Assembly: GCA_044892525.1 (NCBI GenBank) | Contig: CM097885.1 | Location: 176,514,001-176,577,768 of the forward strand | Source of the DNA: Schmidtea polychroa | Taxonomy: Eukaryota | Length of the DNA stretch: 63,768 nt | Reading direction: 5' to 3' | The notes under the pieces: model-generated | The model's database searches: none | What the model was told of the DNA's origin: nothing | What the model saw: the letters and a program-made list of their open reading frames with translations, nothing else | In this document: positions 1 through 63,768 of the stretch, piece after piece | Position numbering within the stretch: position 1 is the stretch's first letter | How the letters are laid out: each line of letters starts with the position of its first letter | Made by a program: the position numbers and the translations under genes

Positions 1-214
1 TATATTGTAAAAGATAAAAGTCGAACCAGATAACGGACCATTTGTGTCAAGGATAAACACGTGATGCTTCTCGCAGATAACAACTACAACAAGTCAATCA
101 CAAGATGTACAGCGACAAGTCTACAACCGAAACTAATAAGAGAATATAAAAGCACAGGCATACATCAACACTCACATTAAAATGACGTAATTTAATTTTC
201 AAATCCAACCCATA

Positions 215-530
215 ATGTCAGCTCAGAAACGCAAGCGAACTAACTTTACTCTAAAGGACAAAGGAAATCATCAAACCAAGTCGGCCAGGAAGATAAGCAG
301 GAAATGGGGCTTCGAAGTTAAGAGAACCACCGTGAAGGGCATTCTCAGCAAAAAGGATGCAATTGAGACTTTGGAGTCAGATATATCAGTCTGTGTTAGG
401 AAATATTTTATCCACCAGATCAGAACCTAACATTTTGGTGAGCCCGACTTGATCTAAAAGATAGTCGGTGGACAATAAGTCAAATTTTCAAGATAACGTT
501 TGCAACCAGATCAAAAAGTAAAGTAAATCA
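215..530 (+). pseudogene. Tigger/pogo (CENP-B-like) transposase N-terminal remnant
   Basis: MSAQKRKRTNFTLKDK...KWGFEVKRTTVKGILSKKDAIE resembles the psq/CENP-B HTH start of Tigger transposases; frameshifted and truncated. Confidence 0.6.
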
Positions 531-550
531 AAAAATGGTCGAGGAAAATG

Positions 551-647
551 TGAATTTATTTACGAGGTATCCAGCTTTGCTGTTAAGACATTTAGTGGTG
601 ATCCTGGAGAGTTTCCTGAGTTTATGTCGGAGTATTATACGCGTATT
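551..647 (+). pseudogene. Possible LTR-retrotransposon gag fragment (BEL/Pao-like FSGDP motif)
   Basis: A frame not in the ORF track reads YEVSSFAVKTFSGDPGEFPEFMSEYYTRI, like the xFSGDPxExxEF motif of retrotransposon Gag N-termini; it is cut by the hAT end at 648. Short match only. Confidence 0.3.
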
Positions 648-984
648 CAGTGGTGGGATTCAGCCGGTTCGCACTGGTTCGTGCGAACCATTTCCTAAAA
701 GTTTTTGGGTTTGCAGAACCGGCTGTGTTTACCAACAATTTAGCATGAAACAAAAAGTAAATAATCGCATATGAAATTCAAAAACTATCAAAAAAATAAA
801 AAATTAACAATTGCATAGGAAATTAAAAAATTTTCAAAAAAAAGTAGTCAATCTGTTGGGGCACCACTCGGTTGACCATCCTGTATTAACACTCTACTCT
901 AAGGGATGATTGTCCATTTTTGCTTAACAGCTATAATTTTGTCAACCTTGAGTCGAACCCCACATAATCCCTCCTCCAACATAG

Positions 985-1121
985 CACCCATGAATTGCTT
1001 CACATTGGTACTGTGCTATGCCGGCGAGACGTCAGCAGGCAGGTGAGCCCCTGCCTTAGGACTACTCCTTACTGAGGCCTCGACTTCCTCTCACTCGACT
1101 GCCGATGGAAGGACTTACGTC
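985..1121 (-). ncRNA. Conserved structured RNA motif of the LTR-like family (copy 1)
   Basis: GACGTAAGTCCTTC...GAGTAGTCCTAAGGCAGGGGCTCACCTGC...CAGTACCAA is shared with 8103 and 29111; the flanking stem covaries. Confidence 0.6.
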
Positions 1122-1384
1122 TAATCACGCTGACAAAACTCACGCTAACGTACACGAATGCAAATTTATCGAGGTAGGTCAAAATCCAGAAAACTTTCAT
1201 TCACCCCCGAATTGATGCTCATCTCTTCACCAAAATCAAAATAATAAGAACATCACGTTTATTATAATGTCATAACACTGAATTTTTGTACATTACGGAA
1301 ATTATTACCGTCAGAGAAAGAGTCAATGAAAATATAAGGTATTAGATTACAGCGAATGGCAGTCATTGAGATCGCGGTGGGTTT

Positions 1385-2134
1385 TCATTTTTCCCACTCG
1401 GTATCTTTCAGCAGTTCATCTAGATCAAAGAATTCAGCGGCGTTTTCTTCCCATGACACTCCAGTGGCTGAGACAATCGGCGCTGGAATCCCTGCGGTTA
1501 GATCAATAGATACATGAGAGTTATCGCCCTTGGTGAGATTTTCTGTGGAAGGGTCGTTGGATTTCGTTGATGCTCACTCACGCTGCCTCTTCTTGCGCTC
1601 GGCCCTCGATAACTGCCGACGCTTAGGCTTCGATATTGGTTGATTCCCCTGCAGCCCTACGGGTGCGGGTATGATGTGGGACTGTACTTTGCTGGTTCCC
1701 GTGAAGATAATATCCGGACGCTTCGGTGAGAGTTTGGTTTCGACGCACTCATGACAAGATCTTTTAAATGGAGACGATGATTTCGCCGAAGTGTCATGAT
1801 GCACTGGAAACAGGTTATCGGCTTCATTTATAGGAATTTGAACGATCTTCTTGGTCGTCGTTGCCTGGACATATACTTTATGTAATGCTTCGGACTGTTC
1901 TTTAATTAAACTTCGTTGGGCGCGGCTCTCGGAGATTAGAGCGTCCCGGCAGTGCTCGCTACGATATAGCTTTTTCTGCACTTCTTTCATTTGCACTGGG
2001 CTGAACCATGTGCCTTCCAGTTCGTCGATCTTACGTTTGTATCGACCGATCTGGGCTTGTAGGTCTTTGATCACCGCATTTCTATCCGAGCAGGAGAAGC
2101 AGGGACGTAGTGTTGGCTTGTTGTTCGGTATCAT
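1385..2134 (-). CDS. Uncharacterised element-encoded protein (CxxC, coiled coil, Arg-rich motif, acidic C-tail); in-frame TGA at 1574-1576
   Basis: Track ORF 1574..2194; the probable start is the ATG at 2134, just after a TTCGTTGTAG acceptor. After the TGA the frame continues 62 codons to SWEENAAEFFDLDELLKDTEWEK* (1385), matching homologues at 7268-7755 and 9001-9749. Confidence 0.65.
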
Positions 2135-2667
2135 TTGGATTACTACAACGAAAGGAAAAGTTATGACTACATCGGCAAATCGTGGATCAGACATAATGAC
2201 TTATTCACAGTTGCACGATTACTAAGGAAGGAAAGGACAAGATGAGTTGATGAGACAATTTTCCTCCCTTTGTGCTTAATCGCTGACATTCTATATGTTC
2301 TTTACAAGAATCACCCCTTAAGCCCTATATCATTCCTCTGACGAATGCAAACTATTTGTTAAAATTCAAAAAATTAAAAATTAACAGATTCATTAATTCG
2401 GAAATTTCCCTTTGGGTTACATAATTATGCATCACACCGAGAAATGAGATATACTACGCTGATCAATGCCCCAAACTTTCTCCTTTATGTCCTCCTAATA
2501 GGGCGCATATATAGGTAATCAAGAATTTATTGCTTAGATTTAATTATTAATTACAGCATTTAAAACAAATTTATTATTATTATCTATAAAATTTCTGTCA
2601 CTATTTATTAATGTCCAATTTAAAATATTCGCTATCGTATTCAACAATAATTCTATAATCAGTTAGA

Positions 2668-3117
2668 ATGTTGAGTCTAAAAGGTCGGAGTGTTATCACT
2701 ACTACCTTATCTAAAATATACCGATGCTGTTTCAGATACTTAACATTGAAAATTAGTTAATAGTTAATCCTAAGAATTTAACGCCTACTGTTATCGCTAC
2801 ACGAGATTTGTTACGGTAAGCATCTGCCAATCAAAATACATTGTATCTATTACTCGATACACTCATCTGTTATTACTTGTAACGACGGAATTTACACTGC
2901 ATATGTCACCTGGTGGAACGGTTATTTATCAATCATGTCGTTTCTCATTCACGCTCATGTTCAACTCTCATGGTTAGAAAATTGCTTTTATACATCTTCT
3001 ATTCACTGGAAATTTTCTGATACTCACATGTGGCATTGGAAAATTTTAGTTATCATCTCAACCTCTAGTTGTTTCTCACGGACATATGATGTTGGAATAG
3101 GTTATGATGAGTCGTAG
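2668..3117 (+). pseudogene. Antisense cargo ORF remnant in LTR-like copy 1 (hydrophobic, Cys/Trp/His-rich)
   Basis: One frame is open for 112 codons (2782-3117) in AT-rich DNA, in frame with an ATG at 2668 across three stops; no family recognised. Confidence 0.35.
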
Positions 3118-4957
3118 CTTCGTCAATATTGGAGATGTAAATAATATGATACCCCATTGCATAGATCGTTCAATCTCTATAAGTCCTATTTCAAGAGTAG
3201 ATATTCAAATCAATCGTAGAAATTCATTTGTGTCAGGTAATACGAATTGGTTATATGTGTGTATTAAATAAATCTTTGTCGCAACTTATTGTTATGAGTT
3301 GTTTTATTTTTTGACAATTATTGTTCATTTATTACTTTGTATCGACGTCAAAAGATCAAGATCTCGAATTTGGCTTATTGTCGCGAAAACTGAAGTTGAA
3401 TTCAAATTCTTAAAACGTCATAGAATTGCTTTAGTAGTGAAGGTTGATCGAGATTTTTTAAAGAACTTCGTGAGTTTAGAATTGTCGACGAAAATGGCAA
3501 GAGTAGCTTGGAAAAATAACACTTAACATCCCAGAGTCATTATGGAGACTCCCTCAGTCGCTGTGAAGCACATGTCTTATCCTACTACAAAATCGAAACG
3601 CATTATTCAATCTATGCCCTGACATTTTTACAGATTTTAGGTCACCTTCAGCAATTAGACCCGTGAAGAAGCCTTCACATTTCGGCCCAATCTAGCTGCG
3701 TGATTGAAAAACTCCATGTCCACCGGTGGAGCTCCCGAAGGCACCTCACACCATGACATGGAGTATCTCAACTCCACGTTTCTCGAAAATTTTTTGATTC
3801 ATAGAATTCTAATTCATAAAATCTTTGTTCATAGAAAAATCACAAAATTTCTAAATAAAATTCTTTTATTTCTACCAACTACAATCAACATCCAAATTAC
3901 TAAATTACTAATAATTAAAACGGAAATCAAATGAAGAGAATATTCTTTACTCATATTATATCAAGATTTTAGTCAATATTAATCATTTCAACTACTTTTA
4001 ACTTAGAGATAAGAGTAAAATAAAAATAAAGATCTCCTTACTATTGTGATCGGGGTTGAGGCTGAGTCAAAAACGTGTCGATTATGGCTTTACAACTAGT
4101 TCGTCTAATTCTGGTACTATTTAGTCCTTGAATGCTTAATCCGATAATGCTGTCGTCAAATTCGGTTATCCTTGAGTTACTGTGATCTCGAATGGTCGAA
4201 TTAACAGTTGATTTGCTGAAGTATTCTGGCTCTTGAATAAGTCCTATAAAATTTTTGAGTAAACGGTCATCTTAATGATTTTGGTGCCGGTTTATATAGT
4301 GATTTTTTATTTATGCGGACCAATCAGAATTGAGTACTGCTTATTTTATTAAATTAATTTGCTTTTCCTTATTTCTTTGGACTTTTTACTTATTTTTCCT
4401 ATTTTTATTATACCTTGTATTTATTTCTTAAATTCCTTATTATTTGTTGCATTTTTCGGCATCTTATTCGTTATCTTATTACCTTATTTTTAATTTTTTT
4501 CATTTTTTATTTTTTGTTTTAATCCTTATATTTCATTTTATTATTTCTTTCATACCTTAACTTATTTATTTTTAAAATTTGTTGTCTTAGTTTATTTTAT
4601 TCACATCCTATCTGTCTTAATTTTCGACGTTTTCCAAAGTTAACTTTTTTGACTCAGCCCAACAAATCGAATACGAAATTCAAAAAATTTACCGAAGTAT
4701 GCTTTACCAAAAATTTATGATTTGAATTTATGGTTTTAAAAAGTTTTCGTGAGTGTGGTTTAAATTTGTTTTATATTTTTCCAGTCTTCTTTAGGTAGTG
4801 TTTGTGACAACAAATTGTATTAAAATTGTAAGTATATATTAATAAATAGTTATTGTTAAATTAATTTTATTGGAAAACAATTGACGTTAAATTTATGTTA
4901 AATTGTGTTAGTTTTACTTAATTATATGTTAAATTTCTCGGTATTATTTTAGCCATC

Positions 4958-7054
4958 ATGAAGCGCGGTGGACAACCAGTTTTGTCTGATTTTTTTTCTA
5001 AAGAAGGTGAAGCCTGGTCAAGATATGACGCCAATAACAAACAGAAGAAGCAGAATCGCCACATTCAGCTAATACTGTGCAAATCAATGACGAAGTAAAA
5101 CACAATCTCCCAGATTGCTGGAAGCCCTTGCAATTTCAAGATTTTCAGAAGAAATATGATGGCTTATTAGTTCGAAATAAAAAATTGGGTTGTAATTATT
5201 GCGCGCAAATAGATTCAATAAAAGCGAAGGGAATTCATGTATCAGTTGAATGGAAAAGCTGCAATATTGAAGCATCTGGAAAAAATAAAACCATTCAACA
5301 AGCATTTCTCCGAAAAAAAATGAACACTTTTTATCTAAGGCTCACCAAGTTAGTGTACATCAGTTAAAAGGTCGTTCACAAGACGTAATTTTGCAATGTT
5401 TCGATAAAAGTAATGAAAAATACGTCGATTCTACATGTAAAATCTTTAATACTGTTTACAGTATAGCAAAAAGATGCAGACCATTTTCTGATATTCAAAA
5501 TGGGATTGAACTACAAGTTAAAAATGGATTGAGCATGGGAGTGAGACTCCATTCTCGCAAAACTGTAGTTAAAATTATTGATCACATTGCATCAGAAATA
5601 AAAAAGGAAATATTTTGCAAAATAATCGCAAAGGATTTGAAAATTTGCATCATAATCGATGAAGCCTCGACTATATCTAGTAAATCTGTACTAATAATTT
5701 ATTTAAAAGTTGAAGATTCTGATGTGCCACCAACAATATTTCTAGATTTAGTTGAATTGGAAGCATAAGATGCTGAAACCATATACACGACCATGTTACA
5801 GAGTATATATAAAGTTGAATTCGATATAAATTATTTGAAATCAAATTTGATTGCATTTTGTTCTGATGGTGCAAGTGTAATGCTTGGTCGTAAATCAGGT
5901 GTCAGCTCAAGACTTTCAAAAGATTTCCCTGGCACAATTATTTGGCATTGTTTAAGCCATCGTCTGCAATTGGTTTTAGATGATTCTATTGACACAATAA
6001 AACAAATAAATCATTTCAAGATATTTATTGATAAAATATTTTTCATATGATAAAGTGATTTTTCATAAATAAAATAAAAATCAGTTAGAACTTAAGAATA
6101 TTTCTGAAGAACTTGGGCTAGAAATTATAAAGATTGGCAGCTTAAGAGCAACAGTTGCTGTATGGAGGGCTTATCCAGCTTTATATAAATATTTTGTTTC
6201 TAATACGAAATATTCAGGAATGGCTAATCGACTTCGCAATAAATTCTTTTTACAAGATTTAGCAATAATGATTGATATTTTGCAAGAAATTTCATGTTTC
6301 AAACGCGCTTCAAGCTAGAAATTTAATAAAAAGATCCATGTTGGCCATTAAAATGATTAAAGAAAATAAAGGTATATATGAAAAGAAAGTGAATGAAGTC
6401 ATCAATTCAGATGCTTTTAAAGATATTAATTTTATAGAGCATACAATTTACAGTAGACTCCCTAGCCAAAAACTATTGGACGCAGTAATTGCTAATATGA
6501 GAACAAGACTAATGGATGATGATAACCATTTATTGGCAACAAAAAGTACGAAAAATGATACCAATAAACTTTTTGAAGTTATTAGCGTTCTGGAGCATGA
6601 TTCTTGGAACATCGATGAGATTGTGGTTCCACGGATAGCCGCAGAAGAGAAATTGGTCGGATTCACAGATATTTTTAAATACAACATCGACGTAAATGAC
6701 TTCCGTGACTTTTTGGAAAATGTTATAAGCAATCGCGAAATTTTTTTCATTCCATAATCAATACAAAGAGCAAAAAACATCAATACTGTAGCGATTAGTT
6801 CTGCGGAAGCAGAAAGAGGGTTTTCTACAATGAATCTAATATATTCCGAAAAAAGAAACCGTTTAATTGTTCAAAATGTTGCTAATCTCATGGTAATAAA
6901 TTTAATTGGTCTTCCTTTGGACATATGGAACCCTGAACGATTTGTTAAAACTTGGTTGAGGAAGAATCACTCTGCAGATGACAACAGAGTAAAAAAACCT
7001 GCACCAATAAACTATAATAATAATCAAATTTCAATTTGGAAATATTTGAAATAA
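4958..7054 (+). pseudogene. Disrupted hAT transposase (KIAA1586/ZNF862-like)
   Basis: Fragments show IIIDEASTIS (catalytic D), [25 protein letters not shown] and ISSAEAERGFSTMN plus the dimerisation domain; several stops and frameshifts. Confidence 0.9.
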
Positions 7055-7267
7055 TTTTAAACACTTTTTATATATATATATATATATAATAACTATCCTG
7101 TTTCTATTACCTTTTTTTAACTGTTTTAATTTAAAATAATATATGAAATTAAATAATGAATTGAAATAAAAACGATATCAAATTTTTGATTTTTTTTACG
7201 GCCGAACCGGTTCTCAATTGTTTTCCGGATACGAACCGGTTGTTAAATATTTTGAATCCCACCACTG

Positions 7268-7755
7268 ATGCAAGCATCAATTACAAAGAAGATCGTAGAC
7301 ATACCCATTGCGGAAGAAGACAACGTATTCCCGCACCACCATCTCTCATCGGCATCGTTATCTAACTCAGCTAAACAGGCACACCTGATTCATTCGAATA
7401 CCCTACGGCCAACAATCCCTGCCGAAGTAATTAGTACAGGCACTAGTCGAGCTGCCCCCAGAAAATAGATCTATCGACCCCATTCACTCTTCCGGAGGCG
7501 ACGAAAATCACCAAACGCCGGCAACCGTCTAGGGCCGAGCGCACAAAGAGAAGGAGGGCTCTCCAGGCTGAGAGAGAAGCGACTCTCATCGCCTCCGCCA
7601 AACCCCAAGCTCCAGTACCTTCAGCGGAAACCGTACTTCGTTCTCCTCCTGCGTTCAGGGTAATTCCGCTCACAAGTACGTCCTGGGAGGAAGACGCCCG
7701 AGACTTTTTCGATCTCGACGAGATCTTTGCCGGAACTTCCCCAAATACATTGTGA
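7268..7755 (+). pseudogene. 3' half of the element-encoded protein (copy B), one frameshift near 7455
   Basis: QASITKKIVDIPIAEEDNVFPHHH, EVISTGTS, TKRRQPSRAERTKRRR and TSWEEDARDFFDLDEIF align motif by motif with 1385-2134. Confidence 0.75.
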
Positions 7756-8102
7756 TTCGTTTCTTGTGTCGTAACTCATAAATATATTTTCTTGTCGTAA
7801 TCTATAAATATGTCTTAGTGTTGTAAATTATAAATATATATTCGTGTTATTGATCGATGAATTAAACGATTTCGAATGTTTGTTGGTGTTGAAGTCTGCG
7901 AATATGAAATTAAGCAGTGAATGCGGGGAGTGAAGATTAGAAGGTATATGGTAAGGTCAAACTTGCAGGGTAAAGAGGTGACGGAAAAACTGTAAATCTT
8001 TGTTGGTGTGTGTTGGAAGGAGATCGTTTTGGAGAATAAGGAATCATGGTGGAGATTGTTCGATGATGGGAATGATGCGTGCAATCCTTGAATGATGAAA
8101 AT

Positions 8103-8240
8103 GACGTAAGCCCTTCTAACGGCAGTCGAGTGTTAGTTAAGTCGAGTTGGGATGAAGGAGTAGCCTAAGGCAGGGGCTCACCTGCTTCATCGCAGCTCGC
8201 CGACATGACACAGCACCAACATGATGCGAATTGGTTAAGG
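8103..8240 (+). ncRNA. Conserved structured RNA motif (copy 2)
   Basis: GACGTAAGCCCTTC...GAGTTGGGATGAA-GGAGTAGCCTAAGGCAGGGGCTCACCTGC-TTCATCGCAGCTC. Confidence 0.6.
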
Positions 8241-9000
8241 GTCCCTTGGAACGATGACATGCTGCATATGCATTTAGGACTACCATCCCCTAGTAAGTGA
8301 AAATGTTTTCTGACCCGACCCAAGGCCCAGCAATATAAACACCGGAAGAGTCACATAATAATGCATTGATCTCCAGAACGAGGGAAAATGACGATAAATA
8401 ATAAATTTTCACCAAGTGCAATGATAATGTCAACATCTGCTATACGGCATATGGATCTCTAAAACTACTTCCAATAAATGTACCGGATATGCATAGTTAG
8501 ATTCCCCGAAATGTCAGTTATTTCATACAGTAGAAAGGCTACAATTTTGGAATGCGATATAAATTTTAATTTAAATCAATAATTAATAATTTTCCCCGTT
8601 GAATTTTCCTGGTAATAGTCGTTTTTTTTGCGACGTCATTCGAGCAAGTTGTTACCGAAATAAGTAATATTCAGTTATTAAGGTGGGTCGTCATACTCCG
8701 ATTGAATCTAGCCGGGGCTTATTCGATTGAAATTATAGGTTCAACCGCAATTAATGTGAGAAAGGTGTTGATATTAGGTTTGGCGCAGAATGTTGAACTT
8801 AACGGTATTAAATTTCGAGCGACGAAACCGCTGGCATGAAATGTTAATATGATTGATTGGAACCAGGGATGTTGCCGGTATGTGAACCGAATGATGAATG
8901 ACCAAAGGAGGGGTGAATGAGTTATTTTAGTATGCATCTTTCTGCCTGTAATGTGATTTGACCGAAACTCACTTATTTTCTTAATAAATTCGTTTTAGAT

Positions 9001-9749
9001 ATGGCCGTTCCGAACGCAAACAGCTCTACTCTACGACCTTGCTTTTCTTGTGCTGACAAGAATGTGTCAATGCACACCTTACAACTTGAAATCGGACACC
9101 TGAAAAAACGTACTGACTATTGGGGGGGGGGGGGGGGGGCGTGGTCACCCCCGTCCAGATGAAAGAAGCGAACAAGAAGATACTCCGGCTCGAACATTGC
9201 CGAGACAGTCTCTTGAAGGAGAGTCGTTCACAGCGTATCCATCTGCGAGAACAATCCCGAGCACTACATAAGGTTTGAACGTCTTTGGAACTCAAGAATC
9301 GTATCAATGGGTCTCCGGCTGTCGATCAGGGGAACATCTTTCCCAGCCACCATCTGAATGGAGGGGCAAGTTCCATGTCCGGGACACGGGAACGATGTGA
9401 GCACGCCATCAGTTCTTGAAGTCATCTACATCGGCACCAGTGTAGCTCCAACACCCAGCAAGGCGCCTATGTGGCTCCGGTCCCAGTTGTCGTAACCGGA
9501 AAACCCAAGCGTAAATCTCGTACACGCGCGGAGCGAACACAGCGTCGAAGAGCAAAGCAGGCAGAATCACAAGCAGCCCTAGACGCTTCCCATGCCAAAG
9601 CAGCTGCTGACATGGTTGCTGCAATCGAGTTCGCCAAATGTCCACCGTACCGAATTTTGTCTTCCGTCGGTTCCCGAGGAACGGAGGAAAACCAAGCCGA
9701 TTTCGCTCTTGAACAACTCATGCGAGAGGCCGAAGAGGAGGGATTTTAG
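9001..9749 (+). pseudogene. Near full-length element-encoded protein (copy C), disrupted
   Basis: MAVPNANSSTLRPCFSC...PVQMKEANKKILRLEHCRDSLLKESRSQR...EQSRALHKV*, NIFPSHH, EVIYIGTS, KPKRKSRTRAERTQRRR, DFALEQLM. A G18 run (9122-9139) and stops break it. A degenerate right end CCCCAACG lies at 9881-9888. Confidence 0.75.
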
Positions 9750-9889
9750 GTATCTTCTACCTCAATTCTACCCCAACCCAAGACGAGGTAGGATTAAGCG
9801 TGATGATTGCGGGAATTGAGCCATGAATGTATGATGTCTCCTAGACTATCAAAACGACGTGAGTCAACTTGAAGGGAATACCCCAACGA

Positions 9890-10770
9890 ATATATATACG
9901 ACTATGGGGTAAACGTCATTGACAATAATATTATATCTGCTGTGGTAGAAAGACAGGAAAACAATGAAATTGATACATCCCTCACTGGAATAAAGCATAA
10001 ACGAAGAAAATGACTATGACAAATTCTTTAGACTGTGGGATGCTTCCTCAGGAGGGGCGATGAAATCACCAACAGGTAGTGATGTGATCTTTCAACCCCT
10101 CGAGACTAGATATGATAATCTACATGAGACAATAGAAAGAATTGCTAAACAAGCAAATATGCAGGACGCAGAAACGATGATACGAGGTATGGGAAGGCCT
10201 CGAAAATCTGAAATCGCTGAGAAATCAGAGGAAAGAAAGGCAGCGAGCGTCTAAAAGATATAGCAAACAGGATGTTCCAAAAATCCAGGATGATAATAAA
10301 GAGGTGAATATGATAACGGAGCTAATTAATGCAATGAATACGAGACGATTCCCAGAAGCAAGACCATCAGTGTTAATAGAAAATATAGTTAAAAAATTTA
10401 AATTAATGAAGAGATTAGGGAATTGAGTACAGAGGAAGCGAATGTAGAAACGGTGTTAAAAATATTATTTACAACAGGAGTAAATAGGGACAAAGTGATT
10501 ACTGCGATGGCATATTTAATAGCGAGATACAAAAAACTTCTACGAATGAATCCAAAGGATCAAATAGAAAACATAGCTAAGCTGATATATAATAAACTAA
10601 AGATGGATGCTATGCCTTGGGTAACATTAAAGGAGGATGGAAATACTGTATGATGAGAGCCTAATAGAACGAGAAAGTATAAAAGCCAATAACACGGCGG
10701 AAGTAGATGATACGGAAGAGGCAGTTAAAAACCTTGTAAATAAAACCACTATGAAACCAAGTGTTAGATG
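9890..10770 (+). pseudogene. Decayed ~290-codon ORF of unknown family upstream of the env-like ORF
   Basis: Consecutive ORF pieces (10060..10254, 10423..10653 and intervening frames) joined by frameshifts and stops; helical, charged composition; not recognised. Confidence 0.4.
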
Positions 10771-11887
10771 ATTAGGGTAGGCCCATCACTACATTTACCC
10801 TAGATAAATATTACAGAACGGGGTCAAACAAATATAGAGTCAACGTGTACGCCGAAGAACGCCAGTAAACAAAGTTTTCTCGTTGATATCCATCTATGCA
10901 ATCCAGATCGACAACCAAACAATCCAATTTCCCAAACAAGAGCCAATAATTGAACTTTCATCGATATTCATTTGTGTAAATAACTATGCGTTCAAAACTT
11001 TATAATGATTCATTTTTCTTCGGTGTAATAGCTAGATATTTTTAATCATGAACTATATCGAACTTTAATTTTTATTGAATTTGTATATTTTTATTGTGAA
11101 TTTTTATTTTTATGTTCTCAGTATATTTCTAATTTTTATAAACACAAATAAAAATAATGGGTATTTAAGAGAAATTAATTTAATAATATCAGATTAAAAT
11201 TTCAATATAGAATTGAATAACTTTCAGATTAATAAATTACCATTAAAAAATTGAATAATTTTCAAAAACAAGTTCAATCCAATTAGCAGATATAGAATTT
11301 AATAATTTCCAATGTCGATTCCAATAAACAGCAGTAGAATCAAAAAAAATTAATATTTATAATAACTGTAGAGAAATTAAGTGAATATTTGTTAAACATT
11401 AGGCATATGAAACAGCAGTAGAATTAAAAATACATATTTATAATAACTGTTCAACATTAGATATAGAAAAATTAAATAAATATTTATTAAACATTAGGTA
11501 TGTAGAAAATTTAGTATATAAGCGATCATTAAAATCAGTTTATTCGCCCAAAAATTTTGCGAAAAACTCTTATTCAAAGGTTAATCCTTCGAATAACTTA
11601 ATCCGCGAATCAGTACAAAAAGATTCACATATTGACGAAACATACTAAGGTATAACACGCATACACAACATATAACAATACACATATAATCTTTACAAGC
11701 ATTTCAGGAAAAGTTATTGAAAAGAATTGTCAAAGTATTACAAATTTTCTATACTTGGTAATTGTTGATTATAATAAATTTTATTACATATATTTGTCTT
11801 TGTTTTGATATATATATAAGAACCAGTAAGTTGAGTGTTCCCGAATATCGAGGCCTCAACACAAGTCAAAAGGAGAGAAAATCGAAA

Positions 11888-12070
11888 ATGTCAATAGTAA
11901 TAATAGTAATAACATTATTATTAGATTTGATAAAAGGGAATAATGCAATCATAGCGTATGACTGTCAGAATCCCAAGTGGGGACAAAAGTATTCATTATT
12001 ATTTGTAGAAAATTGCCCATAGGCAAACCCAACAAAATTAATCATGGCAGACCCAAAGACCTTAATTTAA
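11888..12070 (+). pseudogene. N-terminus of a chuvirus-like / retroelement env-like class III glycoprotein, truncated
   Basis: Signal-peptide-like MSIVIIVITLLLDLIKGNNA followed by IIAYDC-x8-YSL-x5-C, the pattern I recall at the start of chuvirus-type glycoproteins and related retroelement env ORFs; continues *ANPTKLIMADPKTLI. TATA-like tract about 70 nt upstream. Confidence 0.55.
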
Positions 12071-12528
12071 CCTCCAGTAATTTTAAAAATTGATGAGTCA
12101 TCTGATGAGTCAAACTGATGAAACCGATAGAAATTTTAAAAATAAATTAATAAAAATACGCCCCTCCTCCCCCTCCCCCATTTGCCCTCCCTACAATGAG
12201 TCATATGTTTTTGTTCCCGGCTCCATCCTACTTGAAATTTTAAATGAAAGTTATTTTGATTTATAAATTTATTTTGAAGGAACCTGATGAACTTAGGGTT
12301 GTGAAAGGATTACAACTTGTAATGTATTGTTAAATTTTATCTTTTTCTTTTTTTTGTTGGTTTTAGTACAAAGTGTATTATAATTTTACACGTCGCACGT
12401 GGAGAAGATTTTATTTATTTGTTTTTTTATTTAAAAAAAACTATATAGCAATAATTTTTATCGCTATAGAAAATTGAATTTAAAAGATTAAAAAAAATCA
12501 ATAAAACATTTTTAAAAGCAACTAAAAT

Positions 12529-12870
12529 ATAATTGAAAACTTGTTCAAATATACAATTGGAATCTTGTGCAAGGATATAATTGAAAACCTATTCAAAGCT
12601 ACAATTGAAAACTTATTCAAAGATACAATCGAAAACTTATTCAAAGATACAAACGAAAACTTATTCAAAGATACAATTGCAAACTTATTCGAAGATACAA
12701 TTGAAAACCTATTCAAAGATATAATTGAAAGATATAATTGAAAACTTATTCAAAGATACAATTGAAAACTTATTCAAAGATACAAACGAAAACTTATTCA
12801 AAGATACAATCGCAAACTTATTCGAAGATACAATTGAAAACCTATTCAAAGATATAATTTAAAAAGATAT
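12529..12870 (+). repeat. 24-bp minisatellite (ACAATTGAAAACTTATTCAAAGAT), about 13 units
   Basis: Directly visible tandem units, with a higher-order duplication of variant units; translates to TIENLFKD repeats. Confidence 0.9.
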
Positions 12871-13299
12871 AATTGAAGAAAAAAAAAGATTATCACTAAC
12901 TATCGTATATCCTTGAGAATAATAAGTGAATCAAGAAGACTTTTGAAAGAAAATTAGTATATCATTGTAGAAATTCCTACTCATTCAAAAAAAACAAGAT
13001 TGTTAGATTTACTTATATTTTAATAAAAGTTAAGGATATTGTTTTGTTTGATTACTTTTCATAATATATTTGTTATTTGCCTACATAAACCGCATAGATA
13101 TAACATACACATACGCCAACTGTCCCAAACAGTTATTTTTGCGGAGACTCTGTTGGCCTCTACAATTTTCCTATACACAACACCATCATATTACTTTTTA
13201 CTGAATAAGAAGAATCTAACACAACTTATCATTTTTATAATGAAAAATGATCCTAATTTGTTTAAAGCTTAATGCGATTATGAAACTGGATTACATTTA

Positions 13300-13910
13300 G
13301 AAAACTTAAGAGAAAAGAGGTCTAGAAATAACAGAAGTAAATGATGAATATCTAATAAAATCATTAAATAGATTCATCAAACTGACCAACAGCAGTCACT
13401 CCAATAATTAACATATTAAACAAGTTAACAGGTGTGTGCCAAACAAGAACTGACAACATGATCAACAACATCAATGATGCTTGGAAATGGCGAGAGAACA
13501 CACTAGTACATAAAAGTCAAAATGATGCGAAAAAGTCATGGATTGAAAAAGTAAGCGAATATCACTGCTTCCTTGGAGATGATGGAAAAATAAATAAATA
13601 TGATTTTCAGCGTCTAGTATCCGAGTATTTGGAATAAACACATTATATTTGGCTCGATTAATAGCGTAATAGAATGCAAAATAATATAAGAGCCAATTTT
13701 TAAAGGCAGATGAAATAATTTTGAAATCTACCTACATGGATTACACTATGACATCTAATAACAGAAGTGGAAGCTAAAAGAAAAGTAAAAGAATTAGAAG
13801 AAATTTGAGCAGCATTGGGAATACAGATACCGAAATAGATGTCAAATTCAAAACATGTGTTAAAGGAGATTCCACATGAAAATCGAGCACAGAGTATAAA
13901 GAATAAAACT
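13300..13910 (+). pseudogene. Decayed coding remnant, family not recognised
   Basis: Protein-like pieces (NILNKLTGVCQTRTDNMINNINDAWKWRENTLVHKSQ...; EVEAKRKVKELEEI) interrupted by stops. Confidence 0.25.
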
Positions 13911-14410
13911 ACCATACGATCATTACTAAAATTTTTGGTGTAAAGTTGGAATCAAAGCTGGAAAATTTTGAGGAAGTAATTATAATTATACAAATATAAT
14001 TATACACACATGCATAAATAATACAATATCGCACCTTTGACATTCAGACAAAACTTACATAATATTCAGTCTTACAAATCCGACATGCAATAATATTATT
14101 TCAAACAAATATTATTTACAGTTATCCTACATCCACCTCGTTTTAAAATACCTGATCTATTCAACATTTCTAATTTTCCATTTTTCATTTTTCAGCATGT
14201 GTAAGTGTCACATGCATTAATGTATATCAGAAGTAGGTACGCATGAGATCAATGAGAACCACATTCTAATTGTTCTATATTACATAAGGCCACGCCAGAA
14301 TTTAGGAGTATTAAAAATTATGTTTTTTATAATCAAAATTAAAAAAGCAAAAAAACTAGATATTAATAAAACAATAGAAATTAAATCCTTATACCAAAAT
14401 ACTTAGTTTA

Positions 14411-16074
14411 CCGTATATTTCGGCGTATAAGACGACCCTTAAAGTCAAAAAATCAAATTTGAAAATTGTGGGTCGTCTTATACAACCGATATAAAAGAAA
14501 GTATTACAGTACAGGTAGTTGTATTTATACTACTTTTATGCATATCTAAAACCCATCAAATTCATCACCATCATCACCGTCTGTTTCGAAAAGTTTTTCG
14601 AATACATCACGAGATTCATCACAGATGCCATCATCGTAGGGAGTCCATTCTGGTTCTGGCAAGTCGACTTCGGCTTCATCTTCGCTTTCATACAATAAAT
14701 CATCCTCACTACCATCCATGGCATTAAATATTTCACATTTTTTAAAGGATTTTATGACACTTTCTACCTTAACATTATCCCATGCTTTTATAACAAACTC
14801 GCAAAGAACATCAAGTGAGGCACCACGCATAGCTCCGTTTTTTCTAAATGACTTTTCACCATTCATCATCCACTCATTCCATTGTGCTCTAGCATTATCC
14901 TTGAATGGCTTATTTAAGCTTACGTCAAGCGGCTGAAGTACAGAAGTTAAACCACCTGAGATAACCGCAATATCGGTGTTGTTGCGCGCTAGAATTAGCC
15001 GTTATATGGCTCCGAAACATATCCCAGACCAACAAACTGCGTTCCTTTCGCATACCACCTGGCCGTCTGTTCCAAATATTTTCAATCCATAACTTTACAC
15101 CATTCTCGTCCATCCACCCTTTCTCGTGGAAGTGAACCAAAAGTTATTTTAGGTTTTGTTTTACGTTTAAAGATAACCATTGGTTTCAATTTAGTACCAT
15201 CTGCCATGCACCCTAATACCACTGTAAATCTTGTCTTCTCGTGTCCTGTACTTTTCACGTTTACTGTTCTTACACCTTTAAAATCCACTGTTTTATTACC
15301 AAGCATGTCAAAATTCATTGGAGTTTCATCCATATTTCCGATATGGGATAATGGAAATTTATGCCTTTTCCTTAGCTGAATTATGAAATGGTGGAAGTTT
15401 GTTATTTTGTGCTCGAGATCTTTTGGTAGTTTCTGAGCGATTTTTGTTTTTTCTCTTATTACTAAATTTCTTCTGTTCATAAACCTACTGCACTATCCCA
15501 CTGTAGCTTTGAAGTCTTTACTTTCTTCTTTGTTTGCCTTGGCCCATTTCAAAGCATGAGATCTTATTTTATTTCTGGTCACAATGTAGCCATCTTGTCT
15601 CTGCTGGAGTACCCATTCTGCAACGTCGTCTTCCAATTTCGACCAACATGTGATTCCTCGCCGCATTGCACATTTGTTTTTGGGCATTTGTCTTATATCA
15701 TCCTCCTTCTTTCTCCATTCTCGTACCATCTTTTCAGTAACATCAAATTGTCTTGGCTACGTCTACGACTTTCAACTTGAAACTTGCCTCATATTTTCTT
15801 CTTTTTGTTGGCGGTTCCATTCCTGATATGGGTTTAATAATAAAATGACCACAATCTATACCAATCTATACTGAATCTATACTAATAAATCATCTTTACA
15901 TAACCAATATTTCATAAGATACCGGGTGTTGCAATCTCTAGCCTAGGCTAAACAAACATGGTTTCGTTATTTAGCAGTCGTCTTATACAACCGATATATG
16001 ATAAATCATAAAAATTTGCTCTAATTTTGTACCTCGTCTTATCTGACGGTCGCCTTATACGCCGAAATATACGG
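14411..16074 (-). mobile_element. pogo-family (POGK/pogoR11-like) DNA transposon
   Basis: TIRs CCGTATATTTCGGCGTATAAG(A/G)CGACC at both ends, TA on each side (14409-10, 16075-76), internal GTCGTCTTATACAACCGATATA repeats. Confidence 0.92.
14546..15820 (-). pseudogene. Disrupted pogo transposase
   Basis: MEPPTKRRKYEASFKLKVV (Brinker-type DBD), HTH_Tc5, GNMDETPMNFD, LLVWDMFRSH (DDE_1) and an acidic tail; frameshifts and small deletions. Confidence 0.9.
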
Positions 16075-16925
16075 TAATTTACAAGGATTCAGCAAAACAA
16101 AAATTCTGAAATAATATAACAATGAATTTTAAATTTCAATGGAAGCCACACTGAAATTCACAAAGATTTGCAAGCGCCTTTCAATGTTAGATTTGAATTG
16201 GTTAAAAGCTACAAAAGAAGTTATATTTGTATTGGATTGAAATGTGTTATGAAAGAATTACTGTGAAATTGGCATTCGATAGAAAACTGTCAATAAAATG
16301 TTAAAAAATAAAATAAAATCAGACATCTTTTATTGTTCCTAACAAAATAATATAAAAATTTAGTGTCAGCAAATAGAAAATTTAGATTTAAAAGTCATTA
16401 AATAATTTCAGAAAATAAAAAATGTAGATTTTTCGTTAAATTAATAAAACCGTATTTTAAGAATAAAAAACCGGAGGTCGTTGACGTAAAATAACAAAAG
16501 AAACCGTGTTTTTGGTTACTGGGGAAACCGGTTTGCAATCACCAGTCTTGGCACAATTACTAATAACATTTATTTGCAACATGCTATTCTTTTTATTAAG
16601 AATCAATTATCTCCAATTTTCTATCAAACATAAAACTGTATCACAAAAAATTAACTCGAAAACTGATAACAATCAAAATCAAAATTTATAAGTTAACTAT
16701 TTTAATTTAAAAAAATAATAATAAGTTTTCAAATATTATTTCAACTAGAAAACCATTTGTAGTGAAATAAATGAAATAATATTAATTGGATTTTCCAAAA
16801 ATAAGCAACTAAAATCAGTTGTATCCATAACTCTAAAGTTTATTAACATAAGTTTTGAAATACCAGGTTCATATTTTGCGAAAAAATTAGCTAAGATATT
16901 TATTTTGGAACTCAGAAATAGCGAT

Positions 16926-18689
16926 TTATTCGATTTTGTTCATTTGATTACTTGACAAATCATTTATACTCTGGGATTTATATGTGCCATTTGAGTTAGA
17001 TTTGCTTTGTAAATATGGTCTATTTACTGTATCCCCGATAATTAAAGCTGAATATCGACGCCTGATTGGACAATAAGAACGGTTTGTTGGTTTGAATGTC
17101 AATTCTGAATCAGATGGTGAACCTAAATTTTTACAGTAACTTTTAATTTTGGATTTTTCATTTATAATCTGTTTCTCGCTTAATGATCTTTTCGGTAAAT
17201 ATGAGTCATCTTTTAATAGTCGTTTCTTTTCTGACTGAACTAATCTAACAAGTTTAGCCACTCGATTTCTTTGATCACTATTTAGGTAATATCTCATTTT
17301 AGAATTGTTCAAAGATTTCCTTTTATTTTTTAGCGTTTTTTTTTGAATTTCATTGTTCTCAATATTTTCTCCATGACTGTTTTCTAATGAAAATTTTTCC
17401 CCAAAAGGTTTTGCAATGAAGTAATTGTATTGTTTTAATAACGCTAATATATTCATTTTAATAGCGTTGATAATCGCTTGCATATTTGAAATTTGAACGA
17501 GTAAGCATGATTTTTCTAACGGTTTTATAAATTTGATATATAATTCCAACCAAAAATCAGAGAATAATGGAACTTTAGAAAGGGACTGATAAATATAGGA
17601 ATTAATTTTAAACGACGTTTTGGCAACGTAAATCCAAGGCATTATTCTAAGAACTTCTCTAGATAAATTAGGATCTGTGGAATTGAGAAAGTTTATAATC
17701 CCACCTTCGCTATTTAAGCCTATAGAAACAAAATATTCGGTTAGAAAATACCAAACTTTGTAGTTATTGATCCATGATATACAGCAGTTCAAATAGGACG
17801 GGTCGGATATCAGAGGAATTTTATGAATTAGTGTGTCAAGGGCGTTTTTATTCGTTGAAAAAGCGTTGGTGCTAGTTTCTTGAGGTTTCCTACTGATATT
17901 TGATTTTGTTAAGCAAAGCGAATCTGTTTCTTCCAAATCAGATTCTTGAGATGATTTAAGTTTGAAAATTGAAATTGTATCTGATTCATTTTTTAGTTTA
18001 ATTTCATTTGCTGATCTCCATCGATTGCACTCAATCAAAAATTCTTTTGATAATTTTTTGGAAAAATTTTCATTCGTAGGAATGTCGCATGTGAGTGAAG
18101 ATAATATATTAAGAGCAATAAAATTGAATTTACGACGATCTTCGCGACGCTTGGTCATAGAAGGTCCAGGAGGATCGATCATTACGACAAGTGCTGATAT
18201 ATTATCTGCTCTGATTCGACGACGTTTCCATTGAGAAATGGAATATTTTACCAACGAAGCTGCAGGATTGTAAAAGAAATTTGAATTGATATTTGGATCA
18301 AGAAATACTCGACGTTCAGTTTCTCGTTCACATATTCTAACGAGTTCTATAGCAGCTTCAACGGGTACGACATTCCATAAACCATCACTTCCAAGTACAA
18401 TGCACCTATGTTCTGTTGAATCGAGTGAAATGCATATCACATCGGGTTCTGGAGATATGTGATATATACCTTGATTCTGGTCATAGCTCCATAAATCACC
18501 AAGTGATCTAGTTACTGCGAGAAATGGAACCTGTTCATATTCGACTGAATCACCTTCAACGATATCTTTTTTTTTATTAGAATTTTTAGGTCTATTCCAA
18601 ACTACTCGTTGGACACCGCATTTCTTTGCTAGCATACCACCGTATTTTTCTATGCGTTTCTTTTCAACCAAATTGGATGGTTTGTGTTC
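16926..18689 (-). CDS. PPM1D: PPM1D/Wip1-like PP2C phosphatase, exon 3
   Basis: After the acceptor ttcag at 18690: EHKP...RVVWNRP...VPFLAVTRSLGDLWSYD...SPEPD...CIVLGSDGLWN...RIRADNISALV, all PPM1D-type motifs, followed by a long divergent C-terminus. Confidence 0.88.
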   Translation of the reverse strand, partial: EHKPSNLVEKKRIEKYGGMLAKKCGVQRVVWNRPKNSNKKKDIVEGDSVEYEQVPFLAVTRSLGDLWSYDQNQGIYHISPEPDVICISLDSTEHRCIVLGSDGLWNVVPVEAAIELVRICERETERRVFLDPNINSNFFYNPAASLVKYSISQWKRRRIRADNISALVVMIDPPGPSMTKRREDRRKFNFIALNILSSLTCDIPTNENFSKKLSKEFLIECNRWRSANEIKLKNESDTISIFKLKSSQESDLEETDSLCLTKSNISRKPQETSTNAFSTNKNALDTLIHKIPLISDPSYLNCCISWINNYKVWYFLTEYFVSIGLNSEGGIINFLNSTDPNLSREVLRIMPWIYVAKTSFKINSYIYQSLSKVPLFSDFWLELYIKFIKPLEKSCLLVQISNMQAIINAIKMNILALLKQYNYFIAKPFGEKFSLENSHGENIENNEIQKKTLKNKRKSLNNSKMRYYLNSDQRNRVAKLVRLVQSEKKRLLKDDSYLPKRSLSEKQIINEKSKIKSYCKNLGSPSDSELTFKPTNRSYCPIRRRYSALIIGDTVNRPYLQSKSNSNGTYKSQSINDLSSNQMNKIE

Positions 18690-18755
18690 CTGAATTATGT
18701 TTCGAATTGTGTAAATTTTTTACTATTTTAATATATTTGGAATATTTTTATTATA

Positions 18756-19641
18756 CAGGAATACCTCGAACAGTACGGTTAATCGATTCTGGAATTTAGC
18801 CGTACTATTTGAAACCGAACTATTCGAGGCATTCTGGCGCTAATAAATTTAGGGCTTAGTACCCATATTAAGAAATTTAAAAATCGTGATTATAATCTAG
18901 TAAACAAAAAATATTTTGTTATGTATTTTCATTTTTCTGATATTCAAGAGCAAAACAAGCATATTTAACACAGTTGTACATTTAAATATATATTTATTGA
19001 AATTTATAAGCCGGCTCCATGTTAACCATTCGAGGGCTTCTAATTCTGGTTACCACTTTTGACAAATATGACGCCGTAGCTATACCTTGCGACTTTTATT
19101 GATCTTTATTTTTCACAATTTTCCGAACTGACGCCTCGTTCATTCCCCTTTCTTTTCCTACTTTAGCAAACGAAGCCCCTTCCTCATGAAGTTTATTAAC
19201 GCTAAGCTTCTGTTCTAAAGTGAGCCATTTGCGTTTTTTGGTTGTGGACTCACTTTTACACTTTGTTCTGCCACTCATTTTATTTTTTAAATTAATATAT
19301 AAAAGTCAACATACTCTACGATTAAAAATATAAAACCAACAACTTTGATCTATTATCGCGCGATCGTGAATGTATCCGTAGTGAAATTTTTTACGGTTTA
19401 TTTATTCAATTTTTTATTAAAACTACAAACCTGAAATTAAACGTAACAAAACATATTATTAAACACGTGCCGTATGATTTTATAATAACGAATAAATTCT
19501 AAAAAATTAATTTAAGAAAACTTTTTTAAATTTCGAAAATTTTATTTAATCATTTTAAAAACAATCATATTTTGAAAATTTCAAAAACTGTACTATAAAG
19601 AAACCGTACTGATCGAAACCGTACTATGCGAGGTATTCCTG
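18756..19641 (-). mobile_element. Non-autonomous Tigger element in PPM1D intron 2
   Basis: TIRs CAGGAATACCTCG...CGAGGTATTCCTG, TA target duplication, psq-HTH remnant KRKWLTLEQKL (19096..19278). Confidence 0.85.
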
Positions 19642-20351
19642 TATATACAATAACATGAAAAGCATGAACTGGTTATATCCAGCGAAATAAGTCATATATT
19701 AAGTAAGAGTTGTGTAAGAGACGAAAATCCAAATTTTCGTATATTAAATATCATTTGAAACAGAAAGTTACCAGAAAAACTGCACGCAAAAATTGGCCAA
19801 ACATATATCTTATGCCATGGAAAGTTGATGAAAAATAATAGTAAAATTCAAATAAAGAAAACTATCTTAAAAGATGGGAGCGCCCTAAAATACGTCTTCC
19901 ATAATGTCAGAAAATTTTTATTATTTGTCTTCTAAAAATGCTATTTCTTATTGTAAGTGTTGTTATGTTTATATATTTCCATATAAATAACTATGACAAC
20001 TTCATTATATCTCATATGATTTGACTTAAGAGAAAGGAATTTTGTTTGGTATATCGCAAATTTATTTAGTAGAAAACAGATTTTTTAGATCATAAATTAT
20101 GCGTGATATATTGATAATTTATATATTACAAAATAAGATTATATTATTAAACTATAAAATAACAAATTTATAATTAACTATGAAAAAAAATTGTTTATCA
20201 CTAATGAACTAATATGTGAATGCATAAGATCTTTTTGGAATTCGATTATTGAAAGTATGATAAAAGTTGCTCTTTGATGTGTTCACTTGATTGTATGTCA
20301 AAAGATTAAAGTTACATCAATTTATAAGCATTATGAATTAGGCCCTATGAT

Positions 20352-20445
20352 TAAGGTGACCAGACGTCCCGGCTTTGACGGGACAGTCCCGATTTTTCAC
20401 GATTTATCCCGCGTCCCGCAACGTTTTTCAAAAGTCCCGACTTTT
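20352..20445 (+). mobile_element. hAT-like terminal fragment
   Basis: TAAGGTGACCAGACGTCCCGG...GTCCCG repeats resemble TAGGGTGACC-type hAT ends; partner end not identified. Confidence 0.4.
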
Positions 20446-21269
20446 AGAATTAAGTTAACTTTTATATGTATGAAAATCATTGTTTAGGATTCTTAAGAAT
20501 CCTACGGACTACTAAGACTAACATATTGCTTTTCTTACCCAGTTACATTGTATTTGTTTCTTAGATAATACACTTTATTAAATGTTCAAAATAAATCTGG
20601 GTCTGATATGGGGAAATATAGAAATATTAACTATTTTATAATGGTGTGTTTTGAAATAATTCTCTGAGATATTTGTCAATTTACAATTACATCGTAGCTT
20701 CAGCCGAACGTAGTTTTTCGTTGTTAAAATTACATTTGATATGCAATAAGTTAAGATGGTTTTGGCTATGTTGTCTATCGGAACCGGGGTATCAAATTCC
20801 AAAAATTTTGATGTAATTAACGAATTTATAACGAAAAAGACTAGAAAATTTATTTAATAATATTTTATTATTCTATATAATATAAAATAATCTGTTTATA
20901 ATAAAAATATTATTTAAATGTTCTTTTTTTTTGTCCCGCGCAAGTTTTTAGCCAAATCCAGTTTCAGTTTTAACAATTTGTATGTACTGATGCGTTTTTG
21001 TGCCAAAATTAGAGCTCGAAAGGAATGCCTTTTTAGTAGCTTTCTTTTCGTTAGCAACAGTTTTGAGTAATATGTATTTTTATCTAGCTTTCAAAGAAAT
21101 CAGTTAAAATGATACTTTTAGCATTCCTAAGAGTGATTGGTTGATGAACTAATTTTCTTTATACGGCACTTCGGTAGATAATATACACTGTAACGACTCT
21201 TGCTATTCTTCGAAATTTAAAGGGACATTGATGTTTCGTTCATAGTAATAGTACTCTCCAAAAACCAAT

Positions 21270-21455
21270 CGCCATTGATGACTTCAAGTATTTTTGAAGA
21301 GTGGCTTCATACAAATGATAAAAAATGTGGCCAAGAAAGTAGAAACGTATGCCTTTTAATTGATAATTGTTCCTCTCATCCGAAAATATTGACTAGAGAA
21401 TTGAGTAATATAAAGCTGATTTATTTGATTGAATCACTTAATGCTATGAGATGAA
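21270..21455 (+). pseudogene. Tigger DDE transposase remnant in PPM1D intron 2
   Basis: Frame reads LMTSSIFEEWLHTNDKKCGQESRNVCLLIDNCSSHPKILTRELSNIKLIYL (Tigger WMT..F..W / LLxDNCxxH motif). Confidence 0.75.
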
Positions 21456-21935
21456 GTCTAATTAGTATCATGGGAGTACCTAAGTGGATTGGCTTATGGG
21501 ATACAATCAACTTCCATGAAAAAACGTAGCCCAGCGACAAAAATGAAGCAAACAAGGCGATTACCTCCTGATATATAGTTTTGAAATGTTTGTAAAGGCT
21601 AAAGTGAATGAACCAACAACAAAACTTCTAAATCTCTGCAAGAATTTCCTCAAGTATATCTACATACACGAAACAGAATACCTCCATTCTAATTAAAAAG
21701 AACTGCAGTAGTAATTTTATAATTTTAATATAAACTGAATTTTAGAGAATAAAAAGCTTCATGCAATTTCGAATTTATAAATATAAATCTAAAATAAGAA
21801 AACACTGATGTCATTCTAACTAACATATAAATATTGCATCATCGTCTTAAAAATGGATATGAAAATGTAATTATGTAGCACATAGATAAATTATTTTATT
21901 AAAATTTATTTTATTTAGAGTATAAATAAGTATAC

Positions 21936-22114
21936 CACAGTCAAACACACTGGTTCCCATGAATCCGTGCGCGCAGAGACAATTTTAGAACATCCGAGAA
22001 CACATGCCGAATCTCCAACGTGGCCAATGTACAATTTTCTATTTCTTACTATAGCAATAGTAACCGTTGTTCCCGCTGTACTGTCAAATCCGCTTATTGT
22101 TTTTGACCAATTTT
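21936..22114 (-). CDS. PPM1D: PPM1D-like exon 2
   Basis: NWSKTISGFDSTAGTTVTIAIVRNRKLYIGHVGDSACVLG...CLTV; AG acceptor at 22116-15, GT donor at 21935; splices in frame to EHKP. Confidence 0.88.
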
Positions 22115-22167
22115 CTAAAATATAAATTTGGTATTTTAATTTAGTTTTTTTAATAATATAATCTTGC

Positions 22168-22465
22168 CTCTCTCTTTCCACATTAGCTGATGTGTGTTAA
22201 TAAACCCTTGCTTAATAGCTGATAGAACATCGTCATCGTTTTCACTCCAGAATTGTGAAATTTTTTTAATTTCATTTATTAAGTTCTTTTTAGCAAAACT
22301 GGCTGCTTCTGCTCCACCATGCCCATCAAATATTCCAAAAAATCCAAAAACAATACTTCCATTCACTTTTTCAAAATAACACTTGGAAAAATCTTCCATA
22401 TAGTTTCGATCGCCTTTGTCTAGACATTCTGTAACTCTTAAGTTAACGCCAATTTCAAAAACCAT
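22168..22465 (-). CDS. PPM1D: PPM1D-like exon 1
   Basis: MVFEIG...DKGDRNYMED...FFGIFDGHGGAEAASFAK...HQLMWKER; ends at a GC donor (AG/GCAAG). An upstream ATG at 22489 is an alternative start. Joined CDS is about 746 aa. Confidence 0.85.
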
Positions 22466-23429
22466 TAAAATAAAACGATAAATTATCATTCATTTTAAAT
22501 ATTTCATAATTTAAACACAAATATTGCATTTTATTAATTTTATTGCATTTTTCAATTAGACTTAGTAATTTAATAACATTAGGAATATTTTTAAATAAAA
22601 ATAATTAAAAACCCTTATTTAATTAATTTTATTGTACTTTTAAATTACATGGATTCCGTCAAGAATATTTCGTCTACGTCTCAACCTAATCTTAATGCAG
22701 CGATCTTCTATGTCTGATCCGTGTGTTGGGTTAGAGCCGAAAAATTGAGAGCTTGTTTAAATACGTCCGAAATACATAGCATGGAAAATTCCCCTAGTCG
22801 AATCAAATAATACAAAGCAAAATATGTAACTCCGTGAGGATAAATAAACAGGTATAATAAAAATTAAATTGCAGTTTCCAACATATTTAAGGAAGAAACA
22901 GCGAATTCGAAAATTCTGTCAACTCGGAAAGTAGAGAATAATAAATAAAAGAACGAATTAATAATATAAAAATTTTAAATGATTTTGGTCTTATTTACAT
23001 ACGAAGGACCACATTCAAATTAATTAAGAATGTTATGGCTCTTATTTGCATAAAACAATTCTAGAAAAAATAAATCTCATTTAATTTAAAATAAATTACA
23101 TAAATCTGGCAACACCCGAGTATGTGTGCGCAGGCATTCTTAAATTTTTAGAATTAAGCACTCTCTGATTTAAAGGAGTGGCAAAGAATATGTTGGTGGG
23201 TATTACAAATTTGTATTAATACCGACCAAAATTTCATTATTTCAACTGGTTCTAATTTTTTTAGCTCTGACAAAATTTTATGCTCTCAGTTTTTCGTTAC
23301 TAACTGAGTTTTATTCAAATTTTATGCATTAATATTTGTGATATTTCAATATTAATAAATTTTTCGTTTTATTTTTCATTCTTTTTTATATGCTTTCTAT
23401 AAATTCTATTCTTTTTGAAACGGCCCATA

Positions 23430-23889
23430 AACTATCAGGCCAGATTGGTCGCCAACAGTGGGATGGCGGGGACACCTCGAGTAGACGTGTCTCCTTATAC
23501 CATGAGAAATATCTGATTATAATACCTTTACGACCCAAGATATGGTTTAAAAGAAAATTCAAAGCTCCAGGTAACTAAGTCTTTTACTATATCCTGACAT
23601 GGCAGGCTGGTCAGCTAATGAGGACACCCATAAGAGGTCAGAACTGGACATGGTTAAGAAATCTGGTAAACAAACTTGACGCCCGATGTTCCAGCGTCGG
23701 TTATCAGTCGTGGTGGACCCAGAACGTATCGACCCGGTGATATGCACGTGCTCATTGATATGGTTATTGCCATAGGTACACGGATGGTAAAAAGTAGAAT
23801 ATTCATGAAGGCGTTTAGGGAGGAGTTCGTGACAAATCTAACAATAACTCTGAAATGTTAAAATAACACATCCCCTAGGCGCCAACACG
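23430..23889 (+). mobile_element. LTR-like element right end (divergent copy)
   Basis: CATAGGTACAC..GATGG...GGCGTTTAGGGAGGAG aligns with 29226-29292; ends CATCCCCTAGGCGCCAACA. Left boundary approximate. Confidence 0.55.
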
Positions 23890-24010
23890 TGATTCTAATG
23901 TTCATATCTCTTATAGGCACCTGATCTTCTTTGATCTGCTTCCTTTGAGCTTCAATCACCTTTTTCAACTTCTTCACATAGTCAGGATGAAACCATGTTG
24001 ACTCTAGGCT
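23890..24010 (-). pseudogene. Fragment of the element-encoded protein (copy D)
   Basis: RRY*SLESTWFHPDYVKKLKK aligns with GRYKRKIDELEGTWFSPVQMKEVQKK of copy A. Confidence 0.45.
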
Positions 24011-25227
24011 TTAATACCTCCTGACCAGTGCGTCAGCTCGCTATATCGACGTAGCCGTCTTGGATGTATAGAAGGTAACATCCATCAAGAACTTTTCAAA
24101 TTCTGGATCCACTACAAAAAATTCAAAATTCAATTCAAACATTTCTAACTAAATCACCGAAGTTGCTGAAGAAGTCGAAGCATCAGAAGTAGTTGTTGAG
24201 GTTGAAGAAACCGAATAAATCGATCAAGGCCATTCAATATATGTCATAAATAAATATTGTATTTTAATATCGAATTGTATTTTATTAAACTCAATAAAAA
24301 ATATGACAAGTAAATCCAGCGAAGGGTAGAAATGGAAATAAATTTGAATTAAATGAGAGGAAAGAATTTTGAAAATTGAAAAGTACTATTTTTATAGTTG
24401 AAAATTCTTTCATTTCATTTTATTGAATATATACTTTGCAGTAAAAGGCTTATATTATCATTTAATCTTTTAACATTATTATTATTATTATTGGTGAATC
24501 GCAGGTAATTTACAATTTATCTCGTCGTGCTGTCGCTGTGCCATCTGACACCCTTTGAGTGATCAATGCTGGAACTGTGTCGGATGTGTGAATACTCCCA
24601 TAAAGTGTGCGTACCTTTGTACACTATAATCGTCGAGTATTCTAGTGGGTTCACGGACTACCGTTAGAAGGCAATTGTCCGTCTTTATCTTGGCCGTCTT
24701 TTCATTTCTTTAGTGTTGAAAAAGCAAAAGTATTAAATGACACCAGTACAAATTTTTAATTTTTCACTGCAATATATGATATTATTTCGTACGTCAACTC
24801 GCGTTCTATCCATTGGCGCTCGTTAATTCTGCCAAACTCCAAGTTGCTACCCTGACCAGTCATTTGACGCTTTGTGATTCTTGTCTCAAATGGTTGATCT
24901 CATTTTATAATAAAAATAAATTACATGATTAGATTGATTAATCTGTTTTCGAATTTGGATTGTCAGCTACAACCACTTAGTTTTTCTCGTGACTATTTAG
25001 GATTTATAGAAAATATAATAAAACTCAAAACAACATATTTACTTTAATTAACATATTATTTAACGATTCCATTAACTTTACGGCTTAGGTAGAATGTTCG
25101 GTGATACGTGCTTCCTTATGTGACCGTTGTCGGGCGCGTTCTAGTTTACCTGACTTTACTTTACTTGGTAGGTCTCGTGATTCCGTCATTCGCATGATCG
25201 GGCCTACAATCAGAATACCCTTTGAGA

Positions 25228-25452
25228 TGTTGGGTGCCTGGAGTCGCTAGGCGATATAGTCATCGACTCTATCCTGATTTACTTGCGTCTCCAATCTTTA
25301 ACGCCTTGAGTTTCATTAATCTTAAGTAGCTTGAGTCGGGTACTAGGAGATTCATCGCGCCTTGTTGAAACCAAATGTCTTTTAACGTTTCACACTTGCT
25401 CTTGAGTTTTCAATTTTATAATGGGAAAGTTTACTAATAGGAATGCAGATTC
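25228..25452 (-). mobile_element. LTR-like element right end (minus strand)
   Basis: Minus strand reads AAGGCGTTAAAGATTGGAG...ATCGCCTAG...GGCACCCAACA, the same terminal motif order as the other copies; abuts the PPM1D duplicate. Confidence 0.5.
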
Positions 25453-25752
25453 CAAATATTATTTCAACTAGAAAACCATTTGTAGTGAAATAAATGAAAT
25501 AATATTAATTGGATTTTCCAAAAATAAGCAACTAAAATCAGTTGTATCCATAACTCTAAAGTTTATTAACATAAGTTTTGAAATAACAGGTTCATATTTT
25601 GCGAAAAAATTGGCTAAGATATTTATTTTGGAACTCAGAAATAGCGATTTATTCGATTTTGTTCATTTGATTACTTGACAAATCATTTATACTCTGGGAT
25701 TTATATGTGCCATTTGAGTTAGATTTGCTTTGTAAATATGGTCTATTTACTG

Positions 25753-26212
25753 CAGGGGTCTCAAACACGCGGCCCGCGGGCCGCATGCGGCCCCCTGCGT
25801 TACATTTGGCGGCCCGCAACGAAAAAACATAGATTTGTAATTTAACCAAACTTATTTAACAATTAAAATCATAATTGGCTGTATAAATTAAAACTTATCT
25901 TTTTAATTATTTTTATTTANNNNNNNNNNNNNNNNNNNNNNNNNNNNNNNNNNNNNNNNNNNNNNNNNNNNNNNNNNNNNNNNNNNNNNNNNNNNNNNNN
26001 NNNNNNNNNNNNNNNNNNNNNNNNNNNNNNNNNNNNNNNNNNNNNNNNNNNNNNNNNNNNNNNTAGTTTTGTTGAGTTTTTAATTAAATAAATATTAACG
26101 TCGGAGTTTCAGACTCCACATGTTCTGAAAAACAATTATTTATGTTGCGGCTCGCCGGCTCATAATACTAGTCTAATGCGGCCCGCAGGCCAGTTTGAGT
26201 TTGAAACCCCTG
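25753..26212. mobile_element. hAT (Charlie-type) MITE
   Basis: TIRs CAGGGGTCTCAAAC / GTTTGAAACCCCTG, exact 8-bp TSD ATTTACTG (empty site visible in the intact gene near 17024), GCGGCCCGC subterminal motifs; contains an N gap. Confidence 0.93.
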
Positions 26213-27935
26213 ATTTACTGTATCCCCGATAATTAAAGCTGAATATCGACGCCTGATTGGACAATAAGAACAGTTTGTTGGTTTGAATGTCAATTCTGAA
26301 TCAGATGGTGAACCTAAATTTTTACAGTAACTGTTGGGCTATAAACCGAGAAACCCGAATTTTTTTATAAAGAAATTAAATAAAATCTTGTTATAACATC
26401 AAATTAGGGTAATCAGTCAAGTATTAAGAAAAATAAAGAATAAGGAAGGGAGAAATAATAAAATAAAATAAAGAGATAAACAAAATCACCAAAATAAAAT
26501 AAACGACAAATAATTCCCAAACAGAACACGCAACCACAACTGAGAAGCAAAACAAAATAGCTAAGAAATATAAAGCAAAATATCAGAAAAACAAAATATT
26601 AATAATAAAACGAATAATAATCAACAGAAAACAATAATTAAAACAAAAAAGAATAAAATACAAAATCACAAACAGAATAACCAACAGGATCCAACAAAAG
26701 AAGGAGGAAAATAAGAAAAATTAAATTATTTAATAAATTACAAAATAAAAGCAATAAATAACCTGAAGAAAAGAGTTAAAAAGAATAAAAATAAGAAAAA
26801 ACACAACTTTACACAATAGCTGGATCCTGATTGAATGAAAATTAATATATAAGAAAAACAACTTGACTGATTCCTTCAATTCTAAAAATTTTCATTCAGG
26901 TAAAACTTTTCACGGTAAAAATCAATTCTAAAAATTTTCATTCAGGTCACTCATTAGGGGCTAATTTTATCATCAATTATACTCATTCGGAACTTTTATT
27001 ATCCATTTACAGTACAGTGTAGTATTCGATTCAAGGAGTTGAGATTCGACGAACAAGGAAAGATAAAAATGTAAATCTTGATTTGTATTTATTTTACGTA
27101 TATTTTATTATTCTATGTAACATTTAAATAAGTTAAAATATTAATGTTCTCTCTCTCTCTTTGATAATTTGATTTTTCACATCATTTATTTAATCATTTG
27201 AGTTGAATGTCGATGAGTTTACGATTTAGCGATGCCATTTTCAATGAAGAACGATTGGAGCATATTCCGAACAGTCGATATGAACGATGAATGCACCTGA
27301 GATGTGATAGTAATGATTAGAGAATAGTAGGAATCAACGAGCCAGTGTTATAACTGTGGAAGAACGATCGACCCTCTCCTGAGATGGGAGATATCGGAGC
27401 GTGAATGACAGGTAGAGATTGGAAGAAGGTTGGATTCAACATCAATTTTCTCGAGAATGATCAAATCAACCACCAGAATGTACAAAGGTTAGGAGCATGA
27501 GGAATTATTCCTGGCAGGGAATGAAGACTGGAGAATCAGATAGAAGAGAGGAAATGTTCCGGTGAATGGATATGGAGGATATGGAAATGGAGGATTGATT
27601 GAGAATATTAGGCATTGGATAGGCAGCTCTTTAGAGTAGGATTGATTGAGAAGAGAAGAATCTGTTGTCACCAAGGTATGAGGTACTTCAGAATGAGATT
27701 AGTATCTTGAAAATTGTGTATTGAAATCGTTATAATTAAAATTTCATTTTATTTTTTATTTATTTATCATTAATATGTGTGGCGAGACATGTTTGGGAAG
27801 ACGTTTGGGTATCGCTAGCACTCGTGCCGGTGGTAATCAGATGATTTTTGCAGATGGGAACGCCGGGGTGCAATTTAACTTGATAGATCTAAAGTTTGTT
27901 CGTTTTGGAGTTGATGAATAGAGAGTATTGGTTCT

Positions 27936-28553
27936 TCATATCAGTAATGCACATAGATTGATGAATATATAAGCCAGAATCATTCCATCAGGCAACCACT
28001 TTTGTAAGATAGGCGTAATAAGCAATCCACTGTACGCAAACATCGTTGGCAAGAAGCAATGAATCCAATGGTCACACTTGATTTCGTTGAGAAATTGGTC
28101 CAGACACTTATTTCCTGAGAGTGATTCGACCAGGTCGACATATAGCACTTTCTAACGAGTTGACATATCACATTAAAATCTATATATTTTCCACAGTTAG
28201 TTGATGTAAATAGCGATTGTTTATCCATGAGATTCCGTAGAATCGGAAAACGCAGTATAACAGCAGAATTTCAACTTTTGATAATCATCTTGTATTACCG
28301 CCGCTGTTGAGGAAATCGACACAACATCCGGTCTATTCTGGAAACGTTCGTAGACTTTGATATATTTCATACGGCCAAATCGAAATAATCGCCTCTCCTC
28401 GTCACGAGTGAAGGTAAACAGGGTGCACCGTGAACTATCCGCTAACAAGCAATTGCAGAAAATTATCCATTCGTGATAATCACGATTTGTATACAATGGG
28501 TAGAGACAGAGCGTCAATATCAAAAGTAAACTATAATTAAGGCCCTGATTCAC
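27936..28553 (-). pseudogene. Antisense cargo: signal peptide + Cys-rich ectodomain + C-terminal TM protein, two frameshifts
   Basis: Three overlapping track ORFs (28221..28553, 27980..28228, 27936..28148) concatenate into MNQGLNYSLLLILTLCLYPLY...many Cys...GMILAYIFINLCALLI. Confidence 0.45.
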
Positions 28554-29110
28554 TTAATTTCCAAGTCCCAGCACAATGTGTATTCATCGAAAATAAATCG
28601 GAGTCCTCGTTTAATTTATCTCGAATTCGCCTTAAATCTATCAAGAATGTTTATTCTAAAATAAACAATGGCCTAGCATAATTAAATCTTAAAATCAGTT
28701 ACACTATATCGTACCATAAATAAATAGAGTTGCCTATTAATTAAGGCAGAATGTGGTCGAAGCTGCAAATTAAATTAGATAATAAGTCGAATAATAGAAA
28801 GAATGGTCTTAAAAACGAATTACGGCAAACCTAGGGATTTTAATTTAAACAAACGGGTGAGTGTGCGAAGATCGTCCCTGCAAATTTTGTTTTTTCCATT
28901 TTAGATTAATTACTTTCAGGTCCCAAATTGTTAATTTTCGTAAAACTGAACTTACGATTAGGAAAACTTATGGTTACATTAGGATTTTTCTTGATTTATT
29001 TATCTTTAGCATTTTTCTCCGAATAAGTAGTCGTGCTGAAATAAAGGAAAACTGGAAACAACCTCACTTGGACCAGGGATATGTTAGAAATGGAAGAGAT
29101 GAATGAAGTA

Positions 29111-29250
29111 GATGTAAGTCCTTCTGGTGGCATTCAAGAACCCGAATTTTGAAGGTCAGGATGAGTAGTCCTAACGCAGGGGCTCACCTGCTCCTGAGTT
29201 CCAACCCATGTGTGCAGTACCAACATGATTCGTTGTCATGGGTACACATG
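29111..29250 (+). ncRNA. Conserved structured RNA motif (copy 3)
   Basis: GATGTAAGTCCTTC...TCAGGA-TGAGTAGTCCTAACGCAGGGGCTCACCTGC-TCCTGA...CAGTACCAACATGA. Confidence 0.6.
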
Positions 29251-32200
29251 ATGGAGAATACTGACAAATCATAATGGGCGTTTGGGAAGGAGTCCCCTAC
29301 GTAACAACCATCATCACCCCTAAATGACCATCATCGCGACACACCCCTAAGCGCCCAACAATAACTTTTAATTTTGGATTTTTCATTTATAAATGCGCGT
29401 CCATAATCTATAAATTGGACGTTCAAGATACTCTGGGACTGGTAAGTCACATATTATTAATGATAGGTTGAAAAATTGTCGTACGTCTGTCCGAATCGCA
29501 TCTGTCGTGGAAATTGATCTAGGTTCATCATTATTTGTAACTTCGATATTTGATTTTTTGTTTAATAATATGTTTTAATATAATGAAATTAATATTGGTT
29601 TCCAGAGTTTAGTAACATTTAGGTAAATCATGTGGAACTTTCGTATGATACGTGACATTTTGCATTTCGTGATTTTTAAAATGAATTGTTCGTTTTAAGA
29701 CTGTCATTTCCCTCAGGTTTATCGGGATTTTTTGAGTCGGTTATTTGACTGGAGGATTGTAGATTTTTCGAATTTTTAATGTTTAATATCGTTTGTTTCA
29801 GATGAATCATAATTATCTGCATTATTCTGGTTATGAATAAATAAAAATGGAACGATAGTCTGAATAACATGGTTTATATGTGCTAGCTTTTAATTGTATT
29901 AACAATCTACTCCATTTTTTTTGAATATTATCGTGAATTTGAAACGTTTAATAATTTATTTACTTGCGATTCATAACTCATTGGATGTTAAGATGACAAG
30001 TTTTCTCTATTTTTAATGTCGATTTTATGTATGTTAGTTAGTATGTGCTAAGATTCGATTTAAATTAAATTTGCTCGTCCCACTTAGCCCACTGGACATA
30101 AGTTTGACGAGTCCTTAGTATTGTGTAATAAGATCTTGGAGATACGAACAAACTTAAAAGTTTGACGCGGTTCACGATCTTCTTTATATAATTTAATACT
30201 TACCTCTTAAGTTTCACTAGTTGCTCGACTTATCTGTGCGTGAGCGTGATAGCGTAACGTGAGGCTTCCCATAAATAGGAGAAGGAGCGTTGGGGCGTCC
30301 GCACTTCACATGGCCTTCTTTCACTGTTGACAAAAGATGTTGCAGTGTTAACTGCGCAGATGAACTACCTCATTCCTTGAGGAAATTATATACTCAATTT
30401 TCGGACTTCCGTGTGATGTTGTTGGCTGTAGCCGAAAAATCTAACTATCAAGTCTAATAAAGTTTAAGTATACGAAAATGATTCCATAAAAATGTCAATG
30501 AAAAATCAAAACTTAAACTCGAAACTTTAATTGCATGATTAAAACATAAATCCTTACTTCAAATAGAATGCTTCAAACAATATCAAAATATTGTCTTCCA
30601 AAATTTTCATGCATTAAATTTTGACTAAAATGCTCTTTTTCTATACTCTAATTTTTGAGTGTGAGTATATGTGCTTACTGATGCAGTAAATAAATTATTT
30701 ATTTTATCATAGCCAAAGTATCATGGAAAATATACACGGAAAATGATATTAGATGATTGTAAGTTAAATAGAGATATTTCAGACCAAAATGGCTTATGGT
30801 AATTGCAAACTCAAATCTTGTAGCACCTATGTTAATATATGGGAATGGTGTATTTGCGAGAGTATCTGGGGAAGCATTGTATAATTAAGAAATCTTTGTT
30901 CAAATAATATAATAACAGCAATGTTCAAATGAATTGAATGTGAGTGTATATGGGAAATTGAGATTTGTGAACCTAATAACTCGAATGTTATTAGTGGACG
31001 AAACCTTAAGTGTTTCAATGCAGTCGATTAGTAGTAGCATTGTATCGTTTAACACGGGACTCATTGATATCTTTGCCAGATGACACTATGAAAAATTGCA
31101 TCTATTGTACAAAACGCATATGATTAAACTATAAATCTCTCGCACTTCAACTCCTAAATCTTTACTCAAATTTTTTCTCCTCAAGCAGTATTGTAATTTG
31201 ACTGTTTTGTTTGTCCTAATATTATATAAATAAAATGAGACTGATCACCTGAAACAACCTTTACTAGGAAGGGTTTGGAAAATAATCTTACAAATGTATT
31301 TCTGAAAAACTCTTTTGATACATTGTTTCACACATCTGGAAATTTTGAAACAATGTATATGTGACAGGAGGGAACTATTCTGGTGAAAGAAGAAAGGTTT
31401 TAAAGAACTGTTTTTGTGTCTATTCACCGTTTTTGAGAATTTTGGAAATTAGGAAGTAAGACAAACGAGGGAATGTTAGGATTTTGTGGAAGGAAAGTGT
31501 GGCCGTAATTCCATTTATCTGAACTATGTTATTACTCTTTAATAATTATTTAATCCAAGATCTTATATTTGCCTCTATCACTGATGCCCCTTTGAATTAG
31601 AGACCCTAGACAGCTGTGTACCTAGCCTATGCCTAAAGCTTTGTTGCTTATATGGAAATTTCTGCTTATTATTTGTTTCTAAATTTAATATTTTTTGTCC
31701 TTGAGGAGCTGGAAAAGGTTTTTGCTACTTTGATTTATTTGGGTTTTAGCTTGGCAATGGGCATTTAATTTATCAAACTCAGGGATCACGTTCTTAATTT
31801 AATTTTTTAAATTTCGGCGATGCCAAGATACCGGAAGGATTTTGGAGAGAGCATCGTCCCCAACAACCTGAAATTTCTCAACTTCTGCGTAGAACGGCTG
31901 TATGACCATTAGTTTTTAGAAGTTTTCTGTAACAACACAGAATTTGCATATTTATCATTGTTTATAAAGTTAATCAAACTTGCGACTTTTGAATTAGTTT
32001 AATTTTTCAATAACGATAGTCTCTGAAATGTTCTGGGAATAGGGGTAGTTTTGCAAACAAATCCCATTTGGGTGAGTTTTAAGGGAGACATCTAGAGAGT
32101 TGAAGAATAGTATCTTCTACAGACACCTTGGTTCCAGGAAATTCGTGAACTTAGCAGATCCAATAAGTTTTCGGGTTTCTGACAGACTACACATTACCGC

Positions 32201-32906
32201 CATCAGTTGTATTTGCGTGGCCTTTGACTTGGTTTAGTGATGTACATAATTTTATCTGCTTGAAAACTGAATAATGGATGTCGGGTTGATCTTCCAAATA
32301 TTAATACTGCTGGAATCTCATCCTTACTTTCGGTGGACCTTGAAGTACAATCTATGAGTCATATAATTTGAAGAAAAGTGTCAATATATTCATACATCTT
32401 CAAAGTGTTTAATTGTTTGAACTATTCCTTTTAAATTTATTTCAGATATTAGTCTAAGAAGTTTAGCAATTTAAGTTAAATTGTAAAATACTTTTAGAAT
32501 AACTAAGTGTATCAAGTTTTATAATTGTTTTATAATTAACAAATTTTTGTCAAAATTAATAGATTGATAAACTTACAAAAATATCTTAACATGTTTCCTT
32601 CACTTAATTTAGGAAACATCATTTGGAATATAACGAATTAAAACTTTTAAGTGGATTACGAGTTGATATTCAATGTTTACAATTAAAATTATATGGAAAT
32701 AAAAATTTTCCTAATTGAATAAAAATATATTAATAATAGAAATAAATATTTACAAAAAAATCTTTTAACAATTATGTGAAAATCAAAATTAATTATCGAT
32801 AAACTTAAACTTTGTTTAAATAAATAATTTAAATTTTATAAAAAATATTTAAAAAGCGTAAGTATAATAAGAAATTTTGTTTCTAAAATAAAATAAATTT
32901 ATTAGA

Positions 32907-33560
32907 ATGTCCGATAAATATTTATCAGAAATTTACCGTCACAAGCAAAGTGATGTGATGAGCTACCAAAATAGAATTCGATGCTGTGAATTTAGACAAA
33001 CTGATGCAGTTGTTCGAGTTTCCAGACCAACACGACCAGATAGAGCTCGTAGATTAGGTTACAAAGCTAAGCAAGGTTTTGTTATTGTTCGCGCTAGAGT
33101 TAGACGTGGTGGTCGTAAGCGTCCAGTTCCAAAGGGAGCAACCTATGGTAAGCCAGTCAATGAAGGAGTTAATCAATTGAAAAATCAAAGGTCAAACCAA
33201 GCTATTGCTGAAGTAATTATAATAAATTAACCATCTTGGAATAATCTATTTAAGGAACGAGTAGGTAGAAAGTTTTCTGGCTTACGAGTTTTGAATAGTT
33301 ACTGGGTTGGTGAAGATTCAACCTTTTTATTCATCGAAGTTATTTGCGTTGATCCTTCTCATCCAACAATTAGAATTGATCCGAAAATTAACTGGATCTG
33401 TGATTCAGTTCAAAAGCACAGAGAATTACGTGGTTTGACATCTGCTAACAAGAAATCAAGAGGTTTAGGAAAGGGACACAGATTCACACATACTATTGGT
33501 GGTTCAAGATCTGCCTTCTGGAAGAGAAACAACCTCATTAAATTGAGACGCAAGCGTTAA
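32907..33560 (+). CDS. RPL15: 60S ribosomal protein L15 (eL15), join(32907..33212,33255..33560), 203 aa
   Basis: [74 protein letters not shown]; a 42-nt GT-AG intron restores the frame. Confidence 0.97.
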
Positions 33561-33651
33561 GACTGATATTAAATAAAACTTTTTGGATTTTTTTGACTAC
33601 TTTTGTATATTAGAAATATTTAAGTATTAATTGATTATAATTATTGATTAT

Positions 33652-33915
33652 ATGTCAAACAGTAATAAAGATCGAGCATGGTACAATGCAATGTTGAATA
33701 TTCAACCAAATCTTAAAGATATGGAGCTAAATAATCTTCCAATATTTAAAACTCAAAAATTTTATTATGGTGAAGGATATGATTCAAAATTATGGGGATC
33801 AACTTATCGAACTAAATTTGTCAAGCATCCGAAACAGGAATTAGCCAAACCATATCCAAATGAAAGATATAGTAAAGATAGAGGATATGATATTATTACA
33901 AATAATAATTTGTAA
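33652..33915 (+). CDS. Small hypothetical protein (87 aa) immediately downstream of RPL15
   Basis: Clean ATG-to-stop ORF with protein-like composition (STYRTKFVKHP, RGYDIITN); family not recognised. Confidence 0.4.
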   Translation: MSNSNKDRAWYNAMLNIQPNLKDMELNNLPIFKTQKFYYGEGYDSKLWGSTYRTKFVKHPKQELAKPYPNERYSKDRGYDIITNNNL

Positions 33916-34554
33916 ATTTACTTTTAAAAATACATTATTTTTGAATTTTATATCTTAATTTAAATTGTATTTATCAAATCTCAATTGTTTAAGTATCTCA
34001 TTAATTTAGATTTATGAGACAAGCATATTAAGAAACCACATTTATTATTTGAACATGTCTATCTCAATTCCTTTGGTTCACGAGTCCATTCGTAACATTA
34101 TTTTACAATATTATAATTTCGTATCAATCATTTGTAATAATTAATTATATAATGTGCTATGGTTACTTTTACTTTATTCATTTTTTATTAATTGGCAAAT
34201 GCCTATTAACCTATATTGAGTCGGTTATTATTTTGAAAGCTATTCTTTGAGATAATTTATAATTATAATATAACTATTTTATTCTGGATAAATTCGAAGT
34301 GAAATAATTTTGAGAGTTTATTTATATTTTTATAATCTTCCTTAAAATGTATTCAATGCTTCTTAATTCTTATAGGTGTTCACTTACACCAAAACATTCC
34401 TAGATGACCTGATTATCAATATAACTTAATTGCAGGTTCTGTTTTGAAGGTCCGGTGGGAATAACGTAGGTTTTGAAAGATTATCAGTATGTCGACAAAT
34501 CAATATATTTATTATAATCGCATTTCTTGATATTTTTAAAATTTATTTTTTAAA

Positions 34555-36755
34555 TAAGGAGTCCCTAAAGTGCGGCCATTAGGATTGTCAAATGTATGCC
34601 CGAGAGGAATTTTAAAATTGTTTTTGTAACGTTATCGTTTGTTAATAAAACTCAATATTGTTAATTTAATTTAAAATTTTATCGAAAAAACGTCGCATGG
34701 CAGACGAAAGAAGGCAGTTTAAAGAAAGTTGGACTTTTGTTATTTAGAACAATGAGAATTTTTGATAATTTGTTTGATATTCCAACAAATAATTTTGGTG
34801 ATGAAAGAATTCAATCTCAAAAGACATTATTAGACCAACCACTAGGAATACGTCGCTTATGTTGGCGAATAGAGAAAACAAAAGGTGGTAAGACCATTGT
34901 CGCTCATGAAATTGCAAAAAATGTAAATCGTTCAGTGGTCGTGAATTTATAAAGGATTCACTTTTGAAAGTGATAGATATAGTGTGTCCCGAAAAAAGAA
35001 ATGCCTTTAAACTATGACACGCCGAGTTTAAGACATTGGCAAAGATCTTGAAAATCAAGGCTGAAAAGTTGGCTGCATTTTCTCGGATGTACAGATATTG
35101 GTGACACTGTCAACTATTAATTTTTATTCGTAGTATAACTGACAATTTTGGAGTTGTTCAAGATGTCCTAAAATAGTGTAGTTTAAAAGGAAGAACAGAT
35201 ATATTCGAAGCAATGCGCACGGTAATCGACGAAATGAAATGTCACTGGAATAACTACAGATGGAGCTCCGTCAATGGTTAGCTAAAAATTGGTCTAGATG
35301 GTTTGATTAAAAAACATTTTTTTACTTAAGATTTTTATGGAGATTTTCTTTAATTTTCTTTTTAATTTCTACTAATCGCCTTTATTCAAATTTGTTTCGT
35401 TGTTTTATGTTTTTCAGTTATATTTGAGTAGGTTTTTTGTGCAATACTTGCTTGAGTTTTAATTTATTATTATTTGGATGTTTTTGATCTCTGTGTATTG
35501 ATCTCTCTATTATCATCTCTCTATTATTATCTCTATTACTTGGTGTTTTTATATGTTTTAATTTAAGTAGACTTAATGCAGGGTATGCGTGTTGTGTACC
35601 GGCATATTTCATCACTATTCTAACTTGTGGTTCTAGAAATCAGTTCTAGCCTAACAGTAGACATCCCTTCATTTTTGAACGAACTGCCAGGCTGTGAAAA
35701 GTTTATTACTACTTTAGTGGACGGTGTTAAATCGTTTGTAATAAAGCTAACCTTACTGCAAAAACTGAAGGACGGAAATTTATCTCATTTCGCGGCTTGC
35801 ACAGAGATTTAAAACCAAAACGGACAAGCTCTTGTAATTTTGCGTTCTGACAAATATTTCGAGATTATTGGCAGTCTGTTATCTGAATTTTCCCGACGTT
35901 TCTCTGACTTCAGATTGCATGAACAGTCATTTGCCATTTTCCAAAATCCGTTTACTTGTGAGCCAGAGATTGCACATTATGATTTGCAATTAGAGCTGAT
36001 TAACTCGCAGGAAAATTCAGAGGCGCGAACTTCATTTCATGCACTAGGCTTGATGGAATTTTATCAAAGCCTTTCGGTTTCGGTATACTCGTCTATTCGA
36101 CGACATGCTCAGCGTATTGGATTACTTTTCGTTGTAGACTTGCCAACTCTCCCGTTTTTGCCGGGAGTCTCCCGGAATCGGCTTTCGTAAATATGACCCG
36201 GGATATGTTTTTTTGCGGGGCCACATAAATTTGTGAAAAATACATTTTCTACAATTAATATCACAAAATCTAAGATGAGGTCACGATTAACTAATCTTCA
36301 GGCAATCCTGCGCATTGCAACAACAAGCTTTGAACCTCAATTTGGACATATAATTTCTCAAAAATCTCAACTTCACAAATCACATGATGTGTACCACGAG
36401 AAGTGAATTAAAATATGACGAACTCTAAGCTAAATTATTAAAACAGTTAATTTTAATTTTAATACAAACGATTTGACAAGTAACAACATTTTATGTTGGA
36501 TAAATAAATATTTCATGTGTTATTACGAAATTATTATACATTTCTAGTTTTAAATTCAAGCACTTCATTACTGTTTATTTAATTAAATTTTAATTTATTA
36601 TATATCAAGTAAGTAAGGCTTATACTTTTAGGCCTAATATTTATAAACTAAGTTTAGGCTTAGCGATTTTGACACTTGCATGATACCTTGTGGCCCGCAA
36701 GGTCTTACTGTATTACTAAAGTGACACTCGGTTTCCAACACTATGTGGACCCTTG
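34555..36755 (+). mobile_element. Decayed hAT Charlie/SPIN-type (GTF2IRD2-like) transposon
   Basis: Degenerate ends (TAAGGAGTCCC / GGACCCTTG); remnants MADERRQFKESW, TTDGAPSM, LLSEFSRRFSDF...FQNPF, CENTFSTINITKSKMRSRLT; TSD not clear. Confidence 0.7.
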
Positions 36756-36989
36756 TTCTAAGTATATATATTTGTATTGATATTATTTATGAATTGTCTA
36801 AAAATGATAATTTCGGTTTGAATTTAACGCCATATTTAGATAATTTATATTTTTTTATATAAAATTTAATTCACAATCACATAATGTCGAAATTGATAAA
36901 TTATCCACTTATAACAACGTACATATATTTAGCATAACCAACATGAAGAACAATATAATAAATTCTCAATACTTGCTGATTTCTTCAAG

Positions 36990-37209
36990 TTCCTTTGTTA
37001 GTTCCGGAATTTTTATAATGGATAATGTAAGATTTCATCATTGCAAAGAAGTTTCGAGTTTGATTGATAATACGAATTTTAAATTACTTTTCCCACCACC
37101 CATTTCTTCATTTCTAAACCCGATAGAAAATTCGTTTTCAAAATGGAAAAGTACTGTGATGACAATGCGACCTGAAAATGAAGATACGATATATAGAAGA
37201 AGCAACTGA
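36990..37209 (+). pseudogene. Tc1/IS630-like transposase C-terminal remnant
   Basis: FIMDNVRFHH...LLFPPPISSFLNPIENSFSKWK is the DNxxxH / LPPYSPxLNPIE-type motif. Confidence 0.8.
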
Positions 37210-37280
37210 TTTTTTTTCGTTTCACGATTTTCAGGGATATTAGAGGAATATGATGAGTTATATTTCTAAATCGCTTTTAA

Positions 37281-37495
37281 CCCTGCAGAGCGCGCGCTAA
37301 AAAAATTACATGGATGCGCGCGTTGGGTCTCACAGACCCAATATTGTTTTCTCATGATTTATAGACTTATTGATTGGCAAAATAAAGCAATATTAAATTT
37401 TAAAAGATTTATTACTTTATAAACAAGCTTTTACATTTTTTTTACGCATAAAAAGATCGTCTGGGTCTGTGAGACCCAACGCGCCCTCTGGAGGG
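37281..37495. mobile_element. piggyBac-type MITE
   Basis: TTAA on both sides, CCCT...AGGG ends, perfect 22-bp subterminal inverted repeat CGCGTTGGGTCTCACAGACCCA. Confidence 0.9.
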
Positions 37496-37921
37496 TTAAT
37501 GCTTGGAATTGATAGTTAAAATTTCATATTTCGAATAAAATTTGATTTTTGACTATATTGAATAATAAAAATACATTAATTTTTTTTATAGCTATATTGA
37601 GTGAACAAATGACTATAATGACTGAAAAACCAAAAAAAAATCAAGTGGACTGAATCATCGCACTTTCAATAATGTCGGTGTATCGTATATTGGGATATCA
37701 TCAAATAATAACGGTAAAATATTCCCTTATTTTTATTACACAAACATTTGGAGTAAAGTGTCAGTATACGCCTTTTGTTACTGTTGCACTAAGACTAAAT
37801 TAAAAAACCAACACTAAGTATTGACCAATTTTCTGGGTCAATACTATCGCGCAAAATTGTTGGAAAACTACACTAATCTTCTTACCTTGCATCTTTGTCG
37901 AGCTATTGGTACACTTTAGAG

Positions 37922-40608
37922 CATGGGTGTCCAACCTTTTAGGTACCCTGAGCCACATTAGACACAAGATGAGTTGTTCTGGGCCACACAAAAAAAATTC
38001 ACTTACACTAATAATGGCTGATGAGAAAATAAAATTTATGTTATATAGTTAACATATTTATGTATTTTATATATTTATTAATTTCTTATTCCAAAAGTAA
38101 AAGACAAAACCAAATTCAGAAATTAGTGAGACACTTGACTTTTTTTTTGATATACTAATGCGTCAATATTTGCTTCGATGGAAGTAGTTGCGATTCTTAG
38201 TGATTGCTTAAGGTGCTCATCAGATAGTTTCGTTCTATTTTTATTCTTTGTGCGCTTCATCCGTGAAAATAACTGCTCACAAATGTAGGTGCTTTCAAAT
38301 AGCAATGACATAAATAGGGCTTGGTTGTGAAGCGAGAGATATTTTTGTTTGGGAAGATATATCTTATGAAAGTCGAGTAAAGAGACTTGATGAGATTTTT
38401 CTTTAAGTTGAATGTCAGATTGTAACTCTATGCATTCTATTTGAAAATTGGCTGGTAATCAGTTAATTTCGACTGAAAAAGGAGTCGCAAATATACCAAA
38501 AAGTAGATAATTTTCCCAGAAATCTTGGAACCTATTTTCAAACTCCTGTATCAAATCGGAAAGCAAAGTTACATATTTTTCGTTGTTCAGAGGACTGTGT
38601 TTCGCCAACGTATTGAAATGCATAAAATTGTTTGCCTTAATTTGTGATTGCCATAATTTCAGTTTCATTTCAAATGCTGATATGGTTTGAAACATTGTAT
38701 TTATAAGTTGGTCTTTATCTTGAAGACGCGAATTTAACTTATTTAAATGAGTGGTCAAGTTTACTAAAAATGCCAAATCGGTGAGCCAGTGTTCAATTGT
38801 CAAGTTCGGGCACAAATTTCGTTTTCGATTACATAAATGACTTGATTTCATTTCGCAAATCATAAAATCTTTTCAACATGTTTCCCCGGCTTAACCATCT
38901 AACTTCCGAAAAGTAAATGATATCCCCATATTCCGCATCCATAATTTTAAGAAATTCTTGGAATTAACGATGATTCAATCCTTTGGCTCTTATAAATTTT
39001 ACAGCGTCGATGTCAATCGGCATCAAGTTATTCATCTTTAAACATTTTCCTGTTATTTTCCTGATGTACTATGCACACGTAAATTTTGGACGGCAAATGC
39101 ATCGTCTTCTACTAATTTTACAAGTCCTTTTCGTTTACCTACCATATCCGGAGCACCATCAGTTACTATTCCAGATATATTCGCAACGGACAAAGAAAAT
39201 CGTTTTAGTGTAGTTTTCACCGCTTCATATAAATCTCTTGATTTAGTCGTGCCTTTTAATGACACTAAAGAAGCCATTTCTTCAGTGAAATTATATTCTT
39301 CATCAATACCTCTAATAAAAATTGCCAATTGAGCTGTGTCAGTAGCATCAGTACTTTCGTCTATCACCAAAGCATAAAATTTAAAATTAGCTGCTCTACT
39401 CTCCAAACCTGCTTCGACAGATTTTACGATTTCTTTAATTCGCCTGGCTATTGTCTGGTGAGGCAAACTGATTTAAGAAAATTCTTCTTTTTTATCAGGG
39501 CAAATTATATTTGCAACGTTTCCATGCATAGCTGAATAAACTCACCATCAGCAAATGGTTTGGAGTTTTGTGCTATCAAATTTGAAACCACATAACTAGC
39601 TTTTACGGTAGAATCCTTTTGAGTTGTAATTTTTAAAAAAAAAACTTTGTTGAGATGATGGACTTTTTCCAGTTCTGCTATTTTGTCTTTACGACACATT
39701 CCTTGATATGAATTAAATATACTAGCATGTTTTTGCGTATAATGCCTTTTCAAATTGTAGTCTTTGAAAACAGCTACAAATTCCCGACAAATTAAGCACA
39801 TTACCTTAGTATTTACCTCAACAAAAAAGTAGTCATCTGTCCACTTTTTGTTGAACAATCTTCTTTCTTCCATAATTTTTCTCTTTCTTTTTCGTTCGGT
39901 TTATTTTTGTGGCGCTGTGGAAGCCATGCTGAAATTAAAAAGATTGATAGATATTTTAAAAATGCAAATAAATACCCCTCGTGATATTATTTTAAATTTG
40001 CCTCCTAAATTTGTTGTTTAAGTTGTTAAAAGCAGTAAATAAATTATTAAATAATAATGATGGGTAAATTTAACGGCTAATTTCGTAGCTGACAGTGTAT
40101 TATCAATACGTGTGTAAATCAAATAAAAATACTTTCGTTGTATCAAATACTAAAATTTATTAACAGGTTTTAAGATTACTTAAAAATTTTTTAAATTTTA
40201 TTTATAAAAGTTTCAGAAGCACAAAAATGTACTGAAAAATGCACATATTTCAAAATGTTGTACTCACGTACTGAATCTCATAAAAATGTACTGGATTTAG
40301 TACAATTGTACTGAAACGGTAGCACTGCCTATTTGCCAGATATCAGAAAAGCGAGTTACCACATGCTTTAGACTTAAAAATACTGTGGTACAAGTGTAAC
40401 ACTGGTACAAGAGCACATTGAAGATTAAACGCAACAACACTAACAGAATGATTAGAGATTGTTTGAGAATAATTTTATGAATTATTATAAATTAATAGCT
40501 TCATTAAGTTGAAGTTTTATTTTTAGTGTTATTAATGGTATTTGCAGCCGAAATCATAATTTGTGGAAGTTTATGATTTGTCGTTGGGCCGCGGGTTGAA
40601 CAAGCCTG
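37922..40608 (-). mobile_element. hAT Charlie/SPIN-type transposon
   Basis: Imperfect TIRs (CATGGGTGTCCAACC / CAGGCTTGTTCAACC) with exact 8-bp TSD CTTTAGAG. Confidence 0.9.
38123..39927 (-). pseudogene. Disrupted GTF2IRD2-like hAT transposase
   Basis: BED-type finger CLICREFVAVFKDYNLKRHY, LVIDESTDATDTAQL, VTDGAPDMVG, WLTDLAFL, FESTYICEQLFSRMK; multiple frameshifts. Confidence 0.92.
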
Positions 40609-40790
40609 CTTTAGAGCCAGCTTTGACGCTTAGAAATATCATTCAGGGCGGTTTCAATAACCAATCATCTTTACTTTAGCGGCAACAAATTCGTGTAGTT
40701 TTTAACGGTAATGGTTTTTAATGGGTTTGAATTATTAATTTTGTGAATAATAATAAAGCTTCAAAACTCATATTGTTGTTTATTATTTAC

Positions 40791-41736
40791 TGTTTAACCT
40801 TACACGCTAAATTTATTGGAGTCAAAATCTTTTATCTGCGTTACGCGTTTCAAATCGAACAAACTTAACAAAAGTGTGACTGGGACACAGCAAACATACA
40901 AGTAAGTCAAACTCAAACCCGTCCAAACACCAACTAAACACTTAAACAAAATTCACATAACATCAAAATGGTTGGGTTTTTATTTGAAAGTCGGTTCTCT
41001 CTGACTCCTCGTGTTTCTTATTCAGCCAAATAACTCAAACCCAACACAGAATAATTTTATTCAATCTTTTTCACAATTACAATTTGTCACTTTTTGCACC
41101 TTTCCTCCAGGTAATTTTTCACTCAATGAGGTAAAAACTCAAGGGGATATCACCGTTTCTTTACGAGTGTTACCTTGTTTGAATTACTATATTTCTCCTT
41201 CAAATTACTGATCGCCGGATTTCTGCTTCTCTGCTTTCTTTTTCTCTCTTCAATCAAATGACGGCTTGTTCACTTCTGAGCTCTCTTTTTATACTGTTCA
41301 TAAGAGGCAAACTATCTAGAAAATTGCACTTAATTACTTCCTCGGGAATCTTAAATCAATAATTTTGGGTTTTTTGTTTATTCTAATTTGTTTACCATTG
41401 ATTAGAACTCAAAATATTTCTCCTTTTATCTCACTGCTCAGGTCTCACTGCGCATCGGGTTTCCTACAGCGCTCGGGTTTTCCATAACCGATTAATTAAT
41501 TTTAATTAATTTGTTTTTTCGCATTAACTTTCCCCATGAACACTTTATTAAATTTTCATTATAATTTCTGAACTCATCAATCAATTTGGTGTTCAACGAT
41601 ACCCGATACTCGTGTTCAATACTGATTTTTGATTTTTAGTAAATTTTAATTAATTTTGCACTTTTATTGATTTTACCATTATTTGTTATGCTTCCTTTTA
41701 TATATGAATTTTTTGGTTTTTGCGCTAACCCCAACA
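40791..41736 (-). mobile_element. Probable 3' LTR (~950 bp) preceded by a polypurine tract
   Basis: Minus strand: AAGGGGGAGATA (41748-41737), then TGTTGGGG, A-rich U3, TATAAAA near 41290, possible end ...TAAACA at 40791 (this boundary is tentative). Confidence 0.6.
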
Positions 41737-43457
41737 TATCTCCCCCTTAATTAAGATTCATCCTCGAATCTATTTATTTATTAATTATTCATTTACTATA
41801 GTAGAGTACTCTCAATACAATAATTTATAATACTACTTATAAATGGCCTTCCTTGCTTCAAAAGCTGCCATAATAATAATTCATTAATCGAAACTTTTGC
41901 CCTATACTAATAATAATAATAACAATATTCATAACAATAACAATAGCAATAATAATAATGATAACAATAGTGAAATACTCCTATTACTGCTNNNNNNNNN
42001 NNNNNNNNNNNNNNNNNNNNNNNNNNNNNNNNNNNNNNNNNNNNNNNNNNNNNNNNNNNNNNNNNNNNNNNNNNNNNNNNNNNNNNNNNNNNNNNNNNNN
42101 NNNNNNNNNNNNNNNNNNNNNNNNNNNNNNNAGGGTTNNNNNNNNNNNNNNNNNNNNNNNNNNNNNNNNNNNNNNNNNNNNNNNNNNNNNNNNNNNNNNN
42201 NNNNNNNNNNNNNNNNNNNNNNNNNNNNNNNNNNNNNNNNNNNNNNNNNNNNNNNNNNNNNNNNNNNNNNNNNNNNNNNNNNNNNNNNNNNNNNNNNNNN
42301 NNNNNNNNNNNNNNNNNNNNNNNNNNNNNNNNNNNNNNNNNNNNNNNNNNNNNNNNNNNNNGGACGTGGGATTAATGTTAAAGTTGGACAAGAATAAAAT
42401 TCAGTTTATTATTGTTTATATAACTATGATAAAACACAATAACATAAACAATTATAAAGTAATATAGAACGATAAGTAAAAAAGAATAAATACATCATAA
42501 AAAAATTAAAAAAGACAACTGAAAATAAATAGTTTGAGTGGCCAAGATAATCAGTGTCTGTATTGTGGGGCATTGTTAGGCCCAAAAAATGCTGGTTATA
42601 GATGTTCACGTATGGATTAGACGTAAACCTGTTAAATATCTACCACGACTTGCCCAATTACAAAGAAAAGAAACAGCCAAACTAATAAAAAATTATTTTA
42701 TTTATTTTAACTCGAAACTTATTTGTATACTATTTTATTTATTACATTTACTTCCACTTGAATTCCCTTTCTTGATCTACACCTAGATAAGGCCACATAT
42801 AGTTGGCCATGTCCAAAAATAGGGTGAGCTGGTGTAAGATAGAATTATTTCATTAACATTTTCATTTCTCAAAAGCCGACTATTATTCAAACTTGTTTTT
42901 TTATAATAGATTTCAAATTATTACTTTAAATAAAAAATTTAAGCCCATAATATACTTTAATTTTAATTATTACTACCAATTCTCATCATCTTTCTAAATT
43001 TATTACTTAGTTTTAAAATTTAGCCTTTTCATTTACTTATTTACAAGAAATAACCCTTATTTACTATTATTTTTATTAGTAGAAATTAATTTAAATCTGT
43101 CTTTGAAATTAATTTAATAAAAATTTTTATTTAATTTTTCCATGGAAAATTATTTCATAAAAATTTCCATTTTAATTTGTCTTCTCAAAAGCTGACTATC
43201 ATTCAAACTTTTTTATAATAGATTTAAAATTCTTACTTTATTTTACTTATTTAAGAATAATTACTTTAATTTTAAAATATTACTTTAATTCAAAATGTTT
43301 AACTTTAATTTACTTATTTAAAATTCTAGACCATTGATTACTTTTAAAAATTTAGCCCTTGATTTACTTTAATTTTAAATTTGAACCCATAATTTACTTA
43401 AATTCAAATTTTAGACCTTTAATTTACCTATTATTTTAATATTAATATTTGTGGGAC

Positions 43458-46265
43458 CAGCCCCGTACCGTGACACCTTTTGACGGGGGGCCCAGACTCT
43501 CATTAAAGGGGCCAGTAATTCTCGTGTAAACTAAGTATTTTATGAAAACAGACTAGTCACTACTCACACTTTGCACTCCGAAATGTTCAATTTAAAAAAA
43601 GGAAAGCAAAATCGACATTTTGTCTGAGCATCATTTTGCTACATTATTGCATATACTAGTATATAGGAAATGATTTTCGCACATTTTTTAGGAACAAACA
43701 CAAAAAACAAATAGCTGCATGTATTTGCAAGACGGACAATTGGACATACAAAGACAGAACACACAGTCACACAGATTTGAAAACTAAAGGTGAGTGCAAT
43801 AGAAATTACACAGGAACTAGATCCAGAAAAAAGAAATTACGTGTGTGAGATATCGACATGACTCAAAATAGCTGCAGTCGACGATTTTTCATTTCATGAA
43901 ACCGCCGAAGAAACTCATCAGATTTGATGTTATTACTGATGTCACTTTCAAATGAGAGCAATACAAGGTTGGCTTTACGAGAATGGCTCATCGACGTACG
44001 AAAGGGAGTTAAGACACGAGATAAAGTACTGAAAGTCGCCTCACATGTGGCAGTTGAAGCACCGATTGTCAGTGCAGAAGCTGCAAGACGATAGACAGAT
44101 GGAAAAGCATCTCGGTATGAGTACAGTTCTTGCACTAACTGATGAACGTTTGTCACAGTACTGGCTCTCTTCAATAGGAAAACCTTTGCAGTTTCAAATT
44201 CATGTTGGGTTTCGCTTAGGTCCACGCCACACAGTGTCGCTAAAGTCTTTAGCTCCTCAATATTCAAAAAGTTTGCGTGATCAGTCTTCAAACATGCAAG
44301 AGACATAAAGGCTTCTGTTGGTGACACCGAAGCGTTTTGTTAGTTCCTGCAGAGTCCTATCAACGACTTCGTAATACATCTGGCGATATGCGCATCTGAT
44401 AGGCAAGGCCTGGTGTTCTGGCTGTCCCACAGATCCGAACACAATGAAGTTGTCTAATTTTGAGTTCATCTGAGTTCTTCTTCTTTTTGGTGTCTGTTCC
44501 ATATCCATTTGACCTTCGAATTTCCCAAAAAGAACTTGGAATTCCTCTTCATTGCGTAGGCTGCGAATGCGCTCTATGGCGGTATCCATAACATCACATG
44601 CTGAAGAAAGGTCCATTGCTTGACCCTGCAAGCTATTGTTGGCTGTTTCAAGGATAGTCAGCAATGAGAGCACCATGTGTGCAATGAACTGAAACTCCAC
44701 TTCATTGACTCAATGCAAGAGTCCAGTAGCTTCCAATTGAATATCAATTGAAAAGTGAGAATGTCTACTAGAACACATCTCAAGCAAATTCACAATTGTA
44801 TCATAATTAGTTGTTAATGCCTGAGTCGTCTGCAAGTGTCCTGTCCAACGATGTTCCATGAGCCGTGTCAATTTATCGCCTTGATATATGGCCGCAACCT
44901 TAGGATATGACAAAAATGTGTATAAGTTTCTGCATATGTCGAAGAAGTCCCGCAGTTTTTGGCACTCAGAAACGGCACACACAACAACCAAATGCAACTT
45001 GTGGTTGAAGCAATGGACATACGGAATTTCTATTTGTAGACGCTCCTGAAGCAAGGCCTGCACCCCACCATGCTGTCCAGACATAACAGCGGCTCCATCA
45101 TAGCATTGGGAGATTATATTTTTAGGATCCAACTGAGCCTCTTTCAAGGTTGTCAAAATTACATCTGTGAAGGCCTCTGCATTGAGAGCAATTGTTCGGG
45201 AAATGCAGATTAAGTGCTCCTGAGGTTGTCCTGCTGAGACAAACCTTATGGCAATCGACACATTCTCAGTCCCTGTTCGATCTTTGGTACCATCCACCTT
45301 CAGAGTAAAATATTCAACATCCGCAGACTTGCACTTCTTAACAATTGACTCTTGCACTATTGATGCCATTAACGCGATAATTTCATTTTGAATTCGAGGT
45401 GATGTGTACGTGGCAATTTTGGGAATCGTTTTAATGATTCGAGCCAGCTCAGGATTTTTCTTAACAGTGTATTCGAAGAGAGGTAAAAATAGACCACACG
45501 GAAGCTTATCATCCTCATCAATATCATCTCTACTGAAACTGTCACCACGAAAGGCTAATTCATTTGTCACAAGAAACTTTACAACGTCAACGATTTCGTT
45601 GACATAATAACGGTTGTTCTTCAGCTGTGTTTCATTAATCAAAGTGCAAACTTCCTCACCTTTTTCACATCTCAGCTGTTTCTCTTTCCAGCATTCCATG
45701 GCATGGATGTGGCCAGCAGAAGATTCATGCTTTTGAAAACCTTTTCCTTTTTCTAAAGCCGATTTCCAATTTCGGAATCCTCCTGTTCTGAAAGCACTTT
45801 CGCCAGCACACTTCACATGCCAGTCTCTTCCAGTGAGGCAGATAGATGGAACATCCTACCCCCGTCCATACTACATAAACCTCTACATATGCAACTCATG
45901 CACATCCATGTCAATGCATGTGTGCACGATAGCAATTTTTCTTTTAGCAAACATATTGAATGTAATGCAGTGATTCACATTAGAGCAACTGTTGTCGACA
46001 ACGTTTGGTATCGACAATTGTTGCGCTGTTAACATTAACATTTAGTGAAATTTAAAACGACGCTCCGACTTCAATTAAAAGGTTTCTTTAGGATTCGGCC
46101 CATTATATAGTGCTTATTAGATCATTTATGGTACATGAATGAATGTAATTGTTTATTTCATTTTCACCTTGAAGTAAAACCATCATTTTTTATTCATGTC
46201 CGTTTTTTTTATTTGGGGGGGGGGGGCCGGGCCCTCCTGCCCCCCCCCCCGACGGTACGGGCCTG
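43458..46265 (-). mobile_element. hAT transposon (ZMYM1/TTF-zinc-finger type)
   Basis: TIRs CAG(C/G)CCCGTACCGT with exact 8-bp TSD TGTGGGAC (43450-57, 46266-73). Confidence 0.95.
43863..45816 (-). pseudogene. ZMYM1-like hAT transposase with two frame breaks
   Basis: GFRNWKSA...KHESS, LAFRG, YTSPRIQNEII, KVDGTKD, CYDGAAVMSG, HCFNHKLHL, RWTGH, STATCEATFS; long fragments remain intact. Confidence 0.93.
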
Positions 46266-46617
46266 TGTGGGACTGGTGGCTAAGTGGTGAATTTACTTTT
46301 TGGTTTCTTATTTTGACGTTAGGTATGAGGTTCAAATCCAAGTATGGGCGAGTTTTTTCAAAAATTAATTTTTACATGTTATTTTTAATATAGATCGAAT
46401 CAGCATACTTTAATTGTTATATAAATTGAAATTTTCATAAAAATCGGTTAATAATTTTTACTTAAAGGTTCATAGTATTTTCTCACCTACTATTATAAAA
46501 TGCTGTAAACAAGCATTAAATAATAATTGATATTAATTTTCAGACCATTTGGGGATTTATTTTATTGTACTTTGTGACCATTAATTATTTTTTATTGTAC
46601 TCTTCAAATAACAATAG

Positions 46618-47002
46618 AAGTAGTCATAGTTGTGGTAGTGGTGGTCATGGTTGTGGTTGTCGTGGTATTGTATTTTAGCATTGGTCGTACTCGGTTGTAT
46701 TATTAGTACTGGACTCTCACATAATAGTAGTCGATGTGTGTGTGTTGTTACTAGATGGAGACAGTTAGCAACCGGTGACCACTAAGTATGACGACACAGT
46801 AACCATGATAAGTACGTGGTCAGTTAGCAACAGCTTTGTATATGACGCAATGAGCACGCGATTGGTCCGTTAGTAACAATGTGTGTATTACGTAAAGGTC
46901 ACGCATGAGGGCAGTCAGCAACAGTGTGTGTATTACATAAAGGTCACACGAATGGTCAGTTAGTAACAGTTTTTGTATTACATAATCGGTCATTATTATG
47001 TA
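46618..47002 (-). repeat. LTR-like repeat C1
   Basis: 46748-47002 matches 59995-60204; internal GGTCAGTTAG(C/T)AACA subrepeats and a GTAGTC/GTTGTG simple-repeat tail. Confidence 0.7.
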
Positions 47003-47004
47003 TC

Positions 47005-47990
47005 TGGAAATGCGAGAATTGGCGCTGTAGTCAACGCCATTTTCATTTCTTCGAAAGCTTTCTCACATTCCTCAGTCCAGATTATTTTTTTCACTATTGC
47101 TTCCACATATGCTTTCTAGAGCTCTTGATTTTGTTGCATATTCCTTAATAAATTTTCGATAATAGTTACATATACCTAAAAAGCTTCTCAAATTCTTTAT
47201 ACACTTAGGCCTCTGAAATGATTTAATAGCCTCAATTTTACTTTGATCTGTCCGAATCCCCTGACTGTTAATAATGTGCCCTAAAAACTTTACTTCGCTC
47301 TTTAATAACTGACATTTTTCTGGGTTGATTCTCAATTTAGCTTCTCTTATTTTCTCTAGATCTTTTCCCAACACATTGTAATGTTCTTCAATTGTTCTTG
47401 TAAAAATTAAAATATCGTCAAAATACACCATAACTCCTTCTTTCCATAGATCTTTCAATATTTTTTGTCATTTATTCTTGAAATGTACCCGGTGCCGCCG
47501 CAATGCCAAAAGGCATTCTATTAAAACAAAATTGCCTTTCTTTAGTAGAAAATGCTGTCTTTTCTTGCGATTCTATGTCCAATTTCACCTGATAATAAGC
47601 GTTTCCAAGGTCTATAGAACTAAAGTACTTAGATACATGTAATGTATCTAGAATTTCTTCTACATTCGGCATAGGAAAAGCTTGTCTTTCAGTAATCTTA
47701 TTAAGCTGTCTAAAATCTAAACAAAGTCTGATATCCTTTTTGTCTTTTTCCACACGCATACTAACGGCATATTCCAAGGTGAATTACATCTTATGATATC
47801 ATTATTTTCTACATTTCTTACAGCAGCATTTATTTTCTCTTCTAAATTGATGAGTTGTCTTCTGGGTTTTATCATAATTGACCCTTCTTTTGTGATGATT
47901 TTATGTGCAATTAAATCAGTACATCCAATATCCCAGTTATTAGCCATAAAAACACTTTTATTGTTTTTAACAATCTCTAAAAGTCTAACA
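47005..47990 (-). pseudogene. Ty3/Gypsy reverse transcriptase fragment
   Basis: SPWN.PLV, RLCLDFRQLN, FSSIDLGNAYYQ, MPFGIAAAPGTFQ, YFDDILI, FLGH, FLGICNYYRKFI, APILAFPD; frameshifted. Confidence 0.93.
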
Positions 47991-49047
47991 GATTGTTTGA
48001 TGCATTATTATTTTTATAGTTTAAAGAATATATAATTTTTTTGCTGATGGTCATTTCAAATTTATTTTACAGAAAGAACACTGATTTAATAGTTTTTTTG
48101 TTTAAATATTCAAATATTTAAATATTAAATATGTTTTTAAATAACAATTCAATATTAAAATTGTTGCCATATGAAAATGGAAGTCCCCAAGAGGCAAATA
48201 TTCCAAAGCAGAAAGTTTCAATGCCTGCTTCATTTGAAAATGGGATTTTTCTCATGTTGGAAAAAATGGAAAAAAAGTTTGACGATCTTCAGAGTAAGTT
48301 TGATTTGATTGTCAGTATTTTGAATGTTGCTAAATATAATGATTTTAATAATGCATCAAATAATTTAAATGTACCTTTGGATAATTTTAATTTAATTAAT
48401 GATATTAAAGATGTTCCACTTACAGTGAATATAATAAGGTTTTACCGGTTAGAGGAAATGATTTGTCTAATGAATTTTGTGAATTATATGATGAAACAGC
48501 TTTGAATTCTCTAAATATGGTTTCTAGTAAAATAAATAATTCTAATGAACCTATGAAAAAAAACAAAAGAAAATTAAAATTACTTCTAAATCAAGGAATG
48601 TATTAAATAAAGATAATGACAATTTTAGTTTTGATTATTTATGTAGAGTACTGTCAAAAAAAAGAGAGAAATAGTTTAATTAATAATACGCCCTGTTTTG
48701 CGAATTTATTAAAATTGAAAGAATCAAAATATAAATTTGATATTTTGAATAAAGAACTTTCTTTAATAAAAAAAGAAAATTTCAATTTATTAATTGATTT
48801 CCACCACCTTTTTTCATTGGAACCACAACATTTGCGTCGTAATGAAATTAAATCAAAATAATAAAATGAAATTTCGTAAAAAATTCCTAGTAATAATAAA
48901 ACTTTTGTTTGCAATAGTTAAATCCATCTTTAGATCCATTTTTAAATTTGCAACAAAAATTTTGAAACTAACAATATATATTTAATCAAAGAATTTATAA
49001 ATAACAAGCTTTAATTAATTCACAAAAACCGCCAATATCAAATTATT
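47991..49047 (+). mobile_element. Probable 5' segment of the NeSL-like element (repeats A and B)
   Basis: 47991-48285 matches 59326-59618 and 48916-49047 matches 53216-53335; ORF-like pieces on the plus strand. Confidence 0.55.
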
Positions 49048-52000
49048 GTCTTATTGTCTTATCCATAGCTCTCATAGTGTCTGCGGCTTTACTCGAATTA
49101 AATCTCACGTCTTCGATTCTTTCGCTTCTTGATATCTCGGCTTGTTTCAGATTAGAGTGTAGGTTAACACTCCGTCCATAAATTATCTCAAATGGTGATA
49201 AACCTGTAGCACTTTGTCGACTGCTATTTATAGTGAACTCTATTCTGGGTAGAAGTTCGTGCCAGTTTCTCTCTTCATATCCGCCTGCCAATGTTGCTGT
49301 AATAAGATCTCTTATCGTTCGTATGGATCTTTCGGCTAAACCATTTGATTGGTGCTGGTAAGGTGAGCTGAATTCCTGTTTGATTCCAAGTTTCTGTAGT
49401 TTCTGTCTTAGGAAATTCCCTTCGAAATTTCGGCCTCTATCTGTTAAAATGCTCTTCGGTTTTCAAAATCGTTAGATAAGTATTGTTTTGAAAATGGTCC
49501 CTTCGTCTTGCTTTGTGATTGCAGTTAAAGAAATCAGTTTGCTAAAACGGTCCACCATTACTACCATATATTTTTTCATGGCGTTTATTTCCATGTAAGC
49601 CACCTCTATAACAATCTGTTCTAGGAATTCAGAGCTATATCTAGAAATAAATGTTTCCTTGGTTCTTGTCTGATCGATCTTGCAACATCGTAAACAGAGT
49701 TGGATTGTTTCTTGCATTTTCGGCCAATAAAATATCTTTTCCATATAATGAAATAATTTCTTAACTCCAATGTGACATAGTTCTTCATGTAGGGTTGTTG
49801 TTAACAGACCTGCAAATGTTTCTGGACTAACATTAAGATATTTCTGTTCTTTTCTACTGTTATTAATCCTCCATCAATTCGAGTATTTTTTACGTTAAAA
49901 GGAAAACAATTCTTTTTCTCCCGTGTACATCCATTTCCAATATCTCTGCAGCTCTCGAAACTGAATGTCCTTTTGTTGTTGTTCCCATACTTTTTCCATA
50001 GCTTCTGTTCTTTGGATAATATATATATATATATATATATAATCTTTGATTTTCCTTCCTTAGCTTCTTCATGTCTTGTTTGACACTGGGTGCAAACCAT
50101 ACTTTTTAATCTTGATAGTCCATCTGCATTTGAGTGTTCTTCGCCTTTCCGATATTTTAGTTCAAAATCATATTCCGACAGGTTAGCTAACCATGTTTGG
50201 AACTGCGGACTGATTGGTGTTTTTGTAGTGTTCATAAAAACCAATGCCTTGTGGTCGGTGCGAATTATGAATTTTTCCCGTACAGATATTCTTTAAAATG
50301 CATGATGTATTCATGTACGGCGAGCAGTTCTTTCCTGGTTACATAGTATCCCTTTTCATGTGATGACATATATCTCGAGCCATAAGCTATGACAGATTCT
50401 TCTCCATCTTCTGTAATTTGACTCAAAACTGCACCAATGGCTCCGAAACTAGCGTCTGTGTCTAAGATAAAAGTCCTATCTTTTGGAAAATCAAGGATAG
50501 GTGCTTCGCACAACCGTCTCTTCAGAGTTTGGAAGCTCTCATTGCATTCTTTAGTCCAATATATATCTTTATCGCATCCAGATGTTGCAGTTTATAATGG
50601 TTCGGCGATTTTGGCATAGTCTTTGATGAATCTTTTATAGTAGTTCGTTAATCCGAGATATGATCTCAATTGTTTTGAACATTTTGGTACTTCTGCTTTC
50701 TCGATCTCTTCCACTTTCTTCCTGTTTGTCTGGATACCCTTCTCGTTAATTGTGTGACCAAGGAAACACAATTCTTTTTTATTGAATTTGTATTTTTCTG
50801 GATTTATCTTCAGTCCTGCCACTTGAATTCTTCTGAATATTTCCCTTAATAGCTCATCGTGGTCTTTTTGACTTTTACCATATACCAAGATATCATCTAG
50901 ATAAACTACTACTCCCTTAAATAGCATTCCTTCTAGCACTGTGTGCATCACTCTCTGGAATGTCGCAGGAGCTGTTGCTAAGCGAAACGGTAGTCTATTG
51001 AAGCAAAATTGTCCTTCTCTTGTACTGAATGCAGTCATTTCTTGAATTTCTGGAGCCAACTCCACTTGATAATACGCCTGACCTAAATCGATTGACGAAA
51101 ATATTTTTGCATTCGCGAGACAGTCTAGTAAGAATTTGGTGTTAGGCATAGGAAATGACTCTTTTTCTGTTATGGAATTTAATCCACGATAATCTACACA
51201 CATCCTGATAGATCCATCTTTCTTCCCTACTATCACTAACGGGGCATTCCAAGGACTCTTGCAACACCGAATAACATTTGGTTTCATTAACTTTTTTATC
51301 AGTTCTTCAATCCTTTTCACCATGTGCATTGGTTGACGTCGAGGATGTTGTATTTTTTGGCCTCCTGTTATCCGCATCTCATGTCGAACTAAGTTTGTAA
51401 ATCCCAGATCGAATTTCGATGCCATAAAAATTCCGCCATATTCCCTGATCATTCCTTCAATATCTTTACTATTCTCACCTGCCATCTCCACTAGTGGCTT
51501 ATTTATTCTTTCTTCATCAGTGTAAATTTTGTTTATCAATGACTTTTCTATATTATTGATTTTCACTAACTTTACTCCAAAGTCTTTCATTGTATCAATG
51601 CCCCTATGAATTCGGGTTTGATCTCTTTTACCACTACTACTGTGATTATTTTGGTCTTCTGATTCCATGTGGCAGGTATAGTCATGTATCCCATTGCTTC
51701 TTCACCTCCAGTTGAAAAAACTCCGCACAATAATATCATACTACGTTTAAGTTCTGGTTTGCCTATTTTCTCCCACAAATTCTTGCTCATGACTGTTACT
51801 GATGCCCCAGAATCCCATAACATCTCTGTTTCGGCATTATTCAACATTATTTTACTCCAATTTCTTCCATCTTTCGTCTGGTACATCTCTTCTTCTGCCT
51901 CGTCTCTTCTTCGTTCATTTCTTATTTCACAATTTATTGTCTTGACTCCACCGACGAAATGAAACCCATGGAGTCGCTGATGTTTTTCCGTCTTCTCTCA

Positions 52001-53227
52001 ATATAGTATATTTCTCAGGGACACTGTATCTATCTTCCATATTGCATGATCCATTCTGAAATCCTGGCTGTTCTCGGTGTAATCTCTTGTTTCAGATTTT
52101 GAATCTTCTTCTTCTATGCACGCTATCCTTTGATATCGATGTGGAACATCTTTCCGTAACGAAAAACAATCTCGGAACCCGTGTCCTTCCTTGCCACATA
52201 TCAGGCATTTATTTCCCAGTGGACACTCATACCTTCTATGTCCTCTTTCGCCACAGTAAAAACAATCACCTACCGTTAATTTTGGGACCGATGCTTGTGG
52301 TAGTCCCCTACTTTCGTTGTACAGCCTCCTTGCAATATTCTTCATGAATATTGTTGGCAGCTTCCTTTCTGAGCCGTTCGGGATTCTCGTATTTCTCAAG
52401 AATTGCTCTCTTGGAGATTTCTCTCGACGACCATGGTTATTTCCTTCGTATTGTATTGGTCCGCGTATAGGATGTTCGTCTCTTCTTGATCTGTGGTGAC
52501 TAAAGGGGTCTTCTGATAGTCTTCTTTGTGATGATGTAGGCATGGGATTTTGGGTATTCTTTTGAATTCTCATCTTCCCTCCCTCAGTCACGCTAGCGTA
52601 TGTTCTTTGACCGATTGCTTTAATAAATTCTGTTTTATGGTTTCCGTTTTTGTTACTTTCAAAAATTTTCGCCAATGACCTCGTTTCTTCAATTTGTGTT
52701 TCTTGTTTCGTCAATAGTATCTCCCTCAGTCTCGCATTGCGTGCTTTATTTGCGATGAGGTCTTGAACAATATCTTCTTCTGATCGTCCTGAATTTACAA
52801 CTTCAGCTAAAGCTTTTCTTAGTCGTATCTCAAAAGCTGCAAACCTTTCATCATCTTCCTGTTCCATAGCTGCCAATTCTCTGATTTTGTCAGTTATTGA
52901 TTTTGTAATTGTGAATGTATTTAAGAACCACGCTTTGGCTTTTACATCTGTTGTTTCTGTTTCTCTGACGTTTCCTCACAATGTCTTTGTTTCTGCCACT
53001 AATAACACATCGAAAGTGCTTGTCAATCGCTGTCCATTTGTCAGCAACCATTCTTCTATATCCCTGATCCATTCTTCGGCTTCTTTTAAACCTCGTCCAT
53101 CATATCGTCTAATGTTCAGTGTGAGCATGTCTTGGCATGATTTCGGTAGGCATTCCATTAGCAATTTTGTCGATTTCGAAATGGCGTTGATATTTTGATT
53201 TTCGGCGTGGTCGACAGTTAAATCCAT
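49048..53227 (-). mobile_element. Ty3/Gypsy internal region (gag-PR-RT-RH-IN) lacking LTRs, disrupted
   Basis: Gag with two CCHC knuckles (CFYCGERGHRRYEC, CLICGKEGHGFRDC), LWDSGAS protease, YLDD RT, TDASFGAIGAVL RNase H, HHCC + DDE integrase placed after RNase H. Confidence 0.96.
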
Positions 53228-54793
53228 CTTTAAATTTGCAGCAAAAATCTTGAAACTAACAATATATATTTAATCAAAGAATTTATAAATAACAAGATTT
53301 AATTAATTCACAAAAACCGCCAATTCCAAATTATTTAAACAAAAAGATATCTAACTGCAATATTATTAATACTCATAATTATAGTGTTAAATTCATCTCT
53401 GCTCCATTAACAATAAAGAAATTTTTATTTTCTCTCTCTACCAAACTGGCAGAAACAGTTGGTATTAAGAATGATGTGCATAGGGTGTTGCAATTAATAA
53501 AGCATTAGACTTTCTTAAACAGCAGAAACAATTACCAGATTTTCTTGTAAAATCAGAGATAAGATATGTCAATGGAGAGTTTATGATGAGGAATCTTTCA
53601 AATTCTGATAGTCATGATAGTTCTGAAAATGAAATTGTAAGTACTGATTCAATAAACTTAACTAGATCTCAAATTAACAAACTTTATATTGACTTTCCTG
53701 AAATTAAAGAAATGTGTTTTATAGAAAACATTTCAAAAAATCCCAATAATTTGATTGATTTAATGAATTATTTAAAATTAAATAAGAAATTTCCAAAAGA
53801 AATTTATTTTTGATAATAAATCTGAGAAAAAAGAACCTGTTTCAAAAAATGCTTCAGATATTATGTTTAACCTGGGATTATTTATTCTTTTTGAAATGAA
53901 TCAAGATGATAAGGAAATAGATAGGCTCTTATCACTTCCAGTTTCACCAAATAAGACAGTTGAAATAATCTTTTATCTAAACTATTTAAACTTGAAAGGT
54001 GCTCTAAAGTATTCAACGAATATTACTTACAAAAATTATGTTTTCAACTATTTCCGCAATGTTTTACTTCTTCATTCAATCATTGAGCAGAAAAATTGCA
54101 ATTCTTTGAAAATCGATGATCTTGAAATTTGGGGTTCTGAATTAGTTGATAAAATTCCTACAACTTCATATTTCAAAATTAGTTGTCAGGAAGAACTGAT
54201 AAAGTTTAAACAATGGATGCTGACAGGCGAAATTGATAAATTAAAAAACATAATTTCTCAGGATACAATTAGTAGAATAAATAAATTTGTACAATTAATT
54301 AGTAAATCATATCCAATCAAAGAAAATCAATTGAGTATGATAGACTCATTCTTAACTCACATCAACGATTTCCGTTCTGAAGGAGCCGACACTTGCACAA
54401 TTAAAGCTAAGCGATTATTATATTTTATCATTAGAGATAAGAAGCGATTCCTTCTTAACAATAAAGATGATTTCCAAGTTCCTATGACATGTCGACAAAT
54501 CTGTACAATAGAAATGAACTCTGTTATTGTTGATCTTCTTAAATCTCTTGAAAATCTGATGAGTTTTAAAGAAACTATTAACCCTACAGATTCCACTGAC
54601 AATTCTAATACCTTCTGTAAAGATGTGGATACTTGCTACACTGTTGAGAACTTTGAAAATGGAATTTTTGAGAAAAGATTTATTTAAATGTTGATATTAA
54701 TGAGGAATCATTGGCTTCTTTAACATTAAAAGGTGCAGATATTAAAAAAATGACAACGAGAAAAGATATGAAATCGTTGAAGGCAAACTCCAA

Positions 54794-55440
54794 GTGAAGT
54801 TATCAGCATCAACAACTACTACATTGCCAGGTGGGACTGATGCAGAATGCACCTTTGATAATTTTGATTTTGAATGTTGGTTTACTGATGACGACATTGA
54901 TTATTATTTTGAAAGTCACATTAGTAATCCAAGGTTTACATTCATTAAATGTTTTGTTACGAGTATTTTATGCTCAAATATTTCAGAAGAAATTGTTCCA
55001 ATTTCCAATAACATTTTTGAAGCTCGAGTTATCTTATGCCCTCTCAACATTAACAACTGCCACTGGATTTTATTTGTTTATTGTAAAGTTTCCTGTAACT
55101 CATACTTCATCGATCCTATCTTTACAAACAAGAGAAGGGTAGAAAATAAAGAAAGTGCACATATAATAAAATTGGTTCTAAATAATAAATTTTCACTTTA
55201 AAATACAATAGTTGATAATCCCCATCAAAATCTTGAATATCAAAATAACAATTTTGATTGCGGACCTTACATTTGCGCTTATGCAATGATTGTGTGTAAA
55301 GAATGGAACTGTTTTCCTGCAAATTTTATTCTTAATATTAGGAAAGAGATTTGCTTGTTTCAGAAATTTAAATCGATCCATAATACTAATATATCGGAGG
55401 TGGAATTTCGAAAGATCACTTCCTTAATAAAATCAACTTT
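54794..55440 (+). pseudogene. Ulp1/SENP (peptidase C48) domain of the retrotransposon
   Basis: WFTDDDID, PLNINNCHWIL (His), YFIDP (Asp), then in the same frame past one TAA: YQNNNFDCGPYIC (Gln, Cys). Confidence 0.88.
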
Positions 55441-55452
55441 AAAAAAGCAATT

Positions 55453-56473
55453 GTGTTAAAAAATAAACAACAAAATAAAATATTAGAACCTTTAAAGCTT
55501 ATTCATGACAAAGCTTGCGTCTCGACTCTTTTAAAGAAGTGGTTTGAAAATAACCAAAAGATATTGGTTCTTTCTCCAGATCTAACAGTCAACTTGGTAG
55601 CTCAAAACAATGCTTATATTATCGAGCATGTTATGTTTAGACAATTTAAATGATAACTATTGGTGTCTTTTTCTCTGTTCCACTTTTCTTGGCTTCAGCT
55701 ACATCTTTGATGTTCGATCTTCTCAAAATATCAATAAAAGACTTTTAGGAATAGGAGAAAATATGACTGATTACTTAAATAAATTTATTCTAGATAAAGC
55801 AATTAAATTTAAGAAAACACATAGTCTTTTTAGGTCTACTATTTTCTCTGATGAACCAATATCTCATACCACAACTATCATACTCTTTTTAGAGGAATTT
55901 ACTTCTGGGAATGTTGTAAATAGAGATGAAGTAATTGATGCATTTAGAACTATGCAATCCAAATTTCGAAATCAAGTTTCCGAAAATTTGAATTTATTAA
56001 ATTGTAAAATATCTGAAACTATTGTAACAAATTTTTTCAAAAATTTAAATTTATCTACAAATTTCATCTTTTTAAATAATACAATGTGCACAGCAATACT
56101 GGATGATTGCACTGACTATTTGAAAGAATTTTTAAATATTGATCATTTAATGAAAGCACAAATTGTATTTACTATAATAGCCCCTCCAAAAGCTCAACAA
56201 ATTTTGTTTGTCATCGACAGCAGCACGGATGAACATTATTTACTTAATCCTTCATCTTTATTGACTAATATTCCATACCTTTGTACTGCAGAAAATGTTT
56301 TGACTAAAATCAATGAAATAAGAGAAACTCCTGGTCTTTGTAAAAAATCTGGTAACTGCCCACATGATGTTCGTGGCTCTGGTCTTGTTAGCAAGATTCT
56401 CATTTGTGCGTTTATAAAAAACTACGCTTTAGATCTGTCTTTGGAAAACGTTAATCTACATGAAATGTCATAA
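55453..56473 (+). pseudogene. Two degenerate Ulp1-like repeats
   Basis: NDNYWCLFL..SYIFD and NFIFLNNTMCTAIL..AQIVFTII..QQILFVI..HYLLNP..ILICAF echo domain 1 but lack the catalytic His/Cys. Confidence 0.55.
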
Positions 56474-56592
56474 AGTCTTTGTTACCGATTGTGCAAGATA
56501 CGATGAAAGATCCTATAAAGAATTTAGCTGACGATAAAAAATGTATAAAACTTAAACTTGAATAACATATAAATTTAATAAAAGAGCATGCG

Positions 56593-58455
56593 TTGTCTTT
56601 ACAAGAATCGAATGTAAATGAAATAAACAACTTTATTATTACAGAAATATTTAATGGCAAGGAAATTAAGGAAACTAAGATCCGTAAACCATATTTAGAA
56701 AATAAAATTAGCAAAGACAAACAACCTAAAAGTAATCTAACTGCCTCTTTCAATCGTAATATGAAAATAACTGTAAATAAAATTTTAAATAATGATGAGA
56801 TAAATGATCGGCCAACAATTACAGATCACAATAATAATTTTAACCATCGAGATCCCATTGTTAGAAATTATGATAATGTCTTAAAATTTGGTATAAAATC
56901 TAAAACAATTCTTTTACTCCGACCGATAGTAGATAAGGAGGTTGTTTTTGAATTAAAAATAGCTGATAATACATCTCCTGGACTTGATGGAATTCAATAT
57001 AAGGATATTGCAATTCTTGATCCAGAGGGTAAATTGTTGACTCTTCTTTACAACAAAATCATAACAGAAAATACTGTGCCGGAAGTTTGGAAATCTTTTA
57101 AGACTCTGATGATTCCTAAACCTGAGAAGGGAGATAAATATACTTTGATTTATTCTTGGCGCCCTATTGCTTTGTTATCGGTGGTCTATAAGATATTTGC
57201 GTCGATTTCAGCCAGGTGCCTTACACTATGGGTAAAACAAAACAATCTACTTCATATCGGACAAAAAGGTGGTTCTGTACACGTTGGTTGTGTGGAACAC
57301 AATTCAATACTTTCTTCTTGCCTGGAACACTCAAAATATAGTAAAAATAGACCTATTGCTCTTGGGTTTCTTGACATCAAAGATGCTTTTGGTAGTGTAC
57401 CCCATGATTACTTGTGGAAGATTTTGCGACATATTGGGGTTTGTAAAAAATTCACGAACACTTTAAAATTATTATACACTGATACCAGCTCCTTCTACAC
57501 TTGTGGTCCGATAATAACTCCGCATATTTCAATAAAGCAAGGTGTCAAACAAGGATGTCCTCTTTCCATGATTTTGTTCGCATTTCAATTAACCCTGTTC
57601 TTCAAGCTGTTAGTCTTTCTAATGTTGAACCTTTCAAAATTGGCGATTCTTCAATCCAAGTTCTCTCATATGCTGATGATGTCGCTCTTATCGTTAATAA
57701 TACTCATAAAATATCATAAAAGTTGCTTTCGATACAGCCTGTGAAATTGGGTTTGAATACCGACCAGAAAAATGTGCTTATATCCAGTTGCCAAATATTG
57801 ACACTGTTAGTGAAGTGTCAATTGACAATATTAAAATAAAGAAATTATTAACAAAAGAATTTTACCAGTATCTTGGAGTACCAATAGAAAGAAGAACTTG
57901 ACCAAAGTCCTTATGAAATATTAAATAAAGTAGTTAGTGATACAAAGAAACTAACAGATTCTGATTTATTTGGATGGCAAAAATTGAAAGCATACAAAGT
58001 CTTCCTTCACTCTCGTTTAGTGTTCCCTTTTAGAACTAGAGAAATTAAGATTAATGCTCTTAATGCTCACTACACAACTTCGTTGTCACTTGAGAAAGAT
58101 GATGAATTTGCCCGAACAATCTGAAATTAGCTATTTTTATAACTTCATTGAAAAGGGTTGTGCATCTTGTACTGATCTCCTTGATGAATACCACACACAG
58201 ACGATAAGTCATTTTTTCAGACTATTTACATCAAATTGTGAATATACTAGAAGGATTAATATCGACTCATTAAAGTTTGTCACTGGACCTAGGCTTGGAA
58301 ATAACCAACCATCATTACAAGAAAGCTTCAATTGGCTTAAGGAGCCAACATCGTCAAACATCATTCAGGAAAGAAAACTCGATTTTATCGACCACGTACT
58401 GTCATTCAGTTCTTTGAAAAAATTCACAACATTACAATTAGTTTTGAAGTGTTGA
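56593..58455 (+). pseudogene. Non-LTR reverse transcriptase and thumb
   Basis: PGLDGIQY, LMIPKPEKG, WRPIALLSVVYKIF, QKGG..GCVEH, FLDIKDAFGSVPH, GVKQGCPLS, YADD, YQYLGV; frameshifted. Confidence 0.95.
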
Positions 58456-58739
58456 AAAATGAACCTACTCTTCGTCTTACAACACTTTTACGCGGTACAA
58501 TGATTTTGACTCACTTAGACCGCCGTTCCATTTCCAAAATCTTTCATTTAGTCCTCTATGATTCTTATTTTACAAAATGGAAGAACAGTAATATAGTAAT
58601 ATAGTAAGTGGATCAACGACATTTAACTTATTTCCTAACATCAATAAAGCGATATTTAAAGGAGAATTGGCGGAAAGTCCTTGGAGATTTATTCATCGAG
58701 CAAGGACAAACACTCTAGCTAATCTTTAGAAACCATACA

Positions 58740-59296
58740 GAAATCCTGAGGATAGAATTTGTAGGCGCTGTCATTGTGAGGAGGAGACTTTGATACATGT
58801 TCTACAAAAGTGTAATGTTCATAAAACTCTTGCTCTTAAACGCCACAACGACTGTCTTCAACAGATTACTCACCATTTAAAGAACCCTTCACTTATTGTA
58901 GTTGTTGATCACACTTGTTCCCTAGTACCTGACTCTAAAGAACGAGTTGATCTAATCATAACCAACAACGAGAAAAAAACAATTCTTATGGTTGATATCA
59001 AATGTCCGTTTGATTCAGTGGAGATATTTGAGAAAGCTGACAAAGGGAATATTGCTAAATATGACTCTTTGAAAAATAAAATACAGGCTATAAAACCGAA
59101 CTTTGTTGTAGAACTATATACTTGTATAATCGGCTCTATAGATTCTGTTCCACTACCTACTCATGACCTACTTTTAAAGATGGGGGTTCCACTATTAAAA
59201 ATACCTGGTCTCCTAAACGCATGTGCATTGAGCAACATAACCAATTCATCAAAAACGTGGCATTACCACGCCACTGTCGTGCTTCCAGATTATTAA
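58740..59296 (+). pseudogene. CCHC finger + restriction-like endonuclease
   Basis: CRRCHCEEETLIHVLQKC, RHN, RVDLII, VDIKCPF (PD-(D/E)xK type). Confidence 0.9.
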
Positions 59297-59325
59297 ATTT
59301 AATCGTATTAAAAATAAAATTTATT

Positions 59326-59618
59326 GATTGTTTGATGCATTATTATTTTTATTGCTTAAAGAATATATCATTTATTTTGCTGAAGGTCATTTCAAATTTA
59401 TTTTACAAAAAGAACACAGAATTAATCGTTTTTTTGTTTGAATATTCAAATATTTAAATATTAAATGTTTTTAAATAACAATTCAATGTTAAAATTGTTG
59501 CCATATGAAAATGGAAGTTCCCAAGAGGCAAATATTCCAAAGCAGAAAGTTTCATTGCCTGCTTCATTTGAAAATGGGATTTTTCTCATGTTGGAAAAAA
59601 TGGAAAAAAGTTTGACGA
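59326..59618 (+). repeat. Repeat A, second copy
   Basis: Near-identical to 47991-48285; starts directly after the 3' end of the non-LTR element. Confidence 0.9.
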
Positions 59619-59919
59619 AATTTTGCTGTCACCAAAAAAGAAACAAGAGACCAAATTATATATCAATCCGCCATTTTTTAGGAATCGTTTAGAGCTAATA
59701 GAATGAGCAAAGCCGGAGAAAGAAAGCCCGATGAAAATCAGTTGTGCCAGAGAAAATTCAAAGAGAAATTTTCTATTCAGACAATTGTTTTTCTCCAAAT
59801 TGATATTCATAACAGAAAAGTTGTCTCTATGGAAAATTATCTATTTGAATGGCGGGTTCCAAGTTGAACCGTTTATTCTAACGAAAAGAAAAACTTGTTG
59901 TATTAATAAATTTTTAAAG

Positions 59920-60240
59920 TAGTGGTAGCTGTCGCTGTCGTTGTCGTTGTGGTAGTCGTAGTCGTAGTCGTAGTCATGGTTGTGGTAGTGGTGGTTACTA
60001 GACGGAGACAGTTAGCAAGCAGTGACCACTAAGTTTGACGACACAGTAACCATGATAAGTACGTGGTCAGTTAGCAACAGGTTTGTATATGACGCAATAA
60101 GCACGCTATTGGTCATTTAGTAACATTGTGTGTATTACGTAAAGGTCACACGAATGGTCAGTTAGTAACAGTTTATACATTACATAATCGGCCATTATTA
60201 TGTAATCATAATACCACCATTTGTATCTGACGGGCTTACA
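59920..60240 (-). repeat. LTR-like repeat C2
   Basis: Homologous to C1; minus strand begins TGTAAG at 60240 after a purine-rich AGTAGAAGGT. Confidence 0.65.
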
Positions 60241-60965
60241 ACCTTCTACTAATATACCATTAAAAACTACAATTATTTTTCTTCATTAATAAAATACATT
60301 ATAATCTAACTTAGTTGATATAAAAAATTGAAAAATAATTAAAATGAAAAAAAGATAATTATTTATTTCAATAAATAGAATTTACCATTAAAAATTAGAA
60401 TCAATTTTTAAAAAATTCGAATTTATTGAATTTTATTTATTGTTCAATTAGACATGGACAATAATTAAATTCCAGGACATAAATTAAAATCTTAAAGTTT
60501 AAATTTAAAATAATTAAACAAGAACACATTTATCGATATTCCTGATGCTTACCCATTTTTAATTTACACCTTGGTTGTATTTAGTAAAATTGAAAATAGA
60601 AAATGGATAAGAGCTTTTTTTAGCTTATGAATTTAGCATAATGTGAATCAATAACAGATTTTCTCAAATATTTCAAGGTTTAAAATCCATAAACCAGATT
60701 AGAGTCATTTGAGAAATTACTTTCATTACATTTAGGAATCCTATCCTAAATGTAGGATGAAACAAGGCATTTAAGAATAAATATTACATTTTAATCTAGC
60801 AATAAAAAAATATACATTAAAATCTAAACTAGTTTATCTAAAAATTTGAAAAATATTTATATGGAACATGCACACAATGTTTTTTGGCACAAGAAGACGC
60901 GAAAGTGGAAAGAATGAAAACTCGAAGAATGAACACGGTGGAAAAAACTGAAGTATATAAGTGTC

Positions 60966-61206
60966 CATGCGCGTACGCAGGGGGGGTTACTGAAGATTTA
61001 ACCCCCCCCCCCCCCCATGATTCCAACAACAATATAAAAAACTATAATTAATAAATATATAAACTTAAAACAATTTAAGAAATATTCCGAATGCCGATAT
61101 ATATAAAAAATATATATAAAATATATATAAAAATAACCCGCCCTCTATATATATAAAAATAATATATATACCCCCCCCCCATGGATTCATCCTGCGTACG
61201 CGCCTG
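60966..61206. mobile_element. hAT-type MITE
   Basis: TIRs CA(T/G)GCGCGTACGCAGG, 7/8 TSD TAAGTGTC / TAAGTGGC, internal G/C runs. Confidence 0.85.
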
Positions 61207-61279
61207 TAAGTGGCAAAAAGATAATACAGAAATAGAAATAAAAAAGAAATAGCACAGGGTTCAAGTTGGAAATTTATTC

Positions 61280-62010
61280 TGGTTGACAACGTGGTGAAAA
61301 CTATAGAGGGTAAGATATGGATACCTAGCGACAAAAGACAAGAAATGATAAAGAGTATGCATATTTTGCTATCACACGCAGGAGCAGATAAGGTGACAAA
61401 ATATTTAGCGGACAATTACCACATGGGAGACATAAAAGAAACAATCGGACAATGTGAGGCATGTCAAAGAACGAAAGTAGTGACAAAAAAGATGAAGGAA
61501 GAGACAATAAAGCTGACAGCAGAGGAGCCGTGGGAAAAAGTGTACATTGATATATGTGGCCCATTACAGGAAACATTCAGAAAGAAAAGATATATAGTCG
61601 CAATGATTGATCAATTTAGCAGATATATCTCTCTGACTGCTGAAACAATACTATAAAAATGGATTCTTAGATTTGGAGCACTAAAGGAAATTCACACAGA
61701 TTGTGGAAAAGTATTTGAATCTAAGACAATGAAAGATTTTACAAAATTAATGTGAATTACACTATGCTTTTCAAGTCCATATCACCATAATACAAATGGT
61801 GTGATAGAACGTAAATTCAGGACAACAAGAGACTATATAAATGTATCATTAAAAGAAAAAAAGTAGAACAGATTGGACAGAGATTATACCATAGATTGAA
61901 TTTACCATGAATGCAACATTTCAGAAATCAATTGGACAAAGTCCCGCAGAAGTAATATTTGGAAGAAAAATAGGTCGAGAAATATTTTTGTGTAAAGCGA
62001 CGATTACATG
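61280..62010 (+). pseudogene. Ty3/Gypsy integrase fragment
   Basis: H..LSHAG...CEACQRTK, PWEKVYIDICGPL, MIDQFSRY, IHTDCGKVFES, SPYHHNTNGVIER, QSPAEVIFGR. Confidence 0.92.
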
Positions 62011-62673
62011 AAATTATGTCATTAACTTTTGAACCTGATTTAAAAAATAATTTAGAAGGTGTGTCATTTCTTTTTTCTTCTTTCCCAATTATGTTTTACC
62101 TATAATTTTGATATTTTAGAAAATTGTATATAGAAAATTGCACTAAATATTATTATATATTACTCTAGATTGTCAGCAAATAATTCTTTTTTGTATTCAA
62201 TTAATAAAAATTAAATTCATAAATCTTTTGCTGGCCCATCTTATACTGCCTTTACTTAGGAAATATATTCATCCCATCTCCACATAAAAACAATTGGGAA
62301 ATCTAATATAACGAATGACAGTTATAACCAAATAGTTCCCGAATGTGTTAGGAAATTGCTGATTTAAACAAAATCTAAGTTTGTTTAATTTTATAATTTA
62401 CAAACATAAAATGATAACAAGTTTCACACCAGGCCTTTGTATTTTTATACCAATTGTTATTTTTTGATTTTCAGGCTCACTGAATCTGCCATCGCTTGTT
62501 TGGTAATTTTACCGCAACATCAAATAAGACAAAATTATTCCAATTTGTATGACAAGTTCCACAATTCGATTTATTAGAATATATTTTTAGACATTCATGT
62601 CATATTCTAAAATTCGGTAATAAATTTCAAAGGTTGACAATCATAAGAATTTCAAAGGTTACAAATTTTGACC

Positions 62674-62726
<53 letters not shown>
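62674..62726. repeat. (AAT)n microsatellite
   Basis: About 17 perfect units. Confidence 0.97.
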
Positions 62727-62728
<2 letters not shown>

Positions 62729-63000
62729 TGACTTGTTTTCAATGTTTTATTAGTTTTGAGCTATATTTATAACGATGGTGCTTGTTAATCACATTGTATT
62801 AGTGAGTGATATGGTTCATATAATGCATACATACGAGAGCAAGATTGATCCGATTCACGTGAGAGAACGTTCTAGTAATTGCACACATTCTCTATAAAAT
62901 TTGTAGGTGGTTCAAACAAAGCCAATATCTAACCCACTGCACATAAAATTTGTCATTATTTCAATTTATTACAGGCTTTTAATTTGAATTTCTTTTCAAA

Positions 63001-63467
63001 ATGGATCCACGTAAGTAGAAGTGCAATTTGTTTTTAAATTTAACGCAGTCTTAGATATTCCAGCGGAAACAACAGTCGTTGTTGAGCAAACCCCTCATGG
63101 AACAAGTGATGCTACTGTAATCGTTCAAAATCAAGCACCGATTTGTGGGCCGCCGATTTATCCAGGACACGCAGGAGTTACCGTCACCACTCCAGGTATT
63201 CATTGTCCACCTATGTATATGGGACAACAGCCTACTGTCGTTGTTCAAGGCCAAGCTCCTTATATGGGATACCCAGGACAATCTACAGTTGTTATTCAAA
63301 ACACCGGTGTTCATTACGACCCCGCCATGGAGGAAGATCGAGATGATGATGGCTATATTATCGACGACGATTATTATTATTTTGACAAAGGATATTACAC
63401 AGACGAAGATTATTACAGCAAAGATCACTATTGGAAATATTTCAAAACTCATGTAAATTTAGTTTAA
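63001..63467 (+). CDS. Spliced low-complexity protein (Pro/Gly/Val/Gln repeats, Asp/Tyr-rich tail)
   Basis: ATGGATCCAC|GTAAGT donor at 63011; acceptor at 63048 or 63054, both in frame with the 63021..63467 ORF; repeated T-V-(V/I)-(V/I)-(E)Q motifs. Confidence 0.6.
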
Positions 63468-63768
63468 TAGCATTCGGTATTTTTATCGTATGTTTTTTAG
63501 AGTGGTGAAAAGTTCAAATATTCAAGAAAATAAATTTTGTTATGGGAAATATAGACAATTTTCAATATTATTTGTTGTGTGATCACATCAGCATAGCTTA
63601 CATTTACCATTTTGACAATTTTTGGTACAACTTTTTAATAAAGCTGAAATCTTATGATATAAAATTTATAATATGGACATTTTTATTATATTTTTACGGT
63701 TTTTAATGACATAATTTAATAATCCAAAGAAGTATAAAACATATCGAACTTATTATATTCGATTCTAT

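Follow-up and report, generated by a model that had tools for sequence, protein, structure and literature searches.

The LTRs of a Burro-like giant gypsy element of Schmidtea polychroa very probably carry a gene for an Arg-rich protein together with two folded RNAs. Burro is a known, very abundant and transcribed planarian element. The evidence for this anatomy lies in the location of the gene and RNAs within the LTR, the Burro-type internal region, purifying selection on the ORF, covariation in the RNA and the order of the motifs. With slightly less than even confidence, we propose that the LTR protein would work like Rev or CERV, binding a structure confined to unspliced read-through RNA and favouring the production or export of genome-length RNA.

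In the window, meaning the whole stretch of 63,768 nucleotides analysed, we recognise four LTRs (Table 1), all decayed and either solo or partial, that stem from a Burro-like gypsy element bearing env. Copy A is flanked by a 4-bp target-site duplication (AATC at 850-853 and 4665-4668) and is enclosed by a decayed DNA transposon that adjoins the cut 5' side of copy B. This transposon, which we take to be of hAT type from its transposase-like frames, shows no target-site duplication around it. Copy C is interrupted on its 5' side by copy B, and GACGTGAGTC is part of the last ~100 nt of the family-C LTR. Copy C had been described as having lost most of the RNA; in fact the whole 140-nt element was removed by a deletion of ~450-480 nt near 9776-9797, and the RNA profile finds no match there.

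Table 1. Position of the LTR copies and their features in the window
Feature	Position	Strand	Description
Decayed DNA transposon, presumed hAT type	648-7267	none	14-nt inverted ends at 648-661 and 7254-7267
Copy A	854-4664	-	solo LTR, 3811 nt; ends TGTTGGG...CCCAACA
140-nt RNA, copy 1	976-1121	-	three domains; ends ~120 nt before LTR end
Predicted polyadenylation signal	1258-1263	-	AATAAA, then T/G-rich tract; after ORF
Untranslated rest of family ORF in copy A	1385-1573	-	SIM-like IDLT and acidic aromatic tail
Copy A LTR ORF	1574-2134	-	CxxC, coiled coil, Arg-rich helix
Arg-rich motif KPKRRQLSRAERKKRQR, predicted helix	1577-1627	-	R-x-E-R core common to families A-D
Predicted splice acceptor	2143-2160	-	pyrimidine tract and TAG; 8 nt before ATG at 2134
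Intronic double hairpin, copy A	3649-3779	-	missed in the sequence-only reading
Predicted second splice donor	4036-4041	-	GTAAGG; putative opening of large LTR intron
Predicted first mini-exon	4244-4270	-	~25-nt unit ending in AG; 5' limit approximate
Promoter-like module	4292-4327	-	reversed CCAAT 4327-4320 and TATA 4298-4292; putative function
Copy B	7268-8332	+	3' part of family-B LTR; end CCCAGCA
Copy B ORF remnant	7268-7755	+	5' half absent; frameshift near 7450-7462
140-nt RNA, copy 2, in copy B	8103-~8232	+	3' arm of domain III deleted
Copy C	8333-9888	+	3' part of family-C LTR; end CCCAACG
Copy C ORF	9001-9794	+	frameshift at G run 9122-9139, more stops
Copy 3	26332-29360	+	family-D solo LTR; TATA at 26846-26852
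140-nt RNA, copy 3	29111-~29250	+	in family-D solo LTR

The sequence-only reading had suspected a complex, possibly env-bearing retroelement, and full-length relatives bear this out, with an env-like fusion domain inside a gag-env-pol polyprotein. These relatives, from which the Burro-type internal region is known while the window holds LTRs only, have LTRs of ~4.1 kb. Four of the five retrieved match pairs are LTRs of 4.0-4.2 kb, 99.86-99.98% identical, with the ORF and the 140-nt RNA in each; pair E1 is an 8.4-kb duplication lacking the Burro polyprotein and was left out as a full element. LTRs of 4.0-4.2 kb start 20.5-29.5 kb apart in elements E2-E5 and H1, and a tRNA-Pro primer site adjoins the LTR end. 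An open frame of 4732 codons in E2 matches the Pfam families Retrotrans_gag, zf-CCHC, Monjiviricetes_fusion, RVP, RVT_1, RNase H and rve, the mononegavirus-type fusion protein (E 7.8e-67) marking an env-like region between gag and PR-RT-RH-IN. Ankyrin repeats (Ank_2) occur in the polyprotein, RING and MATH in a downstream accessory ORF, and RING in further accessory ORFs; a Pfam search of seven proteins at E 0.001 gave neither BIR nor BCL2-like motifs. In several internal accessory ORFs an AG lies 1-2 nt ahead of the ATG, so that many spliced RNAs are likely made from the element and its unspliced RNA needs a route of its own.

These features agree with Burro and GYPSM1 as described in PMC6431247: a size of ~30 kb, thousands of LTR candidates, one frame of ~4,700 codons, gag, a CCHC knuckle and an env-like fusion protein before PR-RT-RH-IN, ankyrin repeats, and MATH/TRAF on an accessory ORF. 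The Burro-like assignment is made by comparison with this published description (PMC6431247) rather than with the reference sequences of Burro1-4 or GYPSM1. The present element differs in that section 7 of that text (PMC6431247) describes neither an LTR-internal gene nor an LTR RNA structure. We found no description of such a gene or of RNA structures inside a Burro LTR in the literature searched, which excludes primary Burro papers, Repbase and supplements. Paper supplements might contain Burro LTR annotations.

Homologous Arg-rich ORFs are confirmed in three of the copies (Table 1), and none is intact. In copy A an in-frame stop at 1574-1576 cuts the ORF 62 codons short of where the family's ORF ends; a further ATG, at 2194, is upstream of the conserved acceptor, and relatives begin at the ATG matching 2134. 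ORF and 140-nt RNA both lie inside the LTR, and the spacing of 260-350 nt put forward for them was reproduced, the family ORF end being 267 nt (A) and 351 nt (B) from the GTAAG of the RNA. The family protein is modelled as ~250 aa with a coiled coil, an Arg helix and an acidic tail. For 17 family-A copies selected for being open (136 pairs), the ORF as a whole has a dN/dS of ~0.08; the Arg motif has 0.05, the tail 0.08 and the linkers 0.19-0.39. These values indicate that the LTR ORF is under purifying selection.

Pfam gave no family for four LTR proteins, word-indexed homolog searches gave none, the best Atlas match (0.84) is at most a lead, and the viral contigs searched gave no match. Foldseek against PDB and viral structures returned nothing at E <0.001 and generic coiled coils only; the structure model consists of helices only. 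No link to Rev, Tat or CERV was found by Pfam, Atlas or fold match. One distant homolog scores Pfam REV below threshold (E 0.0013, 19.1 bits, cutoff 22). The candidate homolog P0011 was rejected as a repeat artefact. Cysteines are limited to one invariant CxxC and one further Cys, and the CxxC is absent from distant homologs, which have longer Arg runs.

The tail allows another reading. It is aromatic and acidic, with a net charge of -4 to -8, is conserved under purifying selection, and is accompanied by a SIM-like motif (8/9 family-A and 3/4 family-B proteins), which together we take to resemble a transcription activator more. The LTR protein may possibly activate the element's own promoter, by a logic like that of foamy-virus Tas or Tax, with the coiled coil as oligomer, the basic helix as nuclear signal or DNA contact and the tail as activation domain. 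Both RNAs would then act as cis signals of their own, recognised by Gag, reverse transcriptase or host factors for packaging, dimerisation, U1 protection or export. This reading, to which we give clearly less than even weight, gains from the absence of a canonical NES (six patterns gave one stray match among nine family-A proteins, none common to families). Against it, the basic helix is predicted at residues 176-190, ~80 residues past the coiled coil in a disordered region, unlike bZIP; no DNA-binding fold was found in Foldseek against PDB and viral structures; and the Arg runs of distant homologs presumably resemble RNA-binding motifs.

The same SIM-like motif would also suit a protein acting on the host, as the element's other accessory genes would, for example against SUMO- or piRNA-linked silencing or against cell death, with the Arg motif serving for nuclear or nucleolar localisation and nothing else. 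Accessory ORFs with RING-MATH and with RING are present in the element, Burro is rich in apoptosis and ubiquitin domains (PMC6431247) and is silenced by SMEDWI-2 (PMC8532177), and location in the LTR lets every solo LTR express the protein. We nevertheless consider a host role improbable: the R-x-E-R core, with its non-basic invariant residues, is tighter than a simple localisation signal requires, and homolog searches found no host partner or host homolog.

The three RNA copies reported earlier proved homologous (Table 1), and their structure is confirmed by compensatory pairs across five LTR families. Domain I holds a donor-like GTAAG that opens the RNA (89/103 copies), domain II is an irregular stem with a G.G mismatch and domain III a bulged hairpin. 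Pairing reaches 89.9%, compared with 30-44% when the alignment is slid, and doubly changed cells number 165 against 64 when shuffled. Single copies fold little better than their shuffles (z -0.2 to -2.1, five copies), so that covariation, and not single-copy folding, is what supports the structure. The RNA is present in 29/30 LTRs picked by primer site, and the located LTR ends always lie 220-410 nt after GTAAG; because of this, a stand-alone SINE-like RNA was rejected. Modest folding energy, invariant loops, a covarying pair (U.U/C-G/G-C) that adjoins GTAAG and an alternative loop-to-stem pairing could also fit a catalytic or primer-activating RNA, a novel ribozyme or tRNA-pairing element independent of the ORF. 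This is very improbable, given that no Rfam family matches positions 1-13000 of the window at up to E 1, save for a single chance row (E 0.97) that falls elsewhere than in the elements, and that the RNA pairs with tRNA-Pro (its 5' 55 nt) no better than expected by chance (mean z +0.2, 43 copies). Hammerhead, HDV-like, twister and hairpin ribozymes were rejected since their core residues are absent.

The second RNA, an intronic double hairpin, folds with z -6.27 in sense and -3.06 in antisense; 98% of its cells are paired and 6/53 pairs are changed on both sides. Families B, C, D and E have a structured block in a comparable position (~27776-27870 in copy 3), with sequences that differ strongly between families and weak folding in family C (z -0.2 to -1.6). 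This hairpin is at least an equal candidate target to the 140-nt RNA. Taken singly, each is a doubtful target of the protein: the 140-nt RNA would be so with low probability, and the hairpin with a similarly low one.

Along the LTR, the order is TATA, donors, double hairpin, acceptor, ORF, polyA-like signal, 140-nt RNA, LTR end and tRNA-Pro primer site. The CCAAT/TATA arrangement is the same in families A, B, C and D, and the predicted donors lie with the TATA promoter ~2 kb upstream of the ORF. The mini-exon unit is single in copy A and doubled around a 44-54-nt GT..AG segment in 22/30 promoter copies. Under a strict test, the acceptor was found in 45/74 copies as against 28/1008 control ATGs, and copy C has it at ~8993-8998. 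A polyA-like signal follows in 40/98 copies, as against 0/98 on the reverse strand and 1/96 in upstream windows, the test being weak in families B (8/29) and C (1/17). Contigs of runs presumed to be RNA give patchy cover, with no joint listed in those runs, and this speaks neither for nor against the predicted splices. Intron-less processed copies joining the TATA region to the ORF start were sought with family-A starts; among those listed of the 53 pattern matches, none is LTR-like. Three ORF copies without the 140-nt RNA end in other insertions, not in polyA tails.

If these motifs are used as predicted, transcription would start ~30 nt past the TATA box, default splicing would remove the hairpin-bearing intron and cleavage after the ORF would exclude the 140-nt RNA, so that the regulator's own mRNA would contain neither structure. 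The genome RNA would have to skip the LTR splice and read through the ORF's polyA site, possibly aided by U1 on the GTAAG ~140 nt downstream of that site. A bolder form, which we think unlikely, is that each LTR is a self-contained regulatory gene whose Arg-motif protein, made from the default transcript, would bind a structured RNA shortly beyond the gene's polyA site or within the gene's intron and flip the output from regulator mRNA to unspliced read-through genome RNA.

Coupled histories of ORF and RNA had been foreseen, and they are correlated (Mantel r 0.95, 25 copies), no more than linkage over ~300 nt gives. Within family A, the protein correlates with the RNA (r 0.58) as with the spacer (r 0.56), and the Arg-rich motif with the RNA at r 0.22 (p 0.10). 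Copy 3 does have the RNA without the ORF, as had been noted, and this is not evidence for service in trans because copy 3 is a solo LTR with one deletion. It aligns with an ORF-bearing family over 26332-29002 (72%) and the alignment picks up again at ~29029, from which we infer that a single internal deletion took the acceptor, ORF and polyA signal; 24/29 retrieved relatives of copy 3 retain the ORF upstream of the RNA. The pattern sought in copy 3 does occur in a separate LTR family, which lacks the ORF, has replicated and keeps both RNAs. This speaks for the Rev- or CERV-like reading and, as regards the 140-nt RNA, also for an activator with independent RNAs; Gag/Pol or host factors could explain it equally. 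The invariant RNA loops weigh against the Rev-like reading and favour the activator: polyprotein identity is 84-89% between elements with LTR proteins of different families, so the loops follow Gag/Pol no less closely than they follow the LTR protein. The place of the 140-nt RNA just before the primer site, like leader or packaging structures, points the same way. As the ORF-less family keeps GTAAG with no polyA signal and T/G tract evident upstream in the copy examined, suppressing the ORF's polyA site cannot be the sole role of this motif.

The likeness to Tat/TAR suggested by the sequence did not hold in its geometry. TAR lies at the 5' end of the transcript. Here the TATA box is at LTR position 367, the double hairpin at 886 and the 140-nt RNA at 3544, i.e. 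~0.5 kb and ~3.2 kb past the TATA box near which the putative start site lies, and the latter distance is why the geometry fails. The Arg-rich motif and hairpins with conserved bulges are shared with Tat/TAR, whereas the Cys-rich core is absent and the one CxxC is not in distant homologs.

The likeness to Rev/RRE stood for the Arg-rich helix and the conserved RNA, and not for a canonical NES or homology to Rev. Rev/RRE (PMC10309623) and Rex/RexRE share with the present system an Arg-rich helix in a small protein and a spliced mRNA, which is a predicted one here, as well as structured RNAs that would be confined to unspliced or read-through RNA. The RexRE of HTLV-1 is found within the LTR, beside the polyA signal (PMC3694450). 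In contrast to Rev and Rex, the LTR protein has no homology above threshold, no canonical NES, a long coiled coil and an acidic tail, its gene lies itself inside the LTR, and there are two candidate RNAs. Arguments against a Rev-like reading are the lack of a canonical NES, the activator-like tail and a coupling no stronger than that of the spacer. CERV, from the C. elegans Ty3/gypsy element Cer1, is an accessory nuclear protein made from a spliced mRNA, has essential Cys and Arg residues and is required for export of unspliced genome RNA, with no structured response element defined for Cer1 in the parts of PMC10309623 consulted. CERV is likewise a gypsy accessory protein with the logic that we predict here (PMC10309623), but its ORF is situated after pol, ahead of the 3' LTR, and has G and M domains, whereas ours lies within the LTR and is modelled as helices only; the two are set apart by description. 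In HIV-1, the polyA signal is suppressed by a donor located 195 nt downstream of it, and according to the same paper, from 2013, an effect on polyadenylation had not been demonstrated for any retroviral protein (PMC3694450). HIV-1 and foamy virus also have a donor-like site, in RNA structure, near a read-through polyA signal at the 5' LTR (PMC3694450); the difference is that ours lies inside the LTR, downstream of the signal, and is kept in a family with no evident signal.

If true, an LTR of 4 kb that combines a promoter and introns with two structured RNAs and a conserved nuclear regulator would qualify the element as 'complex' in the sense used for retroviruses, the second invertebrate case after CERV and one with a defined candidate RNA target. 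The system offers a direct way to test how an AT-rich genome RNA of 25-30 kb avoids being spliced or polyadenylated too early, and the LTR gene accounts for chimeric gene models found in protein databases. Because the gene is kept whole in solo LTRs, the LTR protein could be expressed from many loci of the host. A protein-driven anti-polyadenylation or Rev-like switch would, if true, have evolved independently in a gypsy lineage, with thousands of solo LTRs providing the regulator in trans and ORF-less parasites exploiting it.

A search of the genome from which the window comes, with 6428 first-look candidates, gave at least 150 strong matches to the Arg-rich ORF. Matches spaced 20-30 kb apart turned out to mark paired LTRs of giant elements: of five such pairs fetched, four had LTRs 4.0-4.2 kb long and 99.86-99.98% identical, and each LTR of these four contained both the ORF and the 140-nt RNA, a conserved structured segment near the LTR end. 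One element harbors a 4732-codon frame encoding gag, a CCHC knuckle, a mononegavirus-type fusion protein, protease, RT, RNase H, integrase and ankyrin repeats, and a separate RING-MATH accessory ORF. This domain set fits the description of Burro/GYPSM1 (PMC6431247), an element class already known, and would point to a planarian-type genome.

The primer site corresponds to the 3' end of a genomic tRNA-Pro(TGG). Genes for this tRNA form a tandem array with a period of ~475 nt near 130.9 Mb of G000:C1 (L207-L209), and their pattern has 2190 matches genome-wide. Between the 5' LTR end and the primer site lies a conserved 7-nt spacer, T(A/G)ATTTT, which continues into the primer site; the resulting run may resemble an Sm site. 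A RING-finger ORF (zf-C3HC4_3, E 5.5e-11) lies at L040:7584-8168 (+), in the leader, after the primer site and before gag. In three elements (E2-E4; L037, L043, L141), several accessory ORFs 3' of the polyprotein have an ATG preceded by AG at 1-2 nt, with a TGTAAATA(AA) motif a short way upstream. This pattern may reflect cis splicing from leader to body with alternative polyA, or else operon-like processing through trans-splicing. None of the four elements read (E2-E5) has a purine-rich tract ahead of its 3' LTR. E5 (L047-L050) and E1 (L031-L035), the latter a duplication without the Burro polyprotein, contain large inserts whose frames are integrase-like, P-loop ATPase-like and polymerase-like; judged by these frames, the inserts are probably of Polinton/Maverick type.

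The LTR layout, in the sense direction, runs through CCAAT/TATA boxes, a ~25-nt unit, a second donor, a double hairpin, an acceptor, the ORF, a polyA-like hexamer, the 140-nt RNA opening with a donor-like GTAAG, the LTR end and the primer site. The acceptor, the donors and the polyA site are predicted from motifs. With 12 copies lacking a usable ATG excluded and a few rows duplicated, the strict acceptor test was passed by 45 of 74 copies vs 28 of 1008 control ATGs, and a YAG lay within 10 nt of the ORF's ATG in 72 of the 74. The polyA-like signal was detected in 40 of 98 copies (family A 12/25, B 8/29, C 1/17, D 19/27), compared with 0/98 on the opposite strand and 1/96 in upstream windows. 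Contigs from one run guessed to be RNA are deepest where a 3' LTR begins (L141:5339-5678), and in one of them a T run precedes 5339; this hints, weakly, at the end of a transcript or at antisense transcription.

Features of the LTR copies, their families and neighboring host genes
Feature	Location	Strand	Remark
Copy A	854-4664	-	solo LTR with AATC duplication
Copy B	7268-8332		3' part of LTR; family distinct from A and C
Copy C	8333-9888		3' part of LTR; family distinct from A and B
Copy 3	26332-29360		solo LTR of a fourth family
PP2C phosphatase	window 16926-22489	-	host gene
Ribosomal protein L15 (RPL15)	window 32907-33560	+	host gene; one 42-nt intron
Reversed CCAAT + TATA boxes	LTR position ~340-375		present in families A-D
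~25-nt unit ending AG|GT	after TATA box; window 4244-4270	-	motif-based; loci L161-L190, L031, L034, L040, L144, L160; also H1, G4
Predicted second donor	~200 nt past ~25-nt unit		motif-based
Double hairpin	LTR position ~890-1020		
Predicted splice acceptor	0-10 nt upstream of the ORF's ATG		motif-based
Predicted polyA-like signal	between ORF and 140-nt RNA		A-rich hexamer + T/G tract
ORF-less family	L268-L271 (G3), L231, L240, L247, L250		own U3, both RNA structures, primer site

Of 30 promoter copies, 22 have the ~25-nt unit twice, on either side of a GT..AG segment of 44-54 nt, and single-unit versions lack exactly this segment; the host RPL15 intron in the window is 42 nt long. Doubled units are 99% identical inside one copy and 64% from copy to copy, which fits a mini-intron spliced at the RNA 5' end, with exon 1 replacing the sequence on its acceptor side in every round of reverse transcription. 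As a polyA-like hexamer also lies directly 5' of the unit, the element may have a short R and a U5 of ~3.6 kb.

Within the window, copy A lies inside a degraded DNA transposon whose ends are at 648 and 7267, and all three ORFs are broken. The sequence-only reading had taken copy 3, with RNA and without ORF, for a cis element served in trans. This argument falls, since a single deletion took out acceptor, ORF and polyA signal together and the ORF persists in 24 of the 29 relatives fetched. The loss reported for copy C was real but understated, as the whole 140-nt RNA is gone and not just most of it.

For the 140-nt RNA, 43 diverse copies, picked out of a pool made up of 102 of the 103 collected rows and one young LTR, were compared with a six-helix structure drawn by hand and derived from the very sequences tested. 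Paired cells amounted to 89.9%, vs 79.2% when shuffled and 30-44% when slid, and doubly changed cells to 165 vs 64 shuffled; a double change was seen in 16 of 33 pairs, not beyond shuffles (84/500). The loops are almost invariant: 89 of the 103 copies keep GTAAG, and the others are a pyrimidine loop, an AA bulge and a G.G mismatch next to a 1x3 loop. Individual copies fold only modestly. Neither an Rfam match nor extra tRNA pairing was found. Of 30 LTRs chosen from 170 matches by primer site alone, the RNA is present in 29, an ORF match in 24 and a frame open over at least 240 aa in 18. The intronic double hairpin (window 3779-3649, sense) folds with z -6.27. Its identity between family-A subgroups is 86-95%, compared with ~70% for the DNA of their ORFs. 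Over 24 close copies, paired cells reach 98% and double changes affect 6 of 53 pairs. Family B has a detectable homolog, and conserved blocks occupy a similar LTR place in families C (weak folding) and D.

The LTR protein (~250 aa) is modeled, at a mean pLDDT of 58.5, with a CxxC, two long helices (15-40, 46-94), disorder and an Arg-rich helix (176-190); its C-terminal part has a SIM-like motif and an acidic aromatic tail. Among 17 family-A copies selected for an open frame, and with synonymous sites near saturation, dN/dS was ~0.08 (Arg motif 0.05, tail 0.08, linkers 0.19-0.39). No family, Atlas or fold match was obtained. A profile search of 1.84 billion proteins returned 15 matches (P0001-P0015), one with a Pfam REV score under cutoff. 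Fourteen contain a related helical region, with longer Arg runs and without the CxxC, mostly fused to unrelated host genes; these fusions are probably annotation chimeras arising from intronic LTRs.

By its motifs, the default LTR transcript would be spliced and cleaved after the ORF, thus losing both structures, while the genome RNA would carry both. Structures confined to genome RNA follow the logic of Rev/RRE, and of CERV (PMC10309623); the position of a donor downstream of a polyA signal also recalls HIV-1 (PMC3694450). That the LTR protein is a Rev/CERV-like regulator is the favored but tentative reading, which falls somewhat short of probable. It is weakened by the activator-like tail, by the lack of a conserved canonical NES in the protein, by the co-phylogeny of ORF and RNA, which are indeed coupled but no more strongly than linkage gives, and by the high conservation of the polyprotein described below. 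A transactivator is a less likely alternative, and an effector directed at the host is less likely still. No LTR-internal spliced gene with two conserved RNAs was found in the literature searched, which lay outside the primary Burro papers, Repbase, figures and supplements.

H1 (L276-L279) is a young full element whose LTR DNA is barely similar to family A, yet the polyproteins of H1 and E2 are 84-89% identical. It appears that LTR families swap, or diverge faster than the internal region. Because the polyprotein is far better conserved across LTR families than the LTR protein, Gag/Pol is an equally good candidate reader of the invariant loops. Four primer-site loci have LTRs of ~1.9-2.0 kb with no ORF homology, even by profile. 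At the one with both LTRs, these are 93% identical with a CACC duplication, and no polyprotein match lies between them; this family is apparently non-autonomous. A donor and the 140-nt RNA are retained in its LTRs, as is a hairpin that folds strongly (z of -6 to -7 in two of them and about -4 in a third). Both structures would thus be needed in cis even where the ORF is absent, which bears out the earlier guess on the RNA but does not itself identify the reader.

Follow-up and report, generated by a model that had tools for sequence, protein, structure and literature searches.

Within the window, the whole 63,768-nucleotide stretch of Schmidtea polychroa DNA analysed here, lie three complete elements (A, B and D), all three with TGTTGG...CCAACA termini. 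Element A (854–4664, minus strand, 3811 bp) has a 7-bp terminal inverted repeat and is inserted into a hAT transposon with a hAT dimerisation domain; GATT (AATC on the plus strand) occurs in both flanks, bearing out a preliminary description of A as a complete minus-strand copy with an AATC duplication. Element B (26332–29360, plus strand, 3029 bp), with an 8-bp terminal inverted repeat, is inserted into a duplicated 3' piece of PPM1D (25447–29392, minus strand) that is 97–99% identical to the PPM1D gene, in which the empty site is found at 17133–17144. The left flank of B terminates in TAAC and the right flank begins with ATAAC, which reads as a duplication either of 4 bp with one extra A or of 5 bp with a mismatch, the 4-bp reading being favoured by A and D; the ends and the empty site given earlier for B stand, but the 5-bp GTAAC/ATAAC duplication is not exact. 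Element D (22724–23887, plus strand, 1164 bp) has a 6-bp terminal inverted repeat, as read from the sequence, and a 4-bp duplication, CGTG. The preliminary description, which rightly listed A and B as complete, overlooked this third copy, placed its right end at 23889 instead of 23887 and put the size of the elements at 3–4 kb, true of two of the three complete copies (D is 1.2 kb long). Duplications of 4 bp flank all three (chance 0.006 per site), that of B being imperfect.

Terminal direct repeats were not found in A, B or D, and a Pfam search of these elements detected no integrase-like transposase, as might also hold for non-autonomous copies. The middles of A and B gave zero Pfam matches to reverse transcriptase or integrase (six frames each), so that, together with the repeat search, the absence of both and of internal direct repeats reported previously for these copies is upheld. 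Neither middle contains Pfam transposon domains or the ends of an inner transposon, and a comparison of 540 frame pairs gave no alignment between the two (best score 52). The signs of an antisense cargo gene in A and B are no more than suggestive (P 0.04 and 0.07; 12 tests). Within A lies an inverted 22-nt copy of its own left end (4055–4076, minus strand; 0/200 shuffles), not found in the four other elements tested.

Several partial or less certain features accompany these copies. Element C (7268–8332, plus strand) consists of the right part only, the left part being lost at a hAT end. Adjoining it is segment E (8333–9888, plus strand), with an acceptor at 8998 and a copy of the gene referred to here as ORF-X; as it has neither the conserved block described below nor a poly(A) hexamer, 9888 is left as an unconfirmed end. 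Segment J (23951–24034, minus strand) carries a weak fourth ORF-X relative. A single element running from 31865 to 25228 and carrying the PPM1D piece was rejected on its mismatched flanks (AGGT versus TCTC). Element F (40790–41750, minus strand) has a purine tract, AAGGGGGAGA, immediately before its start, TGTTGGGG, at 41736, the only polypurine tract found in the window; it is A-rich, with TATAAAA at +444 and a probable end near 40790. F looks like a 3' LTR of ordinary size whose link to D is weak (start similarity P 0.012), and wider homology of F was not found.

Right-end homology and LTR-like signals

Comparison of the last 300 nt of the listed right ends (200 shuffles per pair) gave z-scores of 31.8 for A–C, 22.4 for A–B, 19.8 for C–B and 10.2 for B–D, each with 0/200 shuffles, and no direct match of D to A (z 0.6) or C (z -0.2). 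Neither 9888 nor 25228 matches any other listed right end (z at most 2.5), and these two have only the terminal motif in common with the family; the bare TGTTGGG heptamer is weak evidence, with 12 occurrences over the two strands where 4.9 would be expected. Four of the six right ends previously grouped as one family are therefore homologous, and these two are not. At the other end, the first 600 nt of A and B are similar at z 3.0, and B matches an unrelated AT-rich control at z 3.1. The CAAT- and TATA-like boxes attributed to an A-rich 5' stretch of about 500 nt are present, but its homology is at control level, and the A-richness common to the copies is, by this comparison, composition rather than homology.

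Conservation is concentrated in a right-end, U5-like block, found at 974–1121 in A (minus strand), 8103–8232 in C (plus strand) and 29109–29256 in B (plus strand). The 3' conservation noted earlier is thus real, but extends over about 150 nt between A and B (69% identity) rather than 250 nt; A and C are 77% identical. With a best block only 69–77% identical, the elements are, on this measure, diverged subfamilies. The block of A contains a GTAAG donor motif, a near-invariant core hairpin and a closing stem, which measures 6 bp in all three copies and in which letters have changed yet remain paired (P 0.02–0.03 each); as read from these alignments, a covarying stem-loop and a motif for a splice donor both lie within the block. 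Folding z-scores are -3.85 for A, -2.06 for C and -1.32 for B, and -1.64 for the end of D. Rfam returned two chance-level matches on the block of A and no self-cleaving ribozyme across 1–32000 (E up to 1), and the core motif was not found in bacterial or archaeal genomes.

Promoter-like motifs, CTGATTG and TATATAA, follow a stretch of 53% A in A (4292–4327, minus strand) and recur in B (26827 and 26846, plus strand), with spacings of 29 and 19 nt, respectively. A putative poly(A) hexamer lies 320–470 nt before the right end: in A at 1258–1263 (minus strand), 410 nt from the end and the sole AATAAA/ATTAAA in the last 900 nt, in C at 7860 (ATTAAA, plus strand) and in B at 29040 (AATAAA, plus strand). 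The order promoter motif then poly(A) motif is present in A, B and D, in sequence that is AT-rich. Element A also contains a putative intron (2143–4041, minus strand), with a GTAAG donor at 4041 and a pyrimidine-rich acceptor ending at 2143, which would remove the variable middle cargo.

The ORF-X gene

ORF-X comprises 249 codons in A (1385–2134, minus strand), with a single in-frame stop at 1574–1576. In C its 3' half is present and frameshifted (7271–7755, plus strand), and the copy in E (9001–9749, plus strand) has a stop and frameshifts. The relative in J (24034) scores 6.7 bits, against -1.0 for the best of 30 shuffles, but is not significant with a shallower profile; its ORF-X-like frame extends to the right end of D. 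The gene is broken in all four window copies. It was not found in B or D and so is not required in every LTR. That the cargo differs between complete copies, as had been proposed, agrees with the unalignable middles of A and B, but that proposal missed the conserved ORF-X common to A and three other places.

Codon identity is 96/138 at position 2 and 47/138 at position 3 (P 5e-9, pooling three of five pieces and somewhat inflated by local protein alignment; the trend is seen in all five), which shows the signature of purifying selection on ORF-X. The gene adjoins the conserved right-end block, from which it is 260–350 nt apart in A and C; this shared spacing, next to a block just 77% identical, argues that the layout is native and not the product of chance deletion.

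A profile search found the ORF-X core in 13 of 17 library matches; the other four (P0001, P0003, P0011 and P0017) were rejected as repeat or chance matches. In ten of the 13 relatives the core is linked to unrelated host domains, a pattern that a mobile exon captured by gene models would produce. A deeper profile recovered three proteins already found and zero new ones, and searches with ORF-X alone yielded 42 candidates in a word-indexed search, none at E 0.01, and nothing in an Atlas search (best 0.89). ORF-X represents an unnamed protein family characterised by long helices, an Arg-rich motif and an acidic tail. The Arg-rich motif is present in A, C and E, in a predicted helix (177–185), and its pattern recurs in 6 of the 13 relatives; the REV profile matched one of 15 rows, on Arg-rich sequence (E 7e-4, below the cut-off). 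The predicted model (mean pLDDT 67.5; helices 15–40 and 46–98) matches no viral fold at E 0.001 and nothing in PDB or BFVD.

Bcl-2-like and env-like fragments

Downstream of the ORF-X copy of E (9001) are, in order, two further fragments. The first is a Bcl-2-like fragment of a broken ORF (10402–10650, plus strand), which matches PF00452 with E 5e-4 and 21 bits, against a cut-off of 31.4. Further searches and fold comparison gave no confirmation: its model is poor (pLDDT 53), the best fold match (Z 5.4) is uninformative and Bcl-2 proteins are absent from the 50 fold matches listed. The second, separated from the first by 1.2 kb of AT-rich DNA, resembles the truncated start of a Monjiviricetes-type fusion glycoprotein (11888–12019, plus strand), with its own Met and a hydrophobic leader; it covers positions 5–45 of 653 in PF24664 (E 0.003, below the cut-off), with no match to Pao domains nearby. 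A SUMO-like reading of 9994–10251, where Burro elements have such a domain, was rejected, as only short WD-repeat matches were found. The preliminary description had noted neither fragment; together they point to a Burro-type parent. Following E, whose end is unconfirmed, both fragments may belong to another element.

Origin of the elements

We consider it probable that each of A, B, C and D is a solo LTR and that they represent diverged subfamilies of one large LTR retroelement lineage, whose LTR would form a transcription unit in its own right; the parent was probably a complex, env-bearing gypsy element of the Burro type. Each full element would have been inserted by an integrase, with the 4-bp duplications observed, and recombination between its LTRs would have removed gag-pol and left one LTR behind. 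As read in the sequence, the LTR combines a fixed, A-rich left module bearing promoter motifs with a fixed right module bearing the poly(A) hexamer, splice-donor motif and stem-loop. The stretch between them varies from about 0.3 kb in D to 2–3 kb in A and B, and ends in ORF-X in A and C, preceded in A by the splice acceptor; the position of ORF-X between promoter motifs and hexamer argues for an LTR that is its own transcription unit. The cargo would occupy either a long R or a long U3 that contains a further promoter. No copies paired around gag-pol were found in the window, nor a TGG primer-binding site after 8332, 9888 or 25228, nor any tRNA gene in the window.

Between the two origins offered in the preliminary description, giant gene-bearing solo LTRs and non-autonomous cassettes, the former is better supported, by the promoter motifs, poly(A) hexamer, right-end block, cargo-free D and polypurine tract of F. 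Cassettes would be deletion derivatives joining the left end of one LTR to the right end of the other, copied by autonomous partners, and ORF-X a former internal accessory gene; E suggests as much, having ORF-X without the right-end block and upstream of the Bcl-2-like and env-like pieces. The unlike middles, the lengths of 1.2–3.8 kb, the lack of paired copies in the window and the 22-nt inverted repeat that bounds the first 610 nt of A, resembling a small unit, also fit. This origin is nevertheless unlikely: A, B and D have none of the terminal redundancy on which retrotransposition depends, A and C would each have had to undergo two precise deletions independently, and neither a primer-binding site nor a purine tract occurs inside at the expected places.

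It is very unlikely that ordinary solo LTRs of about 1 kb were enlarged by unrelated later insertions, the family look being partly chance. D and F are indeed ordinary-sized, the A and B middles cannot be aligned and two of the six listed ends fail, but the position of ORF-X is shared between A and C and the gene is under selection, and the middles carry neither Pfam transposon domains nor ends of an inner transposon. Highly improbable, too, is an origin as non-autonomous DNA transposons of the cut-and-paste kind, mobilised by an integrase-like transposase of the Ginger type: Ginger1 and Ginger2 are also marked by TGT ends and 4-bp duplications (PMC2836005), but the inverted repeats given there are 40–270 bp long, against 7–8 bp here, the targets GATT, TAAC and CGTG differ from the CCGG/CCGT of Ginger1, and the ends here show a polarity, carrying promoter and poly(A) motifs. 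A multipartite integrating element, whose segments share integrase ends and a packaging block and carry different genes (ORF-X, unknown cargo, Bcl-2-like, env), would explain common ends and block, unlike middles and several pieces in 29 kb, but is scarcely credible, as the block differs by 23–31% between copies, as in subfamilies, where segments would need near-identical signals, and nested insertion accounts for the clustering.

Under the solo-LTR reading, a short spliced transcript would encode ORF-X and read-through would yield genomic RNA. Tentatively, and by analogy, ORF-X might be an Arg-rich RNA-binding regulator of Rev/Rex/Tat-like logic, promoting either read-through or the export of long RNA and perhaps acting via the stem-loop. 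A bolder and more doubtful proposition is that an invertebrate gypsy-type LTR evolved as an early gene apart from the vertebrate complex retroviruses, its Arg-rich regulator binding the stem-loop of its own LTR to switch from short to genomic RNA; with such an LTR-borne gene, host genes would receive from each solo LTR a strong splice acceptor and a regulator that can be expressed.

Implications

A solo LTR is usually regarded as a scar without coding capacity. Provided that the elements here are solo LTRs, every one of them can leave behind a promoter, splice sites and a protein gene under selection, and ten database gene models show ORF-X with unrelated host domains. With ORF-X and a matching candidate for its RNA target in one LTR, a Rev/Rex-like switch becomes directly testable outside vertebrate retroviruses. 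The finding would also extend Burro-type elements, for which importance in planarian stem-cell survival has been reported (cited in PMC13465017), to a form with a separate env and an LTR gene. Were the parent a known Burro subfamily with its LTR gene already annotated, the value would drop to annotation. Literature searches listed no account of this LTR family or of a gene in an invertebrate gypsy LTR, although Repbase, Dfam or GyDB may already contain one.

Comparison with known systems

Complex retroviruses have LTR-borne or overlapping genes and Arg-rich regulators, among them MMTV sag and Rem, HIV nef and Rev, and HTLV Rex. The elements described here resemble them in an ORF, a splice donor and structure within the LTR and in an Arg-rich motif; they differ in that the retroviral LTR ORFs lie in or overlap U3, and homology is limited to the one Arg-rich REV match. 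In foamy virus a splice donor inside the LTR controls poly(A) (PMC3694450); that donor is upstream of the hexamer, whereas here it is downstream.

Anakin, a Pao element with LTRs of about 670 bp, has the same class of captured fusion glycoprotein, but the sections of its report used here describe no LTR gene or Bcl-2 (PMC7642597), and no Pao pol is linked in the window. Ginger1 and Ginger2 are alike in TGT ends and 4-bp duplication; their long inverted repeats and transposase are absent here.

Ogre elements of dicots have LTRs of 1.9–6.5 kb (PMC6431247), a similar size range, but their extra ORFs are described as internal and their lineage is that of plants. Burro (GYPSM1) comprises giant gypsy-like planarian elements, with internal regions of up to 25 kb and totals of >30 kb, accessory ORFs, and a BCL2-like motif followed by an env related to mononegavirus fusion proteins, the two in frame within one gag-pol polyprotein of 4,900–5,100 aa (PMC6431247). 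The env piece here has its own start and is not in frame with BCL2, and a gene inside the LTR is unmentioned in section 7 of PMC6431247. Giant LTRs as such are already known from Ogre and Burro. Compared by description only, Burro is alike in multi-kb LTRs (implied for Burro), accessory ORFs and an AT-rich host genome, and possibly in the order Bcl-2-like then env-like, represented here by two fragments below cut-off.

Element copies and their termini

The window is eukaryotic, with about 32% G+C, small introns (RPL15, PPM1D) and numerous transposon remnants, and all copy counts of the elements and of their gene refer to the window. Flanked by an exact 4-bp duplication is element A (854–4664, minus strand), as the preliminary description had it. 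Inserted into a duplicated 3′ piece of PPM1D, 97–99% identical to the gene, is element B (26332–29360, plus); the empty site claimed for it is indeed visible in the gene. At the filled site the left flank reads TAAC and the right flank ATAAC, an imperfect duplication. A third complete copy, D (22724–23887, plus; 1164 bp; duplication CGTG), had been overlooked in the earlier count of two. The probability of a 4-bp flank match by chance is 0.006 per site. The PPM1D duplicate (25447–29392) was also hit by a 460-bp miniature element (~25753–26211) with an 8-bp duplication.

In shuffle tests over the last 300 nt, A, B and the partial copy C (7268–8332, plus) are strongly linked and D is linked to B only, so that the proposed single family of six right ends holds for these; neither the end at 9888 nor that at 25228 matched any of nine other stretches. 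Of the reported common A-rich left part, CTGATTG and TATATAA are present in the first 600 nt of both A and B, whose overall likeness there is no greater than that of B to an AT-rich control. Consistent with the first reading, no terminal direct repeats and no reverse transcriptase or integrase matches were found in the elements. The last 11–12 nt of the right ends (854–865, 23877–23887, 29349–29360 and 25228–25239), which we take to resemble a tRNA-Lys primer-binding motif, fall inside the element according to the duplications. The ends and duplications are of integrase type and the layout is polar.

The hAT element hosting A (648–7267) has matching ends and differing 8-bp flanks, a sign of rearrangement, which explains the loss of the left part of C. 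Following C, at 8333–8345, is ATATAAACACCGG, similar to the TATA context of A (ATATAAACCGG); the insertion point of C may be the TATA box of segment E (8333–9888, plus). About 590 nt into A, 22 nt of its left end recur in inverted orientation (4055–4076, minus), and original and copy both contain what we take to be an AP-1-like TGAGTCA; the two could pair within a 3′ LTR transcript. The longest stop-free frames in the middles of A (2782–3523, plus) and B (27983–28553, minus) are antisense and Cys-rich with hydrophobic starts; they are borderline against shuffles and mutually non-homologous.

A conserved gene beside a structured block

In A, a pyrimidine-rich acceptor precedes a 249-codon frame with a single in-frame stop (ORF-X, 2134–1385), and after this frame comes the sole poly(A) hexamer of the last 900 nt. 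Homologues in C (7271–7755) and E (9001–9749) reach 41–65% identity in their best blocks, and a weak match lies at 24034–23951 (6.7 bits versus −1.0 for the best of 30 shuffles); B and D have none. Codon identity is 34% at position 3 versus 70% at position 2, and this far greater third-position divergence indicates that the protein was under selection.

An ORF-X profile run against 1.84 billion proteins gave 17 matches, none below E 1e-10. The same core is common to 13 of them, ten of which also carry an unrelated domain (for example neurotransmitter transporter, actin, subtilase or phosphatase), the core varying in position among these. Annotated by host domains yet containing an ORF-X segment, P0002, P0004–P0008 and P0013–P0016 are probably chimeras in which the gene model has taken in a mobile exon, and are worth flagging as database annotations. 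The alignment gives a common plan of helical core, short conserved motif, Pro/Thr linker, Arg-rich stretch and acidic-hydrophobic tail; the predicted structure consists of little beyond two confident helices. Among families, solved structures and viral folds, the sole match was to REV, in 1 of 15 rows, on the Arg-rich part.

Downstream of the hexamer, 115–265 nt from the end, A, B and C share a block of ~150 nt with GTAAG at its start and a 16-nt invariant hairpin within. On either side of the core the letters vary among the copies but pair as a 6-bp stem in all three (P 0.02–0.03 each, A and B not being independent); folding of the whole block is significant in A, marginal in C and not significant in B. 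No known RNA family matched the block, and its core motif was not found in prokaryotic genomes. In two diverged copies, the selected gene adjoins a conserved structured block.

Candidate parent sequences

Directly after a purine tract, as is characteristic of a 3′ LTR, is a TGTTGGGG start at 41736 (minus) in F (40790–41750, minus), a probable ordinary-sized 3′ LTR. The first 20 nt of F and D are similar (P 0.012), with no alignment beyond. The arrangement at 41736 gives the elements a likely orientation and hints that their left ends correspond to LTR starts. A broken gypsy gag-pol (47000–53200, minus; RT E 3e-33, CCHC knuckle) lies upstream of F, which may be its 3′ LTR; a long non-LTR element lies at 53350–59300 (plus). 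For a second TGTTGGGG start at 31865 (29393–31865, minus), accompanied by a moderately A-rich stretch, no purine tract, partner end or homology was found. Two short frames without Pfam matches presumably resemble a BEL/Pao gag motif (575–647, before the hAT) and a motif from the C terminus of PIF1 helicases of Helitron type (42750–42850, minus).

Downstream of E is a Bcl-2-like fragment (E 5e-4, below cut-off) with what we take to be BH1- and BH2-like motifs, the latter in another frame; four further tests did not support a Bcl-2 identity. Another 1.2 kb on, a leader is joined to the opening 40 positions of a fusion protein of Monjiviricetes type (E 0.003, below cut-off), and downstream of this is a 24-bp tandem array (12527–12877). 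E has no conserved right-end block, so these pieces have several candidate origins: they may lie beyond an unrecognised end of E, in an internal region behind C, or in another element. Their order recalls the giant planarian Burro elements, in which BCL2 is followed by a mononegavirus-like env (PMC6431247), but in frame within one polyprotein. With this defining feature failing here, the family is not assigned to Burro.

Proposed mechanism and comparison with known systems

The elements would be solo LTRs remaining after LTR–LTR recombination, with ORF-X made from a spliced transcript and the variable cargo being its intron content. D, its left and right modules similar and little in between, reads as a cargo-free form. 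Deletion-derived cassettes, which would fit E and the missing pairs but come without terminal redundancy, are an unlikely alternative. Short LTRs secondarily enlarged fit more poorly and are improbable; Ginger-type DNA transposons are slightly more so, their inverted-repeat length (PMC2836005) not fitting; and a multipartite element, again a poorer fit, is the least probable. Multi-kilobase LTRs and LTR-borne genes are each already on record; a literature search, with Grohme 2018, Lee 2026, repeat databases and supplements outside its scope, found neither this family nor such an invertebrate LTR gene.

Because the gene-bearing solo LTR encodes an Arg-rich protein next to a conserved stem-loop, we tentatively put forward a switch of Rev/Rex/Tat type. 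The cargo could lie in a long U3 that has an additional promoter, as does the sag gene of MMTV, or in a long R, which would need bypass of the 5′ poly(A) site. Foamy viruses achieve such bypass by means of RNA structure and a splice donor within the LTR (PMC3694450), the foamy donor lying upstream of the hexamer, unlike the arrangement in the right-end block.

Follow-up and report, generated by a model that had tools for sequence, protein, structure and literature searches.

What is the short word that recurs at three places in one stretch of a planarian genome, and does it belong to a functional RNA? The stretch that we analysed, called the window below, comprises 63,768 nucleotides of Schmidtea polychroa (contig CM097885.1). 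A first-pass annotation, made from its letters alone, described a conserved core flanked by a stem whose sequence varies while its pairing is kept, some 230 to 270 nt from the right end of a repeated element and with no reading frame running through it. For these three copies, all of this holds. The core word lies at 1050-1067 (minus strand), 8158-8174 (plus) and 29163-29180 (plus), where 100 shuffles lead us to expect none; the flanking stem varies and pairs as described; measured from the right ends of the elements (854, 8332 and 29360), the motif begins after 267, 229 and 249 nt; and no frame is kept through the domain. We conclude that the folded RNA structure is real, and that it sits near the right end of a long terminal repeat (LTR). 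Judged by their sequence, all three copies are probably ends of LTRs from giant gypsy-like elements of the Burro type, which are retrovirus-like and known from flatworms. Neither this identity nor the link to a tRNA-Pro primer, described below, had been recognised.

The assignment to Burro comes from a type A element of about 30.5 kb, whose LTRs of 4175 bp are 99.97-100% alike and which is flanked by a 4-bp target duplication (one element); its size and long LTRs are those of Burro (>30 kb, long LTRs). Pfam searches of the frames at loci L044 and L045 find gag, zinc knuckles, a fusion glycoprotein, protease, reverse transcriptase, RNase H, integrase, ankyrin and MATH domains. This list matches that of Burro/GYPSM1, the giant gypsy-like LTR elements of planarians (PMC6431247): as there, a single polyprotein holds gag, zinc knuckles, an env-like fusion domain, PR-RT-RH-IN and ankyrin repeats, MATH and RING frames accompany it, and the env-like domain is placed between gag and pol. 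The Burro passages of that paper mention neither RNA structure nor primer nor a U3/R/U5 layout; here, a domain and a primer-binding site (PBS) are present. A reverse transcriptase search returned near-identical copies only. The Burro interior was checked in one type A element, and types B to F are known here from their LTRs. The copies in the window consist of LTR only, and share LTR ends, an LTR frame and the RNA domain with the type A element. Burro elements are described as highly abundant and active in planarians (PMC8532177), and as supporting regeneration, according to work cited in PMC13465017.

Copy 1 is a solo LTR of 3811 bp (type C; 854-4664, minus strand) inside a hAT transposon; its ends are TGTTGGG...CCCAACA, and a target duplication of 4 bp, AATC, flanks it on either side. 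Its core domain, consisting of hairpin I, stem II (which includes helix H) and hairpin III, spans 979-1131 (minus; 133.3 bits with our model R1, of which it is a training member; alignment A2). Within it lie the apical stem and loop of hairpin I (1101-1111, minus), reading UUCCAUC where most copies have UUCUAUC; helix H with its CAC bulge (1039-1063, minus); and the conserved AGUACCAA bulge of hairpin III, which faces a single G (1005-1012, minus). Copy 2 (type B; 8093-8249, plus; 102.7 bits, training member) lies in an LTR remnant at 7268-8332, and the 3' arm of its hairpin III is damaged. Copy 3 (type D; 29101-29250, plus; 125.4 bits, training member) belongs to a probable solo LTR at 26332-29360, whose 5-bp flanks differ at one base. 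Two further LTR right ends had been missed. One is a fourth core domain (type E; 24543-24690, minus; LTR right end at 24492), which scores 66.9 bits (E 3e-16) and was not a training member; the other is a decayed fifth end (23760-23887, plus), in which one half of hairpin III survives together with the terminal hairpin, while other sequence stands in place of the core.

The domain is a covarying, multi-arm RNA that occupies the last 250-300 nt of Burro-type LTRs, and it is present in 87 of 90 loci picked solely by their tRNA-Pro PBS. Type F is the most frequent PBS-anchored cluster (33/90), and type E accounts for about 29 of 86 PBS-anchored copies. In an alignment of 27 copies, 93.5% of 768 cells are paired and 22 of 29 pairs show double changes; none of 500 shuffles reaches the observed value, and slid controls are 32-41% paired. 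On a tree, coincident changes number 51, as against 14.4 +/- 3.2 for mismatched columns (0/200). The covariation that had been proposed as a check on a larger alignment is strong. The two main arms, made up of stem II, helix H and hairpin III, also emerge from RNAalifold unaided. In the 20 kb covered by L044 and L045, which are for the most part element interior, the model R1 finds no match.

The larger sample also redraws the fold. The supposedly near-invariant core is specific to some subfamilies, its exact word occurring in 3 of the 90 PBS-anchored loci. At its centre the first-pass annotation had placed a GCAGG/CCUGC hairpin, which keeps five of five pairs in 3 of 86 parsed copies, versus 79 of 86 for the overlapping helix H (AGUNN/NNGCU with the CAC bulge); the reading was a fair one from three copies, because single-sequence folding gives the same hairpin for copies 1 and 3. 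Of the 26 clusters, 3 have the TCGA/TCGA versus TTCAA/TTGAA hairpin, and these are copies 1 to 3 of the window. An AAGG word does occur upstream of the helix in 16 of the 26 clusters, mostly inside the long stem, and its suggested pairing with CCUU is therefore unsupported. The CC-UUCUA-GG hairpin, on the other hand, is conserved in 87 of the 90 loci, and the loop of this hairpin I is UUCUA in most of 119 copies. A third arm (hairpin III), with its AGUACCAA bulge, and a terminal hairpin had both been overlooked. In the loop of helix H, the sequence may vary freely.

It is important to ask which strand carries the selected structure. Read on the plus strand, the paired columns contain 42 G-U pairs versus 4 A-C pairs, or 19 versus 4 when a near-invariant U-G pair is left out, and the plus strand has the better folding z-score in 25 of the 26 clusters. 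Since G-U exceeds A-C, the plus-strand RNA is the selected form.

The best functional clue is the link to the primer tRNA. Directly 3' of the domain, 7 nt past the LTR end, lies an 18-nt PBS complementary to the genome's own tRNA-Pro(TGG), and exact PBS words number 1079. The LTR end also contains a box complementary to the D arm of the same tRNA. Nucleotides 9-24 of tRNA-Pro gain -2.95 kcal/mol over shuffled LTR ends, a value that none of 134 shuffled windows reaches, in a test made after the box had been noticed, and the 26 clusters go back to about six lineages. This D-arm window is the best of 55, the next gaining -1.38, and it beats 44 windows of other tRNAs. When each cluster was tested with whichever tRNA window fitted best, the result did not exceed that for shuffled tRNAs, and the T-arm windows show no enrichment. 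Types A, C and D have the box, types B and F have it in a weak form, and type E and locus L129 lack it; the box lies at about -55 in B, C and D and at -300 in A. Variants at a fixed place differ mainly by C or U opposite a run of G in the tRNA. In the window, it is found at 899-910 (minus) in copy 1, at 8282-8293 (plus; weak, z -0.1) in copy 2, and at 29309-29330 (plus; z -3.6) in copy 3. We found no family with another primer tRNA, the 13 matches being changed Pro sites or unrelated places, and covariation of box and primer is therefore not demonstrable. The tRNA has no complementarity to the best-conserved parts of the domain (helix H and the three loops), and pairing therefore does not account for their role.

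Where the domain falls in the transcript depends on the layout of the LTR. A type F contig from run X6, which we guess to be RNA, carries a 22-nt A tail 13 nt after an AATAAA signal and about 830 nt before the LTR end, at a point where the genomic copy has no A run. From this one contig we infer that the domain lies in U5. An 83-nt skip in the same run falls on a repeat of which genomic type F copies hold two or three units, and it is no evidence of splicing. A TATA box stands at -967 to -1088 in eight of eight type F copies. Copy 1 has a predicted promoter and poly(A) cassette of like arrangement (3865-3960, minus; by sequence scan), with a TATA-like box, an initiator-like word 26 nt on, and AATAAA, and this would place about 3 kb of its LTR in U5. 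The same scan finds no promoter cassette in types A and D, no RNA data set was listed as containing the type A stretch, and contigs aligned to that stretch contain no transcript ends. U5 would be very long, 0.8-3 kb, and would hold a gene in some lineages. The LTRs of types A, C and E contain a frame that has a basic motif and an acidic tail and that stops 340-570 nt short of the LTR end; part of it is seen in copy 1 (1574-2200, minus), with the basic motif and, at the end in relatives, an acidic-hydrophobic motif. The copy 1 frame has no Pfam match, and for the encoded protein we find no homologue and no Pfam family, only atlas leads scoring below 0.9.

On balance, and with modest confidence, we take it as probable that the domain, in the 5' leader of the genomic RNA, places the primer tRNA and starts reverse transcription. 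Transcription would start, and poly(A) be added, upstream of the domain, which would then occur in U5, once per genomic RNA, next to the PBS. The tRNA's 3' end would anneal to the PBS, and the loosened D arm might then pair with a box of 12-17 nt inside the domain, as in Ty3. The invariant loops (the UUCUA hairpin loop, the Y/CAC loop and the AGUACCAA/G loop) may together form a tertiary platform that serves Gag/nucleocapsid or reverse transcriptase, and therefore packaging may use the same domain.

Extended primer contacts have precedents. In Ty3 and Ty1, another arm of the tRNA has its complement outside the PBS, and the D arm of the Ty3 primer pairs with element RNA (PMC5371799, PMC3592414); Drosophila gypsy has a second tRNA site (PMC1635307). 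Our elements resemble these in having complementarity outside the PBS to another arm of the primer, the pairing here being predicted from sequence. Unlike Ty3 and Ty1 as those sources describe them, they have a full, unsplit PBS of 18 nt, and a box that lies in the presumed U5 rather than in U3 or gag, within a large covarying fold, at a place that varies between lineages. The U5-PBS domain of HIV-1 carries a primer activation signal and a tRNA-like element (PMC8473020). There, as in the presumed U5 here, a structured segment directly precedes an 18-nt PBS; a word GAACCC(G), complementary to the T arm, occurs in 69 of our 90 loci. Our domain differs in having no shared sequence or Rfam match and no anticodon mimic that we could find; its T-arm word shows no excess over shuffles and, in types A and E, has an internal partner with which it can pair.

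Could the domain do more than offer a complementary box? A more ambitious reading, which we hold doubtful, is that it forms an RNA platform for primer loading, a compact tertiary fold of two C-loop-like turns and a docking hairpin. Such a platform would grip host tRNA-Pro by shape and by the movable D-arm box, and then hand its 3' end to the PBS. T-box riboswitches, for comparison, read the anticodon and the 3' end of a tRNA with a specifier codon loop and a UGGN bulge. The domain is not of this kind: the CCUAA and GGGGCUCA words are not conserved (GGGGCUCA is kept in 4 of 90 loci), and the bulge is AGUACCAA. The same lack of conservation disposes of CCUAA as an anticodon reader and of the GGGGCUCA loop as a second PBS. 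A pseudoknot between the bulge and the GGGGCUCA loop was rejected, the same bases forming a plain helix in other lineages; a kissing contact between the loop of helix H and the D-arm box shows no covariation by eye; and a box for the tRNA 5' end at the LTR start is seen in copy 1 only. A T-loop has a purine at the fourth loop position, which the UUCUA loop of hairpin I lacks. The C-loop motif reads N-C-A-(A/C)-U opposite A, 0-2 bulged bases and N (group IL_73276.5; PMC4551918). In helix H, likewise, a CAC strand of three nucleotides faces a single variable base, with Watson-Crick pairs on either side, and may form a C-loop-like internal loop in copy 1; type E, reading UCACU*AYA, fits the consensus, whereas the other types have C-G where the listed C-loops have U-A (C-G in 20 of 26 clusters).

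The reading that must be weighed most seriously against primer placement is that the domain works chiefly as a packaging or dimerisation signal recognised by Gag or nucleocapsid, the D-arm match being incidental or a secondary gain. We think this unlikely. In its favour, the fold is kept in every lineage and the D-arm box is not, a U5 position marks only read-through, full-length RNA, Gag has zinc knuckles, and conserved purine-rich bulges would suit protein binding. Yet the helix H loop varies freely, we saw no conserved self-complementary loop, and the D-arm window exceeds all of its controls.

The domain might instead control expression, as a response element for the basic LTR-encoded protein or as an internal ribosome entry site for the frames after the PBS, and this strikes us as quite unlikely. 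Rex and Rec response elements are a precedent for RNAs that respond to a protein. In types A, C and E the LTR frame would come first in the RNA, and later frames would therefore need another route to start; the Drosophila gypsy leader carries an internal ribosome entry site (PMC1635307). However, type F keeps the domain with no frame of at least 90 aa in the 1.5 kb before the PBS, the next frame in locus L043 starts only after about 475 nt of AT-rich sequence past the LTR end, and the protein has no known relative.

A self-cleaving ribozyme of undescribed class, which the first-pass annotation had entertained, is very improbable given the presumed U5 position between R and PBS: a cut there would separate the two and so prevent first-strand transfer, and a transcript with a single copy could not yield circles of the retrozyme type. 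Several near-invariant unpaired positions do lie in asymmetric loops between covarying stems, a pattern also seen in small ribozymes. Against this, we found no conserved pseudoknot; the core words of twister, pistol and hairpin ribozymes are absent, with one permuted hammerhead-like match in 26 clusters; and the cmscan-type check that had been proposed matches no Rfam family in the window at E up to 1, two weak unrelated matches lying elsewhere in seven loci. An HDV-like fold on hairpin I was rejected by eye, having no P2 partner and a P1 register that differs between types. A 7-letter word like HDV L3 occurs on the minus strand in 10 of 26 clusters; on the plus strand, no P2 partner is seen by eye.

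We give scant credence to a selected structure in minus strong-stop DNA or to conserved DNA-binding sites: a U5 of 0.8-3 kb would imply a strong-stop DNA of unusual length, to which structure could be of use, and in type E the minus strand folds about equally well in raw energy, but the G-U excess and plus-strand z-scores speak against the former, and compensatory changes exclude a plain DNA site. Of the original interpretation, therefore, a functional RNA of a mobile element that is neither a DNA site nor of a known ribozyme class survives, and part of the proposed fold does not.

We return, then, to the domain as a probable site of primer placement, and to what it means for this family. Among the matches listed outside the genome (80 of 82 from metagenomes and 10 viral), R1 scores at most 16.5 bits, and the stems are absent from the 10 viral matches. 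We found no description of the domain in the literature covered, to which the 2018 Burro genome paper and Lee et al. 2026, both possibly bearing on novelty, did not belong. To our knowledge, few LTR elements have a well-mapped leader structure; Ty1, Ty3, gypsy and some retroviruses are among these models. A covariation-backed leader fold is now given for a giant, env-bearing family, along with what appears to be a very long U5, gene-holding in some lineages, and a predicted tRNA contact; the domain model is also a sensitive marker for diverged Burro LTRs. The domain would be a new class of RNA only if the tRNA-gripping or the catalytic reading were true. If it is indeed a primer-loading platform, an animal retroelement would contain a T-box-like RNA that recognises a tRNA, and the places of the D-arm box (-55, -300 or absent) would form a natural experiment on the evolution of primer capture.

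Since choosing loci by the motif itself would bias the sample, we searched for the primer-binding site (PBS) alone, which matches the genome 1079 times, and took 90 loci from the 100 matches listed. Among these, hairpin I, one arm of the folded domain near the right end of the LTRs, is found in 87 of 90 loci; in the other three, unrelated sequence replaces its region. One copy was left unparsed by our anchored parser, yet it scores 102 bits with the covariance model. The copies group into about six lineages, here named types A to F.

We chose 27 representatives from about 120 parsed copies and aligned them on sequence only. In this alignment 93.5% of cells are paired, with double changes in 22 of the 29 pairs. 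None of 500 shuffles equals the observed pairing, and slid partners reach 32–41%, a control against which the true pairs are favoured because the structure was derived from the same sequences. A tree computed from this alignment gives 51 shared changes for true pairs versus 14.4 ± 3.2 for mismatched columns. Given the 27 copies and no structure, RNAalifold recovers stem II, helix H and hairpin III; hairpin I, in which the register of the outer stem shifts between lineages, is missing from its prediction. Rfam covariance models do not match the domain. The first-pass annotation, which proposed a functional RNA with kept pairing and named a larger alignment and Rfam as checks, is borne out in its covariation; its central hairpin is not.

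Of 86 copies, 3 have all five pairs of that hairpin, GCAGG/CCUGC, intact, and 79 those of the overlapping AGUNN/NNGCU helix (helix H); in the 27-copy alignment the two have 81.5% and 98.7% of cells paired. At the fourth pair of helix H, the anchored counts over 86 copies include C-G, U-A, G-C and A-U. In subfamilies that bear GGGG in the region of helix H (window 1039-1067 and 29163-29191) both folds can form, and a subfamily-specific switch between them is conceivable. Helix H sits atop the long variable stem, separated from it by a loop with one pyrimidine opposite CAC, whose sequence fits the C-loop form in type E and is off by one flanking pair in other types (PMC4551918). Downstream lies hairpin III, in which a AGUACCAA bulge faces a single G, and 3' of it comes a terminal hairpin, closing a few bases short of the LTR end.

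Parsed copies contain 42 G-U versus 4 A-C pairs, and in 25 of 26 clusters the plus strand is the better-folding one; selection therefore acts on the sense RNA. Taken singly, the window copies show only a modest folding advantage over shuffles (z from −0.9 to −3.0). The covariance model has no match in L044 or L045, the mostly interior stretches of one type A element. The hits obtained from viral and metagenome collections have the appearance of chance matches.

The core word recurs as first described, three times in the window versus none in 100 shuffles, 229–267 nt from the element right ends (854, 8332, 29360), but it is not near-invariant: the exact core is present in only 3 of the 90 PBS-anchored loci. 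Relaxing the word slightly gives 545 exact matches in the 781-Mb source genome, many of them same-strand pairs spaced about 26.3 kb apart; such spacing suggests the paired LTRs of one very long element. We took the element structure from one such pair, covered by four separate stretches. Its LTRs are 4175 bp each (identity 99.97–100%), a 4-bp target duplication flanks it, and it encodes gag, zinc knuckles, a viral fusion domain, protease, RT, RNase H, integrase, ankyrin and MATH domains. An identical list is given for planarian Burro elements (PMC6431247). The long element examined is thus of Burro type, the domains having been read in this one element and the window copies being known as LTRs alone.

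The PBS is 18 nt long, lies 7 nt past the 5' LTR and is complementary to the genome's own tRNA-Pro(TGG). This 7-nt spacer (6627-6633 in L043, another stretch of the type A element, and at 87 other loci) is kept in nearly all copies and is longer than usual. Before the 3' LTR, L045 8800-8836 is GC-rich and partly self-complementary with no purine tract, and plus-strand priming may be unusual. A RING-finger frame downstream of the PBS (L043 7102-7581) may be a relative of the IAP-like region that Burro1 is reported to carry. The LTR itself encodes a protein of about 250 aa (window 1574-2200, minus strand; L043 5326-6090) that has a basic KPKRKR-like motif; in types A and C it also has an acidic-hydrophobic tail, which we take to resemble an activation domain. 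A search found no homologues. The tRNA-Pro(TGG) genes lie in a 475-bp tandem array (G000:C1:130.90-130.95 Mb, locus L032), and the tRNA-Pro 3'-end pattern has 2190 matches genome-wide.

Some 1 kb upstream of the LTR end, a type F copy has a TATA box and an initiator-like word (the TATA box recurs there in 8 of 8 copies); AATAAA follows at −845. One contig of run X6, a sequencing run guessed to be RNA, ends in a 22-nt A tail, 13 nt downstream of this AATAAA; the genomic sequence lacks an A run at that place. Copy 1 (type C) has a similar predicted promoter/poly(A) cassette some 3.1 kb from its right end; behind it comes a segment homologous to type F sequence beyond the poly(A) site. We found no cassette in types A and D. 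It is therefore likely, on one contig from that run and these cassettes, that the domain forms the distal end of a long U5, with one copy in each genomic RNA, and adjoins the PBS. Near the inferred U5 start is a second structured segment (window 3649-3778, minus strand; type F locus L068, 793-925), 80% alike in types C and F, with two long arms and apparent compensatory changes; no such segment turned up in the LTR checked for type A or for type D.

Within the window, copy 1 (854-4664, minus strand; target duplication AATC) is a solo LTR, copy 2 a truncated plus-strand LTR with its right end at 8332, and copy 3 a probable solo LTR (26332-29360, plus strand). The covariance model detected a fourth copy (24543-24690, minus strand), absent from its training set. 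A decayed hAT transposon with terminal inverted repeats (648-7267), at whose ends we found no target duplication, encloses copy 1 and abuts copy 2. Elsewhere lie a long host exon that encodes a PP2C phosphatase domain (16926-18719, minus strand), a broken ordinary gypsy-type element with zinc knuckle and RT (49043-52975, minus strand) and a non-LTR element, also broken, whose RT is accompanied by an endonuclease-like end (53782-59296, plus strand).

We paired 15 windows of the tRNA-Pro portion left free by the PBS against the LTR ends, a test made after the D-arm box (LTR-end sequence complementary to the D arm) had been noticed, and on related clusters. The D arm pairs best of the 15 (z averages −1.33 and is below −1.5 in 12 of 26 clusters), and its gain is equalled by none of 134 shuffled D windows. 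It also ranks first of 55 windows, including 44 from four other tRNAs of the source genome, two of which, tRNA-Gln(TTG) and tRNA-Arg(TCG), are nearly identical, differing at two positions. T-arm windows show no enrichment, and a best-of-all-windows duplex test was negative. Types B, C and D have the box at −50 to −60, type A at about −300; it is weak in type F and absent in type E. Its variants are mainly C/U differences opposite the tRNA G run. We looked for a lineage with another primer and found none.

On balance we lean towards a cis-acting replication element in the leader of the genomic RNA, in which the folded domain would position the tRNA-Pro primer at the PBS and support the start of reverse transcription, its invariant loops probably building a tertiary platform. 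Comparable pairings have been described: in Ty3 the primer D arm pairs with the element's own RNA (PMC5371799, PMC3592414), and retroviruses use primer pairings outside the PBS (PMC8473020). A role in packaging or dimerisation alone appears unlikely. A response element or ribosome entry site is more doubtful still, for type F retains the domain without the LTR frame (not present within the 1.5 kb looked at). A new ribozyme is very improbable, since we found no known ribozyme core and cleavage in U5 would separate R from the PBS, and we give a DNA-level structure equally little credence.

The literature covered, which included PMC6431247, PMC13465017 and PMC8532177 but not the two principal papers on Burro or their supplements, yielded no published description of this RNA. 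The domain is best filed with the primer-adjacent leader structures of LTR elements; if it is true that it grips the tRNA by shape, the finding would be of greater interest.

Follow-up and report, generated by a model that had tools for sequence, protein, structure and literature searches.

The long terminal repeats (LTRs) of a giant retrotransposon in Schmidtea polychroa carry an open reading frame (ORF) for a protein of about 250 aa, and the family formed by this protein is real. The ORF lies within the LTR in the same sense as gag-pol, is under purifying selection and is accompanied by promoter, splice donor and splice acceptor motifs as well as two covarying RNA structures. The explanation that fits best, with a probability of roughly 0.4, is that the ORF, present in both LTRs, is made as a fully spliced mRNA of the LTR promoter and that its product is a nuclear RNA regulator of the Rev/CERV type. 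The window, i.e., the whole stretch of DNA analysed, comprises 63,768 nt of contig CM097885.1 (positions 176,514,001 to 176,577,768); its features are listed in Table 1.

Table 1. Features of the window, in window positions; promoter, splice and polyadenylation sites are predictions
Feature	Positions	Strand	Remarks
Solo LTR, subfamily A, carrying copy 1	854..4664	minus	TG...CA ends; 4-bp target-site duplication at 850-853 and 4665-4668
Copy 1, LTR ORF, 249 codons	1385..2134	minus	in-frame stop at codon 187 (1576-1574)
Copy 2, subfamily B	7268..7755	plus	5' side cut by hAT-like element; frameshift near 7450
Copy 3, older decayed subfamily	9001..9749	plus	LTR remnant at about 8332-9887
Copy 4, N-terminal 65-codon piece, family D	23891..24085	minus	profile matches of its relatives
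Predicted LTR promoter, reverse CCAAT and TATA box	4291..4327	minus	motif pair in other LTRs
Predicted splice donor position, TATA+55	4242..4245	minus	not intact in copy-1 LTR
Predicted splice acceptor, 8 nt before copy 1 ATG	2143..2160	minus	YAG motif
Predicted splice acceptor of copy 3	8985..8998	plus	2 nt before ATG, window letters
Candidate polyadenylation signal	1258..1263	minus	122 nt behind copy 1 stop
Two-hairpin RNA structure in predicted intron	3625..3790	minus	covariation, subfamily A
Structured RNA element behind ORF	962..1146	minus	covariation; model match 177 bits
Post-ORF RNA element, copy 2	8078..8278	plus	model match 136 bits
Weak LTR RNA element match upstream of copy 4	24527..24698	minus	20.4 bits, rough E 4e-4

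A preliminary description of the window had proposed four copies that share one ordered set of motifs, and had suggested building a family profile. Searching the window with a profile of 56 natural intact copies recovered copies 1-3 at the proposed positions with homology far beyond chance, i.e., with E-values of 4e-119 for copy 1 (2131-1388), 2e-32 and 2e-19 for copy 2 (7268-7746) and 2e-43 and 2e-14 for copy 3 (9001-9740). Taken alone, copy 4 is weak (E 0.93 in tblastn and 0.48 with the profile, which improves to 0.0055 once distant relatives are included). Its own genomic relatives reach E-values as low as 9e-9 against the profile, and we therefore consider it a piece of a distant, shorter and decayed family D, which is without CxxC and acidic tail but keeps a Lys/Arg-rich end. 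After the distant-relative profile and these matches, the option that copy 4 is unrelated sequence was rejected. The motif list, in turn, is a composite: copy 1 has all of it, while no other copy does. That also concerns the proposed FFDLDE C-terminus, which holds for two subfamilies while the third ends in PVDIDE(I/M)LA.

Copies 1-3 represent three subfamilies, each preserved as the decayed remnant of an LTR. Copy 1 shows every motif, yet is interrupted by its in-frame stop; the surrounding LTR shares four blocks, matching at 67-88%, with that of a full-length element. In copy 2, both CxxC motif and coiled coil are missing because the copy starts directly behind a hAT-like terminal repeat, which ends at 7267, and comparison with subfamily B places the end of its LTR near 8332. 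Copy 3 is 70-78% identical in DNA to its closest genomic relatives over 8332-9883. It has lost its frame at a G run near 9122-9139, carries stops at 9276 and 9417 and a further frame change, and is without the SWEE/FFDLDE tail.

Past selection on the protein, postulated beforehand from motif conservation, is confirmed by dN/dS values of 0.09, 0.12 and 0.14 within the subfamilies (56 intact genomic copies), none of which is near 1. The values are lowest in residues 1-114, low in the basic stretch (0.06-0.10) and, where estimable, 0.05-0.13 for the acidic tail within each subfamily, i.e., the tail is under purifying selection as well. The coiled-coil, Arg-rich and acidic parts named in the preliminary description are all present, with 11-12 K+R in 24 residues for the Arg-rich stretch of all three subfamilies and 7-9 acidic residues in 23-27 for the tail. 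Overall, the protein is mostly helical or disordered, and its basic stretch continues into a helix predicted at 182-211. A zinc-included dimer prediction scored 0.60 compared to 0.51 for the control, which is not evidence of a dimer. Only ten distant relatives were found, all in one large protein library; coil and Arg-rich stretch persist in them, and the FFDLDE tail is the least family-wide motif.

As anticipated, no known Gag or host family was matched in Pfam, PDB or Foldseek searches. Pfam returned no family for two intact copies and only generic coiled-coil matches among 49 members, the PDB sequence search gave no match, and Foldseek gave none at E 0.001, i.e., neither a PDB nor a viral fold. 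A word-based protein search yielded 411 candidates with none significant, and the best ESM Atlas values (0.83 and 0.87) are both under lead level. Gag capsid domain and CCHC knuckle were not found in the LTR ORF by Pfam; the element's Gag is located in its polyprotein. One distant relative matches Pfam REV with 19.1 bits, which is below the cut-off of 22 and likely a composition effect. When screening for nuclear-export-signal patterns, we found none common to the three subfamilies and none in half of the subfamily A members.

The predicted location of the ORF inside an LTR-like unit is verified by LTR pairs as well as by the solo LTR of copy 1. Among seven loci with paired hits, five have the ORF in both LTRs of an element, with LTRs 99.88-99.98% identical; the other two were rejected as LTR pairs since they are larger duplications. 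The full-length elements are about 30 kb in size with LTRs of about 4 kb, which include a variable spacer of 1.8-2.6 kb from donor to acceptor. Their open frames of 4,732 and 4,811 codons encode gag, CCHC, a viral fusion glycoprotein, protease, RT, RNase H, integrase and ankyrin repeats. The Monjiviricetes_fusion match (E 3e-71) is ahead of RVP, and Ank_2 follows the integrase. Protease, RT, RNase H and integrase are in Ty3/gypsy order, and the LTRs show the respective hallmarks, i.e., TG...CA ends, 4-bp target-site duplications and, 7 nt downstream of the 5' LTR, a stretch resembling a PBS. Of 58 LTRs examined, 25 stand alone and have a target-site duplication; almost all of these solo LTRs have retained a long open frame.

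The host is a giant env-carrying Ty3/gypsy element and likely Burro/GYPSM1, whose published account (PMC6431247) it matches by description. Burro/GYPSM1 are described as giant gypsy-like LTR retrotransposons of planarians with a single polyprotein of about 4,900 aa, which includes an env-like fusion protein, in frame after gag and ahead of protease, along with ankyrin repeats and MATH_TRAF, BIR and BCL2-like motifs (PMC6431247). The elements studied here resemble them in size (about 30 kb), multi-kb LTRs, a single polyprotein of about 4,700-4,800 codons, Gag, CCHC, the mononegavirus-type fusion protein in the gag-protease interval, RT, RNase H, integrase, ankyrin repeats and MATH/TRAF cargo (PMC6431247). 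In contrast to that account, the MATH/TRAF cargo is a separate ORF behind pol (TRAF-like RING+MATH); the element also carries a RING ORF. BIR, BCL2 and MATH had no Pfam match at E 0.001 in the polyprotein, where the published calls used other methods. The available text of PMC6431247 makes no mention of an LTR ORF, an intron or RNA structures; likewise, none of the papers searched describes an ORF in a Burro LTR, which the original genome publication or its Repbase entry may nevertheless show.

By its motifs, the LTR is laid out as a gene, i.e., CCAAT and TATA box, donor, spacer, acceptor and ORF, followed in two subfamilies by AATAAA, with splicing being predicted. A CCAAT+TATA pair is found in 46/63 LTR stretches examined, and the only conserved pair seen is near the LTR 5' end. 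At TATA+55, an offset fixed in all three subfamilies, 39/46 LTRs show a donor motif compared to 117/16330 control windows. Similarly, 60 of 61 copies have a YAG at most 9 nt before the start ATG (1393/5357 for other ATGs). Since the distance from AG to ATG varies between 0 and 9 nt, the upstream exon would be non-coding; a coding first exon was rejected because the reading frame would not be preserved across this distance. In two full-length elements, each of the five internal accessory ORFs has an AG 0-6 nt before its first or second ATG, which fits a single donor used with many acceptors. AATAAA follows 85-150 nt behind the stop in 18/19 copies of subfamily A and 14/21 of C, compared to 1/16 of B.

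Among the 15 of 42 joints listed from four sequencing runs, none is a junction at the predicted acceptor. One run, presumed to be RNA, covers the ORF and is sparse over a portion of the predicted intron, a pattern that is not evidence of splicing, and its apparent long joints were rejected as splice junctions since similar motifs in another subfamily explain them. A search for intron-less retrocopies gave no match and is uninformative as to splicing.

Two RNA structures are conserved within the LTR. The intronic one shows compensatory change in 8/48 pairs (12 subfamily-A sequences) and has an analogous block in subfamily B. Sliding-window folding (12 shuffles per window) gives z-scores of -9.9 in A and -3.5 in B, and a weak -2.2 in C, where a motif search found a matching block in only 4/20 loci. 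The element behind the ORF, likely U5, shows compensatory change in 16/28 pairs over all three subfamilies; the same folding screen gave no signal for it. Its invariant loop has 8 nt in common with the primer-binding site. Rfam offers no credible family for either element (four loci). Going by the predicted gene layout, the first structure falls within the intron and the second beyond the poly(A) signal, which would confine them to unspliced or read-through RNA.

Few known LTR retroelements are as large as the Burro elements, which abound in a main regeneration model and are targeted by its PIWI pathway. They pose the puzzle of how a 30-kb RNA is made with a donor at its very start, for which our analysis supplies a candidate regulator, together with the mRNA junction predicted for it and two RNA structures as its candidate targets. 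Transcription would start about 30 nt behind the TATA box, which would place the gene within an R region of about 3.3 kb. By default, the promoter would yield a fully spliced mRNA for the ORF, i.e., a short RNA ending at the AATAAA behind it, which solo LTRs could make as well. The protein would oligomerise via its N-terminal CxxC and coiled coil, bind one of the two structured elements with its Arg-rich stretch and recruit a host factor with its acidic-hydrophobic tail. As an outcome, unspliced read-through genomic RNA would be made, kept or exported.

This Rev/CERV-like reading is favoured by donor and acceptor frequencies far above control, the predicted confinement of both structures to unspliced or read-through RNA, the Arg-rich stretch in distant library relatives along with the Lys/Arg-rich end of family D, and the precedent of CERV from Cer1 (PMC10309623). 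On the other hand, no export-signal pattern is common to all three subfamilies, Pfam, PDB and Foldseek give no sequence or fold link to Rev or Tat, AATAAA is missing in 15/16 B copies, and the RNA structures may instead serve packaging, dimerisation or priming. A wider version is rather doubtful: the LTR would by itself be a full gene, intron included, for a novel RNA switch of the Rev/Tat type, located in an R region of about 3.3 kb. Each insertion, even a solo LTR, could then provide the regulator in trans, and the solo LTRs across the genome, taken as a pool, would determine when genomic RNA is produced from full-length elements. If the Rev-like reading is right, solo LTRs, usually seen as dead remnants or bare promoters, would be protein-coding units.

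A tail under purifying selection and a basic stretch that runs into a helix are also what DNA-binding activators show, which counts against an RNA regulator. The main rival is accordingly a DNA-binding or DNA-tethered transactivator of the LTR promoter similar to foamy-virus Tas, with the basic helix serving DNA contact or nuclear import, an acidic-aromatic activation tail and solo LTRs feeding a positive loop. The tail pattern hydrophobic-D-hydrophobic-D-x-hydrophobic-hydrophobic is found in all three subfamilies and two library relatives, presumably resembling the activation tails of VP16 and Tas, and the conserved promoter motifs are a possible target. Still, we regard it as unlikely, i.e., no known DNA-binding family or fold is matched, the tail is absent from family D, and transactivation alone does not account for how genomic RNA could remain unspliced with a donor located 25 nt downstream of the predicted start. 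The activation-domain reading depends on the FFDLDE tail, the least family-wide motif.

Alternatively, the protein may act on the host, e.g., by counteracting PIWI/piRNA silencing or influencing cell survival, with the LTR-encoded Sag of MMTV as a parallel. The element's TRAF-like RING+MATH and RING ORFs are other host-directed cargo, the many solo LTRs with long open frames fit, and BURRO1 RNA is reported to go up on smedwi-2 RNAi (PMC8532177). A host-directed role is nevertheless less probable again, as host-conflict proteins often evolve fast while the N-terminal half is very constrained, and as it leaves the Arg-rich stretch unexplained.

The ORF could also be expressed differently, i.e., from within U3 with a genomic start behind the ORF, or with its acceptor used by spliced-leader trans-splicing instead of the TATA+55 donor. 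Planarians do trans-splice, an R region of 3.3 kb would be unusually long, start and end sites are predictions, and no intron-less retrocopy was found. The single conserved TATA/CCAAT pair near the LTR 5' end and the fixed-offset donor in three subfamilies make this improbable. A structural or chaperone component of the particle, i.e., a nucleocapsid-like packaging or priming factor with the structured elements as its binding sites when RNA is packaged or reverse-transcribed, would suit the basic stretch, coiled coil and CxxC, the usual packaging-signal place of the intronic element and the 8 nt shared with the primer-binding site, but is very improbable since the element already has a Gag with CCHC knuckles and a structural part would profit little from solo-LTR expression.

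Returning to the preferred reading of an RNA regulator, Rev and Rex are made from fully spliced mRNA, combine an Arg-rich stretch with oligomerisation helices and act through structured RNA kept only in unspliced RNA; for the LTR ORF, splicing and the RNA's confinement are predicted. The same likeness applies to Rem (PMC9412291). The LTR ORF protein differs from all three in having no homology to them and no export-signal pattern common to its subfamilies. MMTV sag/naf is likewise an ORF wholly inside the LTR and expressed from LTR promoters (PMC9412291), as is predicted here. In contrast, sag is located in U3 and encodes a host-directed superantigen (PMC9412291), while our ORF is behind both the predicted start site and a predicted intron contained in the LTR. 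Foamy-virus LTRs also have the major splice donor upstream of the polyadenylation signal, although the two are not described in the text available as flanking a whole gene (PMC3694450); here, about 3.2 kb including predicted intron and ORF separates the two predicted sites. The plant Ty3/gypsy elements Retand and Grande carry conserved extra ORFs proposed as regulators, but these are antisense, lie between pol and 3' LTR and encode a TRP28 domain (PMC11963269), which Pfam did not match in two intact copies of the LTR ORF.

CERV of C. elegans Cer1 is needed for export of unspliced genomic RNA (PMC10309623). The layout, initially called unusual for invertebrate retrotransposons, is rare indeed but not unprecedented, because CERV is a Rev-like accessory protein of an invertebrate Ty3/gypsy element (PMC10309623). 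Both are novel accessory proteins of such elements, with an mRNA that is spliced for CERV and predicted to be so here; CERV's coiled coil, basic NLS and essential cysteines compare with coiled coil, Arg-rich stretch and CxxC (PMC10309623). As far as described, CERV, with 517 aa, is encoded in the internal region by exons partly in common with Gag and contains both a G-protein-like and a ring-forming domain (PMC10309623), whereas the protein likened to it here by description has about 250 aa, is mostly helical or disordered and lies wholly inside the LTR. If the Rev-like reading is true, it would represent a second, independent invention of this kind in invertebrate Ty3/gypsy elements after CERV.

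Searching the genome (781 Mb, with four large contigs) with the protein of copy 1, the first of four copies of the protein family in the window, yielded 6,438 first-look candidates, and among the 150 scored, which are the best of these and hence biased, the matched part is free of stops in 138. Many matches form same-strand pairs about 26 kb apart. Five of seven paired loci are elements with 4.0-4.2-kb LTRs that are 99.88-99.98% identical within a pair; the other two were ruled out as LTR pairs, being larger duplications. All five carry the gene under study, i.e., the LTR ORF of about 250 codons, in both LTRs, some 2.7-2.9 kb into the LTR and oriented like gag-pol, which bears out the preliminary description's placement of it inside an LTR-like unit. 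The element's polyprotein comprises Gag, CCHC, a viral fusion glycoprotein, protease, RT, RNase H, integrase and ankyrin repeats, while one RING and one RING+MATH protein have their own ORFs outside of it. The 58 classed LTR stretches divide into 25 solo LTRs with duplication, 8 joined to internal sequence and 25 unresolved cases.

To measure selection, we reduced 66 stretches (64 with the start motif) to 56 distinct full-length frames, leaving out broken, short and duplicate ones. Pooled pairwise dN/dS within the LTR-ORF subfamilies is 0.09 for A (19 copies), 0.12 for B (16) and 0.14 for C (21), values that picking intact top matches depresses somewhat. Identity between the subfamilies is 32-45%. 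This is in accordance with the earlier claim that motif conservation reflects past selection on the protein, for which dN/dS had been named as a check. Residues 1-114 show 0.02-0.07 (where dS is estimable) and the linkers mostly 0.2-0.4. Variants shared among copies have lower ratios (0.06-0.25) than private ones (0.31-0.43), the pattern that selection acting chiefly during replication would leave.

Within the window, copies 1-3 (subfamily A, subfamily B and an older decayed subfamily) match a profile of the 56 natural intact genomic copies with E-values from 4e-119 to 2e-14. Copy 4 reaches 0.48 with this profile and 0.0055 after ten distant library relatives are added. Copy 1 keeps the full 249-codon frame with a single in-frame stop and sits in a solo LTR flanked by a 4-bp duplication; copy 2 directly abuts, at its start, a hAT-like element whose terminal repeats lie at 648 and 7267; copy 3 is disrupted by stop codons and frameshifts and has a different tail. 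The ordered motifs ascribed to all four copies are present on translation, but they are spread over the copies and not all found in each.

With stops read as X, copy 4 gives 143 genome matches, one part of them to its first 65 codons, the other to an unrelated repeat that follows. Those of the first kind are decayed frames, about 150 codons long (family D), with the W..P core, the coil and the basic end in common, scoring up to E 9e-9 against the LTR-ORF family profile. Family D loci other than those of copy 4's closest subgroup have the RNA-element match downstream of the ORF; the position of the gene relative to the LTR end may have changed.

Features of the window and of stretches from elsewhere in the same genome (L numbers)
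Stretch	Position	Strand	Feature
Window	648-7267		hAT-like DNA element (terminal inverted repeats, broken transposase); contains the copy-1 solo LTR, and its right end truncates copy 2
Window	11876-12040	+	Signal-peptide start of env-like fusion protein, 31% identity to element polyprotein residues 1780-1834; probably a degenerate internal region following the LTR of copy 3
Window	12471-12928		Tandem array, period 24 nt
Window	16724-17144 and 25447-26335		Duplication of ~430 bases, near-identical (98-99%), end of PP2C-like phosphatase gene; spans run of N
Window	23891-24698		Copy 4's closest subgroup: RNA-element match ~400-450 nt upstream of ORF
L211	886-1692		Same subgroup and arrangement
Window	29086-29266	+	Additional copy of post-ORF RNA element, 99.5 bits; likely one more LTR remnant
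Window	32892-33560	+	Two-exon host gene, ribosomal protein L15-like (by eye)
L136	1-4600		Region from pol to 3' LTR with four or five accessory ORFs: TRAF-like RING+MATH protein, three without clear Pfam family, small ORF directly behind pol; several have TATA-like and TGTAAATAAA motifs ahead of them and hence possible internal promoters
L032			As L136
L118	5300-5325		PBS-like stretch 7 nt behind LTR end, presumably complementary to tRNA-Pro 3' end; 8 nt common to invariant loop of post-ORF RNA; no purine-rich tract ahead of this element's 3' LTR
L118	7924-8480		Polyprotein frame open 185 codons ahead of first ATG, so Gag start may use a splice or non-ATG codon
L045-L047			Internally deleted element, LTRs 99.98% identical, without gag, pol end and all accessory ORFs kept; likely non-autonomous form mobilised recently
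L040-L041			Polinton-like cluster adjoining LTR copies: DNA polymerase, integrase and capsid-like ORFs (by eye)

Promoter, splice donor, acceptor and poly(A) site of the LTR gene are predicted from sequence signals. Of 63 stretches, 46 have a reverse CCAAT box and TATA close to the 5' end of the LTR (the other 17 did not reach or keep the region); a donor motif is present at TATA+54 to +57 in 39/46 LTRs vs. 0.7% of control windows, a YAG ending 0-9 nt ahead of the start ATG in 60/61 copies vs. 26% of other ATGs, and a YAG with pyrimidine tract before it in 59/61 vs. 7%, counts that are not independent given the relatedness of the copies. These signals are common to the three subfamilies; the A spacer is just 17-44% alike outside the conserved block. 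AATAAA follows the stop in 18/19 A, 14/21 C and 1/16 B copies. An AG also stands shortly ahead of an early ATG in all five internal accessory ORFs from two full-length elements.

Two structured RNAs accompany the gene, i.e., the post-ORF element behind it and an intronic element in the predicted intron. For the former, 23 sequences chosen from 46 with the motif and covering the three subfamilies show compensatory change in 16 of 28 pairs, and 97.5% of cells are paired vs. 83% after shuffling and 36-47% after sliding; for the latter, 12 A sequences show such change in 8/48 pairs, a level reached by 9/500 shuffles, with an analogous, weaker fold in six B sequences (3/43 pairs, covariation term positive), whereby deriving the structures from the very alignments used to test the pairs favours them. 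The apical part of the post-ORF element is nearly invariant. Its model also matches relatives of copy 3 and, with weak scores, several loci of family D. Rfam gave no match for the RNA elements at four loci.

AlphaFold2 (49-sequence alignment; mean pLDDT 65, pTM 0.34) places helices at 15-41, 48-100, 182-211 and 242-249 with disorder in between. Pfam, PDB sequence and structure searches matched the protein to no known family, PDB entry or viral fold, i.e., the known Gag or host family that the preliminary description had named as counter-evidence did not turn up. Among 1.84 billion representative proteins, a complete HMMER search found ten matches (E 2.5e-9 to 5e-5). Seven are fused to unrelated host domains and are likely chimeric gene models. 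The one relative checked has at most 51% identity to anything in the S. polychroa genome, which makes it likely that a further genome harbours the family. All ten are without CxxC; most retain the coil, the N.(I/F)P..H motif and the Arg-rich stretch.

We favour, with a probability of about 0.4, a Rev/CERV-like regulator of element RNA. With a donor some 25 nt past the predicted start and a poly(A) signal within the 5' LTR, transcripts would by default become a short spliced LTR mRNA, and both signals would have to be bypassed to make genomic RNA. The protein encoded by this default mRNA is basic and likely oligomeric, and the conserved RNA structures would sit exactly in those parts that unspliced or read-through RNA alone retains. 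A transactivator, as the preliminary description had it in one version, is possible but doubtful, and a host-directed factor is unlikely. That the ORF is expressed by a different mode, which cuts across these functional readings, we consider rather improbable. A particle component is the least credible role.

The type of element is already known; the published description of Burro/GYPSM1 (PMC6431247) fits it, the comparison being one by description. Our literature search found neither the LTR ORF nor its splice signals nor the RNA elements described, and the primary genome paper or its figures may already draw the ORF. Of the accessory regulator in an LTR-like unit that had been proposed as an unusual layout, the ORF's place in the LTR stands; its unusualness does so in part, because accessory regulators and LTR-borne ORFs have precedents in CERV (PMC10309623), MMTV sag (PMC9412291) and the Retand ORFs (PMC11963269). 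Foamy viruses likewise have a splice donor ahead of the poly(A) signal within their LTR (PMC3694450). Regarding the favoured regulator of element RNA, Rev follows the same logic, yet there is neither homology nor a shared export signal, and we therefore do not class the protein as Rev; the same logic is also described for CERV (PMC10309623).

Follow-up and report, generated by a model that had tools for sequence, protein, structure and literature searches.

Ulp1-like protease domains have been known in NeSL-type elements since 2000, and their role there is still not established. A stretch of 63,768 nucleotides from Schmidtea polychroa (here called the window) raises the question of what such an element does with three of them. 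The part at 54794-56473 (plus strand), which corresponds to the front of ORF2 of a retrotransposon, was read in a preliminary description as one catalytic SUMO-protease-like domain followed by two pseudo-proteases. The sequence motifs quoted in support of this reading are all found where they were placed, on the plus strand, and the reading itself is supported by Pfam searches, fold models and the residue states at the catalytic sites.

The whole element occupies ∼53359-59915 (plus strand; both ends approximate) and consists of ORF1, ORF2 (three C48 modules, reverse transcriptase [RT], CCHC knuckle, and restriction-like endonuclease [RLE]) and a 3' UTR. When the intact ORFs of a sister family (ORF1 and ORF2) were used as tblastn queries, nine pieces covering 53359-59293 were matched; the 3' UTR alignment reaches 59937, with the element end near 59915. 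As the pieces span the whole element yet fall in three frames, we concluded that the window copy is full-length but dead. The ORF1-like region (53359-54687, plus strand) is split over three frames and matched no Pfam family. In ORF2, an in-frame TAA at 55199-55201 (plus strand) cuts module 1 at a position where L002 and L003, of the window's own family, have Lys. It is followed by a frame change between 55267 and 55393, a TAA at 55457-59 and another frame change in the interval 55545-55649, after which a single open frame (55601-56470) holds modules 2 and 3. A TAA at 56471-73 and further frame changes in the RT complete the damage. No Ns are present within the stretch read for these features (53400-56700). 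An LTR element neighbours the retrotransposon. The host genome is 781 Mb in size, AT-rich (about 31% G+C) and organised in four very large chromosomes.

The linker, reverse transcriptase and thumb region was located at 56467-58595 (plus strand, several frame changes) from the Pfam RVT_1 match and the tblastn pieces. RVT_1 matched the window at 56593-57741 with E 5.6e-12 and an intact relative with E 3.7e-29. The C-terminal CCHC knuckle and restriction-like endonuclease region (58604-59293, plus strand) is 72% identical to the intact homologue, and the knuckle (CRRC...H...C) is present in all relatives. The endonuclease motif was seen by eye, Pfam giving only a weak HSDR_N_2 match (E 0.031). 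When the RT-RLE core of the intact relative was used as a query, the nearest solved structures were R2 proteins (9nl2, 9dou, and 8gh6; E 2.5e-51 to 1.4e-24), far ahead of LINE-1 ORF2p (1e-18). The NeSL-type context assumed at the outset is supported by RVT_1, the C-terminal knuckle and the proximity to R2 proteins. Placed by the nearest solved relatives of its RT, the element is assigned to the RLE-type (R2/NeSL group) non-LTR retrotransposons. Upstream of the RT, neither ORF1 nor ORF2 of nine sequences contains a C2H2, CCHC or CxxC pattern, and Pfam found no such family there either. The apparent lack of an N-terminal zinc finger or Myb motif sets the element apart from R2, NeSL and Utopia, but is no bar to membership in the RLE group.

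Module 1 lies at 54794-55456 (plus strand), with the domain proper at about 54875-55390. Its key codons are Trp 54878-80, His 55061-63, Trp 55064-66, Asp 55112-14, Gln 55241-43, and Cys 55259-61 (all plus strand), so that the complete His-Asp-Gln-Cys set claimed for the first domain is indeed there, although cut in the window copy by the in-frame TAA. Pfam PF02902 (curated cut-off 20.7 bits) matched the first piece of the window copy alone (54794-55198) with E 2.2e-5 and 24.9 bits, and module 1 of the intact relative with E 3e-8 and 34.1 bits. By phmmer, module 1 matched yeast Ulp1 (E 9e-5) and SENP2 (E 0.0036) with Trp, His-Trp, Asp, Gln, and Cys aligned, and the same residues are invariant across the five full-length relatives. 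Two tunnel Trp residues clamp the Gly-Gly tail in enzymes of this type; Trp29 and Trp91 of module 1 match the SENP2 residues of this pair. Judged by its sequence, module 1 is a true C48/Ulp1 domain, predicted to form a complete cysteine protease of the Gly-Gly type.

Modules 2 (55513-55990, plus strand, interrupted by the frame change between 55545 and 55649) and 3 (56006-56470, plus strand) gave no C48 match in Pfam, even at E 10. Module 2 of the window copy carries Tyr (55658-60) at the His site and Glu (55853-55) at the Cys site, while the Trp at 55661-63 and the Asp at 55709-11 are kept. In module 3 the catalytic His is replaced by Gln (56195-97), the Asp by Asn (56246-48), the Gln by His (56363-65), and the Cys by Ser (56378-80); the codons given for both modules are on the plus strand. 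L002 and L003 show the same residue states as the window copy. Across 11 sequences of module 2, the His site is occupied by Tyr, Ile, Gln, Arg, Phe, Glu, Asp or Lys, and the Cys site, directly before the long helix, by Asp, Ser, Asn, Gln or Glu; His and Cys were found in none of them (0/11 each). Asp is retained in about half of the sequences, the tunnel Trp adjoining the His site is retained in 7/11 relatives, and the other tunnel Trp is gone. The Cys site of module 3 is Ser in 12/12 sequences, inside a conserved Gly/Ser-Ser-Gly; its Asp site is Asn in 12/15 and its Gln site mostly His. The His site holds His in only 7/15 sequences and Gln in the most prolific family of the genome, and both tunnel Trp residues are lost.

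The catalytic substitutions are therefore fixed across copies, families and species, as the preliminary description required of true pseudo-proteases, and no copy with a full catalytic set in modules 2 and 3 was found. Because the nucleophile and the general base have been lost, we concluded that modules 2 and 3 are C48-fold pseudo-proteases and not C48 peptidases. A Ser-His hydrolase in module 3 was rejected, since the most active family of the genome has no His at this site; residual hydrolase activity may persist in some families, about half of the module 3 sequences having His beside Ser and Asn. Module 3 is acidic (pI 4.8-6.5), and direct DNA binding by it was rejected as unlikely for this reason.

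To ask whether the three blocks resemble one another more than by chance, we compared module profiles from five full-length relatives (25-42% identical) by hhalign, with 60 column shuffles each as the null. The module 2-module 3 comparison scored 44.8 (E 1.3e-6, probability 91%; null 12.7, sd 2.1), module 1-module 2 scored 23.6 (probability 6%; null 12.9, sd 2.5), and module 1-module 3 scored 19.4 (probability 1%; null 12.8, sd 2.3). None of the 60 shuffles reached the observed score for any of the three pairs, and the alignments brought the His sites and the Asp sites of the modules into register and recovered the motif pairings proposed earlier. The claim that blocks 2 and 3 repeat the pattern of domain 1 is upheld in this sense, with a weak signal for both pairs that involve module 1. 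In HMM searches, matches between modules 2 and 3 reached 5e-10 at best and those of either to module 1 about 1e-3 to 1e-4, and the module 1 HMM matched the pseudo-module of the relatives P0014 and P0018 at about 2-5e-6. BLASTP self-comparison of the N-terminal 700 residues gave nothing off the diagonal, so the repeat is visible only at the profile and fold level. A HMMER search of 1.84 billion representatives with the module 2-3 profile found no cellular C48 protein among its 16 matches. Since this profile finds retroelements only, sequence alone does not tie modules 2 and 3 to the ordinary C48 proteases.

Modules 2 and 3 of an intact 1517-aa relative from the same genome were modelled by AlphaFold2 from shallow alignments of 13-15 sequences, with pLDDT of 85.7 and 90.2, respectively. 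Foldseek against the PDB returned yeast Ulp1 (1euv_A, E 5.5e-6, TM 0.69) as the top match of module 3 and Den1 (E 1.2e-5, TM 0.61) as that of module 2, and the top matches of both modules were CE-clan proteases only (Ulp1, SENP, and NEDP1). In VIA, an independent search against representative structures, module 3 matched SENP5 with Z 15.9 (rmsd 3.0, 166 aligned) and Ulp1 with Z 15.2, and module 2 matched the same two proteins with Z 13.6 and 13.0. For both modules the top 25-29 rows were all CE clan, Z falling to ∼5 and below afterwards. Language-model features of module 3 pointed to C48, ElaD and poxvirus protease clusters. Blocks 2 and 3 thus model as C48 folds, as had been predicted, with the qualification that the models are those of the intact relative. 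The N-terminal third of ORF2 is best described as three tandem C48/Ulp1-fold domains derived from internal duplication, the fold being predicted by modelling for modules 2 and 3 and by residue pattern for module 1.

The layout is common in this genome. The sister family (75% DNA identity) has at least 40 near-identical copies with open frames of 1519 codons. In the reference copy L031, ORF2 (1517 aa, at 1034-5584) contains module 1 at residues 28-199, a Gly-Gly-Gly in the linker at 202-204, module 2 at 238-394, module 3 at 404-580, and the RT at 787-1045. Other families have intact frames of 1514, 1535, 1533, and 1538 codons, and their N-termini can be aligned across all three modules at 28-54% identity; their copies lie in clusters with a spacing of about 8-12 kb. 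In total, the three-module layout was found in at least six families of the genome, most copies having intact frames. Outside the genome, the 16 HMMER matches all belong to the same retroelement family and come from Logan, ENA and JGI assemblies; a word-based protein search gave one relative only, of the same family. P0010 and P0018 carry one active and one dead module and represent two-module intermediates. Modules 2 and 3 resemble each other more than they do module 1, which suggests, at the level of sequence comparison, two successive duplications.

Mean pairwise identity among the five full-length relatives was 0.35 for module 1, 0.31 for module 2, 0.35 for module 3, and 0.56 for the RT. 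When the window copy was compared with the intact family, dN/dS was 0.23 for module 2, 0.28 for module 3, 0.17-0.24 for module 1, 0.17 for the RT, and 0.12 for the RLE; these values are rough, as dS is near 1 and the decay of the window copy inflates them. The three-module layout is under purifying selection in many active families, and modules 2 and 3 are conserved to the same degree as module 1.

A second conserved feature lies between modules 1 and 2. The linker there is disordered, about 40 residues long, and otherwise variable and indel-rich (the modelled part, 230-240, is disordered in the AlphaFold2 model). Its sole invariant feature is a Gly-Gly-Gly, present in all full-length relatives 46 residues past the catalytic Cys; in the window copy it lies at 55396-55404 (plus strand) in the shifted frame. 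CE-clan enzymes, viral polyprotein proteases included, cut after Gly-Gly, and the triplet is a candidate cleavage site, although it could be a mere flexible hinge. The junction of the two reading frames may belong to the same system. In two families about 45% identical, the TGA that ends ORF1 is in frame with ORF2 and stands six bases ahead of the conserved Val-Pro start region, and ORF2 has no ATG. The stop context in one of the two families is TGA CGG, a known leaky context.

We propose that the in-frame TGA is read through, which would yield ORF1 and ORF2 as one polyprotein. Module 1 would then cut the disordered linker directly downstream of itself, behind the invariant Gly-Gly(-Gly), much as the viral CE-clan proteases cut at GG-X, and could possibly act on SUMO-type conjugates as well. 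Modules 2 and 3 would remain on the RT-RLE protein as a non-catalytic N-terminal binding arm, taking the place of the zinc fingers and Myb motif of R2-type proteins. This model is favoured because of the invariant Gly-Gly-Gly, both tunnel Trp residues in module 1, the in-frame TGA without an ORF2 ATG, and the lack of a zinc finger or Myb motif. As an explanation of the whole (three-module architecture, polyprotein cleavage at the Gly-Gly-Gly, and a non-catalytic arm) we give it somewhat better than an even chance. The ligand of the arm might be a SUMO-type modifier, a protein that marks the target array, or module 1 itself, and the three choices correspond to different readings of modules 2 and 3.

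The first of these, which takes up the idea of the preliminary description, is that modules 2 and 3 act as traps for SUMO or ubiquitin-like modifiers, comparable to Cys-to-Ser mutants of SENP: bound to modified host proteins, they would work with the active module 1 to dampen SUMO-dependent silencing of the element. The folds are nearest to SUMO and NEDD8 proteases that have been solved with their modifiers, both modules are under purifying selection, the motifs of the active-site strand and helix are well conserved in module 3, and the Ser at its Cys site occurs in every sequence. The loss of both tunnel Trp residues from module 3, and of all but one from module 2 (that one kept in 7/11), speaks against it; simple clamping of a modifier tail by module 3 is weakened by the missing Trp residues. 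We regard the trap as a serious but unlikely possibility.

The second choice concerns target selection. The one 3' junction of the sister family that was read in detail falls at the tRNA-Leu(CAA) anticodon loop, inside a 702-bp tRNA array; no tRNA adjoins the window copy. Modules 2 and 3 might form an arm that docks the RNP on a (modified) protein marking tandem Pol III or Pol I gene arrays, in place of a zinc-finger/Myb N-terminus. This would fit with ORF1 and ORF2 that carry no zinc finger or Myb motif and only a C-terminal CCHC, with the insertion of the sister family in a tRNA array, and with the divergence of modules 2-3 to 25-50% identity between families; other families of the lineage hit other tRNA genes and 28S (PMC4640811). 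The specificity could equally sit in ORF1, the pre-RT linker or the RLE region, however, and module 3 is acidic, so that we consider this role doubtful. The same doubt attaches to its fullest version, in which the pseudo-proteases would be a protein-guided homing device: the recognition surface of a SUMO protease would be kept and catalysis lost, the surface would recognise, on tandem tRNA, snRNA and rRNA arrays, a chromatin protein that is modified or associated with Pol III, in place of zinc fingers, and the active module would free the device from the polyprotein.

Thirdly, modules 2 and 3 could regulate or scaffold module 1, either by positioning its substrate or by keeping the protease inactive until assembly. 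Regulation of an enzyme by a pseudo-enzyme paralogue is common, the modules were born by tandem duplication of an enzyme, and P0010 and P0018 pair one active with one dead module. The roughly 40 disordered and indel-rich residues that separate module 1 from module 2 make such a role improbable. That blocks 2 and 3 are chance look-alikes or useless decaying relics, as the missing Pfam and BLASTP self-matches might suggest, is very improbable and already contradicted by the confident CE-clan folds, profile matches above all shuffles, dN/dS of 0.23-0.28, and the persistence of intact modules in distant relatives as well as in six or more families.

This lineage offers several points of attack on the role of Ulp1-like domains in NeSL-type elements. 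The protease has apparently been duplicated twice, and the dead copies have persisted for a long time, given identities of only 25-42% among the five full-length relatives. Activity is high, with dozens of identical intact copies per family in the genome, and the lineage provides natural contrasts in which one active module is combined with zero, one or two dead modules. The invariant Gly-Gly-Gly is a clear candidate cleavage site. Site choice appears precise, going by the one 3' junction read in detail in the sister family, and yet no recognisable DNA-binding motif precedes the RT. The ligands of the dead domains, if found, could account both for the presence of SUMO-type proteases in retroelements and for the way in which this group locates its targets, the latter being of interest for adapting R2-type elements to site-specific insertion.

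Among known systems, the Ulp1/SENP/NEDP1 proteases (MEROPS C48, clan CE) are matched by module 1 in sequence signature, catalytic residues and the pair of tunnel Trp residues, and by modules 2 and 3 in fold (Z 13-16). Unlike these enzymes, modules 2 and 3 have neither the Cys nucleophile nor, apart from 7/15 sequences of module 3, the His, and they fail the Pfam model. The viral CE-clan proteases (adenain, ASFV pS273R, and poxvirus I7L) belong to the same clan, are among the fold matches with a lower score (Z 6-10) than the SUMO proteases, and serve as the model for cleavage at the Gly-Gly-Gly; to our knowledge, no viral CE-clan polyprotein protease has tandem dead copies. The R2 proteins (9nl2, 9dou, and 8gh6) have a homologous RT-linker-RLE core. 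They recognise DNA through zinc-finger and Myb motifs at the N-terminus and contain no protease domain.

The closest parallels are NeSL-1 of Caenorhabditis elegans and Utopia-1_TSP of Trichinella; a single Ulp1-like protease upstream of the RT is described for Utopia-1_TSP and for nematode NeSL elements. Utopia also has N-terminal zinc fingers, and NeSL-1 and Utopia-1_TSP both target repeated genes for small RNAs (Kojima and Jurka, 2015; PMC4640811). The element described here is likewise an RLE-type non-LTR retrotransposon with an Ulp1-like domain before the RT. Its family differs from both in combining one active protease domain with two dead ones, in having no zinc finger at the N-terminus, and in a separate ORF1 that an in-frame TGA joins to ORF2. 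In agreement with the earlier remark that such a tandem is undescribed, literature searches found no tandem or pseudo-protease Ulp1 arrangement in a retroelement, and the three-domain layout is apparently new to the literature. The planarian LIN families insert into tRNA-Arg (LIN15_SM), tRNA-Glu (LIN25_SM) and 28S (LIN9/24/26_SM); their targets are given and their protease content is unmentioned (PMC4640811). These families and R5 of Girardia, compared here by description only, are NeSL-related and occupy tRNA or rRNA genes in tandem arrays, and the element in the window probably belongs to the same flatworm lineage.

The dead full-length non-LTR copy (window ~53359-59915, plus strand) adjoins at its 5' end a Gypsy-type LTR retrotransposon on the minus strand (window 49801-53227), which encodes a gag with CCHC, an aspartyl protease, RT and RNase H. 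Truncation or displacement of the non-LTR copy at its 5' end may be due to this LTR element. The 3' end of the copy lies near window position 59915. Next comes a short, imperfect repeat rich in GTN (window 59916-60010), and no tRNA gene was found directly 3' of the copy in that interval. On these grounds, this old copy lies either outside the target or within one that has decayed. Further downstream, an isolated integrase zinc-binding (H2C2) fragment on the plus strand (window 61291-61653) is probably a remnant of another LTR element. A 148-codon open frame (window 63021-63467, plus strand), internally repetitive and with abundant Pro, Gly, Val, Thr and Tyr, matched no Pfam family.

In the linker 3' of the active protease domain (module 1), Gly-Gly-Gly is invariant (window 55396-55404, equivalent to ORF2 residues 202-204 of L031, the intact reference copy of the sister family), and the rest of the linker is variable. 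This Gly-Gly-Gly is a candidate self-cleavage site. The modelled portion of the linker, which covers only L031 ORF2 residues 230-240, is predicted to be disordered.

The ORF1-ORF2 junction was compared between L031 (1025-1040) and L063, a sequence of a second family (1980-1995). In both, ORF1 ends with a TGA in frame with ORF2, and ORF2 starts six bases past this stop at a conserved Val-Pro, without ATG. The in-frame stop and ATG-less start suggest that ribosomes read through the stop codon and that ORF2 is thereby produced as part of an ORF1-ORF2 polyprotein.

The three-module element is present in the genome as at least six families. In each of them the copies are numerous, often numbering dozens, and mostly intact. 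Clusters of copies spaced ∼8-12 kb apart occur on each of the four chromosomes as well as on many small contigs. Several of this genome's tandem gene arrays thus seem to be colonised by the lineage. The intact sister family sits inside a tandem array (L031:5588-10000, G000:C298) whose 702-bp unit carries tRNA-Ser(CGA) and, on the opposite strand, a tRNA-Leu(CAA) with an intron; the 3' end of the L031 element adjoins the start of the tRNA-Leu(CAA) anticodon loop. The targets given for planarian LIN families (PMC4640811) do not include tRNA-Leu(CAA).
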